DNA of 64,000 nucleotides, taken from contig MFPD01000019.1 of the NCBI GenBank assembly GCA_001784115.1, positions 30,244 to 94,243 of the forward strand, read 5' to 3'. Each line of letters begins with the position of its first letter. Position 1 is the first letter of the stretch. Shown here piece after piece: positions 1-64,000 of the stretch. This DNA comes from Candidatus Levybacteria bacterium RIFCSPLOWO2_02_FULL_37_18 (lineage in GTDB: Bacteria > Patescibacteriota > Microgenomatia > Levybacterales > UBA12049). The notes under the pieces were generated by a model. That model was not told where the DNA came from. It was given only the letters and a program-made list of their open reading frames with translations, and made no database searches. The position numbers and the translations under genes were made by a program.

Positions 1-874
1 GGATAAGCAATGCAGGTTTTTTTGTATATATAAACTCAGATATACTATTCATCCCCGCTCTTGATATAACCAGATCAGCTAATTTTAAAATATATCCGGT
101 TTGGTTAGGGCTAATAAAACGGACGGGAATATACCTATGGCTCTTTCTTTTTTCAAGCCTTTCAAAATCGGCAAACTTCTGGGCATCTCCTGTTTGATGA
201 ATAATTCGATACTTTTTTAAAAGCTTTGACAAGCATGCTTCAACTGCAAGATTTATTCCATGCGACCCAAGACTCCCTCCTGTAATATACACTACCGGGT
301 CTGAAAGACTGAGAAATTCTTTCGTAATATAGTCAGGAACAGACAAGGAGGGACTCATAATTTCCTGTCGTATCGGGTTTCCCGTTAGTACGGTTTTTTC
401 CTTAGGATAGCATGCTTCTGACTCCTTAAAAGATATACATATAGCTTTTGCCACATAAGAAATAATTTTGTTTGAAAGCCCAATTCCCAGCGTTTGCTCA
501 TGAATAACAATAGGAATTCTTAGAAAGAAAGCAGCAATACACACCGGAACCGTAACATATCCTCCTGTTGCAAATACTACATCTGGCTGAAAAGTTGAAA
601 GCATATAAAATGATTGAACAAGCCCAATTGGAATTTTAAGAAGAGAGGCGAAAGTATAACGAGTAAAAGTCCTCTGAAGCCTTCCAGCGATAAGGGGTTT
701 AAATTTTATACCATATTCCTTGGCTGTTTTATATTCTAAGGAAAGTGTTTTCATTCCCTCCAAAGAATATTTTCTCCCGATTATCAAAATATCAGTATCC
801 TTGGAAAGCTGTTGATAAACTGATAAGGCTGGTGCAAAATGTCCTCCGCCTCCGGCTGTAATAATAAGTTTCAT
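1..874 (-). CDS. murG: MurG, UDP-GlcNAc:lipid I N-acetylglucosaminyltransferase (one end lies beyond the window start)
   Basis: Own translation of the minus strand from the ATG at 872-874: MKLIITAGGGGHFAPALSVYQQL..., with the Gly-rich loop typical of MurG. The ATG overlaps the ftsW stop (ATGA). The dcw-cluster position after ftsW fits. Confidence 0.75.
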   Translation of the reverse strand, partial: MKLIITAGGGGHFAPALSVYQQLSKDTDILIIGRKYSLEGMKTLSLEYKTAKEYGIKFKPLIAGRLQRTFTRYTFASLLKIPIGLVQSFYMLSTFQPDVVFATGGYVTVPVCIAAFFLRIPIVIHEQTLGIGLSNKIISYVAKAICISFKESEACYPKEKTVLTGNPIRQEIMSPSLSVPDYITKEFLSLSDPVVYITGGSLGSHGINLAVEACLSKLLKKYRIIHQTGDAQKFADFERLEKRKSHRYIPVRFISPNQTGYILKLADLVISRAGMNSISEFIYTKKPALLI

Positions 875-1941
875 AGTTTAGACTGTCTTGATATATTTAA
901 TAATATTCCAACCGAACAAAGATCAACAACAAGAGCAGATCCCCCATAAGAGATAAAAGGAAGCGGAACACCAGTAAAGGGAATAAGTGCAGTTTGCGCT
1001 CCTAAATTAATGAGCATTTGAATTGCTAAAAAAGATGTAATTCCTCCGGCAAGAAGTTTTCCAAATTTGTCGCTCGTTTTTGCAGCAATGGCAAATCCTC
1101 TCCAAATAAAAAGAATAAACGAGAAGATAAGTACCAACGAGCCAATCAGCCCTATTTCTTCGGCTATTATAGCAAATATTGAATCCGTTGTGTTTTCGGG
1201 AAGGTATGCATATTTTTGCAGGGAATTTCCTAAACCTACACCCGTTATCCCACCCACTCCCAAAGCAATAAGGATTTGTTTTACATGATAAGATGAATTC
1301 TCCAAAGACTCACCAACATTCATAAACGCTGTAAGTCTAGCCAAGCGATATGGTTCGAACTTGATAAGTAAAAAGCCCACTATTGCCACAATAGGAACAA
1401 CGAAAGCAAAATGCATAATACTTCCCCCGGAAAGGAAATAGATTAATACTGCTTCAAATAATATTATACCTGCTGTTCCCATATCCGGTTCGAGCATAAC
1501 CAGTATGAGAACAAATCCCAATAATAACAAAAAAGCTAAAAACCTTCCTTTTTCTTTGTGAGAAAACCAAGCCGATAAATAAATCGTCAGTGCTAATTTT
1601 ACAAATTCCGCAGGCTGAATGAGGAAAAAACCAGTATTAATCCATCTCCGTGCCCCTAAGAGTAAAACGCCAATTCCAGGAAAAAAAACGAGAATAAGAA
1701 GGATAATTGCTGCGATAAGTAAAGGGAGAGAAAGGTTATAAAGTTTTTTATAGTTATAGTACGAAAAAAAGCTCATCCCGACAAAACCGATAACGCTCCA
1801 CAAAGACTGATCTCTTATATAATGGTATTTATCACCAAAATCCCTAAAAGAAATAACAGAAGAAGCTTCAAAAATCATGAGTAACCCAAAAAGCGTAAGA
1901 AATATAACAATAAGAAGTAAAAAAATGTCTACTTTTTTCAT
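871..1941 (-). CDS. ftsW: SEDS-family lipid II flippase/peptidoglycan polymerase FtsW
   Basis: 356-aa polytopic membrane protein with the SEDS C-terminal signature (PFTGVPLPFISYGGSA). It lies between mraY and murG, as in dcw clusters. Confidence 0.8.
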   Translation of the reverse strand: MKKVDIFLLLIVIFLTLFGLLMIFEASSVISFRDFGDKYHYIRDQSLWSVIGFVGMSFFSYYNYKKLYNLSLPLLIAAIILLILVFFPGIGVLLLGARRWINTGFFLIQPAEFVKLALTIYLSAWFSHKEKGRFLAFLLLLGFVLILVMLEPDMGTAGIILFEAVLIYFLSGGSIMHFAFVVPIVAIVGFLLIKFEPYRLARLTAFMNVGESLENSSYHVKQILIALGVGGITGVGLGNSLQKYAYLPENTTDSIFAIIAEEIGLIGSLVLIFSFILFIWRGFAIAAKTSDKFGKLLAGGITSFLAIQMLINLGAQTALIPFTGVPLPFISYGGSALVVDLCSVGILLNISRQSKL

Positions 1942-1974
1942 GAAGACACTATTATTATTAATAGTAAGGCAGAC

Positions 1975-2985
1975 TTACTTGATGAAAGCCACATAGAGTC
2001 CCAAAACAGCGAAGAAAAATCCCAAAAGCCATGCCCGCATTACAATTTTTGGCTCTTCCCATCCTCTGTTTTGTAAATAAAGATGAAGCGGCGCAACTGT
2101 TAAAATTTTTCGTTTTAAGAACCTTTTTCCAATAAGTTGTACAAGAGATGAACCAACTTCAAGAATAAATACACCCCCAATAACAGCCAATGCTATTGTT
2201 TTTCCGGTTAAAAGCCCTGTAACTGCTAAAATTGCTCCCAAAGCCAAAGATCCTACATCTCCCAACCAAATCCTCGCTCTATAAATATTAAAATATAAAA
2301 ATGCTGCAACGCTCCCTACGATAACTGCAATAAAAATACCCAAAAAATTATCAAGCTGAGAAGAAGAAATTGACAAGAAGGCAAGCATGCAAATTAAAAA
2401 AAGACCGCTTGATAATCCGTCTAACCCGTCGGCAATATTAAATGCGTTAACAAAAGAAACAATTACGAATGCAGCAAAAGGAATAAACAATATCCCTATA
2501 TTTGCCAGTCCAAATCCGTGAATATAAATGAAATTAAAACCCAGTTTATAATAAAAAATAGCACCGATAATAAATGCTAATATCCACTGCAGAGCAAATT
2601 TATACCTAAACCGCATGCCAAAAAAAGCTAGTCTTTTACTCCCTGTTAATTTTTTAAGATCATCATGTAATCCTAAAATTCCAAAACTTATAAAGGAAAA
2701 TAAGAGTACAAAAAGTTCCCATAATTTTATTTCTGTCCCCAAAATCCCGTACGCCCATAATGTTAAAATAGAAACCACCACAATGATTAATATTCCGCCA
2801 CCGAACGGAGTTCCAACTTTCCATTGATTATGCGTGTCAAATATGGGAGTTCGTTTATTAAACGGATCTTTTGTTATCTGTTTTTTTCTTCTAATTTTTA
2901 GCTTATAGAGAAAATCTATAAATGGAATGAGTAAAATACCGCTTATAAAAAAAGAAAGGATTGTCAAACCCAAGAGTTGTGCCAT
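1975..2985 (-). CDS. mraY: Phospho-N-acetylmuramoyl-pentapeptide transferase MraY
   Basis: 336-aa membrane protein with the NADGLDGL motif. It is adjacent to ftsW. Confidence 0.9.
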   Translation of the reverse strand: MAQLLGLTILSFFISGILLIPFIDFLYKLKIRRKKQITKDPFNKRTPIFDTHNQWKVGTPFGGGILIIVVVSILTLWAYGILGTEIKLWELFVLLFSFISFGILGLHDDLKKLTGSKRLAFFGMRFRYKFALQWILAFIIGAIFYYKLGFNFIYIHGFGLANIGILFIPFAAFVIVSFVNAFNIADGLDGLSSGLFLICMLAFLSISSSQLDNFLGIFIAVIVGSVAAFLYFNIYRARIWLGDVGSLALGAILAVTGLLTGKTIALAVIGGVFILEVGSSLVQLIGKRFLKRKILTVAPLHLYLQNRGWEEPKIVMRAWLLGFFFAVLGLYVAFIK

Positions 2986-3035
2986 AGAAACGTATTATAT
3001 CCTGAATTATCAAAATATACAATTTAATATCCTTA

Positions 3036-4049
3036 TTAATATCCTTTCTTTATTTTCCTAAGATATTCTATCGTGTATGTTTTCCAGTATAAAAAACTCA
3101 GTGGTAAATCTTTTGCGTGGACAAATTCTTTTTTATATCCTCCAAATCCTGTTTTAAAAAGTGTCAACCCTTGCCATGGATGATTCGTCTTTTCTTCTGG
3201 AGCAATACCCCAAAAATTGTATAAAGGAATTTCTCTTTTTTTAGCCTCTAAAATCGCGTGCCATTGAATCAAATAAGAAGCTGGGATATTACTGTATTTT
3301 TCCGAAGAAGTGGAATGGTGATAAATCGCCATTTTAGGGGTATAAAGAATAACCGAAGAAGATATAATTTCTCCCGCGAATTCAGCACTTATTAAAACAG
3401 CTTGGTTATCTTGACTAAATATTTCGAATTCTTCCCGTATTCCTTTATGAGGAGTAAAATGTTTTCTGTGTGAAAAACTATTGTAAAATTTAATAAATCT
3501 ATCGATATCGGATACAGTAGTTGTCTGAGTAATTTTTATGTCCATAGCCTGAGCTTTTCGAATCAAATATCTATGCGTCTTCCTCATGCTTTTAAGGAGT
3601 TCTTCTTCAGATTTTGTAATATCAAGCACCCAGCAGACTTCTGCGTCCTGATTATGAATTGGCGCATTGATTAACTTTTTTTGTGAAAATATTAAACTTT
3701 TAGCTGGGTTCTTTTCGATAAATGGACTAACTCGAATAAACCTTATACCCTTTTGTTTTCCTTTACTGCTCAAATAATCAAGAAGAAAATTAACGTTATC
3801 TTGGGTATATTCCAAAAACACCGGACCGTGTCTAAGGTGAAAAAATCTCCCCCTCCGCGCCGCAACATCTACAAGCAAACATATCCCTATAAGTTTATCT
3901 GAATCAAAAATCCCAATTCTTTCAATCTTAAATCCCAATTTTTTTTGCACCTCTCCCCAATTCCACGATTGGAATAACGGATAAAATTCAATCTTGTTTA
4001 AAAAATCCTCCCAGGCTTTTTTATTTTCAATTTCTTTAATTTTCAACAT
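3036..4049 (-). CDS. FemAB-family peptidyltransferase (peptidoglycan interpeptide-bridge formation, FemX-like)
   Basis: 337 aa. The N-terminus (YPLFQSWNWGEVQKK) is typical of the FemAB/FemX family. It sits inside the cell-wall cluster. Confidence 0.65.
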   Translation of the reverse strand: MLKIKEIENKKAWEDFLNKIEFYPLFQSWNWGEVQKKLGFKIERIGIFDSDKLIGICLLVDVAARRGRFFHLRHGPVFLEYTQDNVNFLLDYLSSKGKQKGIRFIRVSPFIEKNPAKSLIFSQKKLINAPIHNQDAEVCWVLDITKSEEELLKSMRKTHRYLIRKAQAMDIKITQTTTVSDIDRFIKFYNSFSHRKHFTPHKGIREEFEIFSQDNQAVLISAEFAGEIISSSVILYTPKMAIYHHSTSSEKYSNIPASYLIQWHAILEAKKREIPLYNFWGIAPEEKTNHPWQGLTLFKTGFGGYKKEFVHAKDLPLSFLYWKTYTIEYLRKIKKGY

Positions 4050-5268
4050 ACTGATGTAATAATGATATAATCCTTTTTGCGTCAGAGATGTTGGTGGTAG
4101 GATTTGTCGGCAAGTTTATAACTTTTGTTGCGATTGATTCTGCCAGAGGACATGATCCGGGAGTATAAAAAATCTTTTTGAAATCTACTCCTTTCGGGTC
4201 AATTACAGATGAATACCAATTTCCAAGATATACATTATTACTTCTAAACAGGTTTAATAGTTGCTCTTTTCTCTCAGAGAGAATAGGAAATCTTAGAAAA
4301 GGAATTATTTTTTCAACAGGTAACGTAACGCTTGTATTTTTGAGTTCTTTGACATAAAAGGAGGATATTTTTTGTCTTTTTGAATTAAACTCTTTCATTC
4401 TTTTTAATTGAAAAAGCGCTAAAACAGCTAAGGCATTTGGGAGTTTTTTAAAAATATCAAAACGCACTCCTCCTACTTTTTCTTCCCATGAGACAGGAAA
4501 TGAAAGAAAATGCAGTTTTTGAAATAAAACGAGAATAAGTTTCCCCAAACCGCTTGTATAAACTGGTAATATAAAAGAGAATGCAACCGGATGAAGCAAT
4601 TGTTGTATTACCCACCATCTGGATGGGTACGATAATGTTTGTTGATAATCCCGAATTTTTCTGCCTAAGTCTTTAGCACTCGTTATTACCATTCCTCCAA
4701 ATACACTCGAAAATGCCTTATCTCTGCCAAAACTAAAAAAACTCGCATCAGCATATGTTCCCAATTTTTTATTTTGATAGGTTCCTCCAATCGTATGTGC
4801 ACAATCTTCAATGACATATATATTAAGTTTTTTTGCAATTTTTTGGATAGAAGACATGTCTGTTGGAATTCCAAACGTATGCTGCACAATAATTGCTTTT
4901 GTTTTTTTAGTAATTTTTTTTTCTAGATTTTTTATATCAATGGTCAAAGAAGAATCAATGTCTACATAAACAGGCGTTGCTCCTGCCCAAATAACCGAAT
5001 TAGGAACAGCTACACAGGTAAACGCTTGAAGCAATACTTCATCTCCAGTGCCTATATCCAAAGACTTAAGTATCGCAAACAAAGCAGTTCTCCCGCTTGC
5101 AAACGAAACAGCCTGAGTTACTCCGAAATAATCACAAAACCATCTCTCAAGCTTATGTATTGATTCTCCTTTTATTTGCTTGCCGGGTGAAAAAATTAAA
5201 CTCACTGCACAAAACACGTCTTGTAAAGAAGTATTGGGAGATAGTGAAATTGCAATTAAGTGCTTCAT
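4036..5268 (-). CDS. DegT/DnrJ/EryC1/StrS-family PLP-dependent sugar aminotransferase
   Basis: 410 aa with a FSFGRDKAFSSVFGGMV block, which matches the PLP-lysine region of DegT-family enzymes. Confidence 0.7.
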   Translation of the reverse strand: MKHLIAISLSPNTSLQDVFCAVSLIFSPGKQIKGESIHKLERWFCDYFGVTQAVSFASGRTALFAILKSLDIGTGDEVLLQAFTCVAVPNSVIWAGATPVYVDIDSSLTIDIKNLEKKITKKTKAIIVQHTFGIPTDMSSIQKIAKKLNIYVIEDCAHTIGGTYQNKKLGTYADASFFSFGRDKAFSSVFGGMVITSAKDLGRKIRDYQQTLSYPSRWWVIQQLLHPVAFSFILPVYTSGLGKLILVLFQKLHFLSFPVSWEEKVGGVRFDIFKKLPNALAVLALFQLKRMKEFNSKRQKISSFYVKELKNTSVTLPVEKIIPFLRFPILSERKEQLLNLFRSNNVYLGNWYSSVIDPKGVDFKKIFYTPGSCPLAESIATKVINLPTNPTTNISDAKRIISLLHQYVEN

Positions 5269-5285
5269 AGTAAATTCTTGAGTAA

Positions 5286-6953
5286 TTATTTCCTTACCAA
5301 TTTTTTAAATGCATTTGAGGATTCTCTCCCTTCGAATACCACGATATCTTCTTTTTCCAAATTTTTATCTATAAACTCTATAATTTCAGAAGGATCTCCC
5401 ACAGCAACAATGCATTTTCCACCGCTGTCTTCAACTCCTCGAACTATGGAATTATAATAATTTTCATTGGTTAAAAATAACATATCACATACTCTGCCTA
5501 TTTCTTGCGCTATCCTATAATGATCTTCAGAAGCGTTTTTACCTAGTTCTATCATAGGTTGCAATACAAATATTTTTTTCTGGGTTTTATAATACGAGTC
5601 GGATTTATAATGTTTAACATATTTTAAAATAGCCAAAATTCCTTCCGGATTGGAATTGTGTGTATCATCAATACATATAATTCCACGTACATCTCTTGTG
5701 ATAGTCATTTTTGATGATAACCCTACAAGTGAAAATACTGCGTCTCGTATTTCGCTTGAAGGCAATCCTAAATAATCCGCAATAAAAATTCCTGGAAGAA
5801 TATTTTCTATATTATGTCTCCCTATAACGTTTGCTCTCAGATTCGTAATTCGCTTTTTATAACCTCGCTCAACTGAATAAATCTGTACATCAAATACTAC
5901 AAACGTCTTTCCATGGGAAACATTATAGGCGACAATACTTGAAGAATCTTTTTGAAATAAACTAGCAGAATCCTCGGTGCGATAAAATACTTTCATTTTT
6001 TTTGACTCAGGTGTGACTCGATGCAATAATTTTCGTACATATTCATTGTTTGCATTAAAAAACCCCAAACCATTTTTTGGTAAAGAATCAATAAGTTCGT
6101 ATTTTGTATCCATTGTATTAATAAGATTACCAAAAAGAGATAAATGCTGATTATTAATCCCGGTTAATACCCCGATTTTGGGACGCACAATGTCGCAGAT
6201 CTGTGATATCTCCCCTTTTTTATATGCTCCCATTTCAACTATAAAAATCTCTATATTTTTATCAAGACCTTTATGAATTGTATTGGCAATACCAATTGGC
6301 GTATTATCAGTTTTTTGGGTGTACAGAATTTTAAATTTCTTTTTCAAAATTTGCGCAATAAACTCCTTTGTCGAACTTTTTCCATAACTTCCAGTAACGC
6401 CAATAACCAAAAGCTTTTTATGCGCTTGCAACTTTAAAACTGCTCTTTTTATTCTAAAATCTCGATAGAGCTCAGACGGAAAAGAAAAGAAAAAAATAAA
6501 AAAAGCAACAATGGCAAAAGTAATTTTATCTATAAATAAAAGCCATAAAAACTTATCGGAAAGAGGAACAAAAAGTAATAATACTATTACTGAAAAGGAA
6601 AGAATTACCAACACAAATGATTTAAGTGTAACAACAGGTCTTTTTAGTGCTCTTCCAAATAATTCTTGCAGCACTTTTATTGAGTGAAATAAGTAAATTA
6701 GGAAAACAAAATACTCCAATAAGCTCGCAAGATATACTCTGTGAATTGTCAAAAAATAGAGTGCTATTGCCAACCATTTCAATATCGAACCAATCGATGT
6801 AAACAAATATCTTCCCTGAATTGTTTCTTTCAAGAAGACAATCAGGCGGTCGAGTCGATACTCTTTTATTTGCCACAAAGATACCCAAAAAAGAATATTT
6901 CTTACTATCCAAACAAAATAAACAATAGTCAAAAGATTAAATAATGTATTCAT
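5286..6953 (-). CDS. murF: MurF-like UDP-MurNAc-tripeptide--D-Ala-D-Ala ligase carrying a ~170-aa hydrophobic N-terminal extension
   Basis: Mur-ligase P-loop GVTGSYGKSSTKE and a DDTHNSNPEG motif resembling the MurF DD(S/T)YNANP signature. The N-terminal ~170 residues are strongly hydrophobic, with several predicted TM helices. Confidence 0.75.
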   Translation of the reverse strand: MNTLFNLLTIVYFVWIVRNILFWVSLWQIKEYRLDRLIVFLKETIQGRYLFTSIGSILKWLAIALYFLTIHRVYLASLLEYFVFLIYLFHSIKVLQELFGRALKRPVVTLKSFVLVILSFSVIVLLLFVPLSDKFLWLLFIDKITFAIVAFFIFFFSFPSELYRDFRIKRAVLKLQAHKKLLVIGVTGSYGKSSTKEFIAQILKKKFKILYTQKTDNTPIGIANTIHKGLDKNIEIFIVEMGAYKKGEISQICDIVRPKIGVLTGINNQHLSLFGNLINTMDTKYELIDSLPKNGLGFFNANNEYVRKLLHRVTPESKKMKVFYRTEDSASLFQKDSSSIVAYNVSHGKTFVVFDVQIYSVERGYKKRITNLRANVIGRHNIENILPGIFIADYLGLPSSEIRDAVFSLVGLSSKMTITRDVRGIICIDDTHNSNPEGILAILKYVKHYKSDSYYKTQKKIFVLQPMIELGKNASEDHYRIAQEIGRVCDMLFLTNENYYNSIVRGVEDSGGKCIVAVGDPSEIIEFIDKNLEKEDIVVFEGRESSNAFKKLVRK

Positions 6954-7678
6954 AAAAATGATTCAATCGCTTGCATAAATTTTTGAGGATTTTCATACGG
7001 AAGACGATGTCCTTCATTTTTAACGACAACTAATTTTGCACGGGGAATGAGTAGCTCCATTTCCTTAGCATCTATAAGCGGGATAGTTTTATCTTCTTCT
7101 CCCCAGACTAGCAATGTTCGTACCTTTATTTTTGGTAAATCGTGTAGAATACTGACCTGGTATACGTTTTTGAACGTTTTTGAAAGATTTCCCGCTTTGT
7201 AATAATCCATTTCATCAATAGAATAATACACAAGTTTTCGAAAGAATCGGAAAAAGAAAGATATCGGTGAAATAAGAAATAATGGTCGCAGTATCTTGAC
7301 CGTTACAAATACTATCTTTTTTTTAAGAGACGAAAGCGGCCTCGGAATGCCGGAAGCGCCTGTCAAAATGAGTAAGTCAACCTTATCGGCAAACTCGGTG
7401 GCAAACCTGATGGCAACCCTGCCCCCAAATGAATGGCCAAGCAAAACGACCTTTTTGAGTTTATTTTTGGTTATAAATTCATTCACAAACGAAACGTAGT
7501 CCTCAAACTCAAACGATGTTTTACCCAATTGAGAAGCACCAAAACCTGGAAAATCTGGGGTGTAAACCGTATATCCTTTTTTTCCAAGTAACTGTTTGAT
7601 CGCGTCGTATTTTCCTCCGCTTAGTTCTCGTCCCCACCCATGCAAGATTACAATAGGAGATTTTGTAGATGTTTTCAT
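6950..7678 (-). CDS. alpha/beta-fold hydrolase
   Basis: 242 aa with VILHGWG ... GHSFGG nucleophile-elbow motifs. Confidence 0.65.
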   Translation of the reverse strand: MKTSTKSPIVILHGWGRELSGGKYDAIKQLLGKKGYTVYTPDFPGFGASQLGKTSFEFEDYVSFVNEFITKNKLKKVVLLGHSFGGRVAIRFATEFADKVDLLILTGASGIPRPLSSLKKKIVFVTVKILRPLFLISPISFFFRFFRKLVYYSIDEMDYYKAGNLSKTFKNVYQVSILHDLPKIKVRTLLVWGEEDKTIPLIDAKEMELLIPRAKLVVVKNEGHRLPYENPQKFMQAIESFL

Positions 7679-9474
7679 TTAACTGTCACACTCTTTGCTA
7701 AATTTCTCGGCTTGTCGGGATCAGATATTCCACGAGAAAGTGCCAAGTTATATGCCAAAACCTGGGCAATAACAACTTGAGGGATAAATGTGGCATCTCG
7801 ACAGTCTTCTGTTGGTAAAAACGCATCAAATACGCTATTATTTTTTGGACCAATTCCAATAATAAATCCTCCACGCGCGGCAATTTCGGCAGCATTAGAA
7901 ATGATATCGTCATATGTTTCATCCAGAGGGGCAATAACTATACATGGCGTGCCTTTTTCAATGAGGGCAATTACTCCATGCTTTAATTCTCCTCCTGCAA
8001 ATCCTTCCGCGTGCATATAACTTGTTTCTTTAATTTTTAGAGATGTTTCTAAAGCAGCTGCATACGATAAACCTCTTCCGATTATATAGATATGCTCTTT
8101 TTTCTTAATTTTTTCTACCACTTTTTTTATTTCTTTTATGTAATTTTCTTTTAATATATCTCTAATGTTTTTTGAGGCTTGATGTAATAGTTTTTTTCCT
8201 TCATTTTGTTTTTTTGCCAATGAAAATGCAGAAAGTAAAAGAATTGCCACCATTGCTGTAAAACTTTTTGTCCCTACTACTGCTTTTTCTGGTCCTGCGT
8301 AAAGAAGAATTTTTTCATCCGCTTGTCTATAAATTGTTGATCCACGTACATTTACAACCGCGGCAATTTTGCTGCTTTTCTCTTTTGCGTGCTCAATAGA
8401 CGAAACAACATCAATTGTCTCTCCGCTTTGCGAAATAGGAATTACCAAGCTTTCTGGAGTTAAATAATCGATCAAATAGGTAAATTCAGATCCAATAGAA
8501 AAGTTAACATGTTTTTTTGCAATTCTAGAAAATAAATACGTGCCGGCAAGCGCTGCATACGAAGCAGTCCCGCATCCAAGCATAAATGTTCCAAATGCTT
8601 TATCGATAAGATTGGCTAATTTGTTTGAATCAGCAAGAGAATTTAATGCAATATATTCAATCACATTTAGCTGTTCATGGATTTCTTTAATAAGAAAATG
8701 TTTATATGCCCCTTTTTCTTCGTCTTCTATCTTCCAATTGATTGTTTCGTACCTTGGCGTAATTTTTTGCCCTCCCGAAAGAGATACTAATTGAATATTT
8801 TTTCCCAAGATAACCATTTCATTGTCTTTTAAAAAGATAACTTTTTTTGTGTGTTTTATTATTCCCGAAGCATCCGAGGCAATATAAAATCCATCTGTTG
8901 CATGCCCCATAACCAAGGGTGAACCGGTTTTGGCAGCTATAATTTCCGAAGAAGGCGCGTAAGCAACCACAATTGCATTGAGTCCTTTTAATCTATTGAA
9001 GGCATCTTTTACCGATGAGGCAAATCCTTCTTTTTTTAAGTATTCTTCAATAAGATGCGGAATAACTTCTGTATCTGTTTGGGAAGTAAACACGTGCCTC
9101 TTTTTCACCAACTCATGTTTAATTTCCTGAAAATTTTCAACAATTCCATTATGAATAACCGCAATTTCTTTTTTGCAATCTAAATGGGGATGTGCATTTT
9201 CGACAGTCACACCTCCATGAGTTGCCCACCTCGTGTGCCCCAAAGCAAGCTGCGAACTATTAGCTGAAAGCTCGGAGCTAAGCTCTGCATTTCCAATTTT
9301 GCCAACATGCTTTTCAAGTGTGAATTTTGAATTTTGAATTTTGAATTTTGAATTTTGAATTCTTGACGCTATTCCCCATGAATCATATCCTCTGTATTCT
9401 AAAAGTTTTAACCCCTCCAAAACCTTCTGAGAAGCTTTATTGTCAGAACCGACATATGCAAATATTCCGCACAT
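7675..9474 (-). CDS. glmS: Glutamine--fructose-6-phosphate aminotransferase GlmS
   Basis: 599 aa beginning MCGIFAYVG (N-terminal Cys nucleophile), followed by SIS domains. It contains an in-frame heptamer-repeat insertion encoding IQNSKFKIQNSKF. Confidence 0.9.
   Translation of the reverse strand: MCGIFAYVGSDNKASQKVLEGLKLLEYRGYDSWGIASRIQNSKFKIQNSKFTLEKHVGKIGNAELSSELSANSSQLALGHTRWATHGGVTVENAHPHLDCKKEIAVIHNGIVENFQEIKHELVKKRHVFTSQTDTEVIPHLIEEYLKKEGFASSVKDAFNRLKGLNAIVVAYAPSSEIIAAKTGSPLVMGHATDGFYIASDASGIIKHTKKVIFLKDNEMVILGKNIQLVSLSGGQKITPRYETINWKIEDEEKGAYKHFLIKEIHEQLNVIEYIALNSLADSNKLANLIDKAFGTFMLGCGTASYAALAGTYLFSRIAKKHVNFSIGSEFTYLIDYLTPESLVIPISQSGETIDVVSSIEHAKEKSSKIAAVVNVRGSTIYRQADEKILLYAGPEKAVVGTKSFTAMVAILLLSAFSLAKKQNEGKKLLHQASKNIRDILKENYIKEIKKVVEKIKKKEHIYIIGRGLSYAAALETSLKIKETSYMHAEGFAGGELKHGVIALIEKGTPCIVIAPLDETYDDIISNAAEIAARGGFIIGIGPKNNSVFDAFLPTEDCRDATFIPQVVIAQVLAYNLALSRGISDPDKPRNLAKSVTVK
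9322..9362. repeat. Tandem heptamer repeat (GAATTTT)x~6 in frame inside glmS
   Basis: Plus strand reads gaattttgaattttgaattttgaattttgaattttgaattc. On the coding strand it encodes IQNSKFKIQNSKF. Confidence 0.9.
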
Positions 9475-9480
9475 AGTTTT

Positions 9481-10137
9481 TTAAGTATTTTTTACTACTT
9501 CTATTGCTTGATCAAAATTATATACAGTTGCCGCTGGACGAAACCAGGGAATTTCCTTTTGATTGTCCGCGAGTCTTCCCCACTTCATCCATATTGTTAT
9601 TACGTTCTTATTCTGAAGAAACGCATGATATAGCATTTCAAGCGTATCATCGACAAAATACATTTTATAGTCTTTATTACTAAATATTGTTTTCATAATG
9701 TTTTTTTTATCTTTGGCGATAAAAATAAAATCCGGATGTAAAAAATGTTCAAAACTTGAAAGTTTGGCCCTTTGATAGGCATCTTCACCCTGAGAAAGAA
9801 TACCTATTTTACCCAATTTTTCTAATTCTTTCAAGCTAGGTATAACATCTGAATATAAATGATCTTCCATTAATACTTTGTTTATCAAAAACTCTCTTAT
9901 AATACTAGCCATTTCTTCTCTTCCAATATGCTTTATAAATTGTTTTATAAACTCCTCCGTATCAAAATAACCACGTTTGGAAATAATGTCCGAACAAACT
10001 TTTTCTGCTAATTTTGATGTATCTTCTACGTGTTCTGCATCAACTAATACTGATGCTATTTTTCCAAAAAGTGCATTTCTGTATAATTGAGTATCAAACA
10101 ATGTATGATCAATATCTAAAAGTACCAGTTTCTTCAT
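9481..10137 (-). CDS. HAD-superfamily hydrolase
   Basis: 218 aa with the motif I sequence LLDIDHTLFDT (DxDxT) and a C-terminal FVDD. Confidence 0.55.
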   Translation of the reverse strand: MKKLVLLDIDHTLFDTQLYRNALFGKIASVLVDAEHVEDTSKLAEKVCSDIISKRGYFDTEEFIKQFIKHIGREEMASIIREFLINKVLMEDHLYSDVIPSLKELEKLGKIGILSQGEDAYQRAKLSSFEHFLHPDFIFIAKDKKNIMKTIFSNKDYKMYFVDDTLEMLYHAFLQNKNVITIWMKWGRLADNQKEIPWFRPAATVYNFDQAIEVVKNT

Positions 10138-10775
10138 TTAATAATTGAGTTTTGCTCGTAAACCCCACGGACAGAAGTTAAAGGATATAATAGACAACCT
10201 TTTCCAAGAATCGTACCCGGATTAAGTACAGCATTAACGCCAATCTGTGAAGAATCTCCTATAATTGCGCCAAATTTTGTCAAACCGGTTTCTATTATTT
10301 TTTCTTTGTGTTTTATGGAAATCGGTTTTTGGTCGAATCTGAAATTAGCAAGTATAGCTCCACCTGCAATGTTTACTTTATTTCCGATAATGCTGTCTCC
10401 TATATAATTTAGGTGGGCAGCACACGAACCGTTAAACATGAGAGAATTTTTTACCTCTACTCCATGTCCAATGTGTACGGAATCTCCAATTACACAATTT
10501 TCCCGAAGAAACGCTGAGTGTCCAATAATACTATTTTTCCCAATAATGCAAGGCCCTGTAACAAATGCTCCGTCAAAAATTTCTGTTCCCTCTCCAATAT
10601 ATACATGTTTTTTGCCCTGATAGTTTTCTTGTACAACTCCATTTTCAAATAGAGAAATGATATACTCTTGTAAACGGCCGAGTACTTCCCAGGCCTTTTT
10701 ATCCTTGACAAAAAGGTCAGCAAAAGGAAAATCCGAAGTATCAAAAAAATCTTCTGTAAAAAATGTAGTATCCAT
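10134..10775 (-). CDS. Left-handed beta-helix (hexapeptide-repeat) acyltransferase; candidate stand-alone GlmU C-terminal-like domain
   Basis: 213 aa with recurring [LIV]G-x4 hexapeptide repeats (IGKNSIIGHSAFL, IGDSVHIGHG, IGNKVNIAGG). It lies immediately downstream of a nucleotidyltransferase gene. Confidence 0.55.
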   Translation of the reverse strand: MDTTFFTEDFFDTSDFPFADLFVKDKKAWEVLGRLQEYIISLFENGVVQENYQGKKHVYIGEGTEIFDGAFVTGPCIIGKNSIIGHSAFLRENCVIGDSVHIGHGVEVKNSLMFNGSCAAHLNYIGDSIIGNKVNIAGGAILANFRFDQKPISIKHKEKIIETGLTKFGAIIGDSSQIGVNAVLNPGTILGKGCLLYPLTSVRGVYEQNSIIK

Positions 10776-10802
10776 ATGTAAATTATTTATTATTTACCCG
10801 AT

Positions 10803-11552
10803 TTAATCAACGCCGAATTGCTCTCTGTTTTTTAAATGTTGAACTCTTTTTAGATCCTGAGGAGAGTTAACTGCAGTCCATGGAATTTCTCCCCATTCAA
10901 TGGTTTCTATGATTTCATGATTTTTGTTTGCTACGTCAATAATATCAGTTAGATAATATTCACCACTAAAAGAACTTTTAACAATGAGAGGCAAATATTT
11001 TTTAAAGAAACTAACTTTGCCAATATAACATCCAGCATTTACTTCTTTTATTAAGCGAATTGCTTCTGTAGCATCTTTTTCTTCTATAATTGAGCTAACG
11101 TTGCCATTTTTTCTCACAATTCTTCCAATTCCTGTCGGATTATCAAGATGTATTGTGGCAAAAAGCAAAGAAGGGTCTTTTCCAAAATATGTATTAATTA
11201 CTTTTTCAAGGAGAATTGAAGAATACAATGTATCTCCATTGATAATCAGTACATATTCTGAATTTGCTGGAAGAATATCAATTCCACAAGAAACAGCGAC
11301 AGCTGTTCCCAACAAATCTTTTTGTTCCGCAAACATTACTTCGTTTGAGAATAATGACATTACTGTTTGTTTTGCAAATCCGACAACAATAACAATTGGG
11401 CTAATACCTATCTGTTTTAAATGCTCAACGTTTTGGACAATCATTGGTTTTCCAAAAACAGAAAGAGTAACTTTATTAATATTTGTTACATTCATCCGTT
11501 TTCCTTTTCCAGCAGCAAGAATTATTCCCGCAATTTTTTTATTCATTCTCAT
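10803..11552 (-). CDS. Sugar-1-phosphate nucleotidyltransferase (GlmU N-terminal-like)
   Basis: 249 aa beginning KIAGIILAAGKGKRM (the G-x-G-x-R nucleotidyltransferase motif). Confidence 0.7.
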   Translation of the reverse strand: MRMNKKIAGIILAAGKGKRMNVTNINKVTLSVFGKPMIVQNVEHLKQIGISPIVIVVGFAKQTVMSLFSNEVMFAEQKDLLGTAVAVSCGIDILPANSEYVLIINGDTLYSSILLEKVINTYFGKDPSLLFATIHLDNPTGIGRIVRKNGNVSSIIEEKDATEAIRLIKEVNAGCYIGKVSFFKKYLPLIVKSSFSGEYYLTDIIDVANKNHEIIETIEWGEIPWTAVNSPQDLKRVQHLKNREQFGVD

Positions 11553-12888
11553 CCTTAACTCTTTTTATATCTGCGCCTAAATCCTGCAATCTTTTTTCAA
11601 AACGCTCATATCCTCTATCTAAATGTTCTATGCCAAATATCACACTTTCTCCTTTCGCAGCTAGCGCAGCGAGCACGAGTGTTGCACCGGCTCTTAAATC
11701 AGAGATAAACGTAACTGCGTTATGAAGTCTAGCGGGACCATGTATTTTTATGGCGTGGTACAAATCTTTTCTGTCATCGGAAATATTAAAATTATAAAAA
11801 GACTGCGGATCAGCAACATCAGGATTAAAAAAATCTATTTTTGCGCCCATCTTTTGCAACTCCTTGGCATATCCAAACCTACTCTCATAGACAGTTTCGT
11901 GAATTACTGCCTGACCCTTTGCTTTTGTCATCAAAACCGCCCAGGGTGCCTGCCAATCAGTCATAAATCCTGGATACGACCCAGTAGTGATATTTACAGC
12001 CACAAGGTTTCCTTTTGAGTAAAAACGAATTCCCTCGTCAGTTTCCTCGTAACCTCCTCCTGCCTTAACAAAATTTTCTAAAAATTCTTTAATACTCTCT
12101 TTTCTTGCATCAAAAACAAATATATCGCCATTTGTAACCACAGCGGCAATAGCAAACGTTACGACTTCGTTTCTATCCGGCTTAATTCTAAATCGGCAAC
12201 CATGGAGCTTGTCTACCCCATTAATTTCAATTATTTTTTCTTTTATTCGTTTTATCTTTGCTCCCATTGTATTCAATAAGTCAATTAATTCATCCACTTC
12301 CGGCTCCTGGGCAGCATTTTTTAAAACGGTCTTCCCTTTTGCCAGAGAAGCTGCAATAATAAGCGTTTCTGTACCTGTGTGGGTGTTTTTTTCAAACGAA
12401 TACTCTGTCCCTTGTAAAAAATGCTTTTGAGGAGTTAAGGTTTTTGCATAAAAATAACCATCAGTACTTTTGTATTTAATTTCTGCGCCCAATTTTTTCA
12501 ACCCTTCAATAATCCTATCTATTGGCCGAGCCCCAATTCTGCAACCACCAGGATTTGGAACCTCAGCTTTTCCAAACCGAGCCAAAAGAGGAGCTAAAAG
12601 CATAAGTGAAGAACGAATTTCGGCGGATTTTTCAAAGGAAATTTTTGTTTTTTGAATATTTGACGCCCTAACAAATACCGTATGGTCTTCAATCCTAACT
12701 GTTCCTCCCATTTCCCGTATCAAGTCAACCATAACAAAAAAATCAGAAATGAAAGGAACATTTTCAATAATAATTTCATCTTCTGTTAAACATGCCGCAA
12801 CCAAAGCTTTTAAAGCAACATTTTTTGCGCCCGAAACCTGCATAGACCCGGTAAGCTTTTTCCCTCCGTTTATAATAAATTTTTCCAT
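11539..12888 (-). CDS. murA: UDP-N-acetylglucosamine 1-carboxyvinyltransferase MurA
   Basis: 449 aa beginning MEKFIINGGKKLTGSMQVSGAKNVALKALVAACLT, with an EPT fold. Confidence 0.9.
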   Translation of the reverse strand: MEKFIINGGKKLTGSMQVSGAKNVALKALVAACLTEDEIIIENVPFISDFFVMVDLIREMGGTVRIEDHTVFVRASNIQKTKISFEKSAEIRSSLMLLAPLLARFGKAEVPNPGGCRIGARPIDRIIEGLKKLGAEIKYKSTDGYFYAKTLTPQKHFLQGTEYSFEKNTHTGTETLIIAASLAKGKTVLKNAAQEPEVDELIDLLNTMGAKIKRIKEKIIEINGVDKLHGCRFRIKPDRNEVVTFAIAAVVTNGDIFVFDARKESIKEFLENFVKAGGGYEETDEGIRFYSKGNLVAVNITTGSYPGFMTDWQAPWAVLMTKAKGQAVIHETVYESRFGYAKELQKMGAKIDFFNPDVADPQSFYNFNISDDRKDLYHAIKIHGPARLHNAVTFISDLRAGATLVLAALAAKGESVIFGIEHLDRGYERFEKRLQDLGADIKRVKDENE

Positions 12889-12890
12889 AA

Positions 12891-13802
12891 TCAGTTTCCT
12901 ATAATACGTATTTCATACACGAAATCAACTCCGAATTTTTCTCGTATCTCTTGTTTTATGAGTTTTGTTAACGTAACCACATCTTTAGTATAAACTCCTC
13001 CTAGATTTATTATAAAACGTTCATCTGTATGAGCGATCATAGCCATTCCTACTCTTTTTCCTTTTAAACCAGCTTTATCAATAATATTTTGTGGGAGCGA
13101 AATATTTCTGTATGTGCATCCTATATATCCTCCTTTTTGTTGAGAATTTGTCCGAGACGCCAGCACAAAAGCACCTATTTTTCTTAATACCTCTTTATCT
13201 CCTGGTGTAAGACTAAAAACAACTGACAAAATAATTTCTCCTGTATCCCAAAGCTTTGATCTGCCGTTTTCAAACCGAACATACGATGCGTCAACCTCCC
13301 GTATTGTTCCGTCTTTTAATATAAGTTTTGCGCTTTGTAACCCGTCTGAAACATGCGCATGTTTTTCAGGAAAACTTGAGTTCATATAAATTCCACCCCC
13401 AACTGTTCCGGGAAGGCCTAAGTTATATTCAAATCCCAACAGTCCATTTTCTATAGCTGCTTTTACTAATTGATTCATAATTACTCCTGACTGCGCTTCA
13501 ACAGTATTACCTTTTATTTCAAACTTTCTGCAATTATTTTTTATAACAAGTCCTTTTACTCCTTTTTCGGAAACTATGACATTTGATCCTCCGCCTAAAA
13601 CAAAAACAGGCAGACCATTCTTAATTGCAACATGTATAACAGAAACAAATTCTTCTATTGTTTGTACATCTGCGTAAAACTCTGCCGGGCCTCCGGTTCT
13701 AAACGTCGTATGTAAAGAAAGCGGTTCCATAACTTTTACCCTGTTTTTTCCTAAAATTTCTTCTAATTCTAAACGAGCATTATTCATGTTTAACCGTAAC
13801 AA
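12891..13802 (-). CDS. murB: UDP-N-acetylenolpyruvoylglucosamine reductase MurB
   Basis: 303 aa with an FRTGGPAEFY FAD-binding N-terminus. Confidence 0.85.
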   Translation of the reverse strand: MLRLNMNNARLELEEILGKNRVKVMEPLSLHTTFRTGGPAEFYADVQTIEEFVSVIHVAIKNGLPVFVLGGGSNVIVSEKGVKGLVIKNNCRKFEIKGNTVEAQSGVIMNQLVKAAIENGLLGFEYNLGLPGTVGGGIYMNSSFPEKHAHVSDGLQSAKLILKDGTIREVDASYVRFENGRSKLWDTGEIILSVVFSLTPGDKEVLRKIGAFVLASRTNSQQKGGYIGCTYRNISLPQNIIDKAGLKGKRVGMAMIAHTDERFIINLGGVYTKDVVTLTKLIKQEIREKFGVDFVYEIRIIGN

Positions 13803-15204
13803 CTTCTTTACCTATCGTATACACATCCCCGGCACCCATGGTAAGCAGTATCCAGTCAGAATCATAGTATTTTTGACCTATATATTTTACCACATCCGAC
13901 AGCTCAGGCAAAAACATAATTTGAGCATGAAATTTACTCAATGCCTCAGCTAATGAACGTGAATCTACGGAAGAATCTGGCTTCTCTCTTTGGGAAGCAT
14001 AAATATTGGTTATAATCACTTCATCTGCATCAGAAAAAGAGTGAATAAATTGATCGAATAATATTTTTGTTCGAGAATAAGTGTGCGGTTGAAAAATACA
14101 AACTATTTTGCTTTTGGAAAATCGTTTTCTAAACCCTAATAAAGTCTTTTTTACCTCAGTAGGATGATGACCGTAATCGTCAAATACTAAAGCTCCTTTG
14201 TCTGTTTTACCAATAAATTCTGCTCTTCGTTTTAAGCCTGCAAATGTACGTATACTTCGCCTAATATTTTCGACTCCGATTCCCATCTGCAACGAACATA
14301 TTATTGAAGCTAAAGCATTAAGAGCATTATGTTCACCAGTTACTCCAATAGCAAACTCTCCCAATGATGTACTCTTAGTTTCGACCCAAAAAAACATGTG
14401 ATCGTCTCTTACAGAAACATTTTTTAAAAAAAAATCATTTCGCGAAGAAAATCCGTATCTGATTACCTCTCCTTTGTACCTCTTAAACAATGTATCAACA
14501 TTTTTATCATCTCCATAAGCTATTAATAAACCATTATGTTCAAAAGACTTCACAAATTGAAAAAAAGCCTCTACAACTGCTTCCTCTGAATTATAAATAT
14601 CCGGATGATCAAGCTCAATATTGGTAATAATTGCAATCTTTGGCTTCTGCCACAAAAATTTAGGAGTTTTGTCATACGTAGGCTCTGTTGCGTATTCATC
14701 AGCTTCGACAATAAAATGTCTTCCTTTACCAAAGTGTCCTGGTGTAGGTAAAGTAGGAATATGTGAAGTACCTATTACGTACGAAGGATCAAGGTTATTT
14801 TGAAAAAAAATAGTTGCAATTATCGAAGTTGTAGTGGTTTTGCCGTGTGAACCTGTAATGGAAATGCCTTCAATATCACTCCGTGCCACCAAACTCCCAT
14901 TCATAAACGCTCCTACTGCCTGACCTTGTGTAAGTACTTTTACGCCAAGCGCCTTTGCAGTTTTTACTTCTTCGTTGTCAAATCCACCATGCGCACTCGT
15001 TGTTATAACAAGATCAATATTTTTAACATGTCCTTTTGAAAAACCTATCAAAGGTTGTATGCCGCTTTTATCCAATGCTTCGTCCGTTATAAAGGTTTTA
15101 TCAATATCACAACCGCTTACTTCAAATCCAGCTTCTTTTGCCAGTATTGCCAAAGGCGTCATCCCAACTCCTTTAATGCCGACAAAATGTATTTTTTTAC
15201 TCAT
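13780..15204 (-). CDS. murC: UDP-N-acetylmuramate--L-alanine ligase MurC
   Basis: 474 aa with an HFVGIKGVGMTPLA N-terminal Rossmann domain and a GSHGKTTTT P-loop. Confidence 0.9.
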   Translation of the reverse strand: MSKKIHFVGIKGVGMTPLAILAKEAGFEVSGCDIDKTFITDEALDKSGIQPLIGFSKGHVKNIDLVITTSAHGGFDNEEVKTAKALGVKVLTQGQAVGAFMNGSLVARSDIEGISITGSHGKTTTTSIIATIFFQNNLDPSYVIGTSHIPTLPTPGHFGKGRHFIVEADEYATEPTYDKTPKFLWQKPKIAIITNIELDHPDIYNSEEAVVEAFFQFVKSFEHNGLLIAYGDDKNVDTLFKRYKGEVIRYGFSSRNDFFLKNVSVRDDHMFFWVETKSTSLGEFAIGVTGEHNALNALASIICSLQMGIGVENIRRSIRTFAGLKRRAEFIGKTDKGALVFDDYGHHPTEVKKTLLGFRKRFSKSKIVCIFQPHTYSRTKILFDQFIHSFSDADEVIITNIYASQREKPDSSVDSRSLAEALSKFHAQIMFLPELSDVVKYIGQKYYDSDWILLTMGAGDVYTIGKEVVTVKHE

Positions 15205-15911
15205 ATCATTCCAATAAAGGTTGCAAATTCACCAAATGTTTTATTTGAGTCTTTTCTGTACGAAAAAAATTGTTCGTTATTACAAGATGTACACAAATTT
15301 ACTCGTTCTATATTTTTATTTTGAACTTTAAATTGTTTTAAGATTTGAAGAACAATAGACTGCAAATCTAAAAAATACAAAGCATGTTTTTTTTGAAAAA
15401 AATTTTTAAAGCCAGGGTACCTTTGTTTAAACTGTTCAATCCTGTCTTTACTTACATCATAACAACAAACACCAATCGACGGTCCGATTCCTATCTTAAT
15501 ATTTGATAACTCACTCCCAAGTTTTATGAATTTTTTTATCATGTTTTCTACTATTCCCAAAAGAATTCCTTTGTACCCAGCGTGAACAACTCCGATAATC
15601 TTTTTAACAGAATCGTACATCACTATTGGTACACAATCCGCAGTAACCGCAAGGAGCACTTTATTTTTTTCTTGAGTAATGAGTCCGTCCGTATTGAAAA
15701 TTTCTGAAGCTGAATCCTTTTTAACTATTTCAATGTTGGTGGTGTGTTTTTGAACCATATACGTTATTTGTTTGGAACTCCCAATCACATGCGAAAGTTG
15801 TTCTATAAATCTCCTATCGAACTTATTGCCATGCTTAACACTCCCCACTGCCCTCGTTGAAAAACCAGCCAGCGCAAAAGGAAAATAATACACTCCGTTT
15901 GATTTTTTCAT
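15201..15911 (-). CDS. pgeF: YfiH/PgeF-family (DUF152) purine nucleoside phosphorylase / peptidoglycan editing factor
   Basis: 236 aa with a VHAGYKG motif resembling the HAGWRG signature. Confidence 0.7.
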   Translation of the reverse strand: MKKSNGVYYFPFALAGFSTRAVGSVKHGNKFDRRFIEQLSHVIGSSKQITYMVQKHTTNIEIVKKDSASEIFNTDGLITQEKNKVLLAVTADCVPIVMYDSVKKIIGVVHAGYKGILLGIVENMIKKFIKLGSELSNIKIGIGPSIGVCCYDVSKDRIEQFKQRYPGFKNFFQKKHALYFLDLQSIVLQILKQFKVQNKNIERVNLCTSCNNEQFFSYRKDSNKTFGEFATFIGMI

Positions 15912-17170
15912 TCTAATGCTTTCAAAACTGTTTTGTGCTCGCTCCAGGGTATTTCTTTTCCATGGTAACTCATGGAAGTCTCATGTCCTTTTCCGCACAA
16001 AAGAATAATGTCTCCTTTTTTTGCCAATTTCTTGATTATAAACTCAATTGCCTCTTTTCTATTTGGAATTTTAAAAAATACGTGTTCTCCATTCTGAATT
16101 CTTAATTCTAAACTCTGAACTAATCTTGCTCCTGCTTCTTCACAACCTTCTGCTATTTCAGCAATAATCTTGTCTGAATCCTCAAATCGCGGGTCTTCAT
16201 CGGTAAGCACGGTAATATCTGCAAGCCTGCCGCTTATTCTTCCCATCATGGGCCGTTTTAAAACATCCCTTTCACTTGCGCACCCGTACATGACAATAAT
16301 TCTTCCTTTTTCCTTTATATCAAAAGCAGTATTAAGCAGCGCCTCTAAAGCATCCGGCTTATGAGCAAAATCTATGATGATTGTAAAGCCTTTTGTATTG
16401 GGAATTTCTTCAAACCTTCCGGGAATTCCACTAAATCTCTCTAGACTTCCTTTAATTATTTGATTCGGAACATTAAGTATCAAACCAACAGCTGCGGCTG
16501 CTAATGCGTTTTTGATATTAAATTCTCCCGGCATTTTTAATTTAAATTTCCATTTTTCTTCTGCTTCATCTCCTTTTTTTAAACCAAATGTAACTGCTTT
16601 GTTGAGTATCTTATTGAAACTAACAGTAGAACAAACACTCCCTGGGATTCCGTCATAAGGAACAACTGTATGTTTTGCGTTAAGCAATAGTTTGAACTTG
16701 GCTTTAGCATAATTTTTAAAAGTTTTATGATAATCTAGATGTTCATGTGCAAGTGTGGTCAAAACGCCAATGAAAAAATTAATACATGCAACTCTGTTTT
16801 GATCTAATGCATGCGAAGAAACTTCTATAACAAAATACGTATCTCCGGCTTGTTTTGCCATTTTTAAATATTTTGGTAAATTCTCTGGATCAGGAGTAGT
16901 TACATGAAACCCTGTATCATAGCTCTTTCCGCCAATTTCAGCGTGAATACTTGATATCATCGAAACCCTAAATCCATTACTTTTGAGCATTTCATAAATC
17001 ATGTGTGTCGTTGTTGTCTTTCCGCTTGTGCCCGTAACTCCGATTACTCTTAATCCTTCTGAAGGAAATCCATAATATATATTCGCCAAAAAAGCCACAC
17101 CGAGATGATACAAGTTTTTAACCACTTGCCACATATGTGTATTATACCTGTTGGGCAAGAACCAGCACAA
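15908..17170 (-). CDS. Mur-ligase family protein, probably MurE (UDP-MurNAc-L-Ala-D-Glu:diamino-acid ligase) with a short N-terminal domain
   Basis: 420 aa with a GVTGTSGKTTTT P-loop. A DFAHKPDALEAL block matches the MurE DYAHTPDAL motif. A C-terminal EDPR lies where MurE has DNPR. Confidence 0.6.
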   Translation of the reverse strand: MCWFLPNRYNTHMWQVVKNLYHLGVAFLANIYYGFPSEGLRVIGVTGTSGKTTTTHMIYEMLKSNGFRVSMISSIHAEIGGKSYDTGFHVTTPDPENLPKYLKMAKQAGDTYFVIEVSSHALDQNRVACINFFIGVLTTLAHEHLDYHKTFKNYAKAKFKLLLNAKHTVVPYDGIPGSVCSTVSFNKILNKAVTFGLKKGDEAEEKWKFKLKMPGEFNIKNALAAAAVGLILNVPNQIIKGSLERFSGIPGRFEEIPNTKGFTIIIDFAHKPDALEALLNTAFDIKEKGRIIVMYGCASERDVLKRPMMGRISGRLADITVLTDEDPRFEDSDKIIAEIAEGCEEAGARLVQSLELRIQNGEHVFFKIPNRKEAIEFIIKKLAKKGDIILLCGKGHETSMSYHGKEIPWSEHKTVLKALE

Positions 17171-17181
17171 ATGGAGTTTTG

Positions 17182-17841
17182 CTATTTTAAGAGAATATGG
17201 ATTCGGGACTGGGTGAGATTTGTCAGATATTTCAGTTGTGTTTTCATTTCGACTTGATATGTTTTAGACCCGGTATCATATAGTAATGGAGGAGAAATAA
17301 GATACTCAGAAGCTCCTCCGCTCATGGTGACTTCGGAATTCCAAACCGGATGTTTGTCAGTTGTGTTAAACAATCTTACTGTTACACTTTGGTTTGCAGT
17401 TGGGACATTTACAGAAGCTTCGAATCGAATTTCTTTTATGTTTTGATAGTTGTCAAAATCAACTTTTGCCAAAGCACCAGGCACATCTGCAAACTCACTT
17501 GTTTGATTTGTCCCAGATCCCAAAGGAATAAAATAATCTTTCACCAACGAGTTAGATTGAATATTTGTTTGAAATACTGATGTTGGAATAAGAGTAGGTG
17601 GAACTTGAGTTGGGATAACCGTGATAACTACAGGAACTGAAGTAACGGTCACAACTGTCAAACTACTGGGAGTCAAAGAACCATTCTGAAATTGTTTGTT
17701 AAAAAATGTGTAATTTAAGTACAAAATATTTAACAGCAGAACGAAAATCAAAACTCCAACTGTGGCAAAAGCAAATCTTACTTCTTTTTCATCCCGCATC
17801 AAACGGACCTGTATCAATCTATCCTTTATACCTTTTATCAT
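17182..17841 (-). CDS. Hypothetical membrane-anchored protein (N-terminal TM helix, Thr/Val/Pro-rich linker, C-terminal globular domain)
   Basis: 219-aa ORF with a single predicted TM segment and no recognisable catalytic motif. Confidence 0.4.
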   Translation of the reverse strand: MIKGIKDRLIQVRLMRDEKEVRFAFATVGVLIFVLLLNILYLNYTFFNKQFQNGSLTPSSLTVVTVTSVPVVITVIPTQVPPTLIPTSVFQTNIQSNSLVKDYFIPLGSGTNQTSEFADVPGALAKVDFDNYQNIKEIRFEASVNVPTANQSVTVRLFNTTDKHPVWNSEVTMSGGASEYLISPPLLYDTGSKTYQVEMKTQLKYLTNLTQSRIHILLK

Positions 17842-17929
17842 TCCATTTTTAGTCTATAGAAATGATGGGAAAAAGTAAAGGAAAAATAGTGTAACAAACA
17901 CATCATTCATGATGATACTATCAGAAGGC

Positions 17930-18046
17930 TTATTTCGCATCTTTTATTTCGAGAGTTTTGTGGTTTGCAGTAACTTCAACCTTTTGCCCTCTTCTTCTCC
18001 AACCCAATTTTCTAAGAAGAGTCTTGGGAATCGCCACCACACCCAA
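17930..18046 (-). CDS. Short ORF resembling the AbrB/MazE/SpoVT swapped-hairpin DNA-binding domain (possibly an N-terminally degraded antitoxin-like remnant)
   Basis: Own translation (TTG start): LGVVAIPKTLLRKLGWRRRGQKVEVTANHKTLEIKDAK, ending in TAA. The frame is open back to ~18083 but contains no ATG. The ORF is not in the provided track. Confidence 0.25.
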   Translation of the reverse strand: MGVVAIPKTLLRKLGWRRRGQKVEVTANHKTLEIKDAK

Positions 18047-18182
18047 ATATTTCCCTAATGCAATAATTTTCGAATCATACTTTTAGTCTAATTAGTCTAT
18101 ACAGACATTCTACGGGCATAATCTTATTATAACAGATACTGACTATTGTAAGAATACTTTAAAAGATATATTATTCAATTAA

Positions 18183-18839
18183 TTGTTAGTTTATAAACTG
18201 CGTAGGATGAATAAATTGTTTTTTGATATCGAAACACTTCCGGCCGCAAAAGAAGTACATGTTGTTCTTCAAGAAATTTACGATAAAAGAAAAAATGATG
18301 GGAAAAAAGTAAAAGAATTTATTGAATTTGTGGAAGACACGTCTTTTGATGGTGCTTTTGGAAGAATTTGCTGTATTTCTTATGGTATAAATGACGATAC
18401 TCTAAAAACTATATGCGGAGAAGAAAAAGAAATGCTTATCGAGTTTTGGAAAATTGCAAAAAATATTGATCTTTTTGTTGGCTTTAATATTATTGATTTT
18501 GACATGCGCTTTATTTTACAGCGCTCTGTTATTTGGGGAGTAAAACCTACAAAAGAACTGAGTTTTGCCAGATACAGAAGCTTTCCCATGTTTGATCTTA
18601 TGTATGAATGGTCTAAGTGGAACACACAGGATAAAATTTCTTTGGATACGTTAGCAAAAGCTCTGGGTTTGCCAAGTTCTAAAGGAGGAACAATCGAAGG
18701 AAAAGACGTTGCAAAAGCTTATGAAGAAGGCCGCATAAAAGAAATATGCTATTATTGCGAAAAAGATGTGGAGTTGACGAGGAAAATATATAAGAAAGTT
18801 GCTTTTGAAGATTCCCCGGAAGAAGATATACCATTTTAA
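18183..18839 (+). CDS. PolB-exonuclease-like 3'-5' exonuclease (RNase H-like fold, YprB/COG3298-like)
   Basis: Exo I FFDIET, Exo II FNIIDFDMRFI and Exo III YYCEKDVELT motifs. The likely true start is the internal MNKLFFDIE (~18207). Confidence 0.7.
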   Translation: MLVYKLRRMNKLFFDIETLPAAKEVHVVLQEIYDKRKNDGKKVKEFIEFVEDTSFDGAFGRICCISYGINDDTLKTICGEEKEMLIEFWKIAKNIDLFVGFNIIDFDMRFILQRSVIWGVKPTKELSFARYRSFPMFDLMYEWSKWNTQDKISLDTLAKALGLPSSKGGTIEGKDVAKAYEEGRIKEICYYCEKDVELTRKIYKKVAFEDSPEEDIPF

Positions 18840-18879
18840 GCCTACAAATAATTTTTCTTTCCTGTTATACTAATATTGT

Positions 18880-19449
18880 ATGGAAGATTCTTCGGAGAAG
18901 AATACGAAAGAACAAACCACGGAAGTGTGTCCGAAGTGTGGGAGTACGCTTGAACCAACAACAGAAACGAGAACCGGACGAAAATTGCAGAGATGTTCTA
19001 CTGGTTCGTGGGATTCTGAGAAACGAGAAAACATCGGGTGTGACTTCATAAAATGGTTTGATGTAGAACCGCAAACATTAGATGAAAAATGTCCAAAATG
19101 CGGATCTCCTCTTATTTTGACAACAACTCGTTTTGGCAAGAAAATGAAAAAATGCTCAACGAATGTTTGGGATAAAGACGCAAAAAAAGCAGTTGGATGC
19201 GATTATATTGAATGGATAAACGGGATAACTGAACTTCTCGATGAAGAATGTCCGCAGTGCCAATCAAAGCTTGTTCTTTTTACTACAAATACCGGTAAAA
19301 AAATGAAGAAATGTTCTACTGCCGGATGGGACAGAGAAGCACGAAAACCAACCGGGTGCACCTATATAGTTTGGCTCAAAGCAAGCGATTATCCTAAACC
19401 TAATAACAGTAGAGGAGAGGAATTCCTACCACCCCAACCTCAAGAATAA
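18880..19449 (+). CDS. Triple C4 zinc-ribbon protein of the Topoisomerase-I C-terminal (YrdD-like) type
   Basis: Three ~43-aa tandem repeats of the form CP(K/Q)CGS-x15-17-CST-x11-GC(D/T)(F/Y)I-W. They are consistent with the topoisomerase-type C4 zinc-ribbon consensus (CPxCG ... GRFG ... CS ... C) as I recall it. Confidence 0.65.
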   Translation: MEDSSEKNTKEQTTEVCPKCGSTLEPTTETRTGRKLQRCSTGSWDSEKRENIGCDFIKWFDVEPQTLDEKCPKCGSPLILTTTRFGKKMKKCSTNVWDKDAKKAVGCDYIEWINGITELLDEECPQCQSKLVLFTTNTGKKMKKCSTAGWDREARKPTGCTYIVWLKASDYPKPNNSRGEEFLPPQPQE

Positions 19450-19452
19450 AAG

Positions 19453-19707
19453 ATGTCTATGATTACCATTTACAAAATCGAGCATTGCCCTTACTGCAAA
19501 CGAGTAGAGGACTGGGTCAAAGAAAATATACCCAGTGTACCGATTAAGTGGGTTCTCGAACCATCCATGCACGACCAAAGAAAACAAACAATCGCAGTCT
19601 CCGGCCAAAGCTTTGTCCCGACCATGAAAGATGACGAGACTAAAACTGTTATTGCAGATGATGACGAAGAAATAATCCAATACTTAAAGAAAAAGTTCAA
19701 TAAATAA
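19453..19707 (+). CDS. Glutaredoxin / NrdH-like small redoxin
   Basis: 84 aa with a CPYC active site near the N-terminus. Confidence 0.7.
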   Translation: MSMITIYKIEHCPYCKRVEDWVKENIPSVPIKWVLEPSMHDQRKQTIAVSGQSFVPTMKDDETKTVIADDDEEIIQYLKKKFNK

Positions 19708-19708
19708 A

Positions 19709-21385
19709 CTATTCCGTTGGAGAAATTCCGTAATACAATAGTATATTTTTGGCAATATCAAAAAATATCGGCGCTGCTGTTTCTGCTCCATAAATTGAAG
19801 TAGTCGGTTGGTTAATCACTACAAGCATGGAAAATTTTGGATTATCAGCCGGAGCAAATCCTATAAACGAAGCGATTGTTTTATGCGGGTCATACTTTCC
19901 AGCGATGGGAATTTGGGCTGTTCCTGTTTTACCCGCAATTCGATATCCCTTAGGTTTAAAATATTTCGCTTCTCCATTACTTACCGCGTTTACTAAAATT
20001 TCTGTCATGATTTTTGCTGTTTCAGGCGTTATTGGCGAATTTACTTTTTTTGGATAAATAGGAATTTCTTCGCCTTCCGAGGTAACGATTTTAGAAACAA
20101 CATGCGGCTCCATTCGTACTCCCTTATTTGCGATTGCAGAAAATGCTGTGAGTAATTGAATACCTGTTATAGAAATTCCCTGGCCAAAACTTGCGGTTGC
20201 CAAGTCTATGGGAGTCCACTCGTCATCCGGCCGAATGAGAGCCGGAACTTCTCCTTCTAAGTCAATACCGGTTAGACTACCTACGCCAAAATTTCTTAGA
20301 TAAGAAAGCATTTTTTCTATTCCTAATTTCTGGGAAACATATACCATGCCGGTATTATCCGAGTGCTGAATTACTTCTATCATGGTAGTATCTTTGTAAT
20401 ATTTGTTATTCCATGTACGTATTTCGTAATCCGCAATCGGGACGGGTCCAAAACAAATTGGACATTTGGTATCCGGTCTTACTACTTTGCTGTCAATTCC
20501 AGCAGGCATAACTAAGGATTTAAGCGTCGAACCAGGCTCGTAAGTATTTGAAATAAATGGATTTTTATATAAATAGTTTTCGTATGTACTAAAGTTTCTG
20601 TTGTCAAAACTTGGAAGGGAAGACAAAGCTAAAATATTTCCCGTTTTCGGATCCATGACTCCAATCATGCCTCCGGCAGCTTGATATTTTTCTACTCCTT
20701 CTTTTAATTTTTGCTCGATTAAAAACTGAATGACTCTGTCGATATTTAAAATCAACGTCCGGCCTTTGCTTTCGATTTTCCTCTCATCTGCTTTTGCTAA
20801 AATTGGCCTGCCAAATGCGTCACGAATTTGGATTGCCTGTCTTTCTTTTCCTCTAAGTTGTCTGTCGTAATATCCTTCCAAACCAAAATATCCTTTATCA
20901 TCTCCGCTGTCGTTTTCTCCTACAAACCCGACCAAATGTGCAGCAAGGGACGCTTCCGGATAAAAACGGGTAAATTGTTTTTCAAATCCAACACCGGGAA
21001 TCTTTAGTTTTTGCACTTCTTCTTTTTTTTCTAATGTTATTCCATTTGTTATGGGAACCCAAAACCTGTTAAGCGATAAGCTCGCAGAAACAGATGCTTT
21101 ATCTATTTCCAGTGTTTGAGAAAGTAAGTCAATAGTTTTATTTTTGTCAGATATTTCTTTCGGATTGGCAAAAACCAAAAATGAAGGTCTATTAGTGACA
21201 ATAGGATATCCATCCGATGTTTTAATCTCTCCCCGTTCCGACAATAATTTTACCACTCGTCCGTACTGTGATTGTCCAAGAAGCAACAACTCCTCAGCTC
21301 TAACAACTTGCCAATAAAAAAGCCTTACACCAACTAAAAAAAATGCCAAAACTAAAGAAAGCAATGTGAAGTAGTAGCGCCACAT
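19709..21385 (-). CDS. ftsI: Penicillin-binding protein (FtsI/PBP2-type transpeptidase)
   Basis: 558 aa with an N-terminal TM segment, a dimerisation domain and a transpeptidase domain containing STLK, SDN and KTGT motifs. Confidence 0.9.
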   Translation of the reverse strand: MWRYYFTLLSLVLAFFLVGVRLFYWQVVRAEELLLLGQSQYGRVVKLLSERGEIKTSDGYPIVTNRPSFLVFANPKEISDKNKTIDLLSQTLEIDKASVSASLSLNRFWVPITNGITLEKKEEVQKLKIPGVGFEKQFTRFYPEASLAAHLVGFVGENDSGDDKGYFGLEGYYDRQLRGKERQAIQIRDAFGRPILAKADERKIESKGRTLILNIDRVIQFLIEQKLKEGVEKYQAAGGMIGVMDPKTGNILALSSLPSFDNRNFSTYENYLYKNPFISNTYEPGSTLKSLVMPAGIDSKVVRPDTKCPICFGPVPIADYEIRTWNNKYYKDTTMIEVIQHSDNTGMVYVSQKLGIEKMLSYLRNFGVGSLTGIDLEGEVPALIRPDDEWTPIDLATASFGQGISITGIQLLTAFSAIANKGVRMEPHVVSKIVTSEGEEIPIYPKKVNSPITPETAKIMTEILVNAVSNGEAKYFKPKGYRIAGKTGTAQIPIAGKYDPHKTIASFIGFAPADNPKFSMLVVINQPTTSIYGAETAAPIFFDIAKNILLYYGISPTE

Positions 21386-21397
21386 TTACTTAGTATA

Positions 21398-21673
21398 TCA
21401 CCTGTTAAGAGCCAAAGGCACGGAGCCCGTGAGATAGATTTGAGATTTTCTCTCTATGTATCCCAAACTCGAAGCCCTTGAGGCAATGGACGTCAATGAA
21501 GATGAAAGCAGCACATCTTCCCTTAAGGTAAAATTTTTATCCTTGAGAGTTTTTACTTGGTCTTCTAATTTTCCCAATATAATCCCAGTGGTAGAAAGTT
21601 GATTTGATACAACAATTTGAACCAAGGAAAGAATAATAATCACCAGTATTGATAACTTTACAAATATATTCAT
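21398..21673 (-). CDS. Small bitopic membrane protein, FtsL-like
   Basis: 91 aa with one TM segment. It lies between rsmH and ftsI, as ftsL does in dcw clusters. Confidence 0.5.
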   Translation of the reverse strand: MNIFVKLSILVIIILSLVQIVVSNQLSTTGIILGKLEDQVKTLKDKNFTLREDVLLSSSLTSIASRASSLGYIERKSQIYLTGSVPLALNR

Positions 21674-21675
21674 AA

Positions 21676-22581
21676 TTACATGAGCTTTTCAAACGCTCTT
21701 AACTTTGCGCTCCTACTTCTGATGTTGCTTCGAACTTCTTCCGGTGTTGGCTCAACAGGCTTTTTTATAATTATTGTCCCTGATCCTTTTTCTTCAAATT
21801 CCTTAAAATTTTGTTTTACGATTCCGTCTTCTAAAGAGTGAAATGTAATTACAACCAATCTTCCCTTATTGCCTAATAATCCTATCGAACTTGAAAGTGC
21901 TTCTCTTAGATTATTCAACTCGTCGTTAACTGCAATTCTTAGTGCCTGAAAAACTCGTGTTGCCGGATGTGTCTTTGTTATTCCCTTCAAACTTCGCTTA
22001 ACAATCTCTGCCAACTGACCCGTTGTTTCTATTTTTTCTAGTCTACGGGCGCTAATAATACTCTCAGAAATGACCCGAGCACGATACTCTTGACCCAATT
22101 TAGAAAATAATTCATAGAGCTCTCCTTTCCTTAACGCGTTAACAAGGTCTTTTGCTGTAACGCTTAGATTTTTATCCATCCGCATATCAAGCGGACCATT
22201 TTTACCAAAACTAAACCCCCGTCGGGGAGTATCCAGCTGGTGACTGGATACTCCCAAGTCAAATAAAATCCCATCAACATTTTCAAATCCGTTTTCTTTT
22301 GCGATCGCTTTTACATCTTTAAAATTCCCCTTTACAACTCTTAATTGTCCTTCTGTTTTGAGATTTGAACTTTGAGTTTTGAGTTTTTCCCGAACAAAAT
22401 CTAAAGCTTCTTCATCTACATCAATTCCCAGTATACTTCCCCCTCTTCTCAAAATCTCAAAACTATGTCCTCCTCCACCAAGTGTTGCGTCAATGTACTT
22501 TTTATTATCTTGAACGTTCAAAAATCTAATTACTTCCTCAACCAAAACCGGTGTATGAAAATTCTTATTCACCGCTTTCAT
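21676..22581 (-). CDS. rsmH: 16S rRNA (cytosine1402-N4)-methyltransferase RsmH (MraW)
   Basis: 301 aa with a GGGGHS SAM-binding motif. It contains an in-frame heptamer-repeat insertion encoding LKTQSSNLKT. Confidence 0.9.
   Translation of the reverse strand: MKAVNKNFHTPVLVEEVIRFLNVQDNKKYIDATLGGGGHSFEILRRGGSILGIDVDEEALDFVREKLKTQSSNLKTEGQLRVVKGNFKDVKAIAKENGFENVDGILFDLGVSSHQLDTPRRGFSFGKNGPLDMRMDKNLSVTAKDLVNALRKGELYELFSKLGQEYRARVISESIISARRLEKIETTGQLAEIVKRSLKGITKTHPATRVFQALRIAVNDELNNLREALSSSIGLLGNKGRLVVITFHSLEDGIVKQNFKEFEEKGSGTIIIKKPVEPTPEEVRSNIRSRSAKLRAFEKLM
22357..22388. repeat. Tandem heptamer repeat (TTTTGAG/ATTTGAA/CTTTGAG)x4 in frame inside rsmH
   Basis: ttttgagatttgaactttgagttttgagttttt, encoding LKTQSSNLKT. 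Confidence 0.8.
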
Positions 22582-23005
22582 CTCCCGTTACTAATTTCGC
22601 CGAAATTTCGCTTATATTCTTTTCAACACTACTTCTATATTCTTCCCAAATACCTTTATCCCACATTTCAACGTAACGATACAAACCTATGAATATAATT
22701 TCATTTTTAATCTTTGCAAAGTCTCGTAAATAAGTAGGCAATACAAACCTTCCCTTGCTATCGAGCCTAATAAAACTTGCTCCTCCGAGTAAGAGTCTTT
22801 GAACGTGTCTGGTTTCTTGCTGAACAAATGGTTTTCCTTCTGTTCCTTCAAGAAGTGACCGCCAGTTTTTTTCCGATACAACGATAAGCGAGTTTTCGTA
22901 GCCATAAGTGATTATTAAATTGTCTCCCAATTCTTCTCGAAATTTTTTGGGAAACGCGATTCTATTTTTTTCTCCCACTTTTCCTTCATATTGTCCTATT
23001 AACAT
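22565..23005 (-). CDS. mraZ: Transcriptional regulator MraZ
   Basis: 146 aa with a duplicated MraZ fold. It is the first gene of the dcw cluster. Confidence 0.85.
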   Translation of the reverse strand: MLIGQYEGKVGEKNRIAFPKKFREELGDNLIITYGYENSLIVVSEKNWRSLLEGTEGKPFVQQETRHVQRLLLGGASFIRLDSKGRFVLPTYLRDFAKIKNEIIFIGLYRYVEMWDKGIWEEYRSSVEKNISEISAKLVTGDESGE

Positions 23006-23032
23006 ATCCTGCCTTTCCTAAAGTGATTAGGG

Positions 23033-23095
23033 TTCCACTCCGTCCCACTTTTTCCCACGTTATTCCATTCTGAGTCACTTTCTAGCAGCTGTCAA
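23033..23095 (-). promoter_or_regulatory. Putative mraZ promoter (TTGACA-N17-CAGAAT) followed by three 10-bp-spaced GTGG(G) direct repeats (MraZ operator-like)
   Basis: Minus strand reads TTGACAgctgctagaaagtgactCAGAATggaataacGTGGGaaaaaGTGGGacggaGTGGaa, 30 bp upstream of the mraZ ATG. Confidence 0.45.
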
Positions 23096-23171
23096 GGGGG
23101 CAAATGACCATTTTAGTGTATGTTAACGGCGAGAAACGCTAAGCGTAGATAATTGGTGTAGAATGAAAAAA

Positions 23172-23636
23172 TTAATCCGAGGTGAGGTCAAGGGTTTTTT
23201 CTACGGAATAAATGCTATTGTCTTTTTTTGTAACCTTAAGAAGTAATTTCACCGAAACTACTCCTTCGTCGTATTTACACTTGCCGGACGAACATGTACC
23301 TAAGTCAATATAATTAGTTTCTATTTTTGTATCTCCGGCTTCTGGGTCCGCATGTCCAATCGCTCCCCTAGGAATATCTCCTTTTGCCAAATAACTAATT
23401 TCATAATCAACATTTGAAATATCATCGATTTTTTCAATCATAAATTTTACTGCTTTTTTATCATTTCGAGCAGTAAAGGCAAGACCAATATCTTCGGGAT
23501 TTAGCTTTTTTACTGTCTCTTCTTGGGAAAGAGCTGGAGCTGTAACCGGTTTATTTTTGTTTGAGTTAAACACAAACACGCCACCGCCAAGGACTAACAG
23601 AAGTATCCCTGCTAAGAGTAAATATTTTGCATTCAT
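23172..23636 (-). CDS. Hypothetical secreted or membrane-anchored protein
   Basis: 154-aa ORF with an N-terminal signal/anchor. Confidence 0.4.
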   Translation of the reverse strand: MNAKYLLLAGILLLVLGGGVFVFNSNKNKPVTAPALSQEETVKKLNPEDIGLAFTARNDKKAVKFMIEKIDDISNVDYEISYLAKGDIPRGAIGHADPEAGDTKIETNYIDLGTCSSGKCKYDEGVVSVKLLLKVTKKDNSIYSVEKTLDLTSD

Positions 23637-23637
23637 A

Positions 23638-25065
23638 CTAGTCGTCTTCTTTACTAATTGCGCCTTTTATTGAAATCGGATACTTACCGGTAAAGCACGC
23701 TCCGCAAAAATTATTTTCTGAGAAAACTTCGGGACTGTCGATTTTTATTTTATTTCCCAAAACAACCTCAATTAATTCAGAATATCGTAAATGATATAAG
23801 CTGTCAAGACCAAGATATTTTTTTCTTTCTTCTAGATCTGGCATTTTATGAGCCAGCAATTCCGCATCTCCAAAATCAACACCCATATAACACGCGTGCG
23901 TCAAAGACGGTGAAGCAATTAATGCGTGAACCTCTGTTGCTCCTGCTTTTCTCACTTTCTCAACGACTAATCGTAATGAACCACGCACTATAGAATCATC
24001 AATAAGACATATTTTTTTACCTTTTAATATTTGCTCATTCGCGCTATATTTTTCTGTTGCTGCTTTATCCCTTCCCGAAGGCCTGATAAAGGTTCTTGCT
24101 CCATCAACAGAAGCTCTGTAAGGATTGGTATACAGTCCGTCCATATAGACTATTCCCTTCTTTTTTGCTAACTCCGAACCCGCAATTCCAATGGCTGCGG
24201 AAATTCCAGAACGAGGCACAGGAACAATAAAATCTACATCCGGAATATGCCGAGCAAGAATTTCGCCTTGCTTAAGTCTGAATTGCATCACCGGAATACC
24301 AAATACGGTACTGTCGGGTCTGGCAATATATATAAGCTCAAAAATACACTGCGCTAATTTTTTAAAACTCATCATTGTTAACGTATTAACTCCATTTTCA
24401 TCTATCTTTATGACTTCTCCAGGCAAAACATCTCTTAAAAATTCTGCTCCCATTGACTTAAACGCAGAATTTTCCGATGCGACCACATATCCATGCCTTT
24501 GTAGTTTTCCAATCGACATTGGCCGAAATCCCAATGAATCCCGAACCACAATTAAAGAGTTTTTTAAAATAAATATGAAACTAAACGCTCCTTCCAATTC
24601 TTTCACACCGGCTAAAATTCTTTCCTGTGCATCTCCTTTCATTTTATTTATAATAGCCAAAGCTACCCGTGTGTCACTTTTAGCTGCCTCCATAGAATCG
24701 GCAATGGTGTATTTTTCCTTTAAGAATTTGACGTTGGTTAAATTTCCATTGTGGGCGATTCCAATTCCATTTTCTAAAAACGGCTGCACTTCAGACAAAG
24801 ATCCTGATGTAGAATATCTATTATGCCCAATTCCAACAAATGCATTGTCTAAATCTGGCAAAGAATGTTTGATGGAAAACACAATTCCGGCAAGACCTGA
24901 GTCTTTTAACATTTTAAATTCCTTGCCATTTGCTAAAATCATTCCGCTTCCTTCCTGTCCCCTGTGATTTAGCTCAACAAGCCCGTTTAAAAGTATCTGA
25001 GGAATATCAGCTGTTTTTGAATAAACTCCAGCAATTGCACAATTATCCCGAATATTTTTCATCAA
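23638..25065 (-). CDS. purF: Amidophosphoribosyltransferase PurF-like (class II glutamine amidotransferase + PRTase)
   Basis: 475 aa with a propeptide followed by a Cys nucleophile (DNCAIAGVY). It has a PRPP-binding ICLIDDSIVRGSL motif and C-terminal Cys ligands (FCGACFTG). Confidence 0.75.
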   Translation of the reverse strand: MMKNIRDNCAIAGVYSKTADIPQILLNGLVELNHRGQEGSGMILANGKEFKMLKDSGLAGIVFSIKHSLPDLDNAFVGIGHNRYSTSGSLSEVQPFLENGIGIAHNGNLTNVKFLKEKYTIADSMEAAKSDTRVALAIINKMKGDAQERILAGVKELEGAFSFIFILKNSLIVVRDSLGFRPMSIGKLQRHGYVVASENSAFKSMGAEFLRDVLPGEVIKIDENGVNTLTMMSFKKLAQCIFELIYIARPDSTVFGIPVMQFRLKQGEILARHIPDVDFIVPVPRSGISAAIGIAGSELAKKKGIVYMDGLYTNPYRASVDGARTFIRPSGRDKAATEKYSANEQILKGKKICLIDDSIVRGSLRLVVEKVRKAGATEVHALIASPSLTHACYMGVDFGDAELLAHKMPDLEERKKYLGLDSLYHLRYSELIEVVLGNKIKIDSPEVFSENNFCGACFTGKYPISIKGAISKEDD

Positions 25066-26432
25066 ACTAAGGCTTTATGCAAATAATCTTTTATTTCGCT
25101 TATATTAATTCTTTTTTGCTCTCCCGTATCTCGAAAACGAACAGTTACTGAATTATTTTCAAGCGTCTGGTAGTCTATGGTAATACAAAATGGTGTTCCG
25201 ATTTCGTCTTGGGAGGCATATCTTTTTCCAATATTTCCTCTATCATCCCAGGCAATCATAAAATGAACTTTTAACTCGTCATATACTGATTTTGCTTTAT
25301 CAACCAAATCTTCTTTATTTGCAACCAATGGAAATACTGCTGCTTTAAAAGGAGCAAGCTTTGGAGTAATACGAAGATATATCCTATTATTTTCCTCCGT
25401 ATACCCATCACATAAAATCATTAAAAGTATTCTATTTATTCCAACCGCAGGCTCTATAACATGAGGAATTATTTTTTCATTTGTAATAGGATCTGTAATG
25501 TGTAAATCTTTTCCTGAATATTGGATATGCTGTCTTAAATCATAATCAGTCCGGTACGCAAGTCCCCACAATTCTTTAAATCCAAATGGAAAGTTATATT
25601 CTAGGTCTTCAGTTCGTTTACTATAAAAAGACCGCTCCTTGTCACCATGTGTCCGCCACCGTAAGTTCTGTTGGTTAATCTCTAACTTGCCAACAACAAA
25701 TTCCCACATGGCTTTTTTCCATTGCTCAAAAAGCACCTCCCAATTTTGATTTTGAGGATTAAAGAAATATTCTATTTCTCCTTGCTCAAATTCAACAGTT
25801 CGAAAAACGGATTTTCCGGGAGTTATCTCATTTCGAAAACTTTTCCCAAGTTGAGCCATTCCAAAAGGTAATCGAACACGCGTGGAATCAACAACATTTT
25901 TAAAATTAATAAAAATTCCTTGAGCTGTTTCTCCTCGTAAATATCCGTATCCTTGTTCTCCTTCAACAATTCCTAATTGAACAGGAAACAGCAAATTAAA
26001 TTTTCTTACTTTTGTCCACTCATGTTTTTTACAATTAGGACACAACATTTTGTTATCTTGAATTATTTTGTCCAGTTCTTCAACAGTTGTTCCTTCTACA
26101 TTTTTCTCTAAAACATCTTCAATAAGGTGATCTGCTCTAACTCGCAATTTACAATTTTTGCAATCAACCATTGCATCAGCAAAACTAGCAACATGACCGG
26201 ATGCAACCCATATTTTATGATGAGAAATTAAACTTGCGTCAAGTCCAACTATATCTCCCCGTTTTTGGATAAACTCAGTCCACCACAAATCTCTGATGTT
26301 TCGCAAAAGCTCTGCTCCCATTGGTCCATAATCGTATGTATTTGCCAACCCGCCATATAAATCAGACCCCGGGTACATAAACCCTCGTCTTTTAACCAAA
26401 GCGCTAATTTTTTCCATGAGGTCATTATTCAT
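25062..26432 (-). CDS. glyQS: Glycine--tRNA ligase (alpha2 homodimeric GlyQS type)
   Basis: 456 aa beginning MNNDLMEKISALVKRRGFMYPGSDLYGGLANTYDYGP. Confidence 0.9.
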   Translation of the reverse strand: MNNDLMEKISALVKRRGFMYPGSDLYGGLANTYDYGPMGAELLRNIRDLWWTEFIQKRGDIVGLDASLISHHKIWVASGHVASFADAMVDCKNCKLRVRADHLIEDVLEKNVEGTTVEELDKIIQDNKMLCPNCKKHEWTKVRKFNLLFPVQLGIVEGEQGYGYLRGETAQGIFINFKNVVDSTRVRLPFGMAQLGKSFRNEITPGKSVFRTVEFEQGEIEYFFNPQNQNWEVLFEQWKKAMWEFVVGKLEINQQNLRWRTHGDKERSFYSKRTEDLEYNFPFGFKELWGLAYRTDYDLRQHIQYSGKDLHITDPITNEKIIPHVIEPAVGINRILLMILCDGYTEENNRIYLRITPKLAPFKAAVFPLVANKEDLVDKAKSVYDELKVHFMIAWDDRGNIGKRYASQDEIGTPFCITIDYQTLENNSVTVRFRDTGEQKRINISEIKDYLHKALV

Positions 26433-26440
26433 AATTAACC

Positions 26441-26508
26441 GTCATTGCGAGAAACGTAGTAACGAAGCAATCTCTTAATATGAGATTCATTGCTACGCTC
26501 GCAGTGAG
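26441..26508. repeat. Palindromic intergenic element, copy A (GTCATTGCGAG ... GCAATCTC-loop-GAGATTC ... CTCGCAGTGAG)
   Basis: Near-perfect hairpin between the glyQS start and the recO stop. Confidence 0.7.
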
Positions 26509-26561
26509 AAAATGTATATTGTTATAATAACAAAAAAGAAGAGGAGAATAAAGAAGCCATT

Positions 26562-27104
26562 TTACGAAAACTGGGGAATAATTTTTATTGCCTTAAGTCT
26601 CTTTTCTAAGATATCTTCTATAAACAAAGATGAGTCGAAATGTTGAGCAGCAAACTGAGGGGAATAAAACCCCAAAGCAGTCAAAAGTTCTATCTCGAAT
26701 TTCTTAACTAACAAACTAACATATTCTTCCTTTGAAAGCTTATCAAGCATGTCAAGCAACAGTGCATACACGTATTCATTCTCCTGATTTTCCGGACACA
26801 AACTATCTACTAATTCACACAGGTGATATGCATATCCAATACGTGATAACGAACGTTTTATGTCCGAATACGTATTGAGTGATTGAGCCTCTGTTAACAC
26901 CGGCATTCCATTATTTTTATAAACTGTTAAAAGCGTATGATTGAGAAGCTCTATGTGAGCAGATCTTCTACTGGTGATTTTTCGCACCCCCGAAGCTTTA
27001 ATGCTTAGTTTGCCATGTTTTTTGGCAAACACAGTCAAAATCCGATCTGCCTCATTATAATTTTTCCGTTTGATAACAATAGCTTCTGTTGTAAATGTTT
27101 TCAT
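26562..27104 (-). CDS. recO: DNA repair protein RecO (short form)
   Basis: 180 aa with an N-terminal OB-fold block. Confidence 0.65.
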   Translation of the reverse strand: MKTFTTEAIVIKRKNYNEADRILTVFAKKHGKLSIKASGVRKITSRRSAHIELLNHTLLTVYKNNGMPVLTEAQSLNTYSDIKRSLSRIGYAYHLCELVDSLCPENQENEYVYALLLDMLDKLSKEEYVSLLVKKFEIELLTALGFYSPQFAAQHFDSSLFIEDILEKRLKAIKIIPQFS

Positions 27105-27116
27105 TTTATTTTTCCT

Positions 27117-27214
27117 GTCATTGCGAGGAACTTTAGTTCCGAAGCAATCTTTCTATTGTCATGCTGAACTTGATTCAGCATCTCGTGAGATTGCTTCACT
27201 TCGTTCGCAATGAC
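27117..27214. repeat. Palindromic intergenic element, copy B (GTCATTGCGAGG ... TCGCAATGAC with an inner GCTGAActtgatTCAGC hairpin)
   Basis: Terminal inverted repeats and an internal hairpin. Confidence 0.7.
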
Positions 27215-27230
27215 ATTAGTAACATATTTA

Positions 27231-29174
27231 TTATAGGTTTAGTGTAAGAGTTTTGTCGGTTAATAACCCAAATTTTTCTTTTTGCGTTCCGTTGACTTTA
27301 ATTATGTATTCGTTTTTATCTGTACCTGGTTGTTTTTGAATTAACAATGGTAAGATATTGTTTTTAGCTTTAAAGGGAAGCGTATACTTAATGTTATACA
27401 CTGCGGTACCCAAAGGTCTGACTGTTAAAAATCCTTCAAAGACTGTTTTTCCTAAATCTTCGGCAGTTGTTACTTTTACTTCTGATCCTTGACTACTAAC
27501 CAATGTACTTCCTTTTGGTACGTAAATTCGTATCCAATCCCTAAACGTTGCGTTAATGCAAAGTCCTCCTCTTTCTAAATTACAATCAGACGGAGGATGA
27601 GGATTTTTGTAATTAATGGTAATTGTTTTAGTAATTGTCCCGCTATTATCTGTTTCTATATTTTGGGTCACTGCTTCTTGGGTAAAAAGATTTGATTTTG
27701 CTCCTCCCATATTCGCTTCGTTAATATGGAGGTAATCTCCATCAAATGCTTTAATTCTACCGGCGGCATTCAAGGCTTCAATTCCGCTTTGGGCGTCTTT
27801 GTCATAGAGATAAAACAATATATGTTTTTGGCTTACTTCATCAAGCAACTGTTGGAATAAAGGCCCCCAATATAATTTAGGAGAAGACTTAAGCGCTTTT
27901 TCCATAATTGAATAAAGCAATGCTCCCAAGATATCTTTTCTTCCTTCTTTTTCGTATCCAACCGGACGGGTAATATTATCCTCAAGTTCATAAATTACCT
28001 GTGGACAATCACATCTTTTATCTTGTTTTGTCGTAAACGCAATACCGGCTGCATCTACTCTATCGTCTAATTTATTTATAATAGAAACTAATACATGAGT
28101 ATCTAGAGCAATTATTCCATCAACATCTGTTTTTGAGCGTGCGAATTTATATAAAGAATTAAATGTATTCATAGACTCTACAAAATCAGGAGAAAGATTC
28201 GTATCTCTAATATTAAAATTAGGTACATTTGGTAAGTATTTTAAAATAGGATCCGGAGCTGGAAATGTTTTTGTCAGACTGTTGTCTAAATTATAAATAT
28301 CTTCAGACCTGTCTACATGAATTACTCCTTTTTCGATTCGAAATACAGCGTATGCTGTCATAAATCCGCCTGTAGGGCGAAGTTCTTTATCGTTTTGAAA
28401 CAAAATCAAGTATTTTCTGTCTTTTGACTCACCTAAAAGCGAAGGCAATACTTTTACCAACGGTCTTGCCTCGCTTACAAATGTAACTCCTTCATCTGCG
28501 AATGTTCTTACTGTTATCAGTTGTTTTCTGATCTTTTCTCCACCAAAAAACGGCGGGTAATGATTTGGGTTTACTTGGTCAATTTCTTCTTGCGCCGAAA
28601 GGAGCAACGATGATACGTCATCAATGCGAGGAGTGATTTTTGCCATTGTCAAAACCGCAGTTTTAATCCTATCTTCCGCACTTCCCATAACAAAACTTCC
28701 TCCCTGTCCCTTAAGACCTAAAACATCGGCATAGGGCTTTAAAGAATCAACTAAAATAGACGCTGCGTCAAGACCATAACCGCCTGCTTTTACCAAATGG
28801 TCTGCGTCTCCATAATAAAAATTTAAGACCGGAATAAAACGAAGTATGGAAAGCGTTGATAAATCTTGCTGTAATTGTTTTAAATCTTCTTTTGTTTTAA
28901 TTAGTTCTGTTGAGGCAAGCTCGACATTTTGTTTTTTAATCGCTTCCCAGGCTTTTTTTGCTTGCCTCTGAGTCCGCATAGATGCGGAGTATATTTTTCC
29001 AACCGGATATACAAGTAAAAGTCCCAACAAAATAATACCGATTACCATGCAAAACCCAACGCCGAATTTCTTTTGTGGGAGTTTAAATGTTTTCAGAGGA
29101 GATGTGAACACACGCTGGTTATCAGGTTCAGATTCATCTAGCTTACCAAGATCAATCTTCTTAAATTCAGACAT
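27231..29174 (-). CDS. Hypothetical large membrane-anchored protein (N-terminal TM, coiled-coil, extracytoplasmic domain)
   Basis: 647-aa ORF with no recognisable catalytic motif. Confidence 0.4.
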   Translation of the reverse strand: MSEFKKIDLGKLDESEPDNQRVFTSPLKTFKLPQKKFGVGFCMVIGIILLGLLLVYPVGKIYSASMRTQRQAKKAWEAIKKQNVELASTELIKTKEDLKQLQQDLSTLSILRFIPVLNFYYGDADHLVKAGGYGLDAASILVDSLKPYADVLGLKGQGGSFVMGSAEDRIKTAVLTMAKITPRIDDVSSLLLSAQEEIDQVNPNHYPPFFGGEKIRKQLITVRTFADEGVTFVSEARPLVKVLPSLLGESKDRKYLILFQNDKELRPTGGFMTAYAVFRIEKGVIHVDRSEDIYNLDNSLTKTFPAPDPILKYLPNVPNFNIRDTNLSPDFVESMNTFNSLYKFARSKTDVDGIIALDTHVLVSIINKLDDRVDAAGIAFTTKQDKRCDCPQVIYELEDNITRPVGYEKEGRKDILGALLYSIMEKALKSSPKLYWGPLFQQLLDEVSQKHILFYLYDKDAQSGIEALNAAGRIKAFDGDYLHINEANMGGAKSNLFTQEAVTQNIETDNSGTITKTITINYKNPHPPSDCNLERGGLCINATFRDWIRIYVPKGSTLVSSQGSEVKVTTAEDLGKTVFEGFLTVRPLGTAVYNIKYTLPFKAKNNILPLLIQKQPGTDKNEYIIKVNGTQKEKFGLLTDKTLTLNL

Positions 29175-29226
29175 AGTACTAATCTACCCAATACTCTCTT
29201 CCATGTCAAGCTTCCCCTGGCTCTAC

Positions 29227-29305
29227 GTCATTCTGAACTTGTTTCACCGCGTCTGACGCGGGGTTTCAGAATCTAAAAATAGAGATGCTGAACCAAATTC
29301 AGCAT
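29227..29305. repeat. Palindromic intergenic element, copy C (GTCATTCTGAAC ... CGCGTCTGACGCG ... TTCAGAATC, plus GATGCTGAAccaaaTTCAGCAT)
   Basis: Nested hairpins between the 647-aa gene start and the tyrA-pheA stop. Confidence 0.7.
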
Positions 29306-29313
29306 TACAATAA

Positions 29314-30639
29314 TTAACGGCTTACAAGTAAAAAACTCGTCACATTATGTTCCAAATCCTGTAAATCAGAGTCAATGATTTCAAAATCATACATATCGCT
29401 TAACGTCCGAGGACCTAAAATTGCCGTAGTTTTTGACAGTTTACCTTCTGCTAAAAACTGTGCAGCCCTTGCGGTATCAATTAAATCTCCACTTCCGCTT
29501 TCTTGTTTTAGATTGGGATATTTTTGGGCTAAAGAACCTCTGCATTGTTTTAAATTCTGAGAATGAGCATGGATTGAAGTAATATCGCTTAGTAAAACAT
29601 CTTTTCGTTTCATTAAAAAATGTCTTATTACAATTTCCTGTTCTTCTATTATTTTAAATGTATACTTTGCCATGGCAATAACTGATTCAGTAACAATTCC
29701 TCCAACAGCATTGTGTGTTGCAAATAATCCAAAATCAATTGTCCCTTCGTGAAGATTTCTTAATACCTTTTCTGAAGTATACAAGAATTTTATCTTGTAT
29801 TTTTTAATAGCATGTTTTTGAATATAACGTTGTATTGCTTCATCGTTAAAACTCCCTTTTCCGCCCTGAATACCAAACGTGACAAATTTCGGATGCGCTT
29901 GTTTTGGCAATAGTCTGTTATACAATTTGTCGTAAGCTTGCCCTAGTTTTAATCGCATCTGTTTGGTAAAAGGATTATATTGCTGCAAATCAGAGAATAA
30001 CTGCCATGTGTCATTACACGTCTGATCCTTTACTTCATACAGTTTTTTTGCGCCCAGCGAATCAATTAAAGTCGGAGAAAAATTAACCTCCTCAAGAAGT
30101 CTTCCTATAAAATGAGTAAGACCTTGCGAGTTCGCTGCAATTCTATCATGCTCTAAAGCTGACATTTCTATAACATTTAGTTTTTTGCTCTCAAAATATT
30201 TCTTCCAAAAAGAGTATGTATCCGCTGAAGTCATGAACCTGTCAAGAATCATGGGTAGACCTTCAAATCCATTTTTTGCACTATCTGGTCCAAACATTGG
30301 ATGAGCAAGAAGTACCTGAGTTTTTGTATTTTTTAGATATTTATTGAGCACAAATAAAGGAAACATTTTTACAGACAAAACATCTATTAAAACATGATTG
30401 TGTTTAAAATATTTTTTGTGTGTCTTAATTACACTTTCGAAAGAAGAAATTGGCACACAGTAAAAAATTATTTCGCTTTCATAAATTTTGGAAATTGTTT
30501 TGGCAATTGTAATATTTCTATCGACCGAACTTAAATCTAGTGAACTTCTATTATAGATAGTAATAGAAAAATCATCTTTTAGGAGTCTATATAACGTTTT
30601 TCCAAATCTTCCAAATCCTATAATACTGACCTTCTTCAT
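29314..30639 (-). CDS. Fused prephenate dehydrogenase (TyrA) - prephenate dehydratase (PDT) protein
   Basis: 441 aa. The N-terminal half has a GFGRFG Rossmann motif and HPMFGP, typical of prephenate/arogenate dehydrogenase. The C-terminal half has GGKGSFNDEA ... NVTSFLLVSR, typical of the PDT domain. Confidence 0.65.
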   Translation of the reverse strand: MKKVSIIGFGRFGKTLYRLLKDDFSITIYNRSSLDLSSVDRNITIAKTISKIYESEIIFYCVPISSFESVIKTHKKYFKHNHVLIDVLSVKMFPLFVLNKYLKNTKTQVLLAHPMFGPDSAKNGFEGLPMILDRFMTSADTYSFWKKYFESKKLNVIEMSALEHDRIAANSQGLTHFIGRLLEEVNFSPTLIDSLGAKKLYEVKDQTCNDTWQLFSDLQQYNPFTKQMRLKLGQAYDKLYNRLLPKQAHPKFVTFGIQGGKGSFNDEAIQRYIQKHAIKKYKIKFLYTSEKVLRNLHEGTIDFGLFATHNAVGGIVTESVIAMAKYTFKIIEEQEIVIRHFLMKRKDVLLSDITSIHAHSQNLKQCRGSLAQKYPNLKQESGSGDLIDTARAAQFLAEGKLSKTTAILGPRTLSDMYDFEIIDSDLQDLEHNVTSFLLVSR

Positions 30640-30650
30640 ACATCTATAAT

Positions 30651-30730
30651 GTCATTGCGAGGAGACACGTCTGACGTGTTCGACGTGGCAATCCCCTGAA
30701 TAGAGATTGCTTCGCTTCGCTCGCAATGAC
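30651..30730. repeat. Palindromic intergenic element, copy D
   Basis: GTCATTGCGAGGagacacgtctgacgtgtt ... GCAATC ... GAGATTGCttcgcttcgcTCGCAATGAC. It exactly fills the tyrA / chorismate mutase spacer. Confidence 0.7.
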
Positions 30731-30733
30731 AAT

Positions 30734-31003
30734 TTAACTCTTCCTTTCAATATCTAAAGACAAATTATGAATAACACCAAACAGTTTTTTAACAAATTCT
30801 GAAGGAAGATTCACTAATGTTCCTCTTAGTATTCGAGACGAAATAATCTCCTCCCATCTTTTTATATCTAAAGGATTTTCTCCCGATAATTTTTTTAGTC
30901 TGCCGATTTTTTTAACTGCCTCAAATCTTCTTGCCAAAATCTTAATGAGTTCCTCATCGATTTCATCTATTTCTTTTCGTATATCTTCTAAATCTTCATT
31001 CAT
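30734..31003 (-). CDS. Chorismate mutase (AroQ class)
   Basis: 89-aa all-helical protein (IRKEIDEIDEELIKILARRFE). Confidence 0.7.
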   Translation of the reverse strand: MNEDLEDIRKEIDEIDEELIKILARRFEAVKKIGRLKKLSGENPLDIKRWEEIISSRILRGTLVNLPSEFVKKLFGVIHNLSLDIERKS

Positions 31004-31011
31004 ACAGAGTC

Positions 31012-31074
31012 GTCATTGCGAGGAACTTGTGACGAAGCAATCTCACCAAGAGATTCCTTCGCTATCGCTCGCAG
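31012..31074. repeat. Palindromic intergenic element, copy E
   Basis: GTCATTGCGAGGaacttgtgacgaaGCAATCTCaccaaGAGATTccttcgctatcgCTCGCAG. It is flush between the aroC stop and the chorismate mutase start. Confidence 0.7.
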
Positions 31075-32187
31075 TTACAGGTAATCATAATTTTGGGCTT
31101 TGTGGCGTAAAAAATGATCCATAATTACCAATGCTGCCATTGCGTCAACAATCGGGACAGCCCGTGGCAAAACACAGGGATCATGTCTACCTGCTGCTTC
31201 AAGTTTTACTTCCTTTTTGTCTTTAGAAACAGTCAACTGCTCTTTTTTAATAGTTGAAACCGGCTTAAAAGCAACCCGAAAGTAAATTGTTTCTCCATTA
31301 GAAATCCCGCCCAAAACTCCTCCTGCATTATTGGTTTTTGTTCGTATCATAGAGTTTTCAAGATGGAATGGATCATTATGATTACTTCCTCGAAGCTTTG
31401 TCCCTTCAAAGCCTAAACCGATATCAAATCCTTTTACAGCGTTTATGGAAAGCATAGCTTTTCCTAAATCCGCATTAAGCTTATCAAACACGGGCTCACC
31501 TAAACCTACGGGTACATTTTTAATAACTCCCCTTACTACTCCGCCAATAGAATCTCCTTCTGATTTGACCTCCTCAATGAGCTTAATCATTTCCTCTGCA
31601 ACTTTGTGGTCAGGACACCTGACAATGTTTGATTCGATTTCTTCCATCGTAACCAAATTAAAATAAATATCAGTCTTAATCTGCCCAACTTGTTCCACAA
31701 AACTAAAAATTTCTACCCCAAGTTTTTCTTTTAAATATTTTTTTGCAATAGCCCCAGCAGCAACTCTGGCTAACGTTTCCCGTGCGGAAGCCCTACCGGA
31801 ACCATGCCAATCTCTAAAACCGTACTTTTTGGTATAGGTAAAATCTGCATGCCCAGGTCTAAATACATCTTTGATTTCCTGATACTCTTCAGGCCGAACG
31901 TCTTTGTTATAAGCCAAAAGTAAAATTGGCGTGCCAGTTGTTTTACCCTCAAAAACTCCTGACATTATTTTTATTTCATCTTCTTCTTTTCGGGGAGTTG
32001 TAATAGAAGATTGTCCCGGTTTTCTTCTGTCTAACTCTTTTTGAATTTCTTCTTCAGAAATTTTAATTCCAGGAGGGCAGCCGTCAACCACGCAACCAAC
32101 CACCCCGCCGTGGGATTCGCCAAACGTTGTAATCCTAAATAAATGTCCAAATGTATTTCCGGCCATAAGATTTCTCTTTTCTGTCAT
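31075..32187 (-). CDS. aroC: Chorismate synthase AroC
   Basis: 370 aa. The canonical N-terminus [21 protein letters not shown] suggests the true start is ~32166. The track start at 32187 lies inside palindromic element copy F. Confidence 0.9.
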
Positions 32188-32236
32188 CCCGGGCTTGACC
32201 CGGGATCAATAGATTCTGAATCAAGTTCAGAATGAC
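32183..32236. repeat. Palindromic intergenic element, copy F (GTCATCCCGGGcttgaCCCGGGATcaatagATTCTGAAtcaagTTCAGAATGAC)
   Basis: Lies between the aroD stop and the probable aroC start. Confidence 0.7.
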
Positions 32237-32237
32237 A

Positions 32238-32909
32238 TTATAATAACTCAAATATTTTCTCCAATTGTTTTTTTGTGAGCTGACCTTCTGCCGACTCTTC
32301 TGATTTTGTAATCGGCGCAAAAATCATTTCATTACCCCATATCGAACCGAAAATTCTCGTTACCATTCCAAAATTTCCCATTCCCAAAATAATGCACTTT
32401 ACATGTTTTTCTTTCATTGCCAAAAGCAACTCCAAAAGTCTTAATGCATCTTTTTGACTATTACACTTTGTTGCGATTTTAAAAATCGCAGGGGTGTATT
32501 GCTTCATTGTATCAAGAATTGCATAAAGCTTCTCATCTTCCGGAGTTTGGTCATAGTTATGATAAGAAATAATAGTTTTAATTTTAAGATCATTAGCTCT
32601 AATATACTCAAGCTCTTCTTTCTGATTAAATATATCTAAATCGAGTAGTGCTAAACTGTTGTTTAACAGAGAAATAATCTCTTGTCTTTTTTTTGAATTT
32701 AATTGAACTGCTTCCAGATTTTTTCTCCGGAAAACTAAAATAAGTTTTTCTCCCATTTGATCCGCTAGTTGTTTTACAAGCTCAACGTCAAGGTCTTTTA
32801 TATAATCCAACCACAGTTCAAAATAAGAATAATCTTGATTATTTTTAATAATCGCCACAATCTTCTCTTTTTTGTTTTTTACAATTGGCAGACAATAACG
32901 TATGTTCAT
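32238..32909 (-). CDS. aroD: 3-dehydroquinate dehydratase type I AroD
   Basis: 223-aa TIM-barrel-type sequence containing ISYHNY. Confidence 0.7.
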   Translation of the reverse strand: MNIRYCLPIVKNKKEKIVAIIKNNQDYSYFELWLDYIKDLDVELVKQLADQMGEKLILVFRRKNLEAVQLNSKKRQEIISLLNNSLALLDLDIFNQKEELEYIRANDLKIKTIISYHNYDQTPEDEKLYAILDTMKQYTPAIFKIATKCNSQKDALRLLELLLAMKEKHVKCIILGMGNFGMVTRIFGSIWGNEMIFAPITKSEESAEGQLTKKQLEKIFELL

Positions 32910-33721
32910 ACGTTTTTAAGAATAGCTTTTCTCATTGCTTCAACTGGCGCGTCAAAGCCTGTATATAATCTAAACTGTTGAGCACCCTGGTATAAAAGCA
33001 TTTCATATCCTAAGATTACTTGTGCGCCTTTTTCTTTGGCGTCTTTGATTAATCTTGTTTCTTTTGGGGTGTAAATAATATCAAACACAATGTGATCCTT
33101 ATTTAAGAACTTTTTATCAATTGGACTTTTATCTTCGTTCATACCAACAGAAGTAGCATTAATGAGTATATCCATATCTAAAACTTGTTCTAAAGAATCT
33201 AAGCCGCAGGCTCCACATGCAAATTCTTCAGCTAATGTATTTGCGTTTTTTAAAGATCTATTAAATAGAGTAATTATCGAACCTTTTTTCTTTAATCCAT
33301 AAATAATTGCCCGTGCAGCACCGCCTGCGCCCAAGAGTCCAACTCGTTTATTTTTTAGCTCTGTTTTTTTTTCTAGCGGAATCAGAGCACCTAACCAATC
33401 TGTGTTATATCCTTTTAATGCTCCGTTATCGTTTACAACAGTATTTACAGCGCCTATTTTCCTTGCAGTTTCATCAACCGTATCCATATATTTCATAATT
33501 TCAATTTTATGAGGAAGTGTTGCGCTTACTCCGGCTATCCCCATTGCTCTAACTCCCTTTATAAAATCGCTCATGTCTCTTATTTTTACATCGCAAGCAA
33601 CAAACACAAGCTCACTATCAATTCCCAAAGTTTTCAGTCCCGCATTGTGCATCTGAGGAGACAGCGAATGACCTATGGGATCACCAATTACCATACATAT
33701 TTTTGTTTTTGCAGTAATCAT
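32906..33721 (-). CDS. aroE: Shikimate dehydrogenase AroE
   Basis: 271 aa with a GLLGAGGAARA NADP-binding motif and an N-terminal substrate-binding domain. Confidence 0.85.
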   Translation of the reverse strand: MITAKTKICMVIGDPIGHSLSPQMHNAGLKTLGIDSELVFVACDVKIRDMSDFIKGVRAMGIAGVSATLPHKIEIMKYMDTVDETARKIGAVNTVVNDNGALKGYNTDWLGALIPLEKKTELKNKRVGLLGAGGAARAIIYGLKKKGSIITLFNRSLKNANTLAEEFACGACGLDSLEQVLDMDILINATSVGMNEDKSPIDKKFLNKDHIVFDIIYTPKETRLIKDAKEKGAQVILGYEMLLYQGAQQFRLYTGFDAPVEAMRKAILKNV

Positions 33722-35607
33722 AGTTTTAACAAAATCTCTTCAACAACTTCCTTAGGGCTTAATGTATCTGTTGCTATTATTTCATCTGCTGCCTGTCCAT
33801 ACAAGGTTTTTCGCTGTTTAAGAACCTCTCTTATTTCTTCTTTTCTGTTTTTTTTATTGGTTAAAAAGGGCCTATTTTTGGTATTGCCGGTTCTTTTTAC
33901 TAATGTTTCAACAGAAGCATCAAGCAAAACTAATGTGCCGCTTTTTTTAAGTGTGCTTACACTTTCTGTGTTAATAACAACTCCACCGCCCGTTGAAATA
34001 ATTGTATCAGAATATACGGCAACTTCTTTAACAACATCTGATTCTACTTTTCTAAAATAAGCCCATCCGTATTTTTCAACTATTAGAGCTATTGGCATAC
34101 CGACTTTTTTTGCCAACATCTCATCGAGTTCTATATGATTTTTTTGTAGTTTTTCCGCTAGCAGCTTTGCCACAGTTGTTTTACCGCTTCCCCGCATACC
34201 GATTAAAACAATATTTCTCCTCTTGTCGTTGCGATCCCGCTCAGCGGGAAAAGCAATCTCTGCGAGCTTCATCCAAAAATCAGGAAATGTTTTATTAACT
34301 ACCAAAGGGTTTTGTATTTCCATTCCCGAAAGCCTTGCACCGGCAACGGCAAAAGCCATTGCCATTCTATGATCTCCGTATGTTTCAATAGAAGCAGACT
34401 TTGGATTTCCTCCGTAAATTGTTAGAGTTGAATTGCTAGAGTCAGTTTTAATTCCCATTTTTTTTAATTCGTTTTTAATTGCCAAAAGCCGGTCTGTTTC
34501 TTTGATTTTAAGACTTTTAACACCGTGTATAATTGTAGTTCCATTTGCAAATGCGGCCAAAACCGAAAGGGTCATAACTTGATCCGGACAATTTTCCATA
34601 TTAACGTTTATAGGTCTTATTTTCCCCGAGCCTTTAACTGTCACTGCATTTTTTTTATACAATATTTTATTTCCCATTTTCTCTAAAATCTGCAAAAACT
34701 CTCTGTCAGCTTGCAAAGAATATGGATTAAGATTTTGGATTGTGATTGTTGAACCGGTCAAAGCAGCAATTGCAAAAAAATAAGAAGCGCTGGAAAAATC
34801 TCCTTCAACAGAATATTCTTTCCCGTTATATTTTTGTTTAAACATTTTATAACTTTTGTAGTTATTGTTAATTACGTTTGCTCCAAACTGTTTCATGGTA
34901 TCAATAGTCATATCAATATACTGCTTTGAAATTTGATCCCCCAAAACTTCAATCTCAACACTCCCTACTTTCGGAGCAATCATAAGCAAACTTGAAATAA
35001 ATTGACTACTAACTGATCCTTTTATTTTTACTGTTCCTTCGTTTAGTTTTGAACTTAAAATTTTAACCGGCGGATATCCTTTTTTACCAAGATATTCTAT
35101 TTTTGCACCCATTTGAATTAGGGCATCAACCAAATCTCCAATTGGACGATTGTTAAGTCCTTCTTCTCCAGATACTGTTTTAACTCCGGGAATAATGCAT
35201 GCAAGGGCTAAGATAAACCTCATGGTTGTTCCCGAAAGTCTAGCACTCAAAGAGTACGATTGATTATTCGCCTTGTTGTCATCCCGAACTCGCTTCAGCC
35301 GCGTTTGACGCGGTTTCGGCATCTCTTGTTTCAGCATTTTAGATCCTGAAATACCTTGCCTGCCGGCAGGCAGGAATTCAGGATAACCGGGAAAGATCTC
35401 TATGTAGTTATTTCCTACATGAACATTTACTCCCAGCGCTCTCAAACATCTTATCATCGCCTCCGTGTCTTCACTTACCAAAGGATTGATAATCGTAACC
35501 TTCTTTTCCGTCAAAGCAGCCAAAAATAAAGCTCTATTGGTGTAGCTTTTTGAGCCCGGTATGTCTATGGTTTTTGCAACTGGTTGTTGTAATGGAATAA
35601 TTTTCAT
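33718..35607 (-). CDS. aroA: Bifunctional EPSP synthase (AroA) - shikimate kinase (AroK) fusion; the AroA N-domain carries a ~45-aa palindromic-element-derived insertion
   Basis: 629 aa. The AroA core (IPGSKSYTNRALFLAAL ...) is followed by a C-terminal shikimate kinase P-loop (GMRGSGKTTVAKLLAEKL). The insertion FLPAGRQGISGSKMLKQEMPKPRQTRLKRVRDDNKANNQSYS is encoded by repeat copy G. Confidence 0.85.
   Translation of the reverse strand: MKIIPLQQPVAKTIDIPGSKSYTNRALFLAALTEKKVTIINPLVSEDTEAMIRCLRALGVNVHVGNNYIEIFPGYPEFLPAGRQGISGSKMLKQEMPKPRQTRLKRVRDDNKANNQSYSLSARLSGTTMRFILALACIIPGVKTVSGEEGLNNRPIGDLVDALIQMGAKIEYLGKKGYPPVKILSSKLNEGTVKIKGSVSSQFISSLLMIAPKVGSVEIEVLGDQISKQYIDMTIDTMKQFGANVINNNYKSYKMFKQKYNGKEYSVEGDFSSASYFFAIAALTGSTITIQNLNPYSLQADREFLQILEKMGNKILYKKNAVTVKGSGKIRPINVNMENCPDQVMTLSVLAAFANGTTIIHGVKSLKIKETDRLLAIKNELKKMGIKTDSSNSTLTIYGGNPKSASIETYGDHRMAMAFAVAGARLSGMEIQNPLVVNKTFPDFWMKLAEIAFPAERDRNDKRRNIVLIGMRGSGKTTVAKLLAEKLQKNHIELDEMLAKKVGMPIALIVEKYGWAYFRKVESDVVKEVAVYSDTIISTGGGVVINTESVSTLKKSGTLVLLDASVETLVKRTGNTKNRPFLTNKKNRKEEIREVLKQRKTLYGQAADEIIATDTLSPKEVVEEILLKL
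35278..35375. repeat. Palindromic element, copy G, inside the aroA coding sequence and in frame
   Basis: GTCATCCCGAACtcgcTTCAGcCGCGTTTGACGCGg ... cttGCCTGCCGGCAGGCagg. It shares the CGCGTYTGACGCG and CCTGCCGGCAGG modules with other copies. Confidence 0.65.
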
Positions 35608-35613
35608 ATTGTT

Positions 35614-36690
35614 TCAGGAAGCAACAAATTCCAAAGCTTTTTTTATGTTTTGATCAGATACTTCCTGCCCGGTCTGACACGTTCCAATACCAGAAAGAAG
35701 GGTAAAATACACAATTCCTCTTTCACTTTTTTTATCCGATTTAATTTTTTCCATTACTTTTTTATGATCAATATTCTGTGCTTTTGTCGGCAATCCTGCA
35801 TGCTCTAAAGCCTTTGTTATAGTTTCTAAATCCTCCTGTTTTAATATATTTTTCAGAACTGAAATCTTTCCTTCTGCAATCATACCAATACTTACAGCTT
35901 CCCCATGAAGCAACGGACTTCCTGACTCTAAACTCAAACTTTCCAAAGCATGACCAATGGTATGGCCAAAGTTAACGAGCCTTCGCCTATCTTTTTCTGT
36001 TACATCTTCTTCAACAATACATTTTTTTATTTCGATTGAACCACTAACGACTTTACTTAATTCTTTTTGACTAAACTCCTTTGGTTTTTTTGAAGTTACA
36101 AAATTAAAATAACTCCTATCTGCAATTGCACCGTGTTTGATAACCTCACCAAATCCTTCCGTAAGTATTCGGTCGGAAAGGGATTCTAGAACAGAAACAT
36201 CACACATAACCCCAATTGGCTGTCTAAAAACACCAATAAGATTTTTAACTCCCAAAAAATTAATTCCTGTTTTTCCGCCTATTGATGAGTCAACTTGAGC
36301 AAGCAAAGTAGTTGGAATTTGTAAGAAATCCAGTCCCCTCATGAATGTACTGGCCGCAAATCCACCCATATCTCCAATTACCCCTCCGCCAATATTAATA
36401 ACCAAAGATTTTCTGTCGCAACCAATTTCGAGCAACTGCCTCCATATTTCCAAAATGCACGTAATACTCTTTGCCCTTTCACCGCAAGGGATAATAATTG
36501 TTGAGATGTTTTGGGGAAAATACGGCACGATCTTTTTAAGAAATAAATTCTCAATGTGCGTATCTGTAATTACCACAATTTTAGAATAGGAATACAAATC
36601 AAACTTAGTAATTGCATCAAGAATTCCGCTTCCAACAAAAATTGGATATGATTTCTTATCTGATGCAATATTTATTTGTATCTTTCTCAT
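35614..36690 (-). CDS. aroB: 3-dehydroquinate synthase AroB
   Basis: 358 aa with a GGGVIGDMGGFAAS NAD-binding motif. Confidence 0.85.
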   Translation of the reverse strand: MRKIQINIASDKKSYPIFVGSGILDAITKFDLYSYSKIVVITDTHIENLFLKKIVPYFPQNISTIIIPCGERAKSITCILEIWRQLLEIGCDRKSLVINIGGGVIGDMGGFAASTFMRGLDFLQIPTTLLAQVDSSIGGKTGINFLGVKNLIGVFRQPIGVMCDVSVLESLSDRILTEGFGEVIKHGAIADRSYFNFVTSKKPKEFSQKELSKVVSGSIEIKKCIVEEDVTEKDRRRLVNFGHTIGHALESLSLESGSPLLHGEAVSIGMIAEGKISVLKNILKQEDLETITKALEHAGLPTKAQNIDHKKVMEKIKSDKKSERGIVYFTLLSGIGTCQTGQEVSDQNIKKALEFVAS

Positions 36691-37520
36691 GTTTTAAAAG
36701 GCAAATGCATTGTAGCTCCCCCAAAACCATGAACCAGTTTTGCCCGTTTTACTCTTTTTTTATACAGGCTTTTTAAAAGTCTTCTAAATTGCGACCAGGC
36801 AAGTTGTTGGATCGCGTCAGATAGAGCTTTTTTTGGATTTGGATGGACTTCGACTAGAAACCCATCAAACTCATGCTCATTTGCTTCATGTGTAATTTTT
36901 ATGACTTTTTCGATACTTCCACCTGTGTGGGAAGGGTCAAAAATCATGGCAAGTCCGGTTTTTTCCTTCATTCGCATTGCCATATTATAGTCCGGAACAT
37001 TTCTGTATCCTTGCGGATTATCACCAATTGGCGCAAATCCTCTGTGACAGAGAATAAGATGTGACTTTTTTATTCCACCGGATAAACAGTGTTCTACGAT
37101 TCCTTCCCAATGCTTTTCATTGTGCCATATCTGGTTTTTTACCATAAGAACAGTGCGCGGATTTCTTGCTGCAATCCTGGAAACTTCCCTTTGAATGTAG
37201 TGGTTTTGGTTTCTGGCTCCTATCCAAAGCATACATTTTCCGTTTTTTGTAGCAGTCATCACTGCGTCCATGGCTAGTTTTGCATGCTCAGGAATCATAG
37301 GCTCAACTGCTGGATTCACACCCATCTTGGCTGCCTCAACTAAAAGCTTTATTCCTTCTTCTCCAATTCCCTCAAATCCTGGCTTTGTCCGTGGTTTCCA
37401 TAGGCTGAGCCGAACGTACTCTACTCCAATTTTTTTTGCCTGTTTAACGGTTTCTAAAACCTGATCGCGCGACTCAACTGCGCATGGGCCTACGATGAGC
37501 ATTTTTTTAGGTATCTTCAT
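36687..37520 (-). CDS. 3-deoxy-D-arabino-heptulosonate 7-phosphate synthase (DAHP synthase, class I-beta, KDO8PS-like)
   Basis: 277 aa beginning LIVGPCAVESRDQ, a motif I associate with class I-beta DAHP synthases and KDO8P synthases. Confidence 0.75.
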   Translation of the reverse strand: MKIPKKMLIVGPCAVESRDQVLETVKQAKKIGVEYVRLSLWKPRTKPGFEGIGEEGIKLLVEAAKMGVNPAVEPMIPEHAKLAMDAVMTATKNGKCMLWIGARNQNHYIQREVSRIAARNPRTVLMVKNQIWHNEKHWEGIVEHCLSGGIKKSHLILCHRGFAPIGDNPQGYRNVPDYNMAMRMKEKTGLAMIFDPSHTGGSIEKVIKITHEANEHEFDGFLVEVHPNPKKALSDAIQQLAWSQFRRLLKSLYKKRVKRAKLVHGFGGATMHLPFKT

Positions 37521-37525
37521 ATGTA

Positions 37526-37556
37526 TAAAAAAACAAAAACTCCCTTCAGGGAGCTA
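37526..37556 (-). terminator. Intrinsic-terminator-like hairpin plus U-tract abutting the DAHP synthase start codon (candidate attenuator)
   Basis: Minus strand reads AGCTCCCTGAAGGGAGTTTTTGTTTTTTT and ends ~6 nt before the ATG. A second small hairpin, CTCCGAAGGGAG, lies ~50 nt upstream. Confidence 0.45.
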
Positions 37557-37738
37557 GCTTGGTCTATTCGTAATTGGTTTTACGACGTCAACAAGCCCTC
37601 CCTTCGGAGTTTATAAAATAAAACCAAAAATAAGCTTCGCGACTTATAATCACACTATAGGTATAGTATACAAAACTCTTTACTCTAAAGTCAAATTAGT
37701 ATTTTCATAAATAACTGTTCACAGTTCTAATACAGACT

Positions 37739-37833
37739 GTCATGCTGGAGTGTAAACGATAGCATCTAATTTTGGGAGGTGGTTCTTCGACCTGCCTGCC
37801 GGCAGGCAGGTCGGCCTTAAGCCTCAAGAATGA
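37739..37833. repeat. Palindromic element, copy M, in the aro-operon leader; includes a perfect 26-bp palindrome CGACCTGCCTGCCGGCAGGCAGGTCG (37788-37813)
   Basis: The ends GTCATGCTGGAG ... CTCAAGAATGAC form imperfect inverted repeats. The GC-rich palindrome is shared with copy G. Confidence 0.6.
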
Positions 37834-37917
37834 CAAGTTTATGTCAAAGGAGTAAACAGTTACCTTTATCTTTGACACCCTTGGGGTGGAAACGAAGCTG
37901 CACCCGCGGATTTTATG

Positions 37918-38709
37918 TTATTTTGAATCTAAATTCTTCATAAATTGTACAACGTTTTTTGAGATTTCAGATGGTTTTGAGAAGTTGATAATGTTAATAA
38001 TTGCGCTGCCTATTACAGCGATATCTGCATGTTTTTTAAGCGCTTTAACATGTTCTTTTTTGGAGATTCCAAAACCCACTGCAAGTGGAATAGAAAAATG
38101 TGAACGTACTTTTTTGAGGTATGAACTTAATTCTGGGTTCAATTCTTCTTTCACTCCTGTTATTCCCTGTCTGGCTGTACAATACACAAATCCTTTGGCG
38201 ATTTTTGCATTTTTTCGCAAACGTTGCTCTGTGGAAGCCGGAGAAATCACTTGAATGTTGTATAGATTAAACGTTTTACTATAAGCATAGAACTTTTCAT
38301 TTCCCTCTTCATCAATTGACATATCCGGAACAATAAGTCCAGAAATTCCTGCAGCTTTTGAATCTTTTATAAACTGTTTAATTCCGTACTTAAACACAGT
38401 ATTATAATACGCCATAAATAAAAGCGAAATAGAAACTTGAGAACTTAAATCTTTGGCAATCTTGAAGCAGTCTCTAACTTTTGTTCCATTATTCAAAGAT
38501 TTCTCGCATGCTTTCATAATTGTTGGCCCATCAGCCAAAGGATCGGAAAAAGGAATTTGAAGCTCGACAAAATCAGCTCCGCATTCTGCCATGGTTTTTA
38601 CTATTTGGACAGTTTTTTCAAGCGTCGGATATCCAACCACAACATGAGTCATGATTCCTAGCTTCTTATTTTTCTTGATTTCTGACAGTTTTTGATCAAT
38701 AGAGTTCAT
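37918..38709 (-). CDS. trpA: Tryptophan synthase alpha subunit TrpA
   Basis: 263 aa with ELQIPFSDPLADGPTI. Confidence 0.9.
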   Translation of the reverse strand: MNSIDQKLSEIKKNKKLGIMTHVVVGYPTLEKTVQIVKTMAECGADFVELQIPFSDPLADGPTIMKACEKSLNNGTKVRDCFKIAKDLSSQVSISLLFMAYYNTVFKYGIKQFIKDSKAAGISGLIVPDMSIDEEGNEKFYAYSKTFNLYNIQVISPASTEQRLRKNAKIAKGFVYCTARQGITGVKEELNPELSSYLKKVRSHFSIPLAVGFGISKKEHVKALKKHADIAVIGSAIINIINFSKPSEISKNVVQFMKNLDSK

Positions 38710-38780
38710 ATTTTATTGAATCATGTTGTATTGCTGCATTGCTAAATTGTTAACAATGAAGCAATCGAACAATTTAACAA

Positions 38781-40004
38781 TCATTGTGTGTACTCTTTCA
38801 AAAATTTCATAAATTTTTTATCGTTGAATGCTTTTGCCAAAATAAACAAATCCTTATCGCCTCTTCCGGAAAGATTGACAACAATTATTTTGTGTTTGGA
38901 AAGTTTTGGTGCAAGTTTTACAGCATGTGCTACTGCATGCGCAGATTCAAGCGCAGGAATAATTCCTTCTGTCCTTGCCAAAAGTCTTACTGCTTCTAAC
39001 GCTTCTCTGTCTTTTGAGCTTACAAATTCTACTCGATTTAAATCATGAAGGTTTGCAAGCTCTGGCCCAATACCCGGATAATCAAGCCCTGCAGAAATGC
39101 TGTAAGTTTTTTGCAGTTGGCCGTCTTTGTTTTGCAAAAAGTATGATTTATATCCCTCTACAATGCCGACCGAACCGCCTTTGAATCGTAACGCATGCTC
39201 ACCTACTTTTTCTCCTTTTCCTCCTGCTTCAACACCTATTAACGTTACTGTTGAGCTTTTTATAAACTCATAAAAAATTCCCATGGCATTGCTTCCTCCA
39301 CCAACACATGCGATAATATAATCGGGTAGTTTCCCTTCTCTTTTTTTCATTTGAACTTTTACTTCTCGTCCAACAATCGACTGAAAATCTCTATTCATTG
39401 TCGGAAACGGATGCGGACCCACAACCGACCCTAATACATAATGCGTATCTTTAACATTTTCTATCCAGTCTTTAATTGCAGCATTCACTGCATCTTTTAA
39501 CGTTTTACTGCCAAAAGCAACCGGAACTACAGTTGCACCTAACTGTTCCATTAAAAAAACATTCTGCCGCTGTCTTTGTATATCTACTTCTCCCATATAT
39601 ACTGTGCAGGAAAACCCGAGTTTTGCTGCAACTGTTGCAGTCGCAACGCCATGCTGTCCTGCTCCGGTTTCTGCAATAAGTCTTTTTTTGCCAATTTTTT
39701 TTGCAACCAAAGCTTGTCCTATACAATGAGTAATTTTATGAGCGCCGGTTAGGTTTGCTCCTTCATTTTTTAAATATATTTTTGCGCCACCTAATCTTTT
39801 TGTGAGGTTTTCAGCAAATACCAATGGAGTCGGCCTCCCTGCAAAATTATTGAGTAAATCGGTAAATTCTTTTTGAAAAGAATCATCTTTTTTTGCAACC
39901 GTGTATGCTTTTTCCAATTCTTCAAGAGCCGGAATTAACATCTCCGGGACATATCTCCCGCCGTATAGTCCGAAGTGACCATTATTTTGATGTTTATTTT
40001 TCAT
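38781..40004 (-). CDS. trpB: Tryptophan synthase beta subunit TrpB
   Basis: 407 aa with [13 protein letters not shown] and [11 protein letters not shown] motifs. Confidence 0.95.
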
Positions 40005-40054
40005 GATTATAAATTTTAAACATTAAAAATTGAATAAAAATTAAAAATTTCAAA

Positions 40055-40681
40055 TTAAAAATTCTTTTTCGCTTCTCTTATAAATTTTCTAATCTTTTCA
40101 ATATCTTGTTTTCCGTCTGTCTCGACCCCAGATGCGACATCTACAATCTGTGGTTTTACTTTCTTTATAACGTCTGCGACATTCTCTGGATTTAAACCTC
40201 CTGCAAAGATTAAAGGAAATTCTTTTGCTAAAACACTAGCTTTTTCTAAATTAATCATTTGCCCCTCGCTTTGTTCTATTCTGTCTAAAAGATAAACATC
40301 TACCTTAAACTGCTTCATTTGTTTTCTCGCATCTTCAATGTCAAAATCTCCTGGAAATCTAAATGCTTTTATTGTTTTTATTTTTATTTGTTTTATATAC
40401 TCCTGTGGTTCGTCACCATGAAACTGAGCGTAATCTAAATTACACGTCTCAATTATTTTCTGTACTTGATTAAGTGGCATATTTTGAAAAACGCCAACTA
40501 AATTAATTTTGCCTTTCAACTGTTTGCTAATTTCTTTTACAACCTCACTATCTACAGTATGAGTTTTAATACGTGGTGTAAATACAAACCCTAAAAAATC
40601 AGCACCACCTTCAAAAGCAACTTCTGCTGCTTCCAAACTTCTTGTCGCGCAAATTTTAACTTTTACTTTCATAGTTTTCAA
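40055..40681 (-). CDS. trpF: Phosphoribosylanthranilate isomerase TrpF
   Basis: 208 aa. The track start is a TTG; an ATG at 40670-40672 (MKVKVKICATRS) is a likelier start. Confidence 0.8.
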   Translation of the reverse strand: MKTMKVKVKICATRSLEAAEVAFEGGADFLGFVFTPRIKTHTVDSEVVKEISKQLKGKINLVGVFQNMPLNQVQKIIETCNLDYAQFHGDEPQEYIKQIKIKTIKAFRFPGDFDIEDARKQMKQFKVDVYLLDRIEQSEGQMINLEKASVLAKEFPLIFAGGLNPENVADVIKKVKPQIVDVASGVETDGKQDIEKIRKFIREAKKNF

Positions 40682-40684
40682 TCT

Positions 40685-40770
40685 GTCATTACGAGGAGGT
40701 CGCTTGATGCGACCGACGCGGCAATCTCCTAATCGTAAAACTACGATTGCTTCACTTCGTTCGCAATGAC
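40685..40770. repeat. Palindromic element, copy H; its distal inverted repeat encodes the last codons and stop of trpC
   Basis: GTCATTACGAGGaggtcgcttgatgcgaccgacgcgGCAATCTCctaatcgtaaaactacGATTGCttcacttcgtTCGCAATGAC. The coding strand of trpC ends ...ttg tca ttg cga acg aag tga (LSLRTK*). Confidence 0.7.
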
Positions 40771-41549
40771 AATATAAAATCTTTTATATTTTTCGCTTTC
40801 ATTAAACTCGTTCCCACAAGCACTCCTTTTGCTCCTGCTTCCCTATATTTTTGAACTTCTTGCGAACTTTTGATTCCTGAGAATCCCAGTTTTATAAATT
40901 TGTCTGGAACTTGTTTTAGAATTTCAGATGCTCTATCAACATCCACCTCAAAAGTATCCAAATCTCTTGCGTTAACTGCAATTATATATGGTTTTGAGTC
41001 GATCGCTCTTTCTATATGTTCTAAACTATCAATTTCAACAACTGGTTCAATACCTAAACCTATGGCATATTGAACTAATTCAGAAAGTTTTTTGTTACCA
41101 ACAATTCTTGCAATTAAAAGCACCGCATCAGCGCCTGATTTTATACCTTCGGCAATTTGATATGTATCAATAATAAAATCTTTCATAAGAATGGGAAGAT
41201 TGGTATTTTTCTTAATTTGATCAATTAGTTTAATATCTCCATTAAAAAAATGTTTTTCAACAACTAAAGAAATTGCATCAGCGTCTGCTTTTTCATATGC
41301 TTTTACCCGCTTTAGAATAGTTTTTTTTGAACCAAGATCTCCTTCACTTGGAGACGCTAACTTAATCTCCGCAATCAGAGTAATATCTTTTTTTGGATTG
41401 AGAATCGAATTCCTGAAATTACTCAAATTATAAACCGTTCCTTTTCGAGATTCTGGATGCGCCTTCGGCTTACCAGAATGACGTTTTTTTCTTTTTTTCA
41501 AATCTCTTTTTGTTTGCTCAACTATTTTTTGAAGTATTTTATTTTTCAT
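40752..41549 (-). CDS. trpC: Indole-3-glycerol phosphate synthase TrpC
   Basis: 265-aa TIM barrel. The C-terminus LSLRTK is contributed by repeat copy H. Confidence 0.85.
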   Translation of the reverse strand: MKNKILQKIVEQTKRDLKKRKKRHSGKPKAHPESRKGTVYNLSNFRNSILNPKKDITLIAEIKLASPSEGDLGSKKTILKRVKAYEKADADAISLVVEKHFFNGDIKLIDQIKKNTNLPILMKDFIIDTYQIAEGIKSGADAVLLIARIVGNKKLSELVQYAIGLGIEPVVEIDSLEHIERAIDSKPYIIAVNARDLDTFEVDVDRASEILKQVPDKFIKLGFSGIKSSQEVQKYREAGAKGVLVGTSLMKAKNIKDFILSLRTK

Positions 41550-42576
41550 ATTTTTGCGTTTCTTTTATTAATTGCTCTAATACTTGTTTTGCTTTTCCGC
41601 TATCAATTGCCTCTTGAGCCTTTTCAATTCCCTGCTCAATTGAGCTTGCTTTTCCAGCGACATATAATCCCAAAGCGCTGTTTAAAATAACAATATCACG
41701 ACATTGTCCTTTTTTACCATCTAAAACATTTAAAATAATCTCTGCATTCGTTTTCGAATCTGCTCCTTTTATTTTGTTTTGCGAAGCTTTTTTTACTCCA
41801 AAATCAGCAGGACTCACTATTCTTGATTTTATTTTTTTGCCTTGCACTTCGAGTACATGAGTTTTTGCAGAAATACTTACCTCATCCATTCCATCTTCAC
41901 TTGTTACCAATAACAAATGTTTATACCCAAATTCTTTACCAACACGTGCTAATTTTTTGGCTATAGAAAGATTTGGAACACCAATAATCTGCCTTTTTAC
42001 AGAAGCCGGATTTAAAAACGGACCAAGCAAATTAAAAATTGTTGGAATACCTAATTCTTTTCTAACAGAAGCTATAAATTTCATTGTCGGATGAAATAAT
42101 TGCGCGAATAAAAATACCATGCCTACTTTTTCTAAAACCAAACTTGCTTGAGAAGTGTTTAAATTAATATTCACTCCCAAACTTTCCAACACATCCGCGC
42201 TTCCACATTTACTGCTTGCTGCTCTATTACCATGCTTAGCTACCCTTACACCAGCTCCTGCAACTACAAATGCTGTTGCCGTAGAAATATTAAACGTCTG
42301 TTTTCCGTCTCCACCGGTACCACATACATCTATTGAATTTTTAACTTTTAACTTTGAACTTTGAACTTTTATCATATACTTCCTCATTCCTTCTATAAAC
42401 CCTACAATCTCCTCAGCTGTTTCTCCTTTTGACTTTAAAAGAATAAGAATTGCTGCCATTTGAGTAGGGCCAATCTTCCCCTCTGCCATTTGGCAAACAA
42501 GAAAAAAAGCCTCTTTCTGAGTAAGATTTTCTTTTGCTATTAATTTTATAAACAACTGTTTTGTATCCATATTCAT
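41539..42576 (-). CDS. trpD: Anthranilate phosphoribosyltransferase TrpD
   Basis: 345 aa with a DVCGTGGDGKQTFNISTA motif. It has an in-frame heptamer-repeat insertion encoding KVQSSKLKVKN. Confidence 0.9.
   Translation of the reverse strand: MNMDTKQLFIKLIAKENLTQKEAFFLVCQMAEGKIGPTQMAAILILLKSKGETAEEIVGFIEGMRKYMIKVQSSKLKVKNSIDVCGTGGDGKQTFNISTATAFVVAGAGVRVAKHGNRAASSKCGSADVLESLGVNINLNTSQASLVLEKVGMVFLFAQLFHPTMKFIASVRKELGIPTIFNLLGPFLNPASVKRQIIGVPNLSIAKKLARVGKEFGYKHLLLVTSEDGMDEVSISAKTHVLEVQGKKIKSRIVSPADFGVKKASQNKIKGADSKTNAEIILNVLDGKKGQCRDIVILNSALGLYVAGKASSIEQGIEKAQEAIDSGKAKQVLEQLIKETQKYEK
42333..42370. repeat. Tandem heptamer repeat (TTGAATT/TTTAACT/TTGAACT)x~5 in frame inside trpD
   Basis: ttgaatttttaacttttaactttgaactttgaactttt, encoding KVQSSKLKVKN. 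Confidence 0.8.
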
Positions 42577-42583
42577 CTACTTG

Positions 42584-42625
42584 TCATTGATTCCTTAATT
42601 GTCATTCTAAACTTGATTCAGAATC
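42584..42625. repeat. Palindromic element, copy I (GTCATTCTAAACttgaTTCAGAATC); one arm supplies the trpG RF* terminus
   Basis: The coding strand of trpG ends ...aga ttc tga within the TTCAGAATC arm. Confidence 0.6.
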
Positions 42626-43217
42626 TAAACAAAAAATTTTCAAGCATAATTTTTCCTGCTTCTGTTGCAAATGATTCCGGATGAAACTGAACTCCCTCAA
42701 TTGGATATTCCTTGTGTCTTAATCCCATAATCTCACCATCATCTTGTACTGTTGCTGTTATTTCCAAACAGTTGGGCAATGAACTTTTCTCCGCAATCAA
42801 AGAATGATATCGCATTACTTCTAAATTTTGCGGTAATCCAAAAAATACCCCCTTTCCATCGTGTTTAATAGTACTTGTTTTTCCATGCATTGGTTTTTTT
42901 GCTCTAACAACTTTTCCGCCGAAGTAATGCGCCATTCCCTGCATTCCAAGACATACACCAAGTATTGGAATGTGTTTTTCTAACTCTGTTAGAACTTCAG
43001 CGCAAGCTCCAAAGTATGCTTTATCAGCAGGATTACCTGGGCCAGGAGAGATAATAATTCTATCGTATTTTTTCTCTTGAATTTCGGAAAGCGTTATATC
43101 GTCATTACGAAAAACATCTACGGCAAATGGTTTTTCCCTTTGCTCTAAAATTTCTCCTACATACTGATATAAATTAAAAGTAAACGAATCGTAATTGTCT
43201 AGTATAAGTATTTTCAT
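42618..43217 (-). CDS. trpG: Anthranilate synthase component II (glutamine amidotransferase) TrpG
   Basis: 199 aa with a GVCLGMQ nucleophile elbow and an HPES motif. Confidence 0.9.
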   Translation of the reverse strand: MKILILDNYDSFTFNLYQYVGEILEQREKPFAVDVFRNDDITLSEIQEKKYDRIIISPGPGNPADKAYFGACAEVLTELEKHIPILGVCLGMQGMAHYFGGKVVRAKKPMHGKTSTIKHDGKGVFFGLPQNLEVMRYHSLIAEKSSLPNCLEITATVQDDGEIMGLRHKEYPIEGVQFHPESFATEAGKIMLENFLFRF

Positions 43218-44563
43218 AATTTTTTTAAAACTTCCATTATTGCTTTTAATTTTCTTTCAATTTCTTCATATTCCTTTTCTGGTTTTGAATCACAAACAAT
43301 TCCACCGCTTGTTTGGGTATAACCAAATTCACCTAAAAAAAATAAGGATCTGATTGCAATAGCAAATGTACAGTCACCATTAAAACCAAATTGTCCAACA
43401 GCCCCACCATATACACCCCGCGCCTCTTTTTCCAAGCTTTCAATTATTTTTATCGACTCTATTTTAGGAGCACCGGTTAAAGTACCTGCCGGAAAATTAC
43501 TTGCAAGCGCAGAAAACATTGTCTGCCCATTTTTCATAATTCCTACAATTTCGCTTGAAATATGCTGGACATGGGAAAATTTTTTTACATTCATAAAATC
43601 CCGTACTTTTACCGTCCCAAACTTTGCAACTCTTCCAATATCATTTCTATGCAAATCCACCAGCATATTATGTTCTGCTACTTCTTTTGAATCTGACAAT
43701 AAATCGCGGGCTAGCTTCTTATCTTCCTTAAGATTTTTCCCTCTTTTAATTGTTCCTGCTAAAGGTCTTGTTACCATTTCTCCATCCCGAAGAGAAAATA
43801 ATAACTCTGGTGAAGCACCAATTATCCTTTTTTTATTAAACTTTAAATAGTACATAAAAGGAGAAGGATTAATTTTACGAAGCCTTTCGTACATTAAAAG
43901 ACTATCTCCTTGTATTTTAAATTTTGTTTTAAATCCTACTTCGCATTGAAACGTATTTCCCAAGAGAATATGTTTTTGTACATTCCTGACTTGTTTTTCG
44001 TGTTCTGCTTTAGAAGAAGTATTTCCTAAAAATTTCGCTTTTAGCATTAGTTTTTTAGTAGGTTTTTTTAATAAATCTTTAAGTATTTCTATCCTGTTTT
44101 CGTCATAATAAAAATAAAACAATTCGTTGGTAACTTTGTCAAAAATTACGCCATCCGTATATACCCCAAACATAAATTGATCAAAATCGTGATTAACTTT
44201 AACCGACAAACTACTTTCAAAATAGTTAATTGCATCATAGGCAAGATAACCAACTAACCCCCCTGCATAATTTTTAGAAATTGTATAAGAAGGCATAATA
44301 TTTTCAAGAGCAAAATAGGGATTTTTAACCGGATATGCTATTCCGTCAAAAAATAGTAAATTTTCTCGTGCAGAAATTACGTGTTTTGGAGCAAGTCCAA
44401 TAATTGAATATCTGGAGAATTTTCCTTCCTCTCCCAATGATTCAAAAATAAAACACGTATCAAACTCTTGCTCTATTTTTTTAAACAGACCATGGAAATC
44501 AATATCTTGAGCAAAAGAGACATACGTTGGTTTCTTTTGTAATGTTATTTTTGGTAATTTCAT
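43214..44563 (-). CDS. trpE: Anthranilate synthase component I TrpE
   Basis: 449-aa chorismate-binding fold (GAVGQFGFNGDCTFAIAIRS). Confidence 0.9.
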   Translation of the reverse strand: MKLPKITLQKKPTYVSFAQDIDFHGLFKKIEQEFDTCFIFESLGEEGKFSRYSIIGLAPKHVISARENLLFFDGIAYPVKNPYFALENIMPSYTISKNYAGGLVGYLAYDAINYFESSLSVKVNHDFDQFMFGVYTDGVIFDKVTNELFYFYYDENRIEILKDLLKKPTKKLMLKAKFLGNTSSKAEHEKQVRNVQKHILLGNTFQCEVGFKTKFKIQGDSLLMYERLRKINPSPFMYYLKFNKKRIIGASPELLFSLRDGEMVTRPLAGTIKRGKNLKEDKKLARDLLSDSKEVAEHNMLVDLHRNDIGRVAKFGTVKVRDFMNVKKFSHVQHISSEIVGIMKNGQTMFSALASNFPAGTLTGAPKIESIKIIESLEKEARGVYGGAVGQFGFNGDCTFAIAIRSLFFLGEFGYTQTSGGIVCDSKPEKEYEEIERKLKAIMEVLKKL

Positions 44564-44569
44564 ATTTTT

Positions 44570-44830
44570 ATAAACAAAAACCCTTGTAAATTTCCAAACG
44601 TTTTCTGTTTGACTATTTACAAGGGCCTCTTAATGAGACGGTGCCACCTTGTTTATTTACTTATTCATGCTCTTCTTTTCTTAGTCCAGCCAAGCGGATA
44701 AAAAACAAAGAGTGCTGTCTTCTTAGGGTTTCGCCTCCCCCGCATTACGTCAGTCGCGTTTGACGCGATGAATTTTGCGAAAGCTTCCTGGATCCAAACT
44801 TCCAGATCACAGCTTTTAAAACTACATTAC
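44570..44830 (-). ncRNA. Candidate T-box riboswitch leader (tRNA-Trp sensing) with terminator and antiterminator, controlling trpEGDCFBA
   Basis: The minus strand has a T-box core AGGUGGCACCGUCUC, 9/10 match to GGUGGUACCG. Terminator: GGCCCTTGTAAAT ... ATTTACAAGGG + TTTTTGTTT ending 8 nt before the trpE ATG. The alternative antiterminator pairs ACAAGG with CCTTGT, leaving a UGGCACC bulge. A UGGA sits in an upstream hairpin loop (CTGGAaguuUGGAuCCAG). Confidence 0.55.
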
Positions 44831-44856
44831 ATGTAATATACCATATTGTTTCAGAT

Positions 44857-45522
44857 TTATAAAGCACCTTTACCCGATACCATTGCCCAAGGAGTTTTAA
44901 GGATTATGTACAAATCATAAAGAATCGAACGCTTATGCACATAATCCGCATCCATTTGAATTCGCTTGTCAAAATTAATCTCACTTCTTCCGGAAACCTG
45001 CCAAAATCCTGTGAGCCCCGGCTTTACCGACAACACAACTTTTGCCAGATCTCGAGTTTCAGGGTAACTTTTCTGCTGCTCCCTAAGCTCATCCGGATAA
45101 TATGCACGGGGTCCTACCAAACTCATTTCTCCTTTTAAAATATTCACCAGCTGAGGAATTTCATCCAGAGAATATTTTCGAATAAACCTTCCAACCAGTG
45201 TAATACGCGGATCGTCTTTTAATTTATAACTGCCTTTTTTATATATATTAAAAAGATCTGCATACTGGGGATTTTCACGTAAAATTTCATGCGCATTTTG
45301 CACCATAGACCTAAATTTATACATTTTAAAAAGTCTTCCACTTTTTCCTACTCTTTCAGGCGTATCCGCTAATATCGGCCCGATTGAATCAAGCACAATA
45401 GCCAGAACAATCAAAAGGATAATTGGGGAAAATAGTATTAAAAGAAAAAGAGAGAAAACAATATCAATCAATCGTTTTATAAACTCATAATATACACTTT
45501 TTTTTACTTGTACGTATACCAT
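44857..45522 (-). CDS. Bacterial sugar transferase (polyprenyl-phosphate hexose-1-phosphate transferase, WbaP/WcaJ C-terminal type)
   Basis: 221 aa with an N-terminal TM segment and a bacterial sugar transferase core (FKMYKFRSM ... VGPRA). Confidence 0.8.
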   Translation of the reverse strand: MVYVQVKKSVYYEFIKRLIDIVFSLFLLILFSPIILLIVLAIVLDSIGPILADTPERVGKSGRLFKMYKFRSMVQNAHEILRENPQYADLFNIYKKGSYKLKDDPRITLVGRFIRKYSLDEIPQLVNILKGEMSLVGPRAYYPDELREQQKSYPETRDLAKVVLSVKPGLTGFWQVSGRSEINFDKRIQMDADYVHKRSILYDLYIILKTPWAMVSGKGAL

Positions 45523-45525
45523 ACG

Positions 45526-46608
45526 TTATGCTAAATGCTCATGCTGTGTACTTGTTAATCCTTCAACTAATTTTTTTATTTTTGGAATAGAGCTCTTCTT
45601 GCATACTAACACAACGTCTGATGTGTTAATGATAATCATTTCCTCCAAATCAATACCGACGGTTAGCTGATTGGTGTAATTAAATAGCAAAACGTCTCTG
45701 CTGTCTTCGAGCATGACATTTCCTCGGGTTACATTTTCATGATCCCTCGTAGAAAGTGCTTCCTTTAGCGCTTCCCATGCACCTACATCACTCCATCCCA
45801 AATCTGCTTTAATTACCAATCCGTCTCCAGGATTCATTTTTTCCAATAGTAAGTTATCAAATGATATTTTTTCAAGCTTGGGATAAATCTCTTTAAGCAC
45901 AGAATCAAAATTATCAGTTTGAAAAGACTCTTGAATTTTTACCAGTTCACCATACATTTTTGGAGCATACTTTTTATACAACGAAAACAAAAATACTGGA
46001 GTTGTCGCAAAATACCCGGGATTCCAAACGTGACTTTCTGACTTATGAAATGTTTCTGCCAAAGCTTGTGATGGCCGGTAATGCCAATTTTTAAACGAAA
46101 ACACAGGCAAACCATTCTTATGCATTACTTTCTTACCCAACTCTATCCATCCGAGATTTTGACTTGCAAATCTGGATCGTTGCCCTATAAATACAATTTT
46201 TTCCGGATCGGTTTTTAATATTGTTTCCGCGGTCTGAAGCACTTCTCTAAATAATTCTTCATTTTTTACCAAATGGTCACTCCATAAAATTATAAATGGC
46301 TCATTTTTTTCAATCTTCTCAAACAATGCTGTTACCAGCCCTACTGCCGGGCCTAGATCTCGCATTTCAGGTTCAAGGATAAAATTTTCTTTTGGAATCT
46401 GCTGTAACTGACTATATAAAATGTCTTTATACATAGTTCCCGAGGAGATAAAAATATCCTTGGAATCAGCTATTGGCAATATACGATTAACAGCCAACTG
46501 TAAAGTAGAGTGTTCGCCGAAGATTTTTTCAAATTGCTTTGGGGTATTCTTTCTGGAAAGGGGCCATAATCTTGTCCCAACTCCACCTGCAAATATTACT
46601 ATCTTCAT
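45526..46608 (-). CDS. Mannose-1-phosphate guanylyltransferase-like nucleotidyltransferase
   Basis: 360 aa beginning MKIVIFAGGVGTRLWPLSRKNTPKQF. Confidence 0.7.
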   Translation of the reverse strand: MKIVIFAGGVGTRLWPLSRKNTPKQFEKIFGEHSTLQLAVNRILPIADSKDIFISSGTMYKDILYSQLQQIPKENFILEPEMRDLGPAVGLVTALFEKIEKNEPFIILWSDHLVKNEELFREVLQTAETILKTDPEKIVFIGQRSRFASQNLGWIELGKKVMHKNGLPVFSFKNWHYRPSQALAETFHKSESHVWNPGYFATTPVFLFSLYKKYAPKMYGELVKIQESFQTDNFDSVLKEIYPKLEKISFDNLLLEKMNPGDGLVIKADLGWSDVGAWEALKEALSTRDHENVTRGNVMLEDSRDVLLFNYTNQLTVGIDLEEMIIINTSDVVLVCKKSSIPKIKKLVEGLTSTQHEHLA

Positions 46609-46612
46609 ACAT

Positions 46613-47689
46613 TTATTTTACGTATTGCCGAACAAGACTCAAAAACTGCTCTTTAAATCTTTTTTCTGAAAACCTTTGTGCGTTGATGTGGATACTTCTA
46701 GTATTAAATTTCATCTTTTCAAATTTTTTTAAGGCTTGAATAAGTGATTTTGATGTTTGAGATTTAAATAAAACACCTGTTTTCCCATCAATAACTATCT
46801 CTTTTGCTCCTCCCTTATTAAAAGCAATAACCGGTTTTCCAAAACTTTGTGCTTCTACAATTGCCAACCCAAAGTCTTCAACGCCTGAAAAAATAAGAGC
46901 CTTGCAGTTCTTATAATAACCCGAAAGCTCATCATCAGTCAAGTTTCCCGGAAAAAAAATTGATCGCCCTGACATCTTTTTAAGTCTCTTTTCCTCCATT
47001 CCCTTCCCGATTATCAAAAGAGGGACATTAAGCTTATTACATGCCGAAATTGCAAGATCTATTCTTTTATATGGAACCAACCGGGAAACAATCAGAAAAT
47101 ATCCAGAAAGAGTGTTTAATGCTCTCCCCCTTTTTTTTGAAAAACCAGCAGAAGGATATACAACAACAGAATCTCTTGAATAATATTTTTTAATACGCTT
47201 TTTTATTTCAAGGGAAATTGCAATATAATACTTTGGGGTTTTTGCGATTTTTTTGTCCCATATACGAAGTAGAAAAATAATAGGTATTGTAAAAGATCTA
47301 AAAAAATTATTTTTAAAATATTCATTATATCCGCTCCATAAATATCTCGTCGGAGTCAGACAATAACAAATATGGGTTGTATTCTTGTCAACTCTAACCG
47401 CCTTTGCATACTCAGAAGTGACAGAAATAACCACATCAAATTTTTTAAAAGAAAAACTCATAAAAGCTAAAGGCATAAAAGGCGCAAATAATTCATGGAA
47501 CATAGATGCAAAGGGAATATATTGTAAAAAAGAAGCTTTCACACGAAAAACCCGAGCCCACGGCGCAGTCTTGGGATTATATACAGATGTGTAAAGAGGG
47601 GCTTTTGGAAATAATTCATGCAGGGCAAGGAGAACTCTTTCGGCGCCACCCCACTTATTAACCCGATCGTAGACGATGGCAACTTTCAT
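46613..47689 (-). CDS. Glycosyltransferase family 1 (GT4-type)
   Basis: 358-aa GT-B fold with a C-terminal E-x7-E-like motif region (FGLAIVEAQSFGKPVIA). Confidence 0.7.
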   Translation of the reverse strand: MKVAIVYDRVNKWGGAERVLLALHELFPKAPLYTSVYNPKTAPWARVFRVKASFLQYIPFASMFHELFAPFMPLAFMSFSFKKFDVVISVTSEYAKAVRVDKNTTHICYCLTPTRYLWSGYNEYFKNNFFRSFTIPIIFLLRIWDKKIAKTPKYYIAISLEIKKRIKKYYSRDSVVVYPSAGFSKKRGRALNTLSGYFLIVSRLVPYKRIDLAISACNKLNVPLLIIGKGMEEKRLKKMSGRSIFFPGNLTDDELSGYYKNCKALIFSGVEDFGLAIVEAQSFGKPVIAFNKGGAKEIVIDGKTGVLFKSQTSKSLIQALKKFEKMKFNTRSIHINAQRFSEKRFKEQFLSLVRQYVK

Positions 47690-48809
47690 AAACTTCCAAT
47701 GTCTTATACGTTAAATCTCTCCAGGAAAATTTTTTCACCAATAGTAAACCTTTCTTTTTTTGCGACTCTATTCTATCATCTTTTTTTAATACCCGCATGA
47801 AAACTCCACCAATGCTTGAAACATTTTTTGGATCAAAGTAAAAAGCTGCATCGCCAACTATTTCTCTATGAACCACGATATCTGATAACATCACCAAACA
47901 ATTATTACTCATTGCTTCTATGACTGGCAGGTCAAATCCCTCCATACGTGCTGGACTCACAAGCGCTTTTGCATTTTTATAAAGCTCTGCAAGCTCTCTG
48001 TCTGTAACATATCCATAAAAAATTAATGAGTGATCTATTCCATTTGAAATAACATATTTCTTTAATTTCCTATAAAAATAATCCTCTTTCCCAACCAAGA
48101 CAAGTTTGAGATCTTTATGAACTTTATGAACAAAATCTTGAACAAGTAACTGTTTAAACGCATCAATTAATCTAACTAAGTTCTTGTGTGGATACGCATT
48201 CCCAACGTAAAGAAAGTATGAACCTTTAGGTAATTGGTATTTATTTGAAATTTGAAATTTGAAATTTGAAATTTTTTTGTCTATTCCTTCATACGTCACA
48301 ACTATTTTTTCCGGATCAACTTTATAGTGATCAATTATCTCTTTTTTTGTTGCTTGCGATACGGTAATTATTTTTTGCGCTCTATTAATTGCATGGCTTA
48401 TCACATGCTTATATCCTAATCGTTTTAACTGATAAATCCCCAACGGAAGAGTCGATGCCTCTCCTGTATCAAAATGATTAATAATCAAATCATGAATGGT
48501 AACTACAAAACTCCCCTTGTAAAAAATAGGCACAGAAAAATAAGGAAAATGAACAAGATCAAGTGTTTCTTTGTTTAGAATTTTTGGAAATTGTATTTGT
48601 TCTTCAATCGTATGCCACCGAATGTTCGTTCGAACAACCTTGAACTTGTCATCCTGAACTTGATTCAGTATCTCTTGTTCATCCTTTTCCAAACAAAACA
48701 ATACATACTCATTCTTCTGACCAAGTTTATGCAGTTGACCAACAAGATTTCGAATATATCTTCCAACTCCGCTCTCATTCCACAATCTTACATCGATACC
48801 AATCCTCAT
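47658..48809 (-). CDS. Glycosyltransferase family 1 (GT4-type) with two in-frame repeat insertions
   Basis: 383-aa GT-B fold. It carries a heptamer-repeat peptide KKISNFKFQISNKYQ in the interdomain linker and a palindromic-element copy K encoding EQEILNQVQDDK near the N-terminus. Confidence 0.7.
   Translation of the reverse strand: MRIGIDVRLWNESGVGRYIRNLVGQLHKLGQKNEYVLFCLEKDEQEILNQVQDDKFKVVRTNIRWHTIEEQIQFPKILNKETLDLVHFPYFSVPIFYKGSFVVTIHDLIINHFDTGEASTLPLGIYQLKRLGYKHVISHAINRAQKIITVSQATKKEIIDHYKVDPEKIVVTYEGIDKKISNFKFQISNKYQLPKGSYFLYVGNAYPHKNLVRLIDAFKQLLVQDFVHKVHKDLKLVLVGKEDYFYRKLKKYVISNGIDHSLIFYGYVTDRELAELYKNAKALVSPARMEGFDLPVIEAMSNNCLVMLSDIVVHREIVGDAAFYFDPKNVSSIGGVFMRVLKKDDRIESQKKKGLLLVKKFSWRDLTYKTLEVYESCHRLRSG
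48244..48275. repeat. Tandem heptamer repeat (TTTGAAA)x4 in frame inside the GT4 gene 47658..48809
   Basis: tttgaaatttgaaatttgaaatttgaaattttttt, encoding ISNFKFQISN. Confidence 0.9.
48648..48672. repeat. Palindromic element, copy K (GTCATCCTGAACttgaTTCAGTATC), inside the GT4 coding sequence and in frame
   Basis: It is the same hairpin module as copies C, I and L. Confidence 0.6.
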
Positions 48810-49681
48810 AGTTTCTCCTTAATATCAATACCTTTGTGTACTAACCAACTAACAAATCTTGGATATTTTTTTTCATAGTGTTTTTTGTAAAAAATTCTCA
48901 TGGCATCAAATCGCGCTTTGGAAGCTCTATTTCTTGTTTCTTTATTTGCAGTTGTCCGATCTTTTGAAATATCTTTAATACCGCTTGATACACCTTTGTA
49001 GTGGAGTATTGATACATTGCTATAATAAAAAATCTTCCATCCTTTTTGTTTGAGTCTATAGCAAAAATCTAGGTCTTCTCCGTAAAAAAAATAATCCTCA
49101 TCCCACCACTTCACATCATCTCCTGCTTTTCTTCTAACGAGCATCACTGCCCCTCCACACGCGTCTATCTCATGGATAGTGGACAAGTCTTTCCATCCCA
49201 TTGTGTACCCACTGAATAATTTTGAATGTGGAAATAATTTTGTCAGACCCGAAAAATAACAAAATGAATTCCACGGCGTAGGAAAGCCTCTGTGGGACGC
49301 ATCATCTATTTCTCCATTTGGTAATTCAACTTTACAAGCAACTGCACCTACTTGAGTATGTTCATCAAGAAACCCAAGAAGCGTTTCTATTGATTTTTCT
49401 CTAACTAAAGTATCCGGATTTAGAAAAAGGATATAATTTCCCTTGGATTTCTTAATACCTATATTATTAGCTTTTGAAAACCCAAGGTTTTCTTTATTTT
49501 CTACTAAAATAACATCTTTAAATGAATTTCGTATCGTTTCCGCAGAACCATCACCTGACGCATTATCAACAACAATAATTTCTTTTTTTATTTTGTTCAA
49601 AATATTCTTTTCGATTGAATCGATACATTCTCTCAAAAAAATTTTGCTGTTATAGGAAACAATTAGTATTGAAATGTCCAT
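48806..49681 (-). CDS. Glycosyltransferase family 2
   Basis: 291 aa with ILIVSYNS ... VVDNASGDGS ... and the DxD region of a GT-A fold. Confidence 0.8.
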   Translation of the reverse strand: MDISILIVSYNSKIFLRECIDSIEKNILNKIKKEIIVVDNASGDGSAETIRNSFKDVILVENKENLGFSKANNIGIKKSKGNYILFLNPDTLVREKSIETLLGFLDEHTQVGAVACKVELPNGEIDDASHRGFPTPWNSFCYFSGLTKLFPHSKLFSGYTMGWKDLSTIHEIDACGGAVMLVRRKAGDDVKWWDEDYFFYGEDLDFCYRLKQKGWKIFYYSNVSILHYKGVSSGIKDISKDRTTANKETRNRASKARFDAMRIFYKKHYEKKYPRFVSWLVHKGIDIKEKL

Positions 49682-49682
49682 A

Positions 49683-50876
49683 TTAGCTAACTACAGAGTT
49701 ATATACTTCTTCTAATTTTTTAACGATAATTTTCCAATCATAATTCTCGGAAACTAACATTCTTGCTTTTTTTACCATTGTATTTTTTAACTCACTATTT
49801 TCTAAAACAGTTTTCATGTCCATTGCGAATGATTCGGGATCATCCGCAACCAGTACTTCTTTTCCGTTTTTTAATGTAATTCCCTCTATGCCAAGAGTCG
49901 TTGACACTACCGGAGTTCCGCTTGCCATTGCCTCCAATATTTTGTATCTCGAACCTCCACCAACACGAATCGGTGCAACGAGAAGTGAAGCTTTTTTGTA
50001 AATTTCTTCTGTTTTCTCGGAAGCATCTTCATCATAGAAAACACTTTCCGATGTGTTCAATTTTTTAATTGAGTTGGGAATATTTTTTCCAACAACCCAC
50101 AGTTTAGGTAAGGATTTATTTTCATAAACTTTGATAAATAACGGCCAAATTTCTTCTAGTAACCAGCTTACCGCGTCTTTATTTTGTACCCATTTAAAAT
50201 CTCCAATAAATAAAATCCTTATTTCTTCTGCTTGGGATTTCGATCCAGATGGCGATTTAATTTTGAATTTTTCAATATCAACTCCATTTGGCACAACGCT
50301 TACCTTGCTATTGTCCATAAATTTTTTTTCTTCCTCTGAAACCGCAACAAGATGACTTGCTCTTTTCCAGAAACGCTTTTCCCAAAATCTTAATTTTAGA
50401 ATATCCATATACAAAATTGGTTTTAAAAAAAACGGGGAACCGTTTGCATATTTTTTATAAACCAAATATTCAATATTATGCTCAACTAAAACAATAGGAA
50501 CCGTTGTTTGAGGTATATTTTGAAATACGTATGAAGTCTCCACATGTATAATATCAAACGTGCTATTTGCCAGTTGTTTTTTTATTGTTTTTTTCAAATC
50601 TTTGTTTGTGTGTCCTACCAGTAAAAATGGATACAATGAAAATCCTGATTTTAAAATATTCATAATACTCCATTGAGGAATTCTATCAACAGTAATAAGC
50701 TCAGAACACACCTTTTTAACTTCGTCTTCATCTTTTTTAGATTGATAATTTCTTTTCTCGCACACAAGAGTTATTGAGTGTTTTTTTGATAAAAGTTTTA
50801 GAAGATTATACAAACGAATGTGTCCACCTGAATAAAGCGGATACGGCAAATAAGATGATATCAGAAGTATATTCAT
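49683..50876 (-). CDS. Glycosyltransferase family 1 (GT4-type)
   Basis: 397-aa GT-B fold (GGSRYKILEAMASGTPVVST). Confidence 0.7.
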   Translation of the reverse strand: MNILLISSYLPYPLYSGGHIRLYNLLKLLSKKHSITLVCEKRNYQSKKDEDEVKKVCSELITVDRIPQWSIMNILKSGFSLYPFLLVGHTNKDLKKTIKKQLANSTFDIIHVETSYVFQNIPQTTVPIVLVEHNIEYLVYKKYANGSPFFLKPILYMDILKLRFWEKRFWKRASHLVAVSEEEKKFMDNSKVSVVPNGVDIEKFKIKSPSGSKSQAEEIRILFIGDFKWVQNKDAVSWLLEEIWPLFIKVYENKSLPKLWVVGKNIPNSIKKLNTSESVFYDEDASEKTEEIYKKASLLVAPIRVGGGSRYKILEAMASGTPVVSTTLGIEGITLKNGKEVLVADDPESFAMDMKTVLENSELKNTMVKKARMLVSENYDWKIIVKKLEEVYNSVVS

Positions 50877-50879
50877 AGC

Positions 50880-52304
50880 TTATCTTAATTTAAACAAAAT
50901 AAATTCTTTTGTTTTTGATACTATTTTGTATTGATTACCTAATTCTTCGTCTTTTTTTGTCGGATTTAAAAACACTAAATAATCTGCTCCCATTTTTATC
51001 ATATCAGGCAATGGTTTTTCAAAACTTGCCCATCCCCGCCTTTCTGTTTGATATAAAAAAGACGTATCGCCGTCATACGGCGCAATAATTTTAGCATCTT
51101 TTGGAATAAGCCTGTTTATAGCTCTACCTGCTATAACAATAGAGCGATTATTAATGTTAAAATAATCCTTAACCATTCTCCAACTTAAAAAAAATGAAAG
51201 AAAAATACAAACTCCAACAACTAGAACCACTGCAACTTTATGTATACATCGTTGTAAAAAAGAATATATAAAAACTGTTCCGATTCCCATATATATTGAA
51301 ACAGTAGGCATAATTAATATCTGATAATAATCATGTTGTACATTTCCTGTAGCAAAAATAAATATATACAACAGTGATGATAGGAGAAAAGAATAAAAAA
51401 ATATTCCTTTTTGCGGTTCCTTCTTATATGATATTCCGGCAAACAATATGATCATTCCAAGATACCCGCTTATAAGTTTTGTAATACGCTCAAAAAAAAT
51501 CCATCGAAAAAATGCAGGACGGAATCGAATTCCATTTCCATTTAATAGCCATTCATTTACGGGAATACCCTCAGGATATTGCATCATCCATTTTCTCCAA
51601 AATATAAGTGGCAGAACAGATAGAGTAAAAAATATCCACAATTGCCATTTCTTAAAAACTGCAAATCCAAACCGTTCATATGCAATGTAAATCATTGGCA
51701 GAACAAAAAAAACAGCATAAGGCTTTAACAATAAAGAAGCAGACGTAAACAAGAATGCAAGAATAAAATAACGCATCATTCCAAACGAAGAAATCCATAT
51801 ATCAAAAAAATATGTTCCGCCCAATATTGCTGTAACCATTGTAGAATCCGGCAGTATTGTTCGACCATAATAAATGTTATACGGAAGGTATGCAAAAAAA
51901 AATGCGCTTATAAAAGCAGTCTTAATATTTAATCTTCGTTTAACAATTAAAAAAATAAATAATGTTGATAAGAGGGATGAAAAAATAGTAACCAGTCTTC
52001 CCCACTGTTCAAGAGTAAAAAAATCAAACAGAGAAAAAAAACCTGCTTGAAAAAGATTATACAAAGGGAATTCTACAAACCGATATCCATGTGGATTATC
52101 AATACCGGAGGCAACATTTGAAAGATCGTCAAATTTTGGATGCAAAATGTCAAATCCATGCAAAACAAAATTTCTTGAAACAGCAGAAGTATCTGTTTGT
52201 CTCCAACTATGCCAGTCGGCAATCGGATTATCAAATCTATATAATCTAACAAAAAAAGCGCCAAGAAGAATAATGCTCAAAAGAATTTTTTCTTTGCTCG
52301 TCAT
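50880..52304 (-). CDS. Polytopic membrane glycosyltransferase of the GT-C fold (ArnT/PMT_2-like)
   Basis: 474 aa with ~11 predicted TM helices. The first loop carries NPIADWHSWRQTDTSAVSRNF. Confidence 0.55.
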   Translation of the reverse strand: MTSKEKILLSIILLGAFFVRLYRFDNPIADWHSWRQTDTSAVSRNFVLHGFDILHPKFDDLSNVASGIDNPHGYRFVEFPLYNLFQAGFFSLFDFFTLEQWGRLVTIFSSLLSTLFIFLIVKRRLNIKTAFISAFFFAYLPYNIYYGRTILPDSTMVTAILGGTYFFDIWISSFGMMRYFILAFLFTSASLLLKPYAVFFVLPMIYIAYERFGFAVFKKWQLWIFFTLSVLPLIFWRKWMMQYPEGIPVNEWLLNGNGIRFRPAFFRWIFFERITKLISGYLGMIILFAGISYKKEPQKGIFFYSFLLSSLLYIFIFATGNVQHDYYQILIMPTVSIYMGIGTVFIYSFLQRCIHKVAVVLVVGVCIFLSFFLSWRMVKDYFNINNRSIVIAGRAINRLIPKDAKIIAPYDGDTSFLYQTERRGWASFEKPLPDMIKMGADYLVFLNPTKKDEELGNQYKIVSKTKEFILFKLR

Positions 52305-55300
52305 TTAACTTTGAAGATTTTCTTCCTTTCTATAACCCTTCCTTCGCTATCAAACACAAATACCTTATCGTTTAGCGGGTTTACTACCCTATCAAATGCC
52401 TGATCGAGTGAAGAAGTTTGAAAAACATTGATGTGTGAATTTCTAAATGAAAACCATACAGCGTCTTTTAACCCAACTGGAAAAATCCATGCCTGTCGAT
52501 AACGAATCGGTACATTTACAAAATATAGATTTATTGGTTCTGTTGCCCAATAATTTGAATAAGCTGAGTCAATTGTGACAAGAAAATTTTTTACTTTGTC
52601 ACCTGCTTCAGACCAATCTGTATGTATTTGCTGAAGTTGCATAATATGTAAAACAGCAAACATGGAAATAAATACCGTTAAACCTAAATATGCTATATCT
52701 TTTCCGCTATTTTTTAATAACCCAAATAAACTTTTAAATGCATGCACTAAAACTAATACTTCTCCCATCGATGCCAAATAGCTGTATCTATAACTAATAT
52801 TTCCAAGACCTAAAAATGGAAGTAATGCAATAATAAAAAAACCAAATCCAAAACAGACAATTTTTCTATCGTCTTGATTAATTTTATTCATTACAAATCG
52901 AAAACTTAAGAATAAGAAATATCCCGTAATCAAAATAATTATTGCTGAAATAAAAAAATGATTCTTAGAAATAGCTCGGAAACTTTGAAACACAGGCAAA
53001 GATAGCGATCCAAGTATGTTTAATAAAAAATAACTTATTGAGTTTGCGACAAAGTTGAAAGGAAGTTTAAAAACGTTATAACTATAATCTCCATTAAACC
53101 AATGACTATCTGCTACAAAACGTATCAATAGGTAAAATGGAATTATTGCAGATAAAATTTTTAAACTTTTTTCTCTTACCGTATCTTTTAAGCTGTAATT
53201 TTTTTCAAAAATCAATATATATAATCCAATAAGGATTGGTGTTATAATACCTAGTTCATGAAACAAAAGACCCAATACCAAAGATACTATCGATAAAACA
53301 AATAACGAATTTTTATGATTTTCTCTCCAGGTAATAAAAATAAGTAAGCTAGAAATTGAAAATAACGAAGTAAACAAAAATCCGGTTGCTGAAATCCAAA
53401 AAACAGTTTCAGAATATCCGCTTAAAATTAAAAACAAAATAGATGAAAACATTGCAATTTTGTAGTCCTTCAACAATTTTTTAACAAGAAAAAAGAATAC
53501 AACGGAAACAAGACAATGAAGAATAAGAGAAACAATATGATACATTGTTTGATTTAGCCAAAACATTTGATACATTGCTAGAAAATATAATTTTGCACCT
53601 GGTCTGTAGAAAAATCCGTCTGAAGAAATGAAATAACGAAATAGATTACTATCATTAGAAACCCATTTTAACCAGGTAAAATCATCACCAATAAAGTAAT
53701 TATTAATCATTTTTGAATAAAGCGTTACACAGATAACCACCAAGTACAAAACACTACTAAAGGAAGATGTTAAAAATTGTTTGATTTCTTGGTATAAATT
53801 TATTTCCCTTTCTTGAAATAAGTGAAGTATTCCAACTGTTATACCCATAAGCAACCATAACATAAAAGCAACTTTTGAAGCTTCAAAAACATCGATGAGC
53901 GTTGCGTTTAAAGCCAATCCAATAACCCCAGACAAAAAACCTAAAACAAAACTTTTTGCAACAGGAGAAGTAATACTTGGTAAAAGTTTTTTAAGGTAAA
54001 TCCCAAAGATTAAAAATATCCCAAAAAAGGAAATAAATCCAAGTATTCCTGTTTCACCTAAAATTCGAAGATAATTATTGTCTACTGCAAGGCTTACCGA
54101 AGAATATCCGCTGCCCAAAAAAATATTTCTTTGAAATGCGGAAATTGCCTCCGGCCATTGTCCCTGGAAACGAGTTGTAAAAGAAAGATCGTATGCTGTT
54201 GCTTTTTTTATCAAAAAATCTCCATGAAACATAAAAGTATCTGCTGTTAGATTTTTTTGTTGGACAGGTCTGTCATAAAAAAACTCTCCTACGTGACTGG
54301 CTACCGGAGAAAGAAGGAGATTTATGTATCCGGTTCCGTGTGGAAGATTTTCTCCCGTCGAAGTATTCGGAGGAGAAAGCAAATTAACTGTAGGAGAAAG
54401 AACAGAAATTGGAACAATAGCAGAGGCTGGCGGAAACACTTTAGAATCTTCTTTCTTTCCTTCAACAAGCTGGGATTTGTCTGAGTAAAATCTTCTTTGA
54501 ATAATCTTATTTTCAAAATAAGTAGAGGGAACTTCATGTATTTCGCCAATTTCCTGACCGGTTTTTGCATCTACTAAGACGGTAATTTCTTTTAACGTAC
54601 TGTTAAATCGCTCAAGCAGCCTAGACGAAAAACTCATCATAAATATTCCAACGATTACCACAACCGGAATAAGGAAAATAAGCATTTTTTTCTTTTGAAA
54701 CAAAACAACTAAAAATAACGATAACAATAAAACGAAAAAAGACACCCGCGATATAGTCATATAAAGCGCAATAAAACCAAAAAAAACCGACAGCACAATA
54801 ATGAGTTTTCCAATCCGGTTTTTAAGTCCAAACAGTAAGCTGACAAGAATCGGGATTACCAATACTAAATACGCTGCAAAATCATAATGCCCTCCGAATG
54901 TTGATGGAACGCGAGATAATCGTGAAAGGTGTATCGGTATCCCTTTGGCAAATTCTTCATTCATGGTTAAAAATGCCGGAAACCCAATATATTTTTGCCC
55001 AATACCATATAAAGAAACCGTCAAAAGCGTTATTGACAAAACGCCAATAACAAACGGCAGCATGGATTTTTGCCTAAAAGAAGCGAATGCGAGAAAAAAT
55101 AAGCTAAGATATTCAATGTGCCTTAGAAAACTCAAAAAAGCTATGTTTGGAAATACCTTGGAAATAAATGGAAAAACAAAAAGCATCGCATGAATTGTAG
55201 TTACCGCACCTACAATCCAAAACGCAAAGATTGGTATCGTTAACGGTGTTTTTAAAGAAATCTTTCGTTTAAAAAGAAGTAAAAACCAAACCGAAAGCAC

Positions 55301-55450
55301 ACACACGACAAGAAAATCTTCTATTCTCACATATACCCATGTGTTTTTAATATCAATCAAAGGAAGTTTCGGATACAAAGGAATAAATGCCAATAAAAAA
55401 AGGGTAAAAACAAAAAGGATATTTTCTAAAATCCACTTAAATGGTTTCAT
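52301..55450 (-). CDS. Very large polytopic membrane protein (two polytopic domains; O-antigen-ligase/Wzy-like N-part plus a GT-C-like C-part)
   Basis: 1049-aa ORF with >20 predicted TM segments. The central GSGYSSVSLAVDNNYLRILGETGILGF is compatible with the Wzy_C region. The call is uncertain. Confidence 0.4.
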   Translation of the reverse strand: MKPFKWILENILFVFTLFLLAFIPLYPKLPLIDIKNTWVYVRIEDFLVVCVLSVWFLLLFKRKISLKTPLTIPIFAFWIVGAVTTIHAMLFVFPFISKVFPNIAFLSFLRHIEYLSLFFLAFASFRQKSMLPFVIGVLSITLLTVSLYGIGQKYIGFPAFLTMNEEFAKGIPIHLSRLSRVPSTFGGHYDFAAYLVLVIPILVSLLFGLKNRIGKLIIVLSVFFGFIALYMTISRVSFFVLLLSLFLVVLFQKKKMLIFLIPVVVIVGIFMMSFSSRLLERFNSTLKEITVLVDAKTGQEIGEIHEVPSTYFENKIIQRRFYSDKSQLVEGKKEDSKVFPPASAIVPISVLSPTVNLLSPPNTSTGENLPHGTGYINLLLSPVASHVGEFFYDRPVQQKNLTADTFMFHGDFLIKKATAYDLSFTTRFQGQWPEAISAFQRNIFLGSGYSSVSLAVDNNYLRILGETGILGFISFFGIFLIFGIYLKKLLPSITSPVAKSFVLGFLSGVIGLALNATLIDVFEASKVAFMLWLLMGITVGILHLFQEREINLYQEIKQFLTSSFSSVLYLVVICVTLYSKMINNYFIGDDFTWLKWVSNDSNLFRYFISSDGFFYRPGAKLYFLAMYQMFWLNQTMYHIVSLILHCLVSVVFFFLVKKLLKDYKIAMFSSILFLILSGYSETVFWISATGFLFTSLFSISSLLIFITWRENHKNSLFVLSIVSLVLGLLFHELGIITPILIGLYILIFEKNYSLKDTVREKSLKILSAIIPFYLLIRFVADSHWFNGDYSYNVFKLPFNFVANSISYFLLNILGSLSLPVFQSFRAISKNHFFISAIIILITGYFLFLSFRFVMNKINQDDRKIVCFGFGFFIIALLPFLGLGNISYRYSYLASMGEVLVLVHAFKSLFGLLKNSGKDIAYLGLTVFISMFAVLHIMQLQQIHTDWSEAGDKVKNFLVTIDSAYSNYWATEPINLYFVNVPIRYRQAWIFPVGLKDAVWFSFRNSHINVFQTSSLDQAFDRVVNPLNDKVFVFDSEGRVIERKKIFKVK

Positions 55451-56265
55451 AGAGTCGAAAGAAATGCCTGTTTATATGTTTTTAGTAAATAGTTATTCCC
55501 CGTTATGGCCCCAATTATAATTGCCGCAAGTGCCTTTAGCATAAGTAATAACCTCAACACAGTATATTCTACGCTGCTTTTGTGCTTTTTGTAAAAATAT
55601 TGTATTCCTTTATATATTTGAATAATCGCAAATGACCTGCTTGAACTTCCCTGACCAAGATGAATCACTTGACTTTCTGGTAAAAAAAATATTTTATACC
55701 CTAATTTTTTTATTCTAAAACAAAGTTCCATATCTTCAGCATACATAAAAAAATGTTCGTCAAATCCATTAATTTCCTTAAAAAGATCGCCTCTTGTAAG
55801 AAAAAAAGATCCTTCTACCCAATCAACTTCTTGTTTAATTTTCGGAACAAAATGATTTTCCAAAAAAACATGCAGTAAAGAGTAAAAATGTCCGGCCGAT
55901 TTTCCGCCGACTACTCCTACATCATTTCTATTATTCAAAAAATTCACCATTATATGAATTGTTGAGCTATCGTTAATAACAGCATCTGAATTTAAAAAAA
56001 GTAAAAACTCTCCATTTGCTTTTTTTGATCCAATATTATTTCCTTTACCAAAACCAACATTTTCACTGTTTTCTATAACCAATATTTTCTTGTATATTTT
56101 TTTAAAAAACCCAACCGTAGCATCGGAAGAATTATTGTCAACGACTATAACCTCAAACTTATTATCTTCTATTTCTTTTTTGTAATATTTAAAAAGTGAA
56201 TCAAGACATTGTATTGTTAAATCTTTCGTGTTAAAAGTAACGATTATAATAGAAAGCGTGATCAT
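55447..56265 (-). CDS. Glycosyltransferase family 2
   Basis: 272 aa with IIIVTFNT ... VVDNNSSD ... YAEDMELCFR. Confidence 0.8.
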   Translation of the reverse strand: MITLSIIIVTFNTKDLTIQCLDSLFKYYKKEIEDNKFEVIVVDNNSSDATVGFFKKIYKKILVIENSENVGFGKGNNIGSKKANGEFLLFLNSDAVINDSSTIHIMVNFLNNRNDVGVVGGKSAGHFYSLLHVFLENHFVPKIKQEVDWVEGSFFLTRGDLFKEINGFDEHFFMYAEDMELCFRIKKLGYKIFFLPESQVIHLGQGSSSRSFAIIQIYKGIQYFYKKHKSSVEYTVLRLLLMLKALAAIIIGAITGNNYLLKTYKQAFLSTL

Positions 56266-56271
56266 GAAAAA

Positions 56272-56841
56272 TTATCGAAACCATGCGGCCCTGCCTAATG
56301 TATATGACAAGTCAGAAACAGTCCTTTTTTCAATTACTTTTGCCGGAACTCCTCCAACTATATCCATTGATTCAACATTTTTGGTAACTATTGCCCCTGC
56401 TGCAACTATACAACCTCTTCCGAGTGTTACTCCAGGAAGAATGATGCTTCGTGGACCAATGAATACGTAATCCTCCACAACAACTGGTGCGTGTATTGGA
56501 GTAAAATTAGGATTTTGTATATCATGTTCGGAATTATAAATCATTGCCTCGGTTGCAATGGCAACATGACTTCCAATTGAAAGCCTGTCTCGTCCGTCTA
56601 AAGCAGTCCCTTCGCCTACAATCGTGTCATTCCCAATTACAATGTTATGAGAATTATAAAATCGTACACCCATGTGAATGGTAGTACCTTTGCCAATTTT
56701 TACGCCACTTAATCTATAAAAAAATCTTCTGATAAAATGAGATGGAATATTTCCCACAAAACTGTTGAGAAAAAACATTTCTAATTCCAAAAATATTGTC
56801 CATATTCTTCTTTTTACTTTATTTAAAATTGAATCATTCAT
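56272..56841 (-). CDS. Hexapeptide-repeat (LbH) O-acetyltransferase (WbbJ / maltose acetyltransferase-like)
   Basis: 189 aa with hexapeptide repeats (IGNDTIVGEGTALDG ... IGPRSIILPGVTLGRGCIVAAGAIV). Confidence 0.75.
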   Translation of the reverse strand: MNDSILNKVKRRIWTIFLELEMFFLNSFVGNIPSHFIRRFFYRLSGVKIGKGTTIHMGVRFYNSHNIVIGNDTIVGEGTALDGRDRLSIGSHVAIATEAMIYNSEHDIQNPNFTPIHAPVVVEDYVFIGPRSIILPGVTLGRGCIVAAGAIVTKNVESMDIVGGVPAKVIEKRTVSDLSYTLGRAAWFR

Positions 56842-56842
56842 A

Positions 56843-57985
56843 TTATTTTTCTTCTACAATCTGCTCCAAAACAGTAAGTGTAAGACGTGCGGTTTTTTCC
56901 CAACTAAATTTTTCTACTTGAATTTTTCCTTTTTCTATTAGCTCTGATCTAAGTTTTACATTGTTAAGCAACAATGCCATTTTTTCTTTTATATCCTGAG
57001 TATCTAATGGATTAACATACAAGGCTGCGTTTCCTCCTGCTTCCGGAAGACTGCTAACATTGCTGGTTATGACCGGACAACTATATTTCATCGCTTCCAA
57101 AACAGGTAAACCAAAACCTTCATACAAACTGGGAAGAACAAAAAATAATGCGTTTTTATAAAGTTGGGCTAATTCTTTATCCGTTGCAAAATCCAAAAAC
57201 TTAACACTTTGTTCTACGTTAAATTTTCTAGGAGCATCCAAAATTTCTTCATATAACCATCCCTTTTTACCAACAATCACAAGATCAATATCTTTTTTAT
57301 CCAAGAGAGAAAACGCCTCGATGAGTCTAACAATATTTTTCCTCGGCTGAAGCGTCCCCACGAATAAAATGTAGTTTTTTTTTATATTAAATCTCTCCTG
57401 TAAAACTTTTGACTTTTGCATTGTAATTTTGAATTTTGAATTTTGAATTTTGAATTTAATTCCCGGGTATGTTACCACTACTTTATCTTCTAAAACCCCG
57501 TACTGTTTGATTATATCACCTTTACTTGCGTTGCTTATAGTAAAGATCTTTTTAGCCTTTTTCACCGAATAACGAGTCCAATTTTTAAGCTGAAATAAGT
57601 CAGATTGTTTAAAAAGCTCCGGAAAATGCAGAAAAGACAAGTCCATCACAGATATTGCACAAGGAACAGGGGAAAATCTGGGAGCATAATGTGTGGGTGT
57701 AAAAAAAACATCAGAACGTGGAGAGTGAAGAAACAAATCAATTGGCAATCCAATCTGCGTCCACAATTTCTTAGGTCCAACGATTCGATACTTCCATCCT
57801 GGCCTTTCCTTTGGTAAATCATTAATTGGTTTGTTCTTTACATATATTATGAATTGGAAATTGGAAATTGGAAATTGGAAATTTTCGAATTGTTTTATCA
57901 ATTCGAATGCGTATTCTCCAATTCCTACTCTTTGACTTTCATTTGCTTCATTTCCATCGATACCTATTATCATAGTGAGTGTCAT
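56843..57985 (-). CDS. Glycosyltransferase family 1 (GT4-type) with two in-frame heptamer-repeat insertions
   Basis: 380-aa GT-B fold. It carries NFQFPISNFQF in the N-terminal domain and KFKIQNSKFKI after YPGI in the interdomain linker. The track ATG lies inside palindromic element L, so an internal start at ~57973 (MIIGIDG) is possible. Confidence 0.7.
   Translation of the reverse strand: MTLTMIIGIDGNEANESQRVGIGEYAFELIKQFENFQFPISNFQFIIYVKNKPINDLPKERPGWKYRIVGPKKLWTQIGLPIDLFLHSPRSDVFFTPTHYAPRFSPVPCAISVMDLSFLHFPELFKQSDLFQLKNWTRYSVKKAKKIFTISNASKGDIIKQYGVLEDKVVVTYPGIKFKIQNSKFKITMQKSKVLQERFNIKKNYILFVGTLQPRKNIVRLIEAFSLLDKKDIDLVIVGKKGWLYEEILDAPRKFNVEQSVKFLDFATDKELAQLYKNALFFVLPSLYEGFGLPVLEAMKYSCPVITSNVSSLPEAGGNAALYVNPLDTQDIKEKMALLLNNVKLRSELIEKGKIQVEKFSWEKTARLTLTVLEQIVEEK
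57424..57458. repeat. Tandem heptamer repeat (GAATTTT)x~5 in frame inside the GT4 gene 56843..57985 (linker)
   Basis: taattttgaattttgaattttgaattttgaattta, encoding KFKIQNSKFKI. Confidence 0.9.
57851..57885. repeat. Tandem heptamer repeat (GAATTGG/AAATTGG)x5 in frame inside the GT4 gene 56843..57985 (N-domain)
   Basis: gaattggaaattggaaattggaaattggaaatttt, encoding NFQFPISNFQF. Confidence 0.9.
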
Positions 57986-58005
57986 TCTGAACTCGTTTCA
58001 GAATC
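57981..58005. repeat. Palindromic element, copy L (GTCATTCTGAACtcgTTTCAGAATC)
   Basis: It sits exactly at the junction between the truncated GT4 paralog and the full GT4 gene. Confidence 0.6.
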
Positions 58006-58632
58006 TCAAATTCCCGGATATAACACTTTTAATCTGTTTTCTTCAATACCTAAAATTTCCATTGCGTCCTTTTTTGTTGCTTCTGAAATACAGAAAATCA
58101 TATCTGATTCTTTTTTTACCCATTGTAATTTTCTTTTTTGAACATCAACGATTTTCTTATCTGTTTCGTTGGGAAATTTATAAACAATAGTGTCATATAA
58201 AATAGTAGCTTTTTTTGCTTTTAAAACAGGCGGTTCTGTCCAGTCGGAAGAAATAAACAAATCTACATCTCCAATAAGCCACTCGATCGGAAAAATATGA
58301 AATTTGTTCCAAAGTATATCAAGAAAAGAAGGGGGTATCTTGAATTTTTTTATTTGAACATTATGATTTGATTGAAAATTGAAAATTGAAAATTGAAAAT
58401 TTCTTCTCATGCTTGAAAAAAATAATACGTATTCATTTTTTGTATCCAACTCAATTACGTTTTGAACCAAATTACGAAGATACTCCGAAACTCCTGTTTC
58501 TTCATAGGCTATTTGCGAAACATCAATTCCTATTTTCATTTTTTTCGATAAAAGAATAGTTGTTGGATGATTGACAAGAGAAAAAAAGCTGCCGCGTACC
58601 AAACAAGACGTTCTGCGGTAAAAAATATCCAT
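58006..58632 (-). pseudogene. Truncated GT4 paralog (N-terminal Rossmann half only); tandem partial duplicate of the downstream GT4 gene
   Basis: The 208-aa ORF ends ...LKVLYPGI*, at the position equivalent to VVVTYPGI in the 56843..57985 gene. It has the same heptamer-derived NFQFSIFNFQ peptide. The likely start is MKIGIDVSQ (~58539). Confidence 0.5.
58366..58401. repeat. Tandem heptamer repeat (ATTGAAA)x4 in frame inside the truncated GT4 paralog
   Basis: atttgattgaaaattgaaaattgaaaattgaaaatt, encoding NFQFSIFNFQ. Confidence 0.9.
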
Positions 58633-58763
58633 GAATAAAAAAGCGGCATTGAAAAAAATAAGGATAAAAGACCTAAAACCGTTACTAGTTCTACGTCTCT
58701 TTTTATTATCAATAATAAAAAAACAGCGAGAAATACTATATCCTGAGGCTTCATCTTATTCAC
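58536..58763 (-). CDS. Small hydrophobic protein (2-3 TM)
   Basis: 75-aa ORF. Its stop overlaps the probable start of the truncated GT4 (ATGA). Confidence 0.3.
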   Translation of the reverse strand: MNKMKPQDIVFLAVFLLLIIKRDVELVTVLGLLSLFFSMPLFYSWIFFTAERLVWYAAAFFLLSIIQQLFFYRKK

Positions 58764-59739
58764 TGAAATATTTGAGATCGAATTTTTTTTCTTTTCTGCT
58801 TAAGAGATTAATCAGCAAATCTGCCAAAAATCCGGTGAAAAGAACTTGTAATCCGGTCAATACCAAAAGCATTCCCAAGAATAAGATTGGCCTGTTTCCT
58901 ATTCCCTGCCCTCCCAGCTTAATCATCGCAAGATATAAAAGAATTACCGAACCTACAAAAAATAAAAACCCTCCTATAACTCCAAAAAAGTGCAATGGTC
59001 TATCCCCATAATGAGACAAAAACAACATAGTAAATATATCCGGCAAATCTTTCCATAATTTTGAAAAACCGTATTTTGATTTCCCGAATTGTCGCTTGGA
59101 ATGCAAAACAGGTTCTTCAGTAACACGATAGGCTTGTTGATGAAGAAGCAACGGAATAAATCTATGCAATCCCCCATACAGGTTAAGTGATTTTGCCGCT
59201 TCTGATCTGTATACTTTTAAACCGCAATTATAGTCATGAAGACGCAACCCCCAAAATATCCTGGCTGATGCATTAAAAATTTTTGAAGAAATTACTTTTT
59301 TTACGGGATCTTTTCTATTTTTTCTCCATCCACAGACAACATCCCAACCTTTTTCTAACTTCTCCAGTAATTTTGGGATATCCTGCGGCTGATCTTGTAA
59401 GTCTGCGTCTAACGTTGCAATATATTCGCCTTTAGCTTTCTGAAAACCTAACGTAAGTGCTTCGGATTTGCCTAAGTTTCTTCGGAAGGAAAACACAATA
59501 ACATTTGTATCTTTTGAAGCTAACTCCTGAAGTTTTTTTAACGAAGAATCAGTCGATCCATCATCTGCAAAGATAATTTCATAATCTTGCAGATTTTTAA
59601 GAACGGAAATAAGCTCTTGATAGAGCTTTAAAATGCTTTCTTCCTCATTTAAGATTGGAATAACTACGCTAAGCACATTCATTATATATTGTAACATTTC
59701 ATACTTAAGAAGCCAAATTGAAGAGCTAGCGAACCTCAA
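58756..59739 (-). CDS. GT2 polyprenyl-phosphate glycosyltransferase (DPM1/GtrB-like)
   Basis: A GT-A domain (VVIPILNEEESI ... IFADDGSTD ... TLDADLQD) plus two C-terminal TM helices. The likely start is MNVLSVVIP (~59682). Confidence 0.75.
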   Translation of the reverse strand: MRFASSSIWLLKYEMLQYIMNVLSVVIPILNEEESILKLYQELISVLKNLQDYEIIFADDGSTDSSLKKLQELASKDTNVIVFSFRRNLGKSEALTLGFQKAKGEYIATLDADLQDQPQDIPKLLEKLEKGWDVVCGWRKNRKDPVKKVISSKIFNASARIFWGLRLHDYNCGLKVYRSEAAKSLNLYGGLHRFIPLLLHQQAYRVTEEPVLHSKRQFGKSKYGFSKLWKDLPDIFTMLFLSHYGDRPLHFFGVIGGFLFFVGSVILLYLAMIKLGGQGIGNRPILFLGMLLVLTGLQVLFTGFLADLLINLLSRKEKKFDLKYFSE

Positions 59740-61300
59740 ACACTGCTATCTTGCCGAATCGACGTGTTTGGTTAAGCCATGAAAGAGAGTCAAGCAAGTC
59801 TATGCTCTTTTGATATTTCATTTCGTCATATTTCCTGTCAGTAATAAATAGTTCCTTTTGTGAATCAAGGGGAACAATTACAAATATAATGTTGTTGTCA
59901 TTCATTATCTCTCTGCCTTTTCCCGAATTAAGCGAAAACAGTATCTTATCAAGATCATTCGTTTTAAATATATTTTCCGCTGAAATTGCTTCTATCTTTT
60001 TTGAGGAAAAGCCGTATCTCTGTCTTGCCGGAACCCATAATGTCTTAAATGAATCAGGTTGCGAAATAAGATAGTCTTTAAGCTCTACATATTCTTTCGG
60101 AACTGTATGCGTTACAAATGTTCCTCCGAGTCGATGGAAAACCGCTTGACGGATTGTAAAAATCCAAAAAATAATAAACAACAATGGCAATAACTGAATT
60201 TTTTGAATTTTAAGCTGTAATTTTGAATTCAACCAAGTTTGTATGGAATTAACCGTATAGGGAATTAAAATACTATAAGAAAGAACAGTTAATACGTACC
60301 ATTTAGTGGCATCGCGAAATAAGCTCATCCCGGGAATAGATGTAAACGCAAACGTGTTGATAAAAGAAAACGGCTCGGATGCCCCTTTTGCTAAAAACGC
60401 ACCCAGAATACCAAGTATTGAAACATATAACAGCATAATCTTTTTCTCTCGTTGTTCTTTATCAAGAAACAAAAGAGATGCGAAGGCAACAATAGGTATT
60501 ACGATAAACTCGGGTTGCAAAAAATATGCTTTCCCGAAAAGATTCTCCGGCCAGTTTGGATGCAGTAAGGCTATCGTATGAGAAAAGTCCGTAAAACTAT
60601 AAAATCGAAATCCTTCTAGGCTATCAAAGTTCTTAAGCGGAATGGTCGCCTTTCCAGTCAAAAAAGGAAATATCCAAAAACTGTTTATAGCTATCGAAGT
60701 TAAAATGCTAAAAAGAAGGGAAATAAGTTTTGTAATTTTTTTTAATACAAAAATGTAAGCCAAAATTGCCACCACAAGAATATAGGCAATTCTGGGATCA
60801 AACATTGTTAAAATTCCAAATGATATAGCAAAGGGAACTATTTCCCTACCATCCAGAAATAGTTTTAATACTAACGGTGCCAAAGCATACGCCAGAGCAA
60901 CCCCCATTTGTCCTCCACCGACTACCATTAATATATATGTGTTAGTTACATAGATTAAAACTCCAATCCACGAGCGTGTAAGACAGTAAGAAGAAACTAT
61001 TGAGACGAGTAAAAATGGCCAGAACCACAAGAGTCTTTCGGCAAACTCCCAGGGTATACCAAAGTATTGAACAAGGATTTTTGTCGGAATTTGATAATAT
61101 AATCCAAGCCATAAATTATGAACATCCGGGATAAAAGAAAATTCTTTAATATTTTCTAAAAATAAATAGGGAAAATCTCCGCTTGAAAGGGCAGAAAATG
61201 GTAAAAACCATGAAGAAAATATAAATCCGATATACGCAATAATTACAAGAATTCCATATCGCATACTATTGACTTTCCCGAAGCGAGAATACCTTAACAA
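59726..61300 (-). CDS. Polytopic integral membrane protein (candidate GT-C-type or polymerase-like partner of the GtrB-like enzyme)
   Basis: 524-aa ORF with ~12 predicted TM helices. Confidence 0.45.
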   Translation of the reverse strand: MLRYSRFGKVNSMRYGILVIIAYIGFIFSSWFLPFSALSSGDFPYLFLENIKEFSFIPDVHNLWLGLYYQIPTKILVQYFGIPWEFAERLLWFWPFLLVSIVSSYCLTRSWIGVLIYVTNTYILMVVGGGQMGVALAYALAPLVLKLFLDGREIVPFAISFGILTMFDPRIAYILVVAILAYIFVLKKITKLISLLFSILTSIAINSFWIFPFLTGKATIPLKNFDSLEGFRFYSFTDFSHTIALLHPNWPENLFGKAYFLQPEFIVIPIVAFASLLFLDKEQREKKIMLLYVSILGILGAFLAKGASEPFSFINTFAFTSIPGMSLFRDATKWYVLTVLSYSILIPYTVNSIQTWLNSKLQLKIQKIQLLPLLFIIFWIFTIRQAVFHRLGGTFVTHTVPKEYVELKDYLISQPDSFKTLWVPARQRYGFSSKKIEAISAENIFKTNDLDKILFSLNSGKGREIMNDNNIIFVIVPLDSQKELFITDRKYDEMKYQKSIDLLDSLSWLNQTRRFGKIAVFEVR

Positions 61301-61610
61301 TAACTGCCGCCCATAACAAAAAGTAAATTACAATTCCAAAAAATTCTGCAAGATTTATAAAATTCAATAAAGTTAAAATGAGGGAAAAGATCAAAAGAAA
61401 AATGGAAACGTAGAGAATAGTTCTGCCTTTTTTTGGCGGAAATAAAAACAGAAATAAAAATATATAAACTAACCATATTTTGTTGGCGACTAAAATATTT
61501 AAATAGGGGGTTTCGCGAAAAAATAGTGATATGAGTAAAATAGATAAAATAAATACAGTTTTTGTGTTTGAAAGATGCATTAATTTTTCCCTCCTTTTCT
61601 TGTAAACCAA
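61266..61610 (-). CDS. Small 4-TM membrane protein (GtrA-like size and topology)
   Basis: 114-aa ORF. The alternative-frame ORF 61294..61620 looks spurious. Confidence 0.35.
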   Translation of the reverse strand: MVYKKRREKLMHLSNTKTVFILSILLISLFFRETPYLNILVANKIWLVYIFLFLFLFPPKKGRTILYVSIFLLIFSLILTLLNFINLAEFFGIVIYFLLWAAVIVKVFSLRESQ

Positions 61611-63985
61611 ATAAGTCCAATTATAGTTATTGCGCTAAAAAGCGTACCAAGCATGAAAACTTTTTGAGGTTTGTATTCCAAGCTTACAGAGTAAGATCCT
61701 TTTTTATTAATAAGCCATCCGTTTGCATACCCATTTATTCTAAGATGAGTATTATCAAATCCTGATAATTTCCACCCTTTGTCAAAACGTTCTGAAAATA
61801 TCACTACTGCAGCGTCAGAATAAGTGGCGAATGACACCCTGTATTTTGTTGGGTTAATTTTTTCAGCATGAATTTCTTTTACGATTTCCTGTTTTTTATT
61901 TTTCGTGTTAAGGGCAAAGGTCGGATATAAAATCTCATTAACTTTAAATTTCAATTTTCTATTTACCAAATCACCGGTAAGAACTTTAGAGCAAACCCCA
62001 ATTTCAATTCCTTTCGTTGCTGGCTGAGCCTTAATAAGTTCGCTAAACTCTTCATTGCTTAAGCCAGTCTTGAGTTTGACTATGTCAATAAGGTTTTTCT
62101 CCTTTTCTTTTATTTCCCAAGCGTAAAAATATAAATCTTCCGAAAAATCATTTGTGTAATTTATCAATACCCTATATGTTTTTTGCGACACTACACTTAT
62201 GAGTTTTCCGATAAAACATGTATTTTCAAGATTTATATTAAATTCAGTTTTACTTTCTTTCAGTTCCCCAAGATTATTAGGAAGTTGGGGGAAACTCAAC
62301 AGCAACTGATGCATACCACTAGATAGATGTAGTGTCCCAAATGAAAACCATTCGTTACCAATAATAGCCGGATTAATTTTTATTTCCTTTGTAGTTGTTC
62401 CGTCTATGTCTACAATAATTTTTTCATTTTCTTTTAAAACGGGCATTAGTTTATCTTTTTTTACCAACAGCTCAAAATCTTCTTCTTTCTTAATTGACAC
62501 CTGATACAAACGGTTGTTTGTAATATCAAGCTTAAAAAGATACCGGTCTATATTAGCAATTACGGATGCTATTCTCTGGAATGTCCTTCCAAAAATAGAT
62601 ATCGGCAGTCCGTTGGTTATATTTGTCCCAAGAATTGGAAGAATATAATTTTTTTGTGCTTCCATGTAGTAATTTATATCGTCTGCTACTTGAATTTTAT
62701 CTTCATATTTTTCAATACGATTAAAGTTGACTATAATATCTTTTAGCACTGCATCATACCGCGCAAATACCGCATCCGATTGCGATTTGTTATATTGCAA
62801 GGTATCTTTTAACTCACTAACTCTCTTTAATGAGATGCCTATACCGTTATAAACAGCAGTTTTTGGATCCATGGTTTTTATTTGTAAATTTTCTCTTAAA
62901 ACTACTAAGGGGTAAAATGGAGAATCTGGAAGAATGTTAAGCCTGGGAAACCTTACAACCGGTTTATTTTTATTTGGACAGTTAATGCATTTTGGAACAT
63001 AGAAATTACCAGACAGTTCGTTTGGGATTTCAATGGAATTTAAAATATTGCTATCACCGGCAATTAAAAAATTAGTATTATCAGAAAAATCATAATGATT
63101 AACAATATCCTTCACCGAACCGTCTAAAGAATCAATCTTTTCACTGACAAAAATTGGTCCCTTTAGATTTATGGTATTAATTTTGAATATATCCCACTGT
63201 CCTATCTGTTTTTCCAGGGGAAATTGAAACGTATCATGAAGTACTTTTCGATAAATCTGCTCGTCTGTAGAAATTGCCGAGTTTGAATCAGAATAAGAAT
63301 CATGCTGTAATACCAGATATTTTACTTGTAGGATTGATGAAAACTTTCGTAAAAGATGTTTATCTCCTGCCGCAATTGCCTTGTACAATTGAGTAATTAA
63401 TTCTCGTTCTTCGTCATTTATCCTATCGTTATTAACGATTACTGATTTGTTGCTTAGTAATGACGGTATAGATTGAAAGCTAAGATATCCCCATTTGTAC
63501 ATGCTTTGTTGGGATTCCGTGCTGTTGGGTGGCAACAGTAAAACCCTCCCATCATCTTGCTTTTCCTCATTAAGCCACTTCCCAAAATCAAATACATAAG
63601 AGGGTACATCCAAACGTGTAGAAAAATCCTTTCTCCAGGAGAAAAAATCTCCGGTAAAGAATGGAAAATGATAGAGTAACCCTACTATAATAAGGAGGAC
63701 AAATATAAACTTCTTAAGACTGCCCTTAAAAAAGTCGACAAAATATGCAATCAGAAAACTGCTTGCAAGAAATATTGTGGGCGCAAACTTAAAATATGGA
63801 CTTCGAAACGCAGCAGACCCCGGAATAATTCTCATAAATTGCTCGTATAAAAAACCCGTTGGCGGGTGAGTACCGGCGACAAAAAAAATGCCGATCAGGT
63901 AACATAAGAAGAAAAATAAAATTATCTGAAGTTTATCTCTTCTTTTATACAGAAGTACAACAATTCCAATAAGAATTGGCCACAA
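61580..63985 (-). CDS. Large membrane protein (N-terminal multi-TM region, large soluble region, C-terminal TM); the start may lie at or beyond 63985
   Basis: 801-aa ORF. The frame is still open at the window edge, and the first residue in the track corresponds to a TTG. Confidence 0.45.
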   Translation of the reverse strand: MWPILIGIVVLLYKRRDKLQIILFFFLCYLIGIFFVAGTHPPTGFLYEQFMRIIPGSAAFRSPYFKFAPTIFLASSFLIAYFVDFFKGSLKKFIFVLLIIVGLLYHFPFFTGDFFSWRKDFSTRLDVPSYVFDFGKWLNEEKQDDGRVLLLPPNSTESQQSMYKWGYLSFQSIPSLLSNKSVIVNNDRINDEERELITQLYKAIAAGDKHLLRKFSSILQVKYLVLQHDSYSDSNSAISTDEQIYRKVLHDTFQFPLEKQIGQWDIFKINTINLKGPIFVSEKIDSLDGSVKDIVNHYDFSDNTNFLIAGDSNILNSIEIPNELSGNFYVPKCINCPNKNKPVVRFPRLNILPDSPFYPLVVLRENLQIKTMDPKTAVYNGIGISLKRVSELKDTLQYNKSQSDAVFARYDAVLKDIIVNFNRIEKYEDKIQVADDINYYMEAQKNYILPILGTNITNGLPISIFGRTFQRIASVIANIDRYLFKLDITNNRLYQVSIKKEEDFELLVKKDKLMPVLKENEKIIVDIDGTTTKEIKINPAIIGNEWFSFGTLHLSSGMHQLLLSFPQLPNNLGELKESKTEFNINLENTCFIGKLISVVSQKTYRVLINYTNDFSEDLYFYAWEIKEKEKNLIDIVKLKTGLSNEEFSELIKAQPATKGIEIGVCSKVLTGDLVNRKLKFKVNEILYPTFALNTKNKKQEIVKEIHAEKINPTKYRVSFATYSDAAVVIFSERFDKGWKLSGFDNTHLRINGYANGWLINKKGSYSVSLEYKPQKVFMLGTLFSAITIIGLIWFTRKGGKN

Positions 63986-64000
63986 AAAACTAATGGCAAT

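Follow-up and report, generated by a model that had tools for sequence, protein, structure and literature searches.

Coding heptanucleotide arrays in conserved genes of a Levybacteria genome and at orthologous sites of related CPR bacteria

How do tandem copies of a seven-nucleotide unit come to lie inside conserved protein genes, and do they act there as on/off switches? We addressed this question in a 64,000-nt stretch (the window) of a Rifle aquifer genome of Candidatus Levybacteria, an uncultured groundwater bacterium belonging to CPR. The coding density of this CPR bacterium is 93%, and almost all of the arrays lie within conserved genes. The window contains five perfect 7-nt arrays of 4.4–5.9 copies, three imperfect coding arrays and one degenerate intergenic array. 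Period-7 arrays occur far beyond chance, and other long periods are not enriched: five arrays of at least four perfect copies are present, versus none in 200 third-order Markov simulations, and the same count gives none in the window for periods 5, 6, 8 and 9. No perfect array of at least three copies is found in the window for periods of 4, 6 or 8–15 nt, and the single perfect period-5 array has exactly 3.0 copies (6479–6493). As in SSRs, the copies are short, head-to-tail and uninterrupted, and the arrays are longer than expected by chance. The perfect arrays are 31–33 nt or 41 nt long, with none of 21–30 nt, which fits a short seed extended by 21k nt.

The host genes encode, by Pfam, GlmS, a Mur ligase, RsmH, TrpD and GT4 glycosyltransferases. 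Four of the eight coding arrays lie in glmS, trpD, rsmH and the Mur ligase gene, and the other four in three GT4 genes of one glycan cluster. The first-pass annotation had listed seven tandem-heptamer loci; all seven are real, with the positions, units and peptides that it gave, but it overlooked the degenerate array in the Mur ligase gene. Its observations that every host ORF is intact, with the array in frame, and that the encoded peptides repeat every seven residues also hold.

The longest array, (AATTCAA)x5.9 on the minus strand, is perfect at 9321–9361 and reaches 6.4 copies (9321–9366) when imperfect ends are included. It lies in glmS (7675–9474) and encodes SRIQNSKFKIQNSKFT (aa 37–52) at what we take, from the E. 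coli GlmS structure, to be the tip of a β-hairpin of the glutaminase domain. In the alignment, E. coli GlmS (4amv) has a gap opposite this segment. The net gain is +8 aa relative to the modal class and +7 relative to the closest relative. Among the 118 homologues matched by our pattern, 92 lack an insert; where there is one, its size is most often +7 aa (8 sequences), followed by +8 (4 sequences). The closest relative for which DNA is available (L220) has about three units, AAAGTTC AAAGTTC AAAATTT, at this site, and the window has six homogenised units, exactly 21 nt more. Thus, the two related lineages differ by whole units, as SSRs do. Since the insert-bearing GlmS sequences are scattered over a rough neighbour-joining tree, the sequences suggest that the insert was gained and lost repeatedly.

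All four GT4 arrays are on the minus strand. In the first gene (47658–48809), a perfect (ATTTCAA)x4.6 array at 48243–48274 encodes KISNFKFQISN in the interdomain linker after YEGI, presumably with no clear net gain over typical GT4 linkers. The second gene (GT4b, 56843–57985) has two arrays. One of them (57405–57457) consists of a perfect (AATTCAA)x4.7 run at 57425–57457 and two degenerate units at 57405–57418, and its peptide, KFKIQNSKFKITMQKSK, is part of the linker between the domains, after YPGI. According to the AF2 model this linker is coil, with pLDDT below 50 at residues 180–186, and orthologues either lack an array at this site or have other units. The other, a perfect (ATTTCCA)x4.6 array at 57852–57883, encodes NFQFPISNFQF, which the AF2 model places in the α1–β2 loop and the start of β2. 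Seven-residue periodicity is found in 46 of 119 GT4b homologues, at the same two sites as in the window. The last array, a perfect (TTTTCAA)x4.4 run at 58371–58401, encodes NFQFSIFNFQS. The first-pass annotation had correctly assigned this locus (58366–58401) to a GT4 gene, but the host is a stand-alone, N-domain-only gene (58006–58632) that ends at YPGI. If translation began at residue 32 (about 58539) of this ORF of 208 aa, the product would be the 177-aa form called in other records. We rejected the idea that this gene is broken, because a relative keeps it at 67% identity. At this site, the L221 orthologue has an (AAATTTC)x3.9 array.

The remaining coding arrays, also on the minus strand, are imperfect. 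In rsmH (21676–22581), (AACTCAA)x4.7 with 80% matches (22355–22387) encodes EKLKTQSSNLKT, a net gain of +4 aa over two relatives and of +6 to +8 over PDB homologues. At the site where this window array is degenerate, the rsmH of L020 has a perfect (AAATTTC)x4.7 array. Seven-residue periodicity (at least three consecutive identical i/i+7 residues) is found in 51 of 117 RsmH homologues, while each of the other periods from 4 to 10 is found in 0–9 of them. Of these 51 periodic runs, 32 lie at the window's site, around position 60, with diverse units, and the length of the segment peaks at 28 aa, seven residues more than in the class without an array (21 aa). In trpD (41539–42576), (AAGTTCA/AAGTTAA)x5.6 with 80–92% matches (42333–42371) encodes IKVQSSKLKVKNSI directly before the GTGGD motif, with a net gain of about +2 to +4 aa over PDB and representative homologues. 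The overlooked array in the Mur ligase gene (15908–17170), about (TTCAGAA)x4 with 81% matches (16091–16119), encodes VQSLELRIQN, and two aligned relatives have gaps of 8 aa and 4 (or 2) aa at this site. The search for heptamers in intergenic DNA that the earlier reading had proposed yields a degenerate period-7 array in the trpF–trpB spacer (40016–40063), which is (AATTTTT)-like on the minus strand. The units of this array contain TAA, and an intergenic array of L022 (9935–9959, AATTTAA) contains stops as well.

The proposed explanation of the orientation bias by stop codons is borne out by six of the eight perfect runs listed, which include fragments in rsmH and trpD: the coding orientation is free of stops and the reversed unit is not. 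Two runs depart from this: at 57852, the unit AATTGGA lacks stops in either direction, and in trpD, the fragment TTTTAAC contains one in either direction. Among 80 metagenome loci, 64 arrays of the window's unit family lie in an open sense frame and none is open only in antisense. The placement of the arrays in loops and linkers likewise agrees with the gap in E. coli GlmS, the coil of the GT4b linker and the GT4b N-terminal loop and strand start. The description of these segments as inserted holds only in part. Some of them add residues, but the gain is smaller than the array in GlmS, RsmH and TrpD. Some arrays span 11–13 codons yet add only 0–4 aa net, and thus they are not pure insertions.

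The units of the window are more alike than base composition and stop-freeness allow. Their mean pairwise cyclic Hamming distance is 1.52, versus 3.63 under a null of the same composition without stops (P<5e-5) and 2.80 under a stricter AT-rich null (P about 1e-4). One unit can also occur at several loci of a genome, such as AGAATCT at three loci in L006, CCTAAAT at two in L003 and AATTTTC at two in L221. This similarity and this recurrence within genomes hint at sequence specificity. AT-rich arrays of the window's unit family are also found in contigs of 58–68% GC.

The arrays had been suspected to be peculiar to this lineage, and an alignment of orthologues had been proposed for confirming lineage-specific insertions. 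Neither idea is supported: the GlmS, RsmH and GT4 proteins of many CPR relatives show a seven-residue period at these sites, encoded by other units. Period-7 arrays are also numerous in other CPR groups and in one cyanobacterium, whose locus (L007) has G/C-rich heptamer arrays in addition to AATTTTG/TCAAAAT arrays. In GT4b, the window has a perfect (AATTTCC)x4.6 array and L221 a perfect (AATTTTC)x4.7 array, with the same one-base difference in every unit, although the two genes are only 70.7% identical. The N-domain-only GT4 genes of the window and L221 repeat this pattern. Because two orthologous arrays in such diverged genes are both perfect and one base apart per unit, the sequences indicate that the arrays turn over continually, i.e. 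that they undergo concerted evolution. This homogenisation of units within arrays, seen between the window and L221, is a further property of SSRs. The PMT_2 gene of L221 has an array (+5 aa) that is absent from the window, a lineage-specific gain.

These observations are best explained, with a probability of about 0.68, if the arrays are coding heptanucleotide microsatellites that are made by slippage, filtered by reading frame, stop codons and loop tolerance, recurrent among relatives and evolving in concert. Head-to-tail copies of a 7-nt unit would arise, most likely through replication slippage. Three filters would then act. The net length change would have to be a multiple of 3 nt, so that three units give 21 nt or seven residues. 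The unit would have to be free of TAA, TAG and TGA in every phase of the coding strand, which, for AT-rich units containing a run of A and a single G/C, would leave only the form T(n)CA(m), for example TTCAAAA. Finally, the array would have to lie in a solvent-exposed loop, hairpin tip or linker. Such arrays are not one-off insertions but occupy the same loop sites in many Levybacteria and related CPR lineages, where contraction and expansion would renew them and keep them perfect while the unit drifts. We infer that the arrays are probably neutral or slightly deleterious by-products of mutation biased toward period 7, and not regulatory devices. They seem to belong to a known class of repeats, in an unusually persistent form, and not to a new genetic system.

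The earlier statement that no equivalent system is known does not stand, because heptanucleotide SSRs, TAACTGA arrays within ORFs and the AAGACTC tract of NeuO have been published (PMC4679880, PMC4692102, PMC13001214). Heptanucleotides are the most abundant SSR class with 5–11-nt units in most prokaryotic genomes (Mrázek 2007, as cited in PMC4679880 and PMC4692102), and polymerase slippage was proposed for prokaryotic heptanucleotide SSRs (Mrázek, Guo & Shah 2007, PNAS, as cited in the same papers). As far as those SSRs are described there, the window arrays resemble them in being head-to-tail 7-nt arrays beyond chance, in the prominence of period 7 and in a genome-specific richness. The differences, within the same description, are that non-triplet units are mainly intergenic there, whereas almost all window arrays lie in conserved genes; that the array-rich genomes belong to Burkholderia, cyanobacteria, actinobacteria and Xanthomonas, and not to CPR; and that the window arrays recur at orthologous loop sites and appear to evolve in concert.

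TAACTGA direct repeats are found in marine Beggiatoaceae, cyanobacteria and Bacteroidetes (MacGregor 2015, PMC4679880). Like the window arrays, they have few copies (2–6), occur within ORFs only in the stop-free orientation, where they encode the 7-residue repeat LSVISYQ, are dominated by one unit per genome and are of unexplained origin (PMC4679880). However, most of them lie between genes, immediately upstream of start codons, and a role as binding sites of a regulator was proposed for them, while the window arrays lie mid-gene. Those within ORFs are usually located at the end of a protein or in a hypothetical one, with an RNA polymerase β′-like ORF as an exception (PMC4679880), in contrast to the family of related AT-rich units in housekeeping enzymes of the window. 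The AAGACTC tract of NeuO in E. coli K1 is ON only if its copy number is divisible by three (PMC13001214). It shares with the window arrays a 7-nt unit in a coding region that is read in three phases and gives a full-length product only in frame. It differs in its 3–53 copies, which lie at the 5′ end of a phage-borne gene for surface modification that is non-essential and out of frame in 66% of genomes. Thus, NeuO is a true switch, whereas the window tracts have 4–6 copies, are mostly mid-gene and have core enzymes as half of their hosts. The peptide KTQDSRLKTQN of a GlmS homologue (P0084) would be consistent with the NeuO unit AAGACTC.

The window arrays do not fall into the class known as STRR, to which the Calothrix PCC 7601 heptanucleotide repeats belong and which comprises particular heptamers with G/C that filamentous cyanobacteria have mainly in intergenic DNA: the window arrays have AT-rich units, encode peptides and come from a CPR bacterium. 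Besides the tandem heptanucleotide repeats of Calothrix PCC 7601, GGGGA(T/C)T and GGGAATC repeats are found in Nostoc and Xanthomonas (PMC4692102). These heptamers share with the window arrays the period of 7, the many loci, the few preferred units per genome and the preferred length of about four units. They are, however, over-represented in non-coding and under-represented in coding DNA, G-rich and read as G-quadruplex formers (PMC4692102), and the window units cannot form G4 structures.

The first-pass annotation had regarded each locus as a potential on/off switch. Phase-variable contingency loci, in which a change of one unit shifts the frame and the GT4 genes would give heritable surface variation, are an unlikely explanation. 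The unit length is not a multiple of three, the tracts lie within ORFs, and half of the eight coding arrays are in the three GT4 genes of the glycan cluster. Glycosyltransferases are classical phase-variable genes. NeuO works by exactly such a heptanucleotide device (PMC13001214), and concerted evolution shows that tract lengths change over evolutionary time. Against a switch, the tract lengths are identical, at the consensus level, in all five or six assemblies per locus, which come from different samples and were retrieved through an array-independent neighbouring gene. The tract is also unchanged in 24 contigs encoding the exact GlmS protein. The 90%-identity cluster members include no length variant or truncated allele, although minority alleles are invisible in such consensus sequences; neither these clusters nor the assemblies examined have an out-of-frame allele at that level. 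Moreover, there are only 4–6 copies, compared with 3–53 (20 being the commonest) in neuO (PMC13001214), a range that does not suggest high-rate length change, and most tracts are mid-gene. Dispensable, environment-facing hosts are represented by the three GT4 genes but not by glmS, trpD, rsmH and the Mur ligase gene, for which switching OFF would be expected to kill or severely impair a CPR bacterium with a reduced genome.

Alternatively, units might be added in cycles of insertion and departure of a very small mobile element that duplicates 7 bp of its target or prefers a TTCAAAA-like one; this would spread similar units across loci and phyla. We consider this quite improbable, even though the similarity of the window units and the recurrence of one unit within L006, L003 and L221 would be expected from it, as would AT-rich arrays in GC-rich contigs, sometimes beside a second, unrelated heptamer array. 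A 22–24-nt GC-rich element (TTCGACnnnGCTCAGGAC) lies inside the GlmS array of relatives, with array units on both sides, and is also dispersed, with 8 matches in 1.7 Mb. Elhai et al. reportedly described very small mobile repeats in 2008 in Nostoc, whose genomes also abound in heptamer repeats. Horizontal spread was argued for the TAACTGA arrays (MacGregor 2015, PMC4679880). However, the GC-rich element was not found in the window, and its three array-flanked copies are all at one orthologous site and may stem from a single event. No window locus shows conserved flanks, separate target duplications or, by eye, inverted ends; the flanks have nothing in common, whereas MITE/REP/SDR-like elements are dispersed copies of one conserved sequence that has defined ends, inverted repeats or a target-site duplication. 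The units vary between loci and between orthologous sites, and in viral contigs the AATTCAA array does not stand out, with 28 matches versus 21 and 22 for two control units of the same composition.

Selection on the peptides, with seven-residue repeats tuning the enzymes as hairpin extensions or linker spacers and the DNA periodicity being secondary, is very unlikely. It would account for periodic peptides at the same loop sites in many lineages and for the nearly constant length of the GT4b N-terminal site (43–45 residues in 82 of 120 sequences), and the repeat length of NeuO is reported to raise catalytic activity (PMC13001214). However, it would not need identical codons, and the arrays are perfect even at synonymous positions in genes that are 71% identical. 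The unit changes alter most residues (FQFPISN vs FQFSIFN; KFKIQNS vs KVKSQKS), the segment is missing from many orthologues, as in the 92 of 118 GlmS homologues, and the linker array is predicted to be disordered. An assembly or sequencing artefact at low-complexity sequence is effectively refuted by identical, in-frame tracts across pipelines and samples (NCBI MAGs, ENA MEGAHIT-style k141 contigs and ANAN16 scaffolds) and by equivalent arrays in unrelated datasets, although the Logan contig L018 ends exactly within the GT4b linker array, presumably because a perfect 33-nt period-7 repeat would loop the graph of an assembler with a short k-mer.

Simple slippage leaves two points of the preferred microsatellite reading unexplained: the preference for period 7 over 5, 6, 8 and 9, and the first in-frame step of +21 nt from a seed of at most two copies in an essential gene without lethal out-of-frame states. 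The similarity of the units, their recurrence within single genomes, the AT-rich arrays in GC-rich contigs and the small net gains of some arrays also count against this reading, as does the change of tract length implied by concerted evolution, through which out-of-frame variants must arise. Tentatively, CPR bacteria of the Levybacteria/Microgenomates group, and possibly other lineages rich in heptamer arrays, might have a period-7-specific, sequence-biased process that generates arrays and continuously rewrites certain surface loops of conserved proteins. If so, its arrays would persist for very long at orthologous sites while evolving in concert, and very small GC-rich insertions might land in them. 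Instead of generic polymerase slippage, an enzyme might then drive the process, for example by cutting with a 7-bp stagger or by adding units from a template.

Tandem Repeats Finder together with an exact scan recovered all seven in-frame heptanucleotide arrays listed by the first-pass annotation, and Pfam confirmed the identities of the host genes. Five arrays are perfect: 5.9 copies in glmS (9321-9361; coding unit AATTCAA), 4.6 copies in the GT4 gene GT4a (48243-48274; ATTTCAA), 4.7 copies in the linker of a second GT4 gene, GT4b (57425-57457; AATTCAA), 4.6 copies at the N-terminus of GT4b (57852-57883; ATTTCCA) and 4.4 copies in an N-domain GT4 gene (58371-58401; TTTTCAA). The arrays of rsmH (22355-22387; AACTCAA) and trpD (42333-42371; AAGTTCA) are imperfect. 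We add a degenerate array in a Mur ligase gene (16091-16119) and another in the trpF-trpB spacer (40016-40063; unit containing TAA). Translated in all three phases, the coding arrays give 7-residue repeats of the NSKFKIQ type. The density of non-triplet arrays is about 1 per 8 kb. Five period-7 arrays of at least 4 copies were observed, against 0 in 200 third-order Markov simulations, and period-7 arrays of 21-30 nt are absent from the window. The exact scan of the window found no perfect array of at least 3 copies at periods of 4, 6 or 8-15 nt, and a single one, of exactly 3.0 copies, at period 5.

The window has a GC content of about 35%, its ORFs of at least 120 aa make up about 93% of it, and no tRNA genes were found in it. 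The minus strand carries nearly all genes, and the GC skew is negative across positions 1-64000, so that array orientation relative to transcription and relative to replication is inseparable here. Proteins identical to its GlmS and RsmH occur in Rifle aquifer MAGs of Candidatus Levybacteria (GCA_001783775.1 and GCA_001782355.1), members of the CPR/Microgenomates group.

The arrays had been read as insertions, which holds only in part. E. coli GlmS (4amv) is gapped at the position of the array, and we take the gapped segment to be the tip of a β-hairpin. This hairpin segment was measurable in 118 of 120 homologues and has a 15-residue base form in 92 of them; inserts are most often of +7 aa (8 sequences) and next of +8 aa (4 sequences, that of the window among them). 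RsmH gains 4 aa relative to two relatives and 6 to 8 aa relative to solved structures, and the Mur ligase loop is 8+4 (or 8+2) aa longer than in two relatives. TrpD gains just 2 to 4 aa despite an array that spans 13 codons, and the GT4a linker is presumably of about the usual length for the GT4 family. In the AlphaFold2 model of GT4b (overall pLDDT 90.7), the linker array is coil with pLDDT below 50, and the N-terminal array comprises the end of helix 22-35, a loop and the start of strand 43-49.

We scored homologues for runs of at least three identical residues at i and i+7, with other periods as the control. An earlier criterion of 5/7 identities was dropped as too strict for arrays of 10-11 residues. 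Extra residues at the GlmS hairpin occur in 26 of the 118 homologues, and many are 7-periodic (IKNSESRIKNY, KVKSSKLKVQS, KVKSQKSKVKNK and KTQDSRLKTQN). The insert-bearing proteins are interspersed among insert-free ones in a rough neighbour-joining tree. The closest GlmS relative (P0003; 89% identity) has the same array peptide as the window. At the DNA level, heptamer arrays with other units (AAAGTCA, AAAGTTC and AGAATTC) are found in the glmS genes of relatives. The closest relative with DNA (locus L220; 74% aa identity) reads AAAGTTC AAAGTTC AAAATTT, and the window, with six AAAATTC-type units, has exactly 21 nt more. In RsmH, 51 of 117 homologues contain 7-periodic runs, 32 of them at the site of the window, as compared with 0-9 for the other periods from 4 to 10, and the segments are highly diverse (LKTQNSKLKT, FKFQISNFK, FQFPISNFQ, VKSQKSKVK and WKLEAGKWN). 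For GT4b, 46 of 119 homologues are 7-periodic, chiefly at the two sites of the window. The share with 7-periodic peptides at these loops is roughly 40% for RsmH and GT4b, and for GlmS about a quarter. Period 9 (GT4b) and period 6 (GlmS) also score, owing to conserved family motifs; period 7 is distinguished by the diversity of its periodic segments and not by count alone. A process peculiar to this lineage, offered as an alternative by the first-pass annotation, is not supported in view of these 7-periodic peptides at the GlmS, RsmH and GT4b sites of relatives and of period-7 arrays in other CPR groups and a cyanobacterium.

Loci of Wolfebacteria, Saccharibacteria, another Patescibacteria MAG and one cyanobacterium, partly picked via the repeat peptide, carry 3-9 period-7 arrays each per 15-22 kb, with various units. 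The GlmS search of genome contigs gave 7 loci; because the repeat itself was among the search peptides, four of them (L003 and L005-L007) are biased to AATTCAA arrays and were used solely for their other arrays. One of these, the Wolfebacteria MAG locus L006, has upstream of glmS a single 791-aa ORF (7610-9985) with six separate period-7 arrays, whose units number five, or six if AGAATCT and AGATTCA are kept apart. The adjacent glmS has a further AGAATCT array, and the local density is far above that of the window. A metagenome scan for (AAWTTCA)x4 gave at least 120 contigs, from which 80 loci with GC contents of 22-68% were read. Arrays of this type lie in the sense orientation of an open frame in 64 cases, antisense only in 0, and without a long open frame in 18. 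Among arrays of at least 2.5 copies in these loci, 166 have period 7, 32 have period 6, and periods 8 and 9 have 6 each. A preferred size of 31-34 nt was rejected as an artefact, since the search pattern has a fixed phase and picks up arrays with a probability that increases between 28 and 34 nt; non-query arrays are just weakly raised in that range. In viral contigs AATTCAA is not a privileged unit: (AATTCAA)x4 has 28 matches there and two same-composition controls have 21 and 22. AT-rich arrays, of (AAATTCA)n or (AATTTCA)n, are also present in GC-rich metagenome contigs (58-68% GC; L052, L038, L045 and L057). In three of them the array has as its direct neighbour another heptamer array of unrelated sequence (GTTGCTG in L052, CCAGCCC in L038 and TTTGACA in L045), and in L057 the array is opposed by inverted partial copies 3' of a stop codon.

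The common orientation of the arrays had been ascribed to stop codons. This applies to six of the eight perfect runs listed (rsmH and trpD fragments included), where a stop is present in the plus-strand unit and absent from the coding orientation. It does not apply to AATTGGA at 57852, which lacks stops in either orientation, or to TTTTAAC, a trpD fragment with a stop in each orientation. Stop-containing units are found in intergenic arrays (40016-40063 of the window and 9935-9959 of the Levybacteria locus L022). Under the genetic code, a unit that is AT-rich and has one G/C besides an A-run can avoid stops only as T(n)CA(m). AAAATTC, AAATTTC and AATTTTC rank 16th, 22nd and 32nd among 1608 composition-weighted stop-free unit classes, and the classes ranked higher mostly encode very hydrophobic or poly-lysine peptides. 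The seven units nevertheless differ less among themselves than the nulls permit, with a mutual distance of 1.52 versus 3.63, or versus 2.80 when the null is made more stringent and AT-rich (P about 1e-4 or lower). This similarity of the units is accounted for in part only.

An origin from mobile elements or their footprints is suggested by the recurrence of the same units at several loci within single genomes, and by a GC-rich element that three relatives carry within their GlmS array and that is dispersed elsewhere too; no features of such an element were seen in the window. The element (22-24 nt; consensus TTCGAC-nnn-GCTCAGGAC) lies inside the (AAAGTCA)n array in three Levybacteria (L022 10101-10160, L025 about 200-260 and L026 about 1380-1440), with related copies at scattered positions (L022 4047, L022 17921, L006 16891, L041 and L064). 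It encodes the peptides PFDFAQGG, SIRQAQDR and IHSASSGQ. The motif has 8 matches in 1.7 Mb of fetched loci, where a rough estimate of chance is about 0.2. Similar-looking peptides (FDFAQDK, LSEVEG and PAGRQG) break the arrays in several GT4b and RsmH homologues. The element resembles the very small mobile repeats reportedly described in Nostoc by Elhai in 2008. In the GT4b linker of a relative (L221, within 10001-11188), an insertion of about 45 nt comes after an AAAGTCA-like orthologous array. Its ends are inverted (TCTGG...CCAGA), its core is CCCC-GA-GGGG, and it encodes DSGQVEDAPRGARMT; this may be another nested mini-insertion.

Phase variation, in which gain or loss of units switches genes on and off, had also been proposed. 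It operates by this very device in NeuO, whose AAGACTC tract permits full translation only at copy numbers divisible by three (PMC13001214). Here it fails on tract length, heterogeneity at the consensus level and gene type, except possibly for the GT4 genes. Contigs of the GT4 cluster were retrieved by way of a neighbouring gene that is independent of the arrays; they come from at least 5 samples and several assemblers, and all four tracts have the same length in each. Six contigs agree in the glmS tract, and the four of them that extend over the Mur ligase tract show no length difference in it either. All of these contigs match the window at 99.8% identity or more and so represent one population. 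Within the 90%-identity clusters of GT4b, GT4a, the N-domain gene and TrpD, every member retains the array peptides unchanged. One Logan contig stops inside a tract, presumably because of the short k-mer of that assembler. The N-domain GT4 gene (58006-58632, minus strand), directly upstream of a full-length GT4 gene, consists of the N-terminal Rossmann domain only, its last residues being precisely the YPGI linker motif. Truncation of a GT4 gene by a tract frameshift was ruled out by an N-domain-only orthologue in L221 (7862-8395), likewise ending in YPGI; conserved at 67% identity, it is an authentic split or half-GT4 gene rather than a pseudogene created by a frameshift.

The most informative comparison is that with L221, whose GT4b gene shares 70.7% nucleotide identity with that of the window. 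Their N-terminal arrays are a perfect (AATTTTC)x4.7 in L221 and a perfect (AATTTCC)x4.6 in the window, the sole difference being the same single base in each unit. The N-domain GT4 gene has TTTTCAA x4.4 in the window and AAATTTC x3.9 in L221, and the rsmH of another fetched locus (L020) has a perfect (AAATTTC)x4.7 where the window array is degenerate. An identical change in every unit is beyond independent point mutation, so the arrays must undergo renewal as they contract and expand. This is evidence for concerted evolution, with arrays kept perfect by turnover in the relatives whose DNA was fetched. The PMT_2 gene of L221 has an array (+5 aa) that is missing from the window, a lineage-specific gain. 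Selection for a function of the encoded peptides is contradicted by this perfection at the DNA level and by the diversity of units. An assembly or sequencing artefact is excluded.

Coding heptanucleotide microsatellites are the best-supported account of the arrays. Slippage biased to period 7 would create and remodel them, and selection would purge lengths that break the frame, units that contain stops and positions that disturb the structure. Together these would yield the 21-nt step in GlmS, the lack of 21-30-nt arrays in the window, the orientation rule, the placement in loops, and orthologous arrays that are perfect yet different. This account does not explain the choice of period 7 or the first in-frame step in an essential gene, and it does not fully cover the similarity of the units.

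The first-pass annotation knew of no equivalent system, but several precede it, namely TAACTGA arrays, the NeuO tract and prokaryotic heptanucleotide SSRs. As related in PMC4679880 and PMC4692102, Mrázek (2007) found that in most prokaryotic genomes heptanucleotides are the most abundant class of 5-11-nt SSRs, and put forward the footprint of the polymerase as an explanation. TAACTGA arrays occur in ORFs in the stop-free orientation only and encode LSVISYQ repeats (MacGregor 2015; PMC4679880). G-rich heptamer repeats prefer four units and occur less often than expected in coding DNA (Rehm 2015; PMC4692102). A full-text search found no literature tying CPR or Patescibacteria to heptamer repeats. 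Repeats of this class, and the logic by which they are coding, have been described before; the prevalence in core genes of a CPR lineage, the recurrence at orthologous loops and the evidence for concerted evolution appear to be undescribed. In practice, such arrays disrupt short-k-mer assemblies and inflate apparent 'lineage-specific insertions' in alignments, and they could be used as strain markers. Strong counter-selection is expected against non-triplet microsatellites in essential genes, yet they are common here. They offer a natural system for asking why prokaryotic repeats favour period 7, a question dating from 2007, how array length changes under reading-frame constraint, and how far the loop sequences of uncultured CPR bacteria, with their small genomes, owe their shape to mutational processes as opposed to selection.

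Follow-up and report, generated by a model that had tools for sequence, protein, structure and literature searches.

The window analysed here, a 64-kb stretch of Levybacteria DNA, carries recO, a class II aaRS gene, the genes of aro and trp operons and glycosyltransferase ORFs, and short palindromic repeats are distributed among them, with 10 copies in the 16 kb of the aro/trp region and 2 in the other 48 kb. An initial annotation had listed 12 copies and read them as one family of palindromic elements, small, non-autonomous and REP/RPE-like; all of the coordinates listed carry the sequences described, and this view of the family holds. The hairpin unit is modular (YGTC-AT-stem-loop-stem-AT-C) and consists of a YGTC tag followed by a stem whose first pairs are A-T and T-A; the stem closes on a loop that is short or structured and is trailed by a conserved C. 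The conserved GTC of the tag and this C are both at unpaired positions. Units in the window have AT-initiated stems of 8 bp and CTTGA or CTTGT loops. The long element, type A (GTCATTGCGAG...GAAGCAATC / GATTGCTTCG...CTCGCAATGAC), has an outer stem of 5 bp and a structured interior, where the canonical unit has a stem of 8–9 bp and a loop of 4–5 nt. Most copies comprise two inverted units with outward GTC tags and therefore have no orientation, so the earlier statement that all lie in one orientation was too strong; a common orientation (tag on the + strand) was found only in lone units, namely those at 42601, 48648 and 57981 and the tagged unit of the copy at 35278.

The repeats are far more numerous than chance would produce. 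In the window, GTCATTGCGAG with ≤ 1 mismatch was matched 8 times compared to 0.55 expected, none of 100 shuffles gave 8 matches, and the 25-nt short unit GTCATTCTGAACTTGATTCAGAATC with ≤ 3 mismatches was matched 5 times compared to 0.00 expected. A half-element profile (HMM) built solely from copies in other phyla, without any from the window, recovered 8 half-elements at five type-A sites in the window (E = 3.5e-9 to 8e-3). When folded as single-stranded DNA, intact copies gave z = −5 to −8 and decayed copies z = −1.4 to −3. In a 2.05-Mb set of loci drawn from many phyla, 76 tagged hairpins were counted, compared to 7–27 for control 3-mers, and in this set a C followed 84% of the tagged hairpins and a C or T preceded 89%.

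Five copies are type-A inverted pairs. The copy at 26441–26508, in the spacer between recO and the class II aaRS gene (recO stop 54 nt before, aaRS ATG 8 nt after), has a decayed right terminus (CTCGCAGTGAG), a half-element match at 26439–26474 (E = 1.8e-7) and a DNA fold of z = −3.3. That at 27117–27214, in the DUF4012–recO spacer (stop 16 nt before, ATG 12 nt after), houses a complete short B unit in its apical loop (27158–27182, tag on the + strand), is matched by the profile in both arms and folds as DNA at −27.3 kcal/mol (z = −7.9). An intact pair with the side hairpin ACACGTCTGACGTGT occupies 30651–30730 between the chorismate mutase and PDH/PDT genes (stop 3 nt before, ATG 11 nt after; E = 3.5e-9 and 3.2e-6; −25.3 kcal/mol, z = −6.7). 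The decayed right terminus of the pair at 31012–31077 overlaps the aroC stop codon, with the chorismate mutase ATG 8 nt past its end (E = 1.3e-8; fold z = −2.3), and the pair at 40685–40770 lies at the 3' end of trpC, with profile matches in both arms and a fold of z = −3.9.

Two further copies are heterodimers of short units with outward tags. At 32183–32236, both units are perfect (GTCATCCCGGGCTTGACCCGGGATC, tag on the + strand; GTCATTCTGAACTTGATTCAGAATC, tag on the − strand; fold z = −5.2); the aroD stop lies 1 nt before this copy and the likely true start of aroC 16 nt after it. The copy at 29227–29308 (z = −4.6) joins a B unit (29227–29273, tag on the + strand, loop palindrome CGCGTCTGACGCG) to a B-like unit (29284–29308, tag on the − strand) with the degenerate tag GTAAT; a T-run behind the latter on the sense strand makes it terminator-like, after the last aro gene (site 29305–29285), and it is the sole element unit resembling a terminator. 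Two elements are composite. One, at 35278–35375 on the + strand, lies in frame within the aroA-aroK coding sequence and contains a tagged unit in which CGCGTTTGACGCG is nested, together with decayed units and the palindrome CCTGCCGGCAGG (fold z = −3.4). The other, at 37739–37833 in the 397-nt spacer between trpA and the DAHP synthase gene, contains a tagged unit at its left end, a central 26-nt palindrome (CGACCTGCCTGCCGGCAGGCAGGTCG) and a decayed inverted unit ending in AAGAATGAC. Lone short B units on the + strand were found at 42583–42625 (unit 42601–42625 with 1 mismatch, preceded by the partial tag TGTCATTGATTCC), at 48648–48672 within the coding sequence of a GT4 glycosyltransferase (2 mismatches), and at 57981–58005 between two glycosyltransferase ORFs, where it abuts the TGA that terminates the upstream one. 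A candidate decayed type-A remnant absent from the earlier list, for which the evidence is weak, lies at 38724–38779 in the trpB–trpA spacer; the palindrome there is imperfect and includes the motifs GATTGCTTC and GCAGCAATAC, and the half-element profile did not recover it. A small isolated palindrome was also noted, at 44755.

Intergenic elements begin 0–16 nt past the upstream stop codon, and the next start codon follows 8–16 nt beyond the element end. The leftover nucleotides at these edges, the additional 54-nt spacer between recO and the aaRS gene and the element-free trpF–trpB gap show that the spacers are not filled "to the nucleotide", as had been proposed. Other copies contribute to proteins. 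Elements supply the final codons of trpC and trpG, the stop included: the right half of the copy at 40685–40770 forms the trpC end (…LSLRTK*), with a type-A single unit at the same codon position in a Daviesbacteria trpC orthologue, and the copy at 42601–42625 contains the trpG stop codon. The aroA copy encodes ~32 extra residues (LPAGRQG...RLKRVRDD) that are missing in 11/11 aligned orthologues. The copy at 48648–48672 encodes EILNQVQDD in frame, with no clear length insertion relative to glycosyltransferase paralogues.

Comparison with the orthologous trp-aro operons of three related genomes revealed element-free junctions of −14 to +32 nt. Because these junctions are tight and lack elements, the window copies are lineage-specific insertions into operon junctions, rather than conserved regulators. 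The elements are under relaxed constraint: they make up 3.7% of the sequence compared between strains and hold 4 of the 14 strain differences (29%; P = 0.0014), and they are thus evolving faster than their surroundings.

These observations bear on an RNA-level explanation, in which the elements are kept mainly as inter-cistron hairpins that set mRNA stability, processing or partial termination in the aro/trp operons, and which we consider unlikely. The elements are transcribed within operons, fold stably, sit directly past stop codons with 8–16 nt left for the RBS and include the terminator-like unit after the last aro gene, and many REPs have been argued to act as RNA (PMC3733652). However, the operons of the relatives function without elements, their genes overlapping or abutting, some copies lie in frame within coding sequences, the faster evolution of the elements speaks against such a role, and no Rfam family was matched by them. 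The conserved GTC and trailing C are moreover unpaired, at positions that matter to a DNA nuclease, and identical sequences recur in unrelated gene contexts in > 10 phyla and in phages. Function as mRNA hairpins, as suggested in the initial annotation, is possible as a side effect, but the coding copies, this wide recurrence and the single terminator-like unit leave it unsupported as the reason that the elements exist.

The breadth of the family was seen with the GTCATTGCGAG...CTCGCAATGAC pattern, which was found in at least 120 genome stretches from > 10 phyla, with ~1 expected by chance. Among the matches listed, type-A stretches came from Proteobacteria, Bacteroidota, Chloroflexota, Cyanobacteria, Planctomycetota, Nitrospirota, Rickettsiales and CPR, and the pattern also occurred in 92 viral contigs. 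The initial annotation did not recognise the family as a described one; its features nevertheless match those of CGTC-tagged REPs (PMC3733652), which are defined by the YGTC tag, AT-initiated stems and a trailing C, and of NTS/Ssn-related motifs (PMC11893778), with which the window units share features including positions important for SsnA binding and cleavage. Since the family has been described previously and is pan-bacterial, Levybacteria represent a new host record, not a new kind of element. The exact type-A string had no match in the accessible part of the supplements of PMC3733652. The AT-rich stems and differing tails of the window units explain why the published degenerate search pattern for Ssn-related motifs gave 0 matches there.

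A link to a nuclease was provided by relatives, in which single-domain GIY-YIG genes of 96–98 aa lie between type-A halves (one Woesebacteria, one Daviesbacteria and two Levybacteria loci). Type A shares its ends with the unit pair around these small, Ssn-like genes, a short variable loop replacing the gene; the window copies thus look like gene-less versions. Among 80 independent GIY-YIG loci sampled from metagenomes, TCGCAATGAC occurred ≤ 150 nt after the gene in 60/77 and GTCATTGCGA ≤ 120 nt before it in 38/78, and the putative catalytic residues Y8, Y19 and E66 have spacing identical to that of SsnA Y6, Y17 and E64. We infer that the sampled subfamily is a member of cd10448 (Ssn). Short B/C units did not adjoin its genes: they occurred at 1/58 loci, and there at a distance. 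Neither the 64 kb of the window nor the 9 kb beyond its start contained a GIY-YIG gene, and the Levybacteria gene recovered probably belongs to sister populations. In the characterised relatives, the GIY-YIG nuclease SsnA cuts NTS/Ssn-related motifs as single-stranded DNA, the hairpin being bound only when single-stranded and cleavage adjoining the tag on the tagged strand only (PMC11893778).

We therefore favour, with a probability of about 0.75, the reading that the window elements are DNA-level hairpin repeats of the CGTC-tagged REP/Ssn-related-motif superfamily. The elements would have been copied, in this Levybacteria lineage, into permissive places (directly past stop codons and ahead of ribosome-binding sites, and in a surface loop of AroA), by a process that probably required single-stranded DNA together with a cognate nuclease of the Ssn type, which would be encoded in another part of the genome or provided horizontally. 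After insertion, the stop codons and C-terminal residues of TrpC and TrpG, the ~32 residues of AroA and stable hairpins in polycistronic mRNA would have arisen as side effects. Of the initial interpretation, the element family and its origin by insertion are retained, and the undescribed family, TnpA mobiliser, exact fit and single orientation are not.

The same nuclease could instead serve a domesticated host system, in which the repeats mark incoming single-stranded DNA for Ssn cutting and modulate natural transformation in a competent CPR bacterium. Transformation of N. meningitidis by DNA that carries NTS is lowered ~5-fold by SsnA, and the NTS copies of this species are clustered around certain genes (PMC11893778), CPR bacteria possess comEC and pili and are presumed competent (PMC12455944), and clustering in the aro/trp region is strong. 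However, this clustering could merely mirror sites tolerant of insertion, copies that are decayed or inserted in frame resemble neutral or mildly deleterious DNA, and neither the window nor the adjoining 9 kb holds an ssn gene; we regard such a system as quite improbable. Scarcely tenable is movement as miniature transposons by a DDE enzyme (MITE) or an IS200/IS605-type Y1 enzyme (REP/RAYT, REPIN): the copies are small and numerous, with terminal inverted repeats and an inverted-pair layout that recalls REPINs/BIMEs, but intact copies lack consistent target-site duplications, the tag is YGTC and not the GTAG of RAYT-associated REPs, no recurrent transposase family lies ≤ 1.5 kb from 230 copies at 212 loci, PMC3733652 found no CGTC units flanking a RAYT or IS200 gene, and the gene enclosed by element halves is a GIY-YIG nuclease. 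As noted initially, no transposase is encoded in the 64 kb; the suggested IS200/IS605 TnpA mobiliser is at odds with the genes that type-A halves flank.

The closest known systems are the CGTC-tagged REPs, families CGTC-1 to CGTC-4 (Di Nocera, De Gregorio & Rocco 2013, BMC Genomics 14:522; PMC3733652), a superfamily that explicitly takes in Rickettsia RPE-4/RPE-6 and Neisseria dRS3. Like the window elements, they have an unpaired CGTC/TGTC tag and stems starting A-T, T-A, form mostly inverted dimers (heterodimers included), sit between co-directional genes, close to where the upstream ORF ends, occur occasionally in frame within genes and lack a flanking transposase; their 8-bp stems and 5-nt loops are those of the short units. 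In contrast, the window tails are CTAA/CAAT/CTCA and not CCA, the stems are AT-rich, type A encloses a variable internal hairpin within its 5-bp outer stem, and the CPR/Patescibacteria host is outside the five phyla of the 2013 list, as are the Chloroflexota, Cyanobacteria, Planctomycetota and Nitrospirota carriers. NTS and Ssn-related motifs with their GIY-YIG ssDNA nucleases (Chenal et al. 2025, Nat Commun 16:2388; PMC11893778) share the CGTC-AT-stem-loop-stem-AT-C architecture, the conserved GTC ahead of the palindrome and C behind it and, with type A, the motif-gene-motif arrangement around small single-domain genes in many phyla. They differ in that the published pattern misses the window copies, the window has no ssn gene, short B/C units do not adjoin the sampled subfamily, and the CPR members are known here from sequence, whereas the characterised Ssn enzymes are known biochemically.

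By description, RPEs are likewise in-frame palindromes tolerated as extra peptide, and the AroA insertion behaves like such copies, although here the host, instead of Rickettsia, is a CPR bacterium from groundwater that is free-living or episymbiotic, and most copies are intergenic. Neisseria Correia elements and other MITEs are similarly small, abundant and intergenic, with inverted repeats, and are co-transcribed with their neighbours and can affect mRNA, but their target-site duplications and DDE-type insertion-sequence origin have no counterpart in the window copies. REP/BIME and REPIN-RAYT systems share short tagged hairpins, inverted doublets able to fold into one long hairpin, a repeat-flanked single-copy protein gene and recognition in single-stranded form. 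The tag is GTC here, in contrast to the GTAG tag of REPs associated with IS200/IS605-type Y1 transposases, and the enzyme, instead of an HUH/Y1 transposase, is a nuclease of the GIY-YIG class, for which strand transfer is not known. REP families are also usually lineage-specific, whereas the type-A sequence family is nearly identical across phyla.

The window has a G+C content of 35% and carries nearly all of its genes on the minus strand. Pfam scans placed a trp operon (trpE-G-D-C-F-B-A) from 44563 down to 37918 on the minus strand and an aro operon (DAHP synthase, aroB, an aroA-aroK fusion, aroE, aroD, aroC, chorismate mutase and prephenate dehydrogenase/dehydratase) from 37520 down to 29314 on the same strand, with a DUF4012 gene, recO and a class II aminoacyl-tRNA synthetase gene after the aro operon. 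The family of palindromic elements described here by the initial annotation is real and was well described: all 12 of the claimed copies (12/12) were recovered in place, and they are far more frequent than chance, with 8 matches to GTCATTGCGAG (≤ 1 mismatch) relative to 0.55 expected. An initial permissive hairpin scan was unspecific (22 found vs 13.6 expected), and stricter tests were used instead. A 25-nt short unit occurred five times in the window (≤ 3 mismatches) against 0 expected, and a profile built solely from copies outside this organism recovered 8 half-elements at the five long copies. Intact copies folded as ssDNA with z = -5 to -8, while decayed copies were weaker.

Three other features of the window were observed. 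The trp leader, a 293-nt stretch upstream of trpE (44564-44856, minus strand), gave a T-box match that was full-length but weak (44618-44819; 27 bits, where the gathering threshold is 93; E = 2.5e-4 when 341 nt were searched), with the canonical AAGGUGGCACCG present, most of Stem I missing and the palindrome CGCGTCAAACGCG (44755) appearing as an insertion in the alignment; a terminator hairpin with a T-run (44581-44625) lies 14 nt ahead of the trpE ATG. From its sequence, this leader is likely a diverged T-box attenuator in a CPR genome. The aro leader (37521-37917, minus strand, before the DAHP synthase gene) has a terminator-like hairpin (37538-37555) and a T-run directly ahead of the start codon, an arrangement that suggests attenuation; compared to known families it gave only a sub-threshold Phe_leader-like match (27 bits vs 55), and no family accounts for it. 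A second, stand-alone EPSP-synthase-family gene (11539-12888, 449 aa) is located in a cell-wall (mur) cluster and probably encodes MurA, not another AroA.

Every unit in the window opens with C or T followed by GTC, and the basic order is this unpaired tag, an AT-initiated stem, a loop, a returning stem ending in AT, and then C. Among the short, tagged hairpins of 25 nt (B unit, tGTCATTCTGAACTTGATTCAGAATCt), a perfect 8-bp stem encloses a 5-nt loop in both GTCATTCTGAACTTGATTCAGAATC and GTCATCCCGGGCTTGACCCGGGATC, and the short units at 27158, 32183, 32212 and 57981 carry the loops CTTGA, CTTGT or CTCGT on perfect 8-bp stems. The long element, type A, consists of two inverted, tagged half-units (tGTCATTGCGAG...GAAGCAATCt), such that the left unit reads GTC-ATTGC-GAG-(variable small hairpin)-GAA-GCAAT-C and is followed by an apical spacer and then by its own mirror image; GCAATCCAG was a common reading of type-A copies from other phyla (79/174). 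Inverted pairs with the tags outward account for 7 of the 12 listed copies, and palindromes (CGCGTYTGACGCG or CCTGCCTGCCGGCAGGCAGG) or a whole short unit (27158-27182) are nested in loops and spacers. The 15-mer CGCGTYTGACGCG was too short, relative to the size of the collection, for an informative scan. The 20-nt palindrome CCTGCCTGCCGGCAGGCAGG is an independent, untagged repeat that occurred in the window at 35355-35374 and 37788-37813 and in 35 viral contigs; in two viral contigs it occupied the variable-arm position of a tRNA-Met-like sequence, and in one it lay in a tRNA D-loop (L362:8616, L385:2284, L392:515).

Co-variation of the two arms was found in part. The apical extension paired at 72% of positions compared to 53% in shuffled pairings, but variants near the core were usually uncompensated on the opposite arm, and thus each type-A half acts as its own unit. 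The single orientation claimed for the copies was overstated, as inverted pairs have no orientation and only the lone units (those without an inverted partner) agree, with the tag on the + strand. These lone units number four or five, all amid co-directional genes, and at other loci only 2 cases were informative about lone units relative to gene direction, which is an underpowered sample. GC skew is negative along the entire + strand, which identifies the gene-bearing minus strand as leading and makes the tagged strand the template for its synthesis.

In the sense direction, elements start 0-16 nt past the upstream stop codon, or overlap it, at 9 junctions and end 8-16 nt from the next start codon, which leaves space for a ribosome-binding site. 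With these margins, and with a further 54-nt spacer at the recO>aaRS junction, the exact fit to intergenic gaps that had been described was too strong a statement; between trpF and trpB, moreover, no element is present. The last codons and the stop codons of both trpC and trpG lie inside elements, as does the reported long-ORF start of aroC, the true start of which is likely 42 nt downstream. Two copies lie inside coding sequences (35278-35375 and 48648-48672). The first is in frame in aroA and adds ~32 residues (LPAGRQG...RLKRVRDD) directly ahead of the conserved LSGTTMRF motif, an insertion that was missing from 11/11 aligned orthologues and that leaves the reading frame intact. The second is in frame within a glycosyltransferase gene, and alignment with paralogues revealed no clear length insertion. 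A 208-aa ORF at 58006-58632 with only an N-terminal GT4 glycosyltransferase domain has a TGA stop that abuts the short B unit at 57981-58005, and this gene may be truncated at that unit.

Compared to three related Microgenomates genomes in which the trp-aro gene order is kept, the element-bearing junctions of the window were long (41-94 nt, relative to -14 to +32 nt in the relatives). Because the junctions of the relatives are short and element-free, the elements are lineage-specific insertions and not conserved operon regulators; by this genomic comparison, the window copies are shown to be insertions. The exception was a Daviesbacteria genome (L300, 5340-5382) that has a single type-A unit at its trpC-trpF junction, in a codon position (…F[IL]L|SLR…) identical to that of the window pair (40745-40775), while a third relative has an ordinary overlapping stop/start at this junction. 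The shared site would reflect either an ancient common insertion or one site that was targeted twice. Among near-identical contigs, no presence/absence polymorphism of the elements was seen. However, 4 of the 14 differences relative to two near-identical metagenome contigs (L001/L002; window 23718-45607) fell within elements, which make up 3.7% of the sequence (P = 0.0014), and this concentration suggests relaxed constraint or hairpin-associated mutation.

These comparisons bear on the proposal of the initial annotation that the hairpins function in the aro/trp mRNA. An RNA-hairpin role may exist as a side effect: the hairpins are stable and form part of the transcripts, and a terminator-like unit follows the final gene of the aro operon. 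Yet such a role leaves unexplained the conservation pattern of the family, the intragenic copies and the absence of elements from orthologous operons.

The window repeats are shown to be CGTC-tagged REPs (palindromic repeats), related to the motifs of Ssn nucleases. They had been taken as REP- or RPE-like and non-autonomous (RPE being the Rickettsia palindromic element), which their CGTC-tagged REP features bear out, and also as an undescribed family, which is contradicted by the same features and by the presence of bases important to SsnA. Chenal et al. 2025 extended the Neisseria repeat dRS3 to a longer hairpin motif, the NTS (CGTCATTCCCGCGMAVGCGGGAATCYRG), and showed that the NTS is bound and cut by SsnA, a small GIY-YIG protein with a single domain, solely as ssDNA and on the tagged strand only, that the three nucleotides GTC preceding the palindrome are important for cleavage and the C following it for binding, and that ssn genes are typically flanked by the motif (PMC11893778). 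What is new here is the host; the repeats themselves are an AT-rich, somewhat divergent version of a superfamily already known. Searches of full-text literature with the element strings and read-through peptides returned only unrelated primers and terms, the type-A string was not found in the supplements of Di Nocera et al. 2013, and Rfam at gathering thresholds gave 0 matches in the window and 14 loci from several phyla. Other classes that were considered and rejected were integron attC sites (GTTRRRY core sites are lacking, and the genes involved belong to core operons), intrinsic terminators (T-runs are absent apart from the one at 29285-29305) and CRISPR-like arrays (irregular spacing in the window).

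The complete type-A pattern, for which ~1 chance match is expected in 596 Gb, was found in at least 120 genome stretches. Hosts among the matches listed included Bradyrhizobium, sphingomonads, Rickettsiales, Gamma- and Deltaproteobacteria, Bacteroidota, Chloroflexota, Cyanobacteria, Planctomycetota, Nitrospirota and several CPR lineages, and 92 viral contigs carried the complete type-A pattern while 59 carried the short B unit. In 2.05 Mb of loci, there were 76 GTC-tagged hairpins relative to 7-27 for control 3-mers, and these were followed by C in 84% of cases and preceded by C or T in 89%. The commonest loops across loci were CTTGA and CTTGT, the same as in the window, and stems varied freely with pairing kept. 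Some viral contigs (among L176:3052-3440, L152, L163 and L183) had three type-A copies; those in L176 are in tandem, ~156 nt apart, beside phage structural genes. Overall, the known range of CGTC-tagged REPs and of the Ssn-related motifs (SRM) is extended to CPR bacteria (Levybacteria, Woesebacteria, Daviesbacteria, Berkelbacteria and Saccharibacteria), several other phyla and viral contigs.

The window contains no transposase, as had been reported. An IS200/IS605-type mobiliser, which had been suggested as the partner of the elements, was not supported, since no Y1 transposase recurred near copies and type-A halves instead flank GIY-YIG genes. When ORFs within 1.5 kb of 230 copies were clustered, no transposase family recurred; the recurrent ORFs were limited to structural genes of phage/GTA type and to spurious read-through products. 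A Woesebacteria contig (L116) encodes a 97-aa GIY-YIG protein with a type-A unit 17 nt upstream of the gene and a full type-A pair 2 nt past its stop, a Daviesbacteria contig (L217) has a GIY-YIG gene between GTCATTGCGAGCAAAGCGAAGCAATC and ATTGCTTCGTCGTTTTACTCCTCGCAATGAC, and in two Levybacteria contigs (L218/L219) a type-A right half begins at the GIY-YIG stop codon. We surveyed the flanks of 80 independent metagenome loci encoding this GIY-YIG subfamily and observed TCGCAATGAC within 150 nt after the gene in 60/77 loci and GTCATTGCGA within 120 nt before it in 38/78. Thus, type-A halves are specifically associated with the GIY-YIG gene family; for short B units, no association with the subfamily was found.

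The flanking proteins are 62-74% identical across phyla, and their putative assignment to Ssn (cd10448) is based on their size, a single PF01541 domain and a spacing of catalytic residues that is that of the residues mutated in SsnA. A tblastn search detected no GIY-YIG gene in the window, and none was present in the 9 kb that extend past the window start. A Levybacteria ssn-like gene (P0174) has accession ranges outside those of the assemblies of the window, which suggests that it belongs to sister populations. The region 5-10 kb beyond the window start (L215:15356-20976) carries, after ftsZ, genes for a tyrosine integrase and an HTH regulator along with several small genes that lack annotation, and this island is a probable integrated element beside the cell-division cluster. 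Because type-A halves flank GIY-YIG genes elsewhere, the type-A elements of the window look, from their anatomy, like gene-less motif-ssn-motif units in which the variable apical spacer replaces the gene. A cognate nuclease probably exists in the Levybacteria genome or population and probably takes part in copying of the elements.

A bolder and less likely reading, with a probability of roughly 0.3, is that type A could be the non-autonomous form of a true mobile element whose sole gene encodes a ~96-residue GIY-YIG ssDNA nuclease, and which would move among phyla, including CPR bacteria, and phages, leaving behind inverted pairs that lack the gene, both at stop codons and within genes. The identical ends of units with and without the gene, the protein identity across phyla, the viral copies and the lineage-specific insertions are all compatible with mobility, and an analogy of ssn units to insertion sequences was raised by Chenal et al. 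(PMC11893778). It is also possible, by analogy with Neisseria, that the elements have a domesticated role in the control of incoming DNA: CPR bacteria are thought to be competent, and the Neisseria Ssn system reduces transformation by motif-bearing DNA (PMC11893778).

If the mobile reading of type A is true, it would represent a transposition or copying mechanism outside the known transposase classes. Gene-less type-A elements together with GIY-YIG genes bearing the same ends offer a concrete, widespread test case for the transposase-free multiplication of tagged hairpins. The insertion in AroA and the pairing of units that carry the gene with units that lack it are useful details. The loci also provide candidate CPR nuclease/substrate pairs, which could serve as ssDNA tools. 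For annotation, the elements lead to spurious ORFs, shifted predicted starts (aroC), donated stops (trpC, trpG) and added peptide (AroA).

Among known systems, conventional MITEs and REP/RAYT both fail, as MITEs have target-site duplications and a parent IS whereas the flanks of the intact copies at 27117, 30651, 32183 and 40685 share no direct repeat and the only gene between matching ends is a GIY-YIG nuclease, and REP/BIME-RAYT units have a GTAG tag rather than GTC(AT) and a Y1 transposase that did not recur near the copies here; no RAYT flanked by CGTC units has been reported (PMC3733652). With Rickettsia RPEs the window shares in-frame insertion that is tolerated as an extra peptide, as seen in AroA. 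Their only links to the window in sequence terms are a type-A copy in a Rickettsiaceae genome (L051) and the equation of RPE-4 and RPE-6, together with Neisseria dRS3, with CGTC REP members (PMC3733652). The GTC and trailing C of the NTS/SRM are present in each intact unit of the window and are strongly conserved across phyla, but the degenerate SRM pattern HGTCWYN(0-2)YYVSBRHN(0-5)WNVSBRGN(0-2)RNCYNB, derived from 29 genomes in 4 phyla (PMC11893778), had 0 matches in the window because AT-rich stems fail at its S/B positions and tails fail at CYNB. This failure weakens strict SRM membership and leaves the shared architecture unaffected.

The closest match is to the CGTC-tagged REPs of Di Nocera et al. 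2013, which have a terminal CGTC (often TGTC, also CCTC), 8-9 bp stems starting with A-T/T-A, loops of 4-5 nt and a short unpaired tail with the consensus CCA; which occur mostly as inverted dimers, including heterodimers, that can fold into a single large hairpin; which are located between co-directional or convergent ORFs near the 3' end of the upstream ORF, with some in-frame intragenic copies; and which have no dedicated transposase (PMC3733652). Tails in the window read CTAA, CAAT, CTCA and CTCG relative to that consensus, and the type-A unit, with its 5-bp ATTGC/GCAAT stem and structured interior, agrees only in part with the published stem and loop lengths. In their tag, the stem and loop of the short units, their inverted dimers and heterodimers, their placement and the absence of a transposase, the window copies all match the CGTC-tagged REPs.

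What the first reader, a model, noticed from the sequence alone, without database searches (positions are those of the whole stretch)
35262..35400. In-frame insertion of the palindromic element into EPSP synthase (aroA), adding ~45 residues without breaking the ORF
The AroA N-domain has a sequence gap between IEIFPGYPEF and LSARLSGTTMRFILAL. That gap is filled by a ~45-aa insertion, LPAGRQGISGSKMLKQEMPKPRQTRLKRVRDDNKANNQSYS. The encoding DNA is element copy G, with the modules GTCATCCCGAAC ..., CGCGTTTGACGCG and GCCTGCCGGCAGGC, the last shared with the aro-leader copy. The 629-aa fused AroA-AroK ORF stays open through it.

This parallels Rickettsia palindromic elements, which insert in frame into housekeeping genes. 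It is an unusual case of a mobile palindrome becoming part of an essential enzyme, presumably as a surface loop.
Basis: partly seen in the sequence, partly recalled or inferred. Interest (0 to 1): 0.75.

Follow-up and report, generated by a model that had tools for sequence, protein, structure and literature searches.

The report
Palindromic repeat translated inside EPSP synthase
A 110-base pair of hairpin repeats, of a kind that normally sits between genes, has landed in frame inside the essential aroA gene of a Levybacteria (candidate phyla radiation) bacterium and is read as a floppy 35-residue extra loop; this is a real and tidy new example of the phenomenon already known from Rickettsia.

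Summary
The fused aroA-aroK ORF (33718-35607, minus strand, 629 aa) has 45 residues where 102 of 108 orthologs have exactly 10 and none has more. The extra DNA is a 110-nt unit (35278-35387), 52% GC in a 36% GC gene. It is a head-to-head dimer of two short hairpin repeats. Each has a C/TGTC tag, an 8-bp stem starting AT and a 3-nt tail, and each loop holds a second, GC-rich palindrome.

Sister copies fill most gene junctions of this aro/trp cluster and occur in other Microgenomates genomes. Only one of the element's six reading frames lacks stops, and it is the one in use. AlphaFold models a normal EPSP synthase (TM 0.90 to E. coli) with residues 78-110 disordered between two strands. All family-invariant residues are intact. 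About 20 independent contigs carry the same 629-aa protein, so it is not an assembly artefact.

The insert is most likely a tolerated passenger loop. Intragenic REPs are already documented, so this is a new member of a known kind, newly seen in Patescibacteria.

The parts
33718..35607 (-). Fused aroA-aroK gene (EPSP synthase + shikimate kinase), 629 aa, which hosts the insertion
   Evidence: ORF list. Pfam EPSP_synthase 4e-113 and SKI 4e-44. The fusion is the norm in this clade. All 70-odd columns that are invariant across the family are intact in this protein.
35278..35387 (-). The inserted element: a 110-nt head-to-head (tags outside) dimer of CGTC-type REP hairpins, translated as G74(partial)-D110
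   Evidence: Terminal inverted repeats GTCATCCCGAAC and GAATTCAGGATAAC. The RNA fold is a 14-bp terminal stem closing three hairpins, -46.5 kcal/mol, z = -3.65, with 0 of 200 shuffles as stable. GC is 52% against 36% for the rest of the gene. Only 1 of the 6 frames is stop-free, and it is the frame in use.
35277..35325 (+). Left REP unit: tag TGTC (35277-35280), stem ATCCCGAA (35281-35288) / TTCGGCAT (35315-35322), tail CTC (35323-35325), with the loop expanded to 26 nt
   Evidence: It is 39-42 of 49 positions identical to nested-CGCG REP copies in Roizmanbacteria and Levybacteria genomes and to the window copy at 29226.
35299..35313 (.). Nested GC-rich palindrome CCGCGTTTGACGCGG inside the loop of the left REP
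   Evidence: The same nested hairpin sits at the same place in the window copy at 29227-29272 and in 9 loci from genome contigs.
35326..35339 (.). Spacer between the two REP units (TTGTTTCAGCATTT)
   Evidence: Published head-to-head (HH) dimers have spacers of 1-100 bp.
35340..35387 (-). Right REP unit in the opposite orientation: degenerate tag (GGTT here, GGTC in the allele on L001), stem ATCCTGAA / TTCAGGAT with 8 of 8 pairs (35377-35384 and 35343-35350), tail CTA, loop expanded to 26 nt
   Evidence: (L001 row 3221-3265).
35355..35374 (.). Nested palindrome CTTGCCTGCCGGCAGGCAGG inside the loop of the right REP; it encodes LPAGRQG
   Evidence: One mismatch from CCTGCCTGCCGGCAGGCAGG at 37791-37810; 0 matches expected by chance.
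35260..35277 (-). Native loop remnant on the C-terminal side of the element (N111-Q116, NKANNQ)
   Evidence: Alignment with orthologs and codon map.
35388..35394 (-). Native loop remnant on the N-terminal side (F72, P73 and the first base of G74)
35385..35385 (.). Population SNP (Y75H). The alternative allele restores the canonical GTCAT terminus and turns a U-G pair of the terminal stem into C-G.
35364..35364 (.). Population SNP (G82C), in the 4-nt loop of the nested GCCGGC hairpin
29226..29310 (+). Closest sister copy in the window: an intergenic head-to-head dimer made of a REP with the same nested CGCG hairpin plus a simple REP
37738..37835 (+). Aro-leader copy: a dimer bounded by TGTCATGCTGGA and TCAAGAATGACA, carrying the nested 26-nt palindrome CGACCTGCCTGCCGGCAGGCAGGTCG

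Best explanation
What it is. A head-to-head dimer of CGTC-tagged REP hairpins was inserted into the loop-coding DNA between two beta-strands of the aroA part of the fused aroA-aroK gene. This is the same repeat type that occupies the gene junctions of this aromatic amino-acid gene cluster. The host is one species-level lineage of Candidatus Levybacteria.

Why it survived. The unit happened to land in the only orientation and phase (1 of 6) that has no stop codon, and the length change was a multiple of three (net +105 nt). The gene therefore stayed open.

What it does now. The element is transcribed and translated with the gene. It adds a basic (pI about 10.6), hydrophilic, probably disordered loop of about 35 residues. 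The loop sits at the start of the strand that leads into the LSGTT helix, that is, at the end of that strand away from the catalytic cleft. The enzyme folds and works normally, so the insert is a tolerated passenger rather than a new functional part.

Shown: the insertion, its repeat identity and architecture, the open frame, its reproducibility in many assemblies, the intact catalytic residues, and the predicted fold with a disordered insert.

Inferred: that it is translated, that the enzyme is active, that the loop is distal to the active site, and that it is selectively neutral.
For: - Insertion: 45 residues here against exactly 10 in 102 of 108 orthologs, and never more than 10.
- Composition: GC 52% against 36% for the gene.
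- Repeat identity: tag, 8-bp AT-initiated stem, tail and tags-outside dimer all match the REP definition in PMC3733652. The simple form occurs 6 times in the window against 0 expected. The left unit is 80-86% identical to copies in Roizmanbacteria and Levybacteria genomes.
- Frame: the only stop-free frame of six is the one used.
- Reproducibility: the cluster holds four protein variants, all 629 aa, on 5 + 13 + 1 + 1 contigs from ENA, NCBI (four MAG accessions), JGI and Logan.
- Fold: AlphaFold mean pLDDT is 89.5, with only residues 78-110 (plus the aroA-aroK linker) below 50. The insert lies between strands 68-72 and 117-121. Foldseek gives TM 0.90 and rmsd 2.6 A to E. coli EPSPS 1g6s, with 463 alignment columns for a 427-residue target.
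- Function retained: all family-invariant residues are present, including K20, S21, R25, G126, R130, D342, K369, R373, H413, R414 and K439. The whole shikimate operon around the gene is intact.
- Relaxed constraint: 2 of the 3 differences between two population contigs over 7,890 nt fall inside the 110-nt element, and both are non-synonymous.
- No protein module: the 45-aa peptide has no detectable homolog among 1.84 billion representative proteins.
- Precedent: intragenic CGTC and GTAG REPs and RPEs are documented.
Against: - There is no direct evidence of translation or enzyme activity, because no proteomic or biochemical data exist for this uncultured organism.
- No empty-site allele or close relative is available. 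The next ortholog is only 58-61% identical, so the insertion event is inferred from distant comparison, and its exact junctions and any target duplication cannot be resolved.
- The model's coordinates could not be inspected, so 'distal to the cleft' rests on fold topology alone.
- Both population SNPs happen to preserve RNA pairing, and an intragenic REP in a neighbouring glycosyltransferase gene is conserved across species. A nucleotide-level role is therefore not excluded.
Confidence: 0.8

Rival explanations
1. The insert is kept because it works as a nucleic-acid element, for example an RNA structure that stabilises, processes or paces translation of the long aro/trp polycistronic mRNA, or a protein-binding DNA site. 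On this view the extra peptide is only the price paid.
For: REP units sit at nearly every junction of the trp-aro-pheA/tyrA cluster on the transcribed strand: 26441, 27117-27230, 29226-29310, 30651-30747, 31012-31075, 32183-32237, 37738-37835, 40685-40787 and 42600-42626. The insert folds strongly (-46.5 kcal/mol, z = -3.65). Both known SNPs preserve the predicted pairing. A single REP inside the GT4 gene (48647-48673) sits at the same position in orthologs of 55-69% identity. Its 8-bp stem is perfect in two of the four genes examined, and those two use identical codons at 9 of 9 positions against a background of about 58%.
Against: The aroA insert is confined to one species-level lineage, and none of 108 orthologs has it. 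It is the most polymorphic stretch in 7.9 kb, which suggests relaxed rather than strong constraint. Two SNPs are far too few to test covariation. Di Nocera et al. (PMC3733652) argue against general functional constraint on intragenic REPs.
Confidence: 0.13
2. The insertion has crippled or inactivated EPSP synthase, so the gene is an early-stage pseudogene or a neofunctionalised copy.
For: A 35-residue basic insertion ends 14 residues before position 124, which aligns with E. coli N94 of the substrate-binding motif. Candidate phyla radiation (CPR) bacteria are often auxotrophic (general knowledge).
Against: The ORF is intact in about 20 contigs. All invariant catalytic residues are conserved. 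The other pathway genes in the operon (DAHP synthase, aroB, aroE, aroD, aroC, chorismate mutase) are called as full-length genes with the expected Pfam domains. The predicted fold is unperturbed. Outside the element the gene shows only one difference between the two contigs compared.
Confidence: 0.05
3. The element is not in the mature protein because it is spliced from the mRNA, bypassed by ribosomes, or excised as a protein segment.
For: It forms a compact, closed RNA structure with a 14-bp terminal stem.
Against: The element is 110 nt long, not a multiple of three, so precise removal would shift the frame. There is no in-frame stop that would make a bypass necessary, and the only open frame is the one in register with the gene. 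No Rfam family, including the intron families, matches. At about 37 residues it is far too small for an intein, and Pfam finds no extra domain.
Confidence: 0.01
4. The feature is an assembly chimera, or a lineage-specific native loop that only resembles the repeats by chance.
For: None beyond the general risk that metagenome assemblers collapse or misjoin repeats.
Against: The same 629-aa length was recovered in four variants on about 20 contigs, produced by different assemblers and repositories, on contigs of up to 163 kb. Zero chance matches are expected for the repeat modules.
Confidence: 0.01

Closest known systems
CGTC-tagged REPs (Di Nocera, De Gregorio & Rocco 2013, BMC Genomics 14:522; PMC3733652)
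   Same: Shared features: a C/TGTC tag at one end, an 8-bp stem whose first two positions are A and T, a 5-nt loop in the simple copies (CTTGA), a 3-nt unpaired tail, mostly dimers with the tags outside ('HH'), a mostly intergenic position between co-directional genes, and occasional intragenic copies that are read in frame (searches compared).
   Different: The host phylum, Patescibacteria/Microgenomates, is not among the five phyla listed in that paper. The tail is CTC or CTA rather than the CCA consensus, although CCA tails do occur in Roizmanbacteria copies (L003). In the aroA copy both loops are expanded to 26 nt by a second, GC-rich palindrome.
Rickettsia palindromic elements (RPE; Ogata et al. 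2000 Science 290:347; 2002 Genome Res 12:808)
   Same: Both are palindromic units of about 100-150 bp inserted in frame into housekeeping genes, without destroying the ORF, at positions compatible with the fold. RPE-4 and RPE-6 were assigned to the same CGTC superfamily.
   Different: The host is a different phylum with a different lifestyle (a groundwater CPR bacterium, not an intracellular alphaproteobacterium). Sequence similarity to the RPE consensus sequences could not be tested here. RPE-1 encodes a conserved peptide family, whereas this peptide has no detectable relatives.
Bacterial MITEs that make in-frame fusions (Coxiella QMITE1/2, intragenic ERIC, BOX, Anabaena MITEs; PMC5896051, PMC10969869)
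   Same: These are also small non-autonomous inverted-repeat elements, and their insertion into ORFs adds basic peptides and raises the protein's pI. The insert here has a pI of 10.6.
   Different: No target-site duplication and no parent IS are visible here. The unit is built from REP hairpins rather than from IS-derived terminal repeats.
REPIN / RAYT system (REP doublets mobilised by IS200/IS605-like tyrosine transposases)
   Same: The mobile unit is a doublet of inverted REP hairpins, and no target duplication is produced.
   Different: REPINs carry the GTAG tag and have an associated RAYT gene. CGTC repeats have no known dedicated transposase, and no RAYT gene was looked for in this window.

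Membership tests
CGTC-tagged REP superfamily (PMC3733652) | Terminal CGTC tag (TGTC or CCTC allowed) at one end of the hairpin | tested here: met
   The left unit has TGTC at 35277-35280. The right unit is degenerate: GGTT in the window and GGTC in the allele on L001. Sister copies have TGTC or CGTC.
CGTC-tagged REP superfamily (PMC3733652) | Stem of 8-9 bp with complementary A and T in the first and second positions | tested here: met
   ATCCCGAA/TTCGGCAT pairs at 7 of 8 positions and ATCCTGAA/TTCAGGAT at 8 of 8. Sister copies have ATTCTGAA, ATGCTGAA and ATCCTGAA.
CGTC-tagged REP superfamily (PMC3733652) | Loop of 4-5 nt | tested here: not met
   Both units of the aroA copy have 26-nt loops that contain a nested palindrome. 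The simple sister copies do have 5-nt loops (CTTGA, CTCGT). The paper notes aberrant loops in some families. The aroA copy is therefore a loop-expanded variant of the family.
CGTC-tagged REP superfamily (PMC3733652) | Short (3-nt) unpaired tail at the untagged end | tested here: met
   The tails are CTC (35323-35325) and CTA (the reverse complement of 35340-35342). The published consensus is CCA, which is seen in L003 copies.
CGTC-tagged REP superfamily (PMC3733652) | Predominantly 'HH' dimers (tags outside); multicopy and mostly intergenic | tested here: met
   The aroA unit and the copies at 29226-29310, 32183-32237 and 37738-37835, together with most copies in L002-L010, are tags-outside dimers. 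About 13 repeat loci lie in the 64-kb window, and 10 of them are at gene junctions.
CGTC-tagged REP superfamily (PMC3733652) | No dedicated transposase flanked by the repeats | not tested
   The window's ORFs were not screened for Y1 or other transposases.
Rickettsia palindromic elements (RPE-1 to RPE-10) | Sequence similarity to an RPE family consensus; resident in Rickettsia | not testable with these tools
The host is Candidatus Levybacteria, so this is not an RPE in the strict sense.
Rickettsia palindromic elements (RPE-1 to RPE-10) | In-frame insertion into a conserved protein-coding gene, at a site compatible with the fold | tested here: met
MITE | Terminal inverted repeats flanked by a target-site duplication | tested here: inconclusive
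   Terminal inverted repeats are present (a 14-nt imperfect pair). No direct repeat flanks the aroA copy or the intergenic dimers in L002-L007. Without an empty site this cannot be settled.
Self-splicing insert (group I/II intron, intein) | Ribozyme or intein motifs, and a length that restores the frame on removal | tested here: not met
   No Rfam match at E <= 1. The element is 110 nt, not a multiple of 3. Pfam finds no extra domain.

The most novel reading that the evidence does not exclude
Levybacteria and their Microgenomates relatives may be a second, independent 'Rickettsia-like' case in which CGTC-type REP hairpins repeatedly become protein sequence. In that case intragenic hairpins would persist through speciation, with their palindromes kept at the nucleotide level. 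They would also grow by nesting further palindromes into their loops, in frame. REPs would then be both a conserved nucleic-acid signal inside genes and a steady source of new surface loops in these reduced genomes.

Hints seen here:
- The GT4 REP is shared by orthologs of 55-69% identity, and three of them carry nested in-frame additions.
- REP-like segments occur in trpC and in a Roizmanbacteria ArnT-like protein.
- An independent GC-rich palindromic insert lies in the neighbouring AroA loop of another CPR bacterium.
Probability: 0.3. Interest if true: 0.6.

Novelty: new member of a known kind. Interest (0 to 1): 0.4.

Why it matters
This case shows that 'protein-coding palindromes' are not peculiar to Rickettsia and a few Proteobacteria. 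It extends the CGTC-REP superfamily to the candidate phyla radiation. It is also a clean, reproducible natural example of a core metabolic enzyme that appears to absorb a 35-residue disordered loop; all family-invariant residues remain and the predicted fold is normal.

Practically, it explains an odd split Pfam hit and a length outlier in AroA. It also warns annotators that REP-derived peptides such as 'EILKQVQND', 'LPAGRQG' and 'RHSGKPK..PESR' inside CPR proteins come from repeats and are not novel domains.

The case would matter more if the side observation holds, namely that some intragenic REPs are conserved at the nucleotide level across species. That would point to a function for hairpins inside coding regions.

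Tried and rejected
- Rfam scan of 26000-38500 at E <= 1. No family matched the element. The only hits were weak ones to Phe_leader and RefA5.
- Search for the whole composite (CGCG hairpin, 20-50 nt, GCCGGC palindrome) in JGI metagenome contigs. Two unrelated loci came back, with no second copy of the aroA-type dimer and no hit to this organism. Whether the full unit moved as one piece or gained the GCCGGC palindrome in place therefore stays open.
- Empty-site allele. None exists among 5.8 billion clustered proteins. The next hit after the 629-aa cluster is 58% identical, so presence/absence polymorphism could not be shown.
- phmmer of the 45-aa segment (F72-Q116, the insert plus its native loop flanks) against 1.84 billion representative proteins gave 0 hits, so there is no peptide family behind the insert.
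- Target-site duplication. None could be recognised at the aroA junctions or at intergenic dimers.
- PDB sequence alignments to test the GT4 and trpC inserts. The GT4 alignment did not cover the N-terminal region. TrpC showed no clear net length gain. The GT4 case was settled instead with orthologs.
- Ogata 2002 could not be read, so no direct comparison with RPE consensus sequences was made.
- Model coordinates are not exposed, so distances from the insert to the active site could not be measured.
- The four-haplotype pattern at Y75H/G82C was considered as evidence of recombination. It was set aside because metagenome consensus contigs can mix strains.
Full report
**The gene and the extra segment**

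The ORF at 33718-35607 on the minus strand is open for 629 codons. Pfam finds EPSP_synthase, split into two stretches, followed by shikimate kinase. In alignments to solved EPSP synthases, query residues 1-63 match E. coli 1-65 and query residues 124 onward match E. coli 94 onward, which leaves too much sequence in between.

A search of 5.8 billion clustered proteins returned the identical protein and then orthologs of only 50-58% BLASTP identity. Almost all are fused AroA-AroK proteins of 595-602 aa from Microgenomates such as Daviesbacteria, Levybacteria and Roizmanbacteria. Between the conserved 'IEV' strand and 'SYxLxAxLSGTT', 102 of 108 orthologs have exactly 10 residues, six have 3-9, and none has more. 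The window has 45. The net gain is 35 residues. The 'LSGTT' motif, in place of the usual GNSGTT, is native to the clade and was not damaged by the insertion.

**Anatomy of the insert**

The foreign DNA is 35278-35387, 110 nt, at 52% GC against 36% for the rest of the gene. It consists of two hairpin units in opposite orientation.

- Left unit, plus strand: TGTC tag, stem ATCCCGAA (35281-35288) / TTCGGCAT (35315-35322), tail CTC.
- Right unit, read on the minus strand: a degenerate tag, stem ATCCTGAA / TTCAGGAT, tail CTA.
- Spacer: 14 nt lie between the two tails.
- Each unit's loop is 26 nt instead of 5, because each holds a further GC-rich palindrome. These are CCGCGTTTGACGCGG (35299-35313) and CTTGCCTGCCGGCAGGCAGG (35355-35374).

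As RNA, the coding strand folds into a 14-bp terminal stem that closes three hairpins. The energy is -46.5 kcal/mol, z = -3.65, and no shuffle out of 200 folds as well. In protein terms the element supplies two bases of G74 and all of Y75-D110.

**It belongs to a repeat family**

The simple form TGTCATNCTGAACTTGATTCAGNATCT occurs six times in the window with up to 3 mismatches, against 0.00 expected. The 20-nt GCCGGC palindrome recurs in the aro leader, with 0 expected by chance. The copy at 29226-29310 has the same architecture as the aroA insert, namely a unit with the nested CGCG hairpin plus an inverted simple unit.

A pattern scan of one genome per species found the nested-CGCG unit in nine loci. 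Eight are from Roizmanbacteria, Levybacteria or other Patescibacteria, and at least six of the nine form tags-outside dimers. The aroA left unit is 80-86% identical to them.

In the window the repeats sit at most junctions of a long co-directional cluster. The cluster runs trpEGDCFBA, leader, DAHP synthase, aroB, aroA-K, aroE, aroD, aroC, chorismate mutase and tyrA/pheA.

**What the family is**

The features match the published definition of CGTC-tagged REPs:

- a CGTC or TGTC tag;
- an 8-9-bp stem starting with A and T;
- a 4-5-nt loop;
- a 3-nt tail;
- mostly 'HH' dimers with the tags outside;
- intragenic units that do occur;
- no dedicated transposase (PMC3733652).

That paper assigns R. 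conorii RPE-6 and RPE-4 to CGTC-1 and CGTC-4. It also catalogues REPs inside known genes, with dimers encoding 20-30 aa and clusters encoding 43-82 aa. The aroA copy departs from the definition only in its expanded loops. Patescibacteria are not among the five phyla listed in the paper, and I found no paper on REPs in this group.

**Why the gene survives**

Of the element's six reading frames, five contain stops. The single open frame is the one in register with aroA. This is what is expected if insertions in other phases were eliminated by selection.

AlphaFold, run with 109 aligned sequences, gives a mean pLDDT of 89.5. Only residues 78-110 and the AroA-AroK linker fall below 50. The insert lies between strands 68-72 and 117-121, and it precedes the strand that leads into the LSGTT helix. 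The model matches closed E. coli EPSP synthase at TM 0.90 and rmsd 2.6 A, with 463 alignment columns for a 427-residue target. All family-invariant residues are present. The insert peptide is basic (pI 10.6) and hydrophilic, and it has no homolog among 1.84 billion representative proteins.

That the loop is distal to the cleft is my inference from the beta-alpha-beta topology of the fold. The model's coordinates could not be inspected.

**It is not an artefact**

The 90% cluster contains four variants, all 629 aa, on 5 + 13 + 1 + 1 contigs from ENA, NCBI (four Levybacteria MAG accessions), JGI and Logan. The variants differ only at Y75H and G82C, and both sites lie inside the element.

Over 7,890 aligned nt, the window and contig L001 differ at three sites, and two of them fall in the 110-nt element. 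By my own binomial estimate the chance of that is about 6e-4. One SNP restores the canonical GTCAT terminus, changing a U-G pair to C-G. The other lies in a hairpin loop. This fits relaxed constraint on the peptide, but two sites are too few to test whether the RNA structure is under selection.

**Rivals**

- A nucleic-acid role is the only serious alternative, and I put it at 0.13. The evidence for and against it is set out in the rival explanations.
- Inactivation of the enzyme is unlikely, given the intact residues, operon and fold.
- Splicing or ribosomal bypass is very unlikely. The element is 110 nt, there is no in-frame stop to avoid, and Rfam has no match.

**Side observations**

- A single canonical REP lies inside a GT4 glycosyltransferase gene (48647-48673) and encodes EILNQVQDD. 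Orthologs of 55-69% identity carry a peptide of the same length, EILKQVQND, at the same place. In two of them the DNA hairpin is perfect and all nine codons are identical, against a background of about 58%. Three others have additional in-frame segments inside the REP-encoded stretch; in the one whose DNA was read (P0125/L015) the addition lies in the REP loop.
- TrpC has a REP-like segment near its N terminus, and its last residues and stop codon come from another repeat.
- A Roizmanbacteria ArnT-like ORF carries a similar in-frame unit.
- Ortholog P0093 has an independent 20-residue insert, encoded by a GC-rich palindrome, in the neighbouring AroA loop.
- The aro leader encodes a short peptide with six consecutive aromatic codons, followed by alternative hairpins and a terminator.

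**Verdict**

The finding is real and correctly interpreted. It is a clean new member of a known class, newly seen in the candidate phyla radiation, and of moderate interest.

Noticed in passing
window 48647-48673, inside the GT4 glycosyltransferase gene 47658-48809 (minus strand); loci L014, L015, L016: A single canonical CGTC-REP lies in frame and encodes 'EILNQVQDD'. Orthologs of 55-69% identity have a peptide of the same length, 'EILKQVQND', at the same position. In two of them the DNA keeps a perfect 8-bp hairpin with identical codons at all nine positions. Three orthologs (P0125, P0126, P0232) have extra in-frame segments inside the REP-encoded stretch; P0125/L015, the only one whose DNA was read, has 'KPLRQAQGK' nested in the REP loop. 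This looks like an ancient intragenic REP whose palindrome is partly conserved.
   Followed up: partly
window 37521-37700 (minus strand is the sense strand), upstream of the DAHP synthase gene: The region holds a promoter-like TTGACT...TATACT, then a short ORF ...SREAYFWFYFINSEGRAC* with six consecutive aromatic codons. It overlaps the alternative hairpins CTCCGAAGGGAG and CTCCCTGAAGGGAG, followed by a T-run. Rfam Phe_leader gives only a weak hit (27 bits, gathering score 55). It looks like a leader-peptide attenuator for the aro operon in a CPR bacterium.
   Followed up: partly
window 41450-41482 and 40752-40787, in trpC (40752-41549, minus strand): A CGTC-tagged hairpin with an expanded loop encodes 'RHSGKPKAHPESR' near the TrpC N terminus. 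No clear net length gain is seen against PDB homologs. The last residues (ILSLRTK) and the stop codon of trpC come from a GTCATTGCGA-type repeat.
   Followed up: partly
L013 (Logan SRR22387935 contig), aroA-aroK ortholog P0093, residues 68-87: An independent 20-residue insert (SSQGGSASPPKDDRPPAGGG) lies in the loop just upstream of the one hit in the window. It is encoded by a GC-rich palindrome (-43 kcal/mol over 90 nt). Seven other orthologs carry 10-12 extra residues at that same loop. This part of AroA appears permissive to insertions.
   Followed up: partly
L009 2315-2360, inside ORF 1288-2790 (Roizmanbacteria; ArnT/PMT-like membrane glycosyltransferase by eye): A tagged hairpin with a nested palindrome lies in frame and encodes 'SHSGKSRAESRDATR'. 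It resembles the trpC segment.
   Followed up: no
window 29227-29272 and 35278-35322; loci L002-L010: The nested hairpin CCGCGTYTGACGCGG always sits at the same point of the REP's 3' arm and is flanked by a duplicated TTTCA(G). This looks like a 15-nt palindrome inserted with a 5-6-nt duplication, after which the variant spread as a subfamily across Microgenomates genomes.
   Followed up: partly
window 26441-27230, 30651-30747, 31012-31075, 40685-40787: A second repeat type, GTCATTGCGAG...GCAATC / GATTGCTTCRCTTCGYTCGCAATGAC, shares the junctions with the CTGAA-type units. It also starts with C/TGTCAT. It would encode the 'RFARNDK' and 'ASLAMT'-like peptides that I recall from many spurious ORFs in other phyla (from memory, not tested).
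   Followed up: no
L011 3384-3432 (JGI contig Ga0209542_10056498): The CGCG hairpin and the CCTGCCTGCCGGCAGGCAGG palindrome lie 20-50 nt apart in an unrelated metagenome contig, around a stretch that looks like the 5' part of a tRNA (GCGGGCGTGGTGAAATTGGCAGAC). This was not examined.
   Followed up: no
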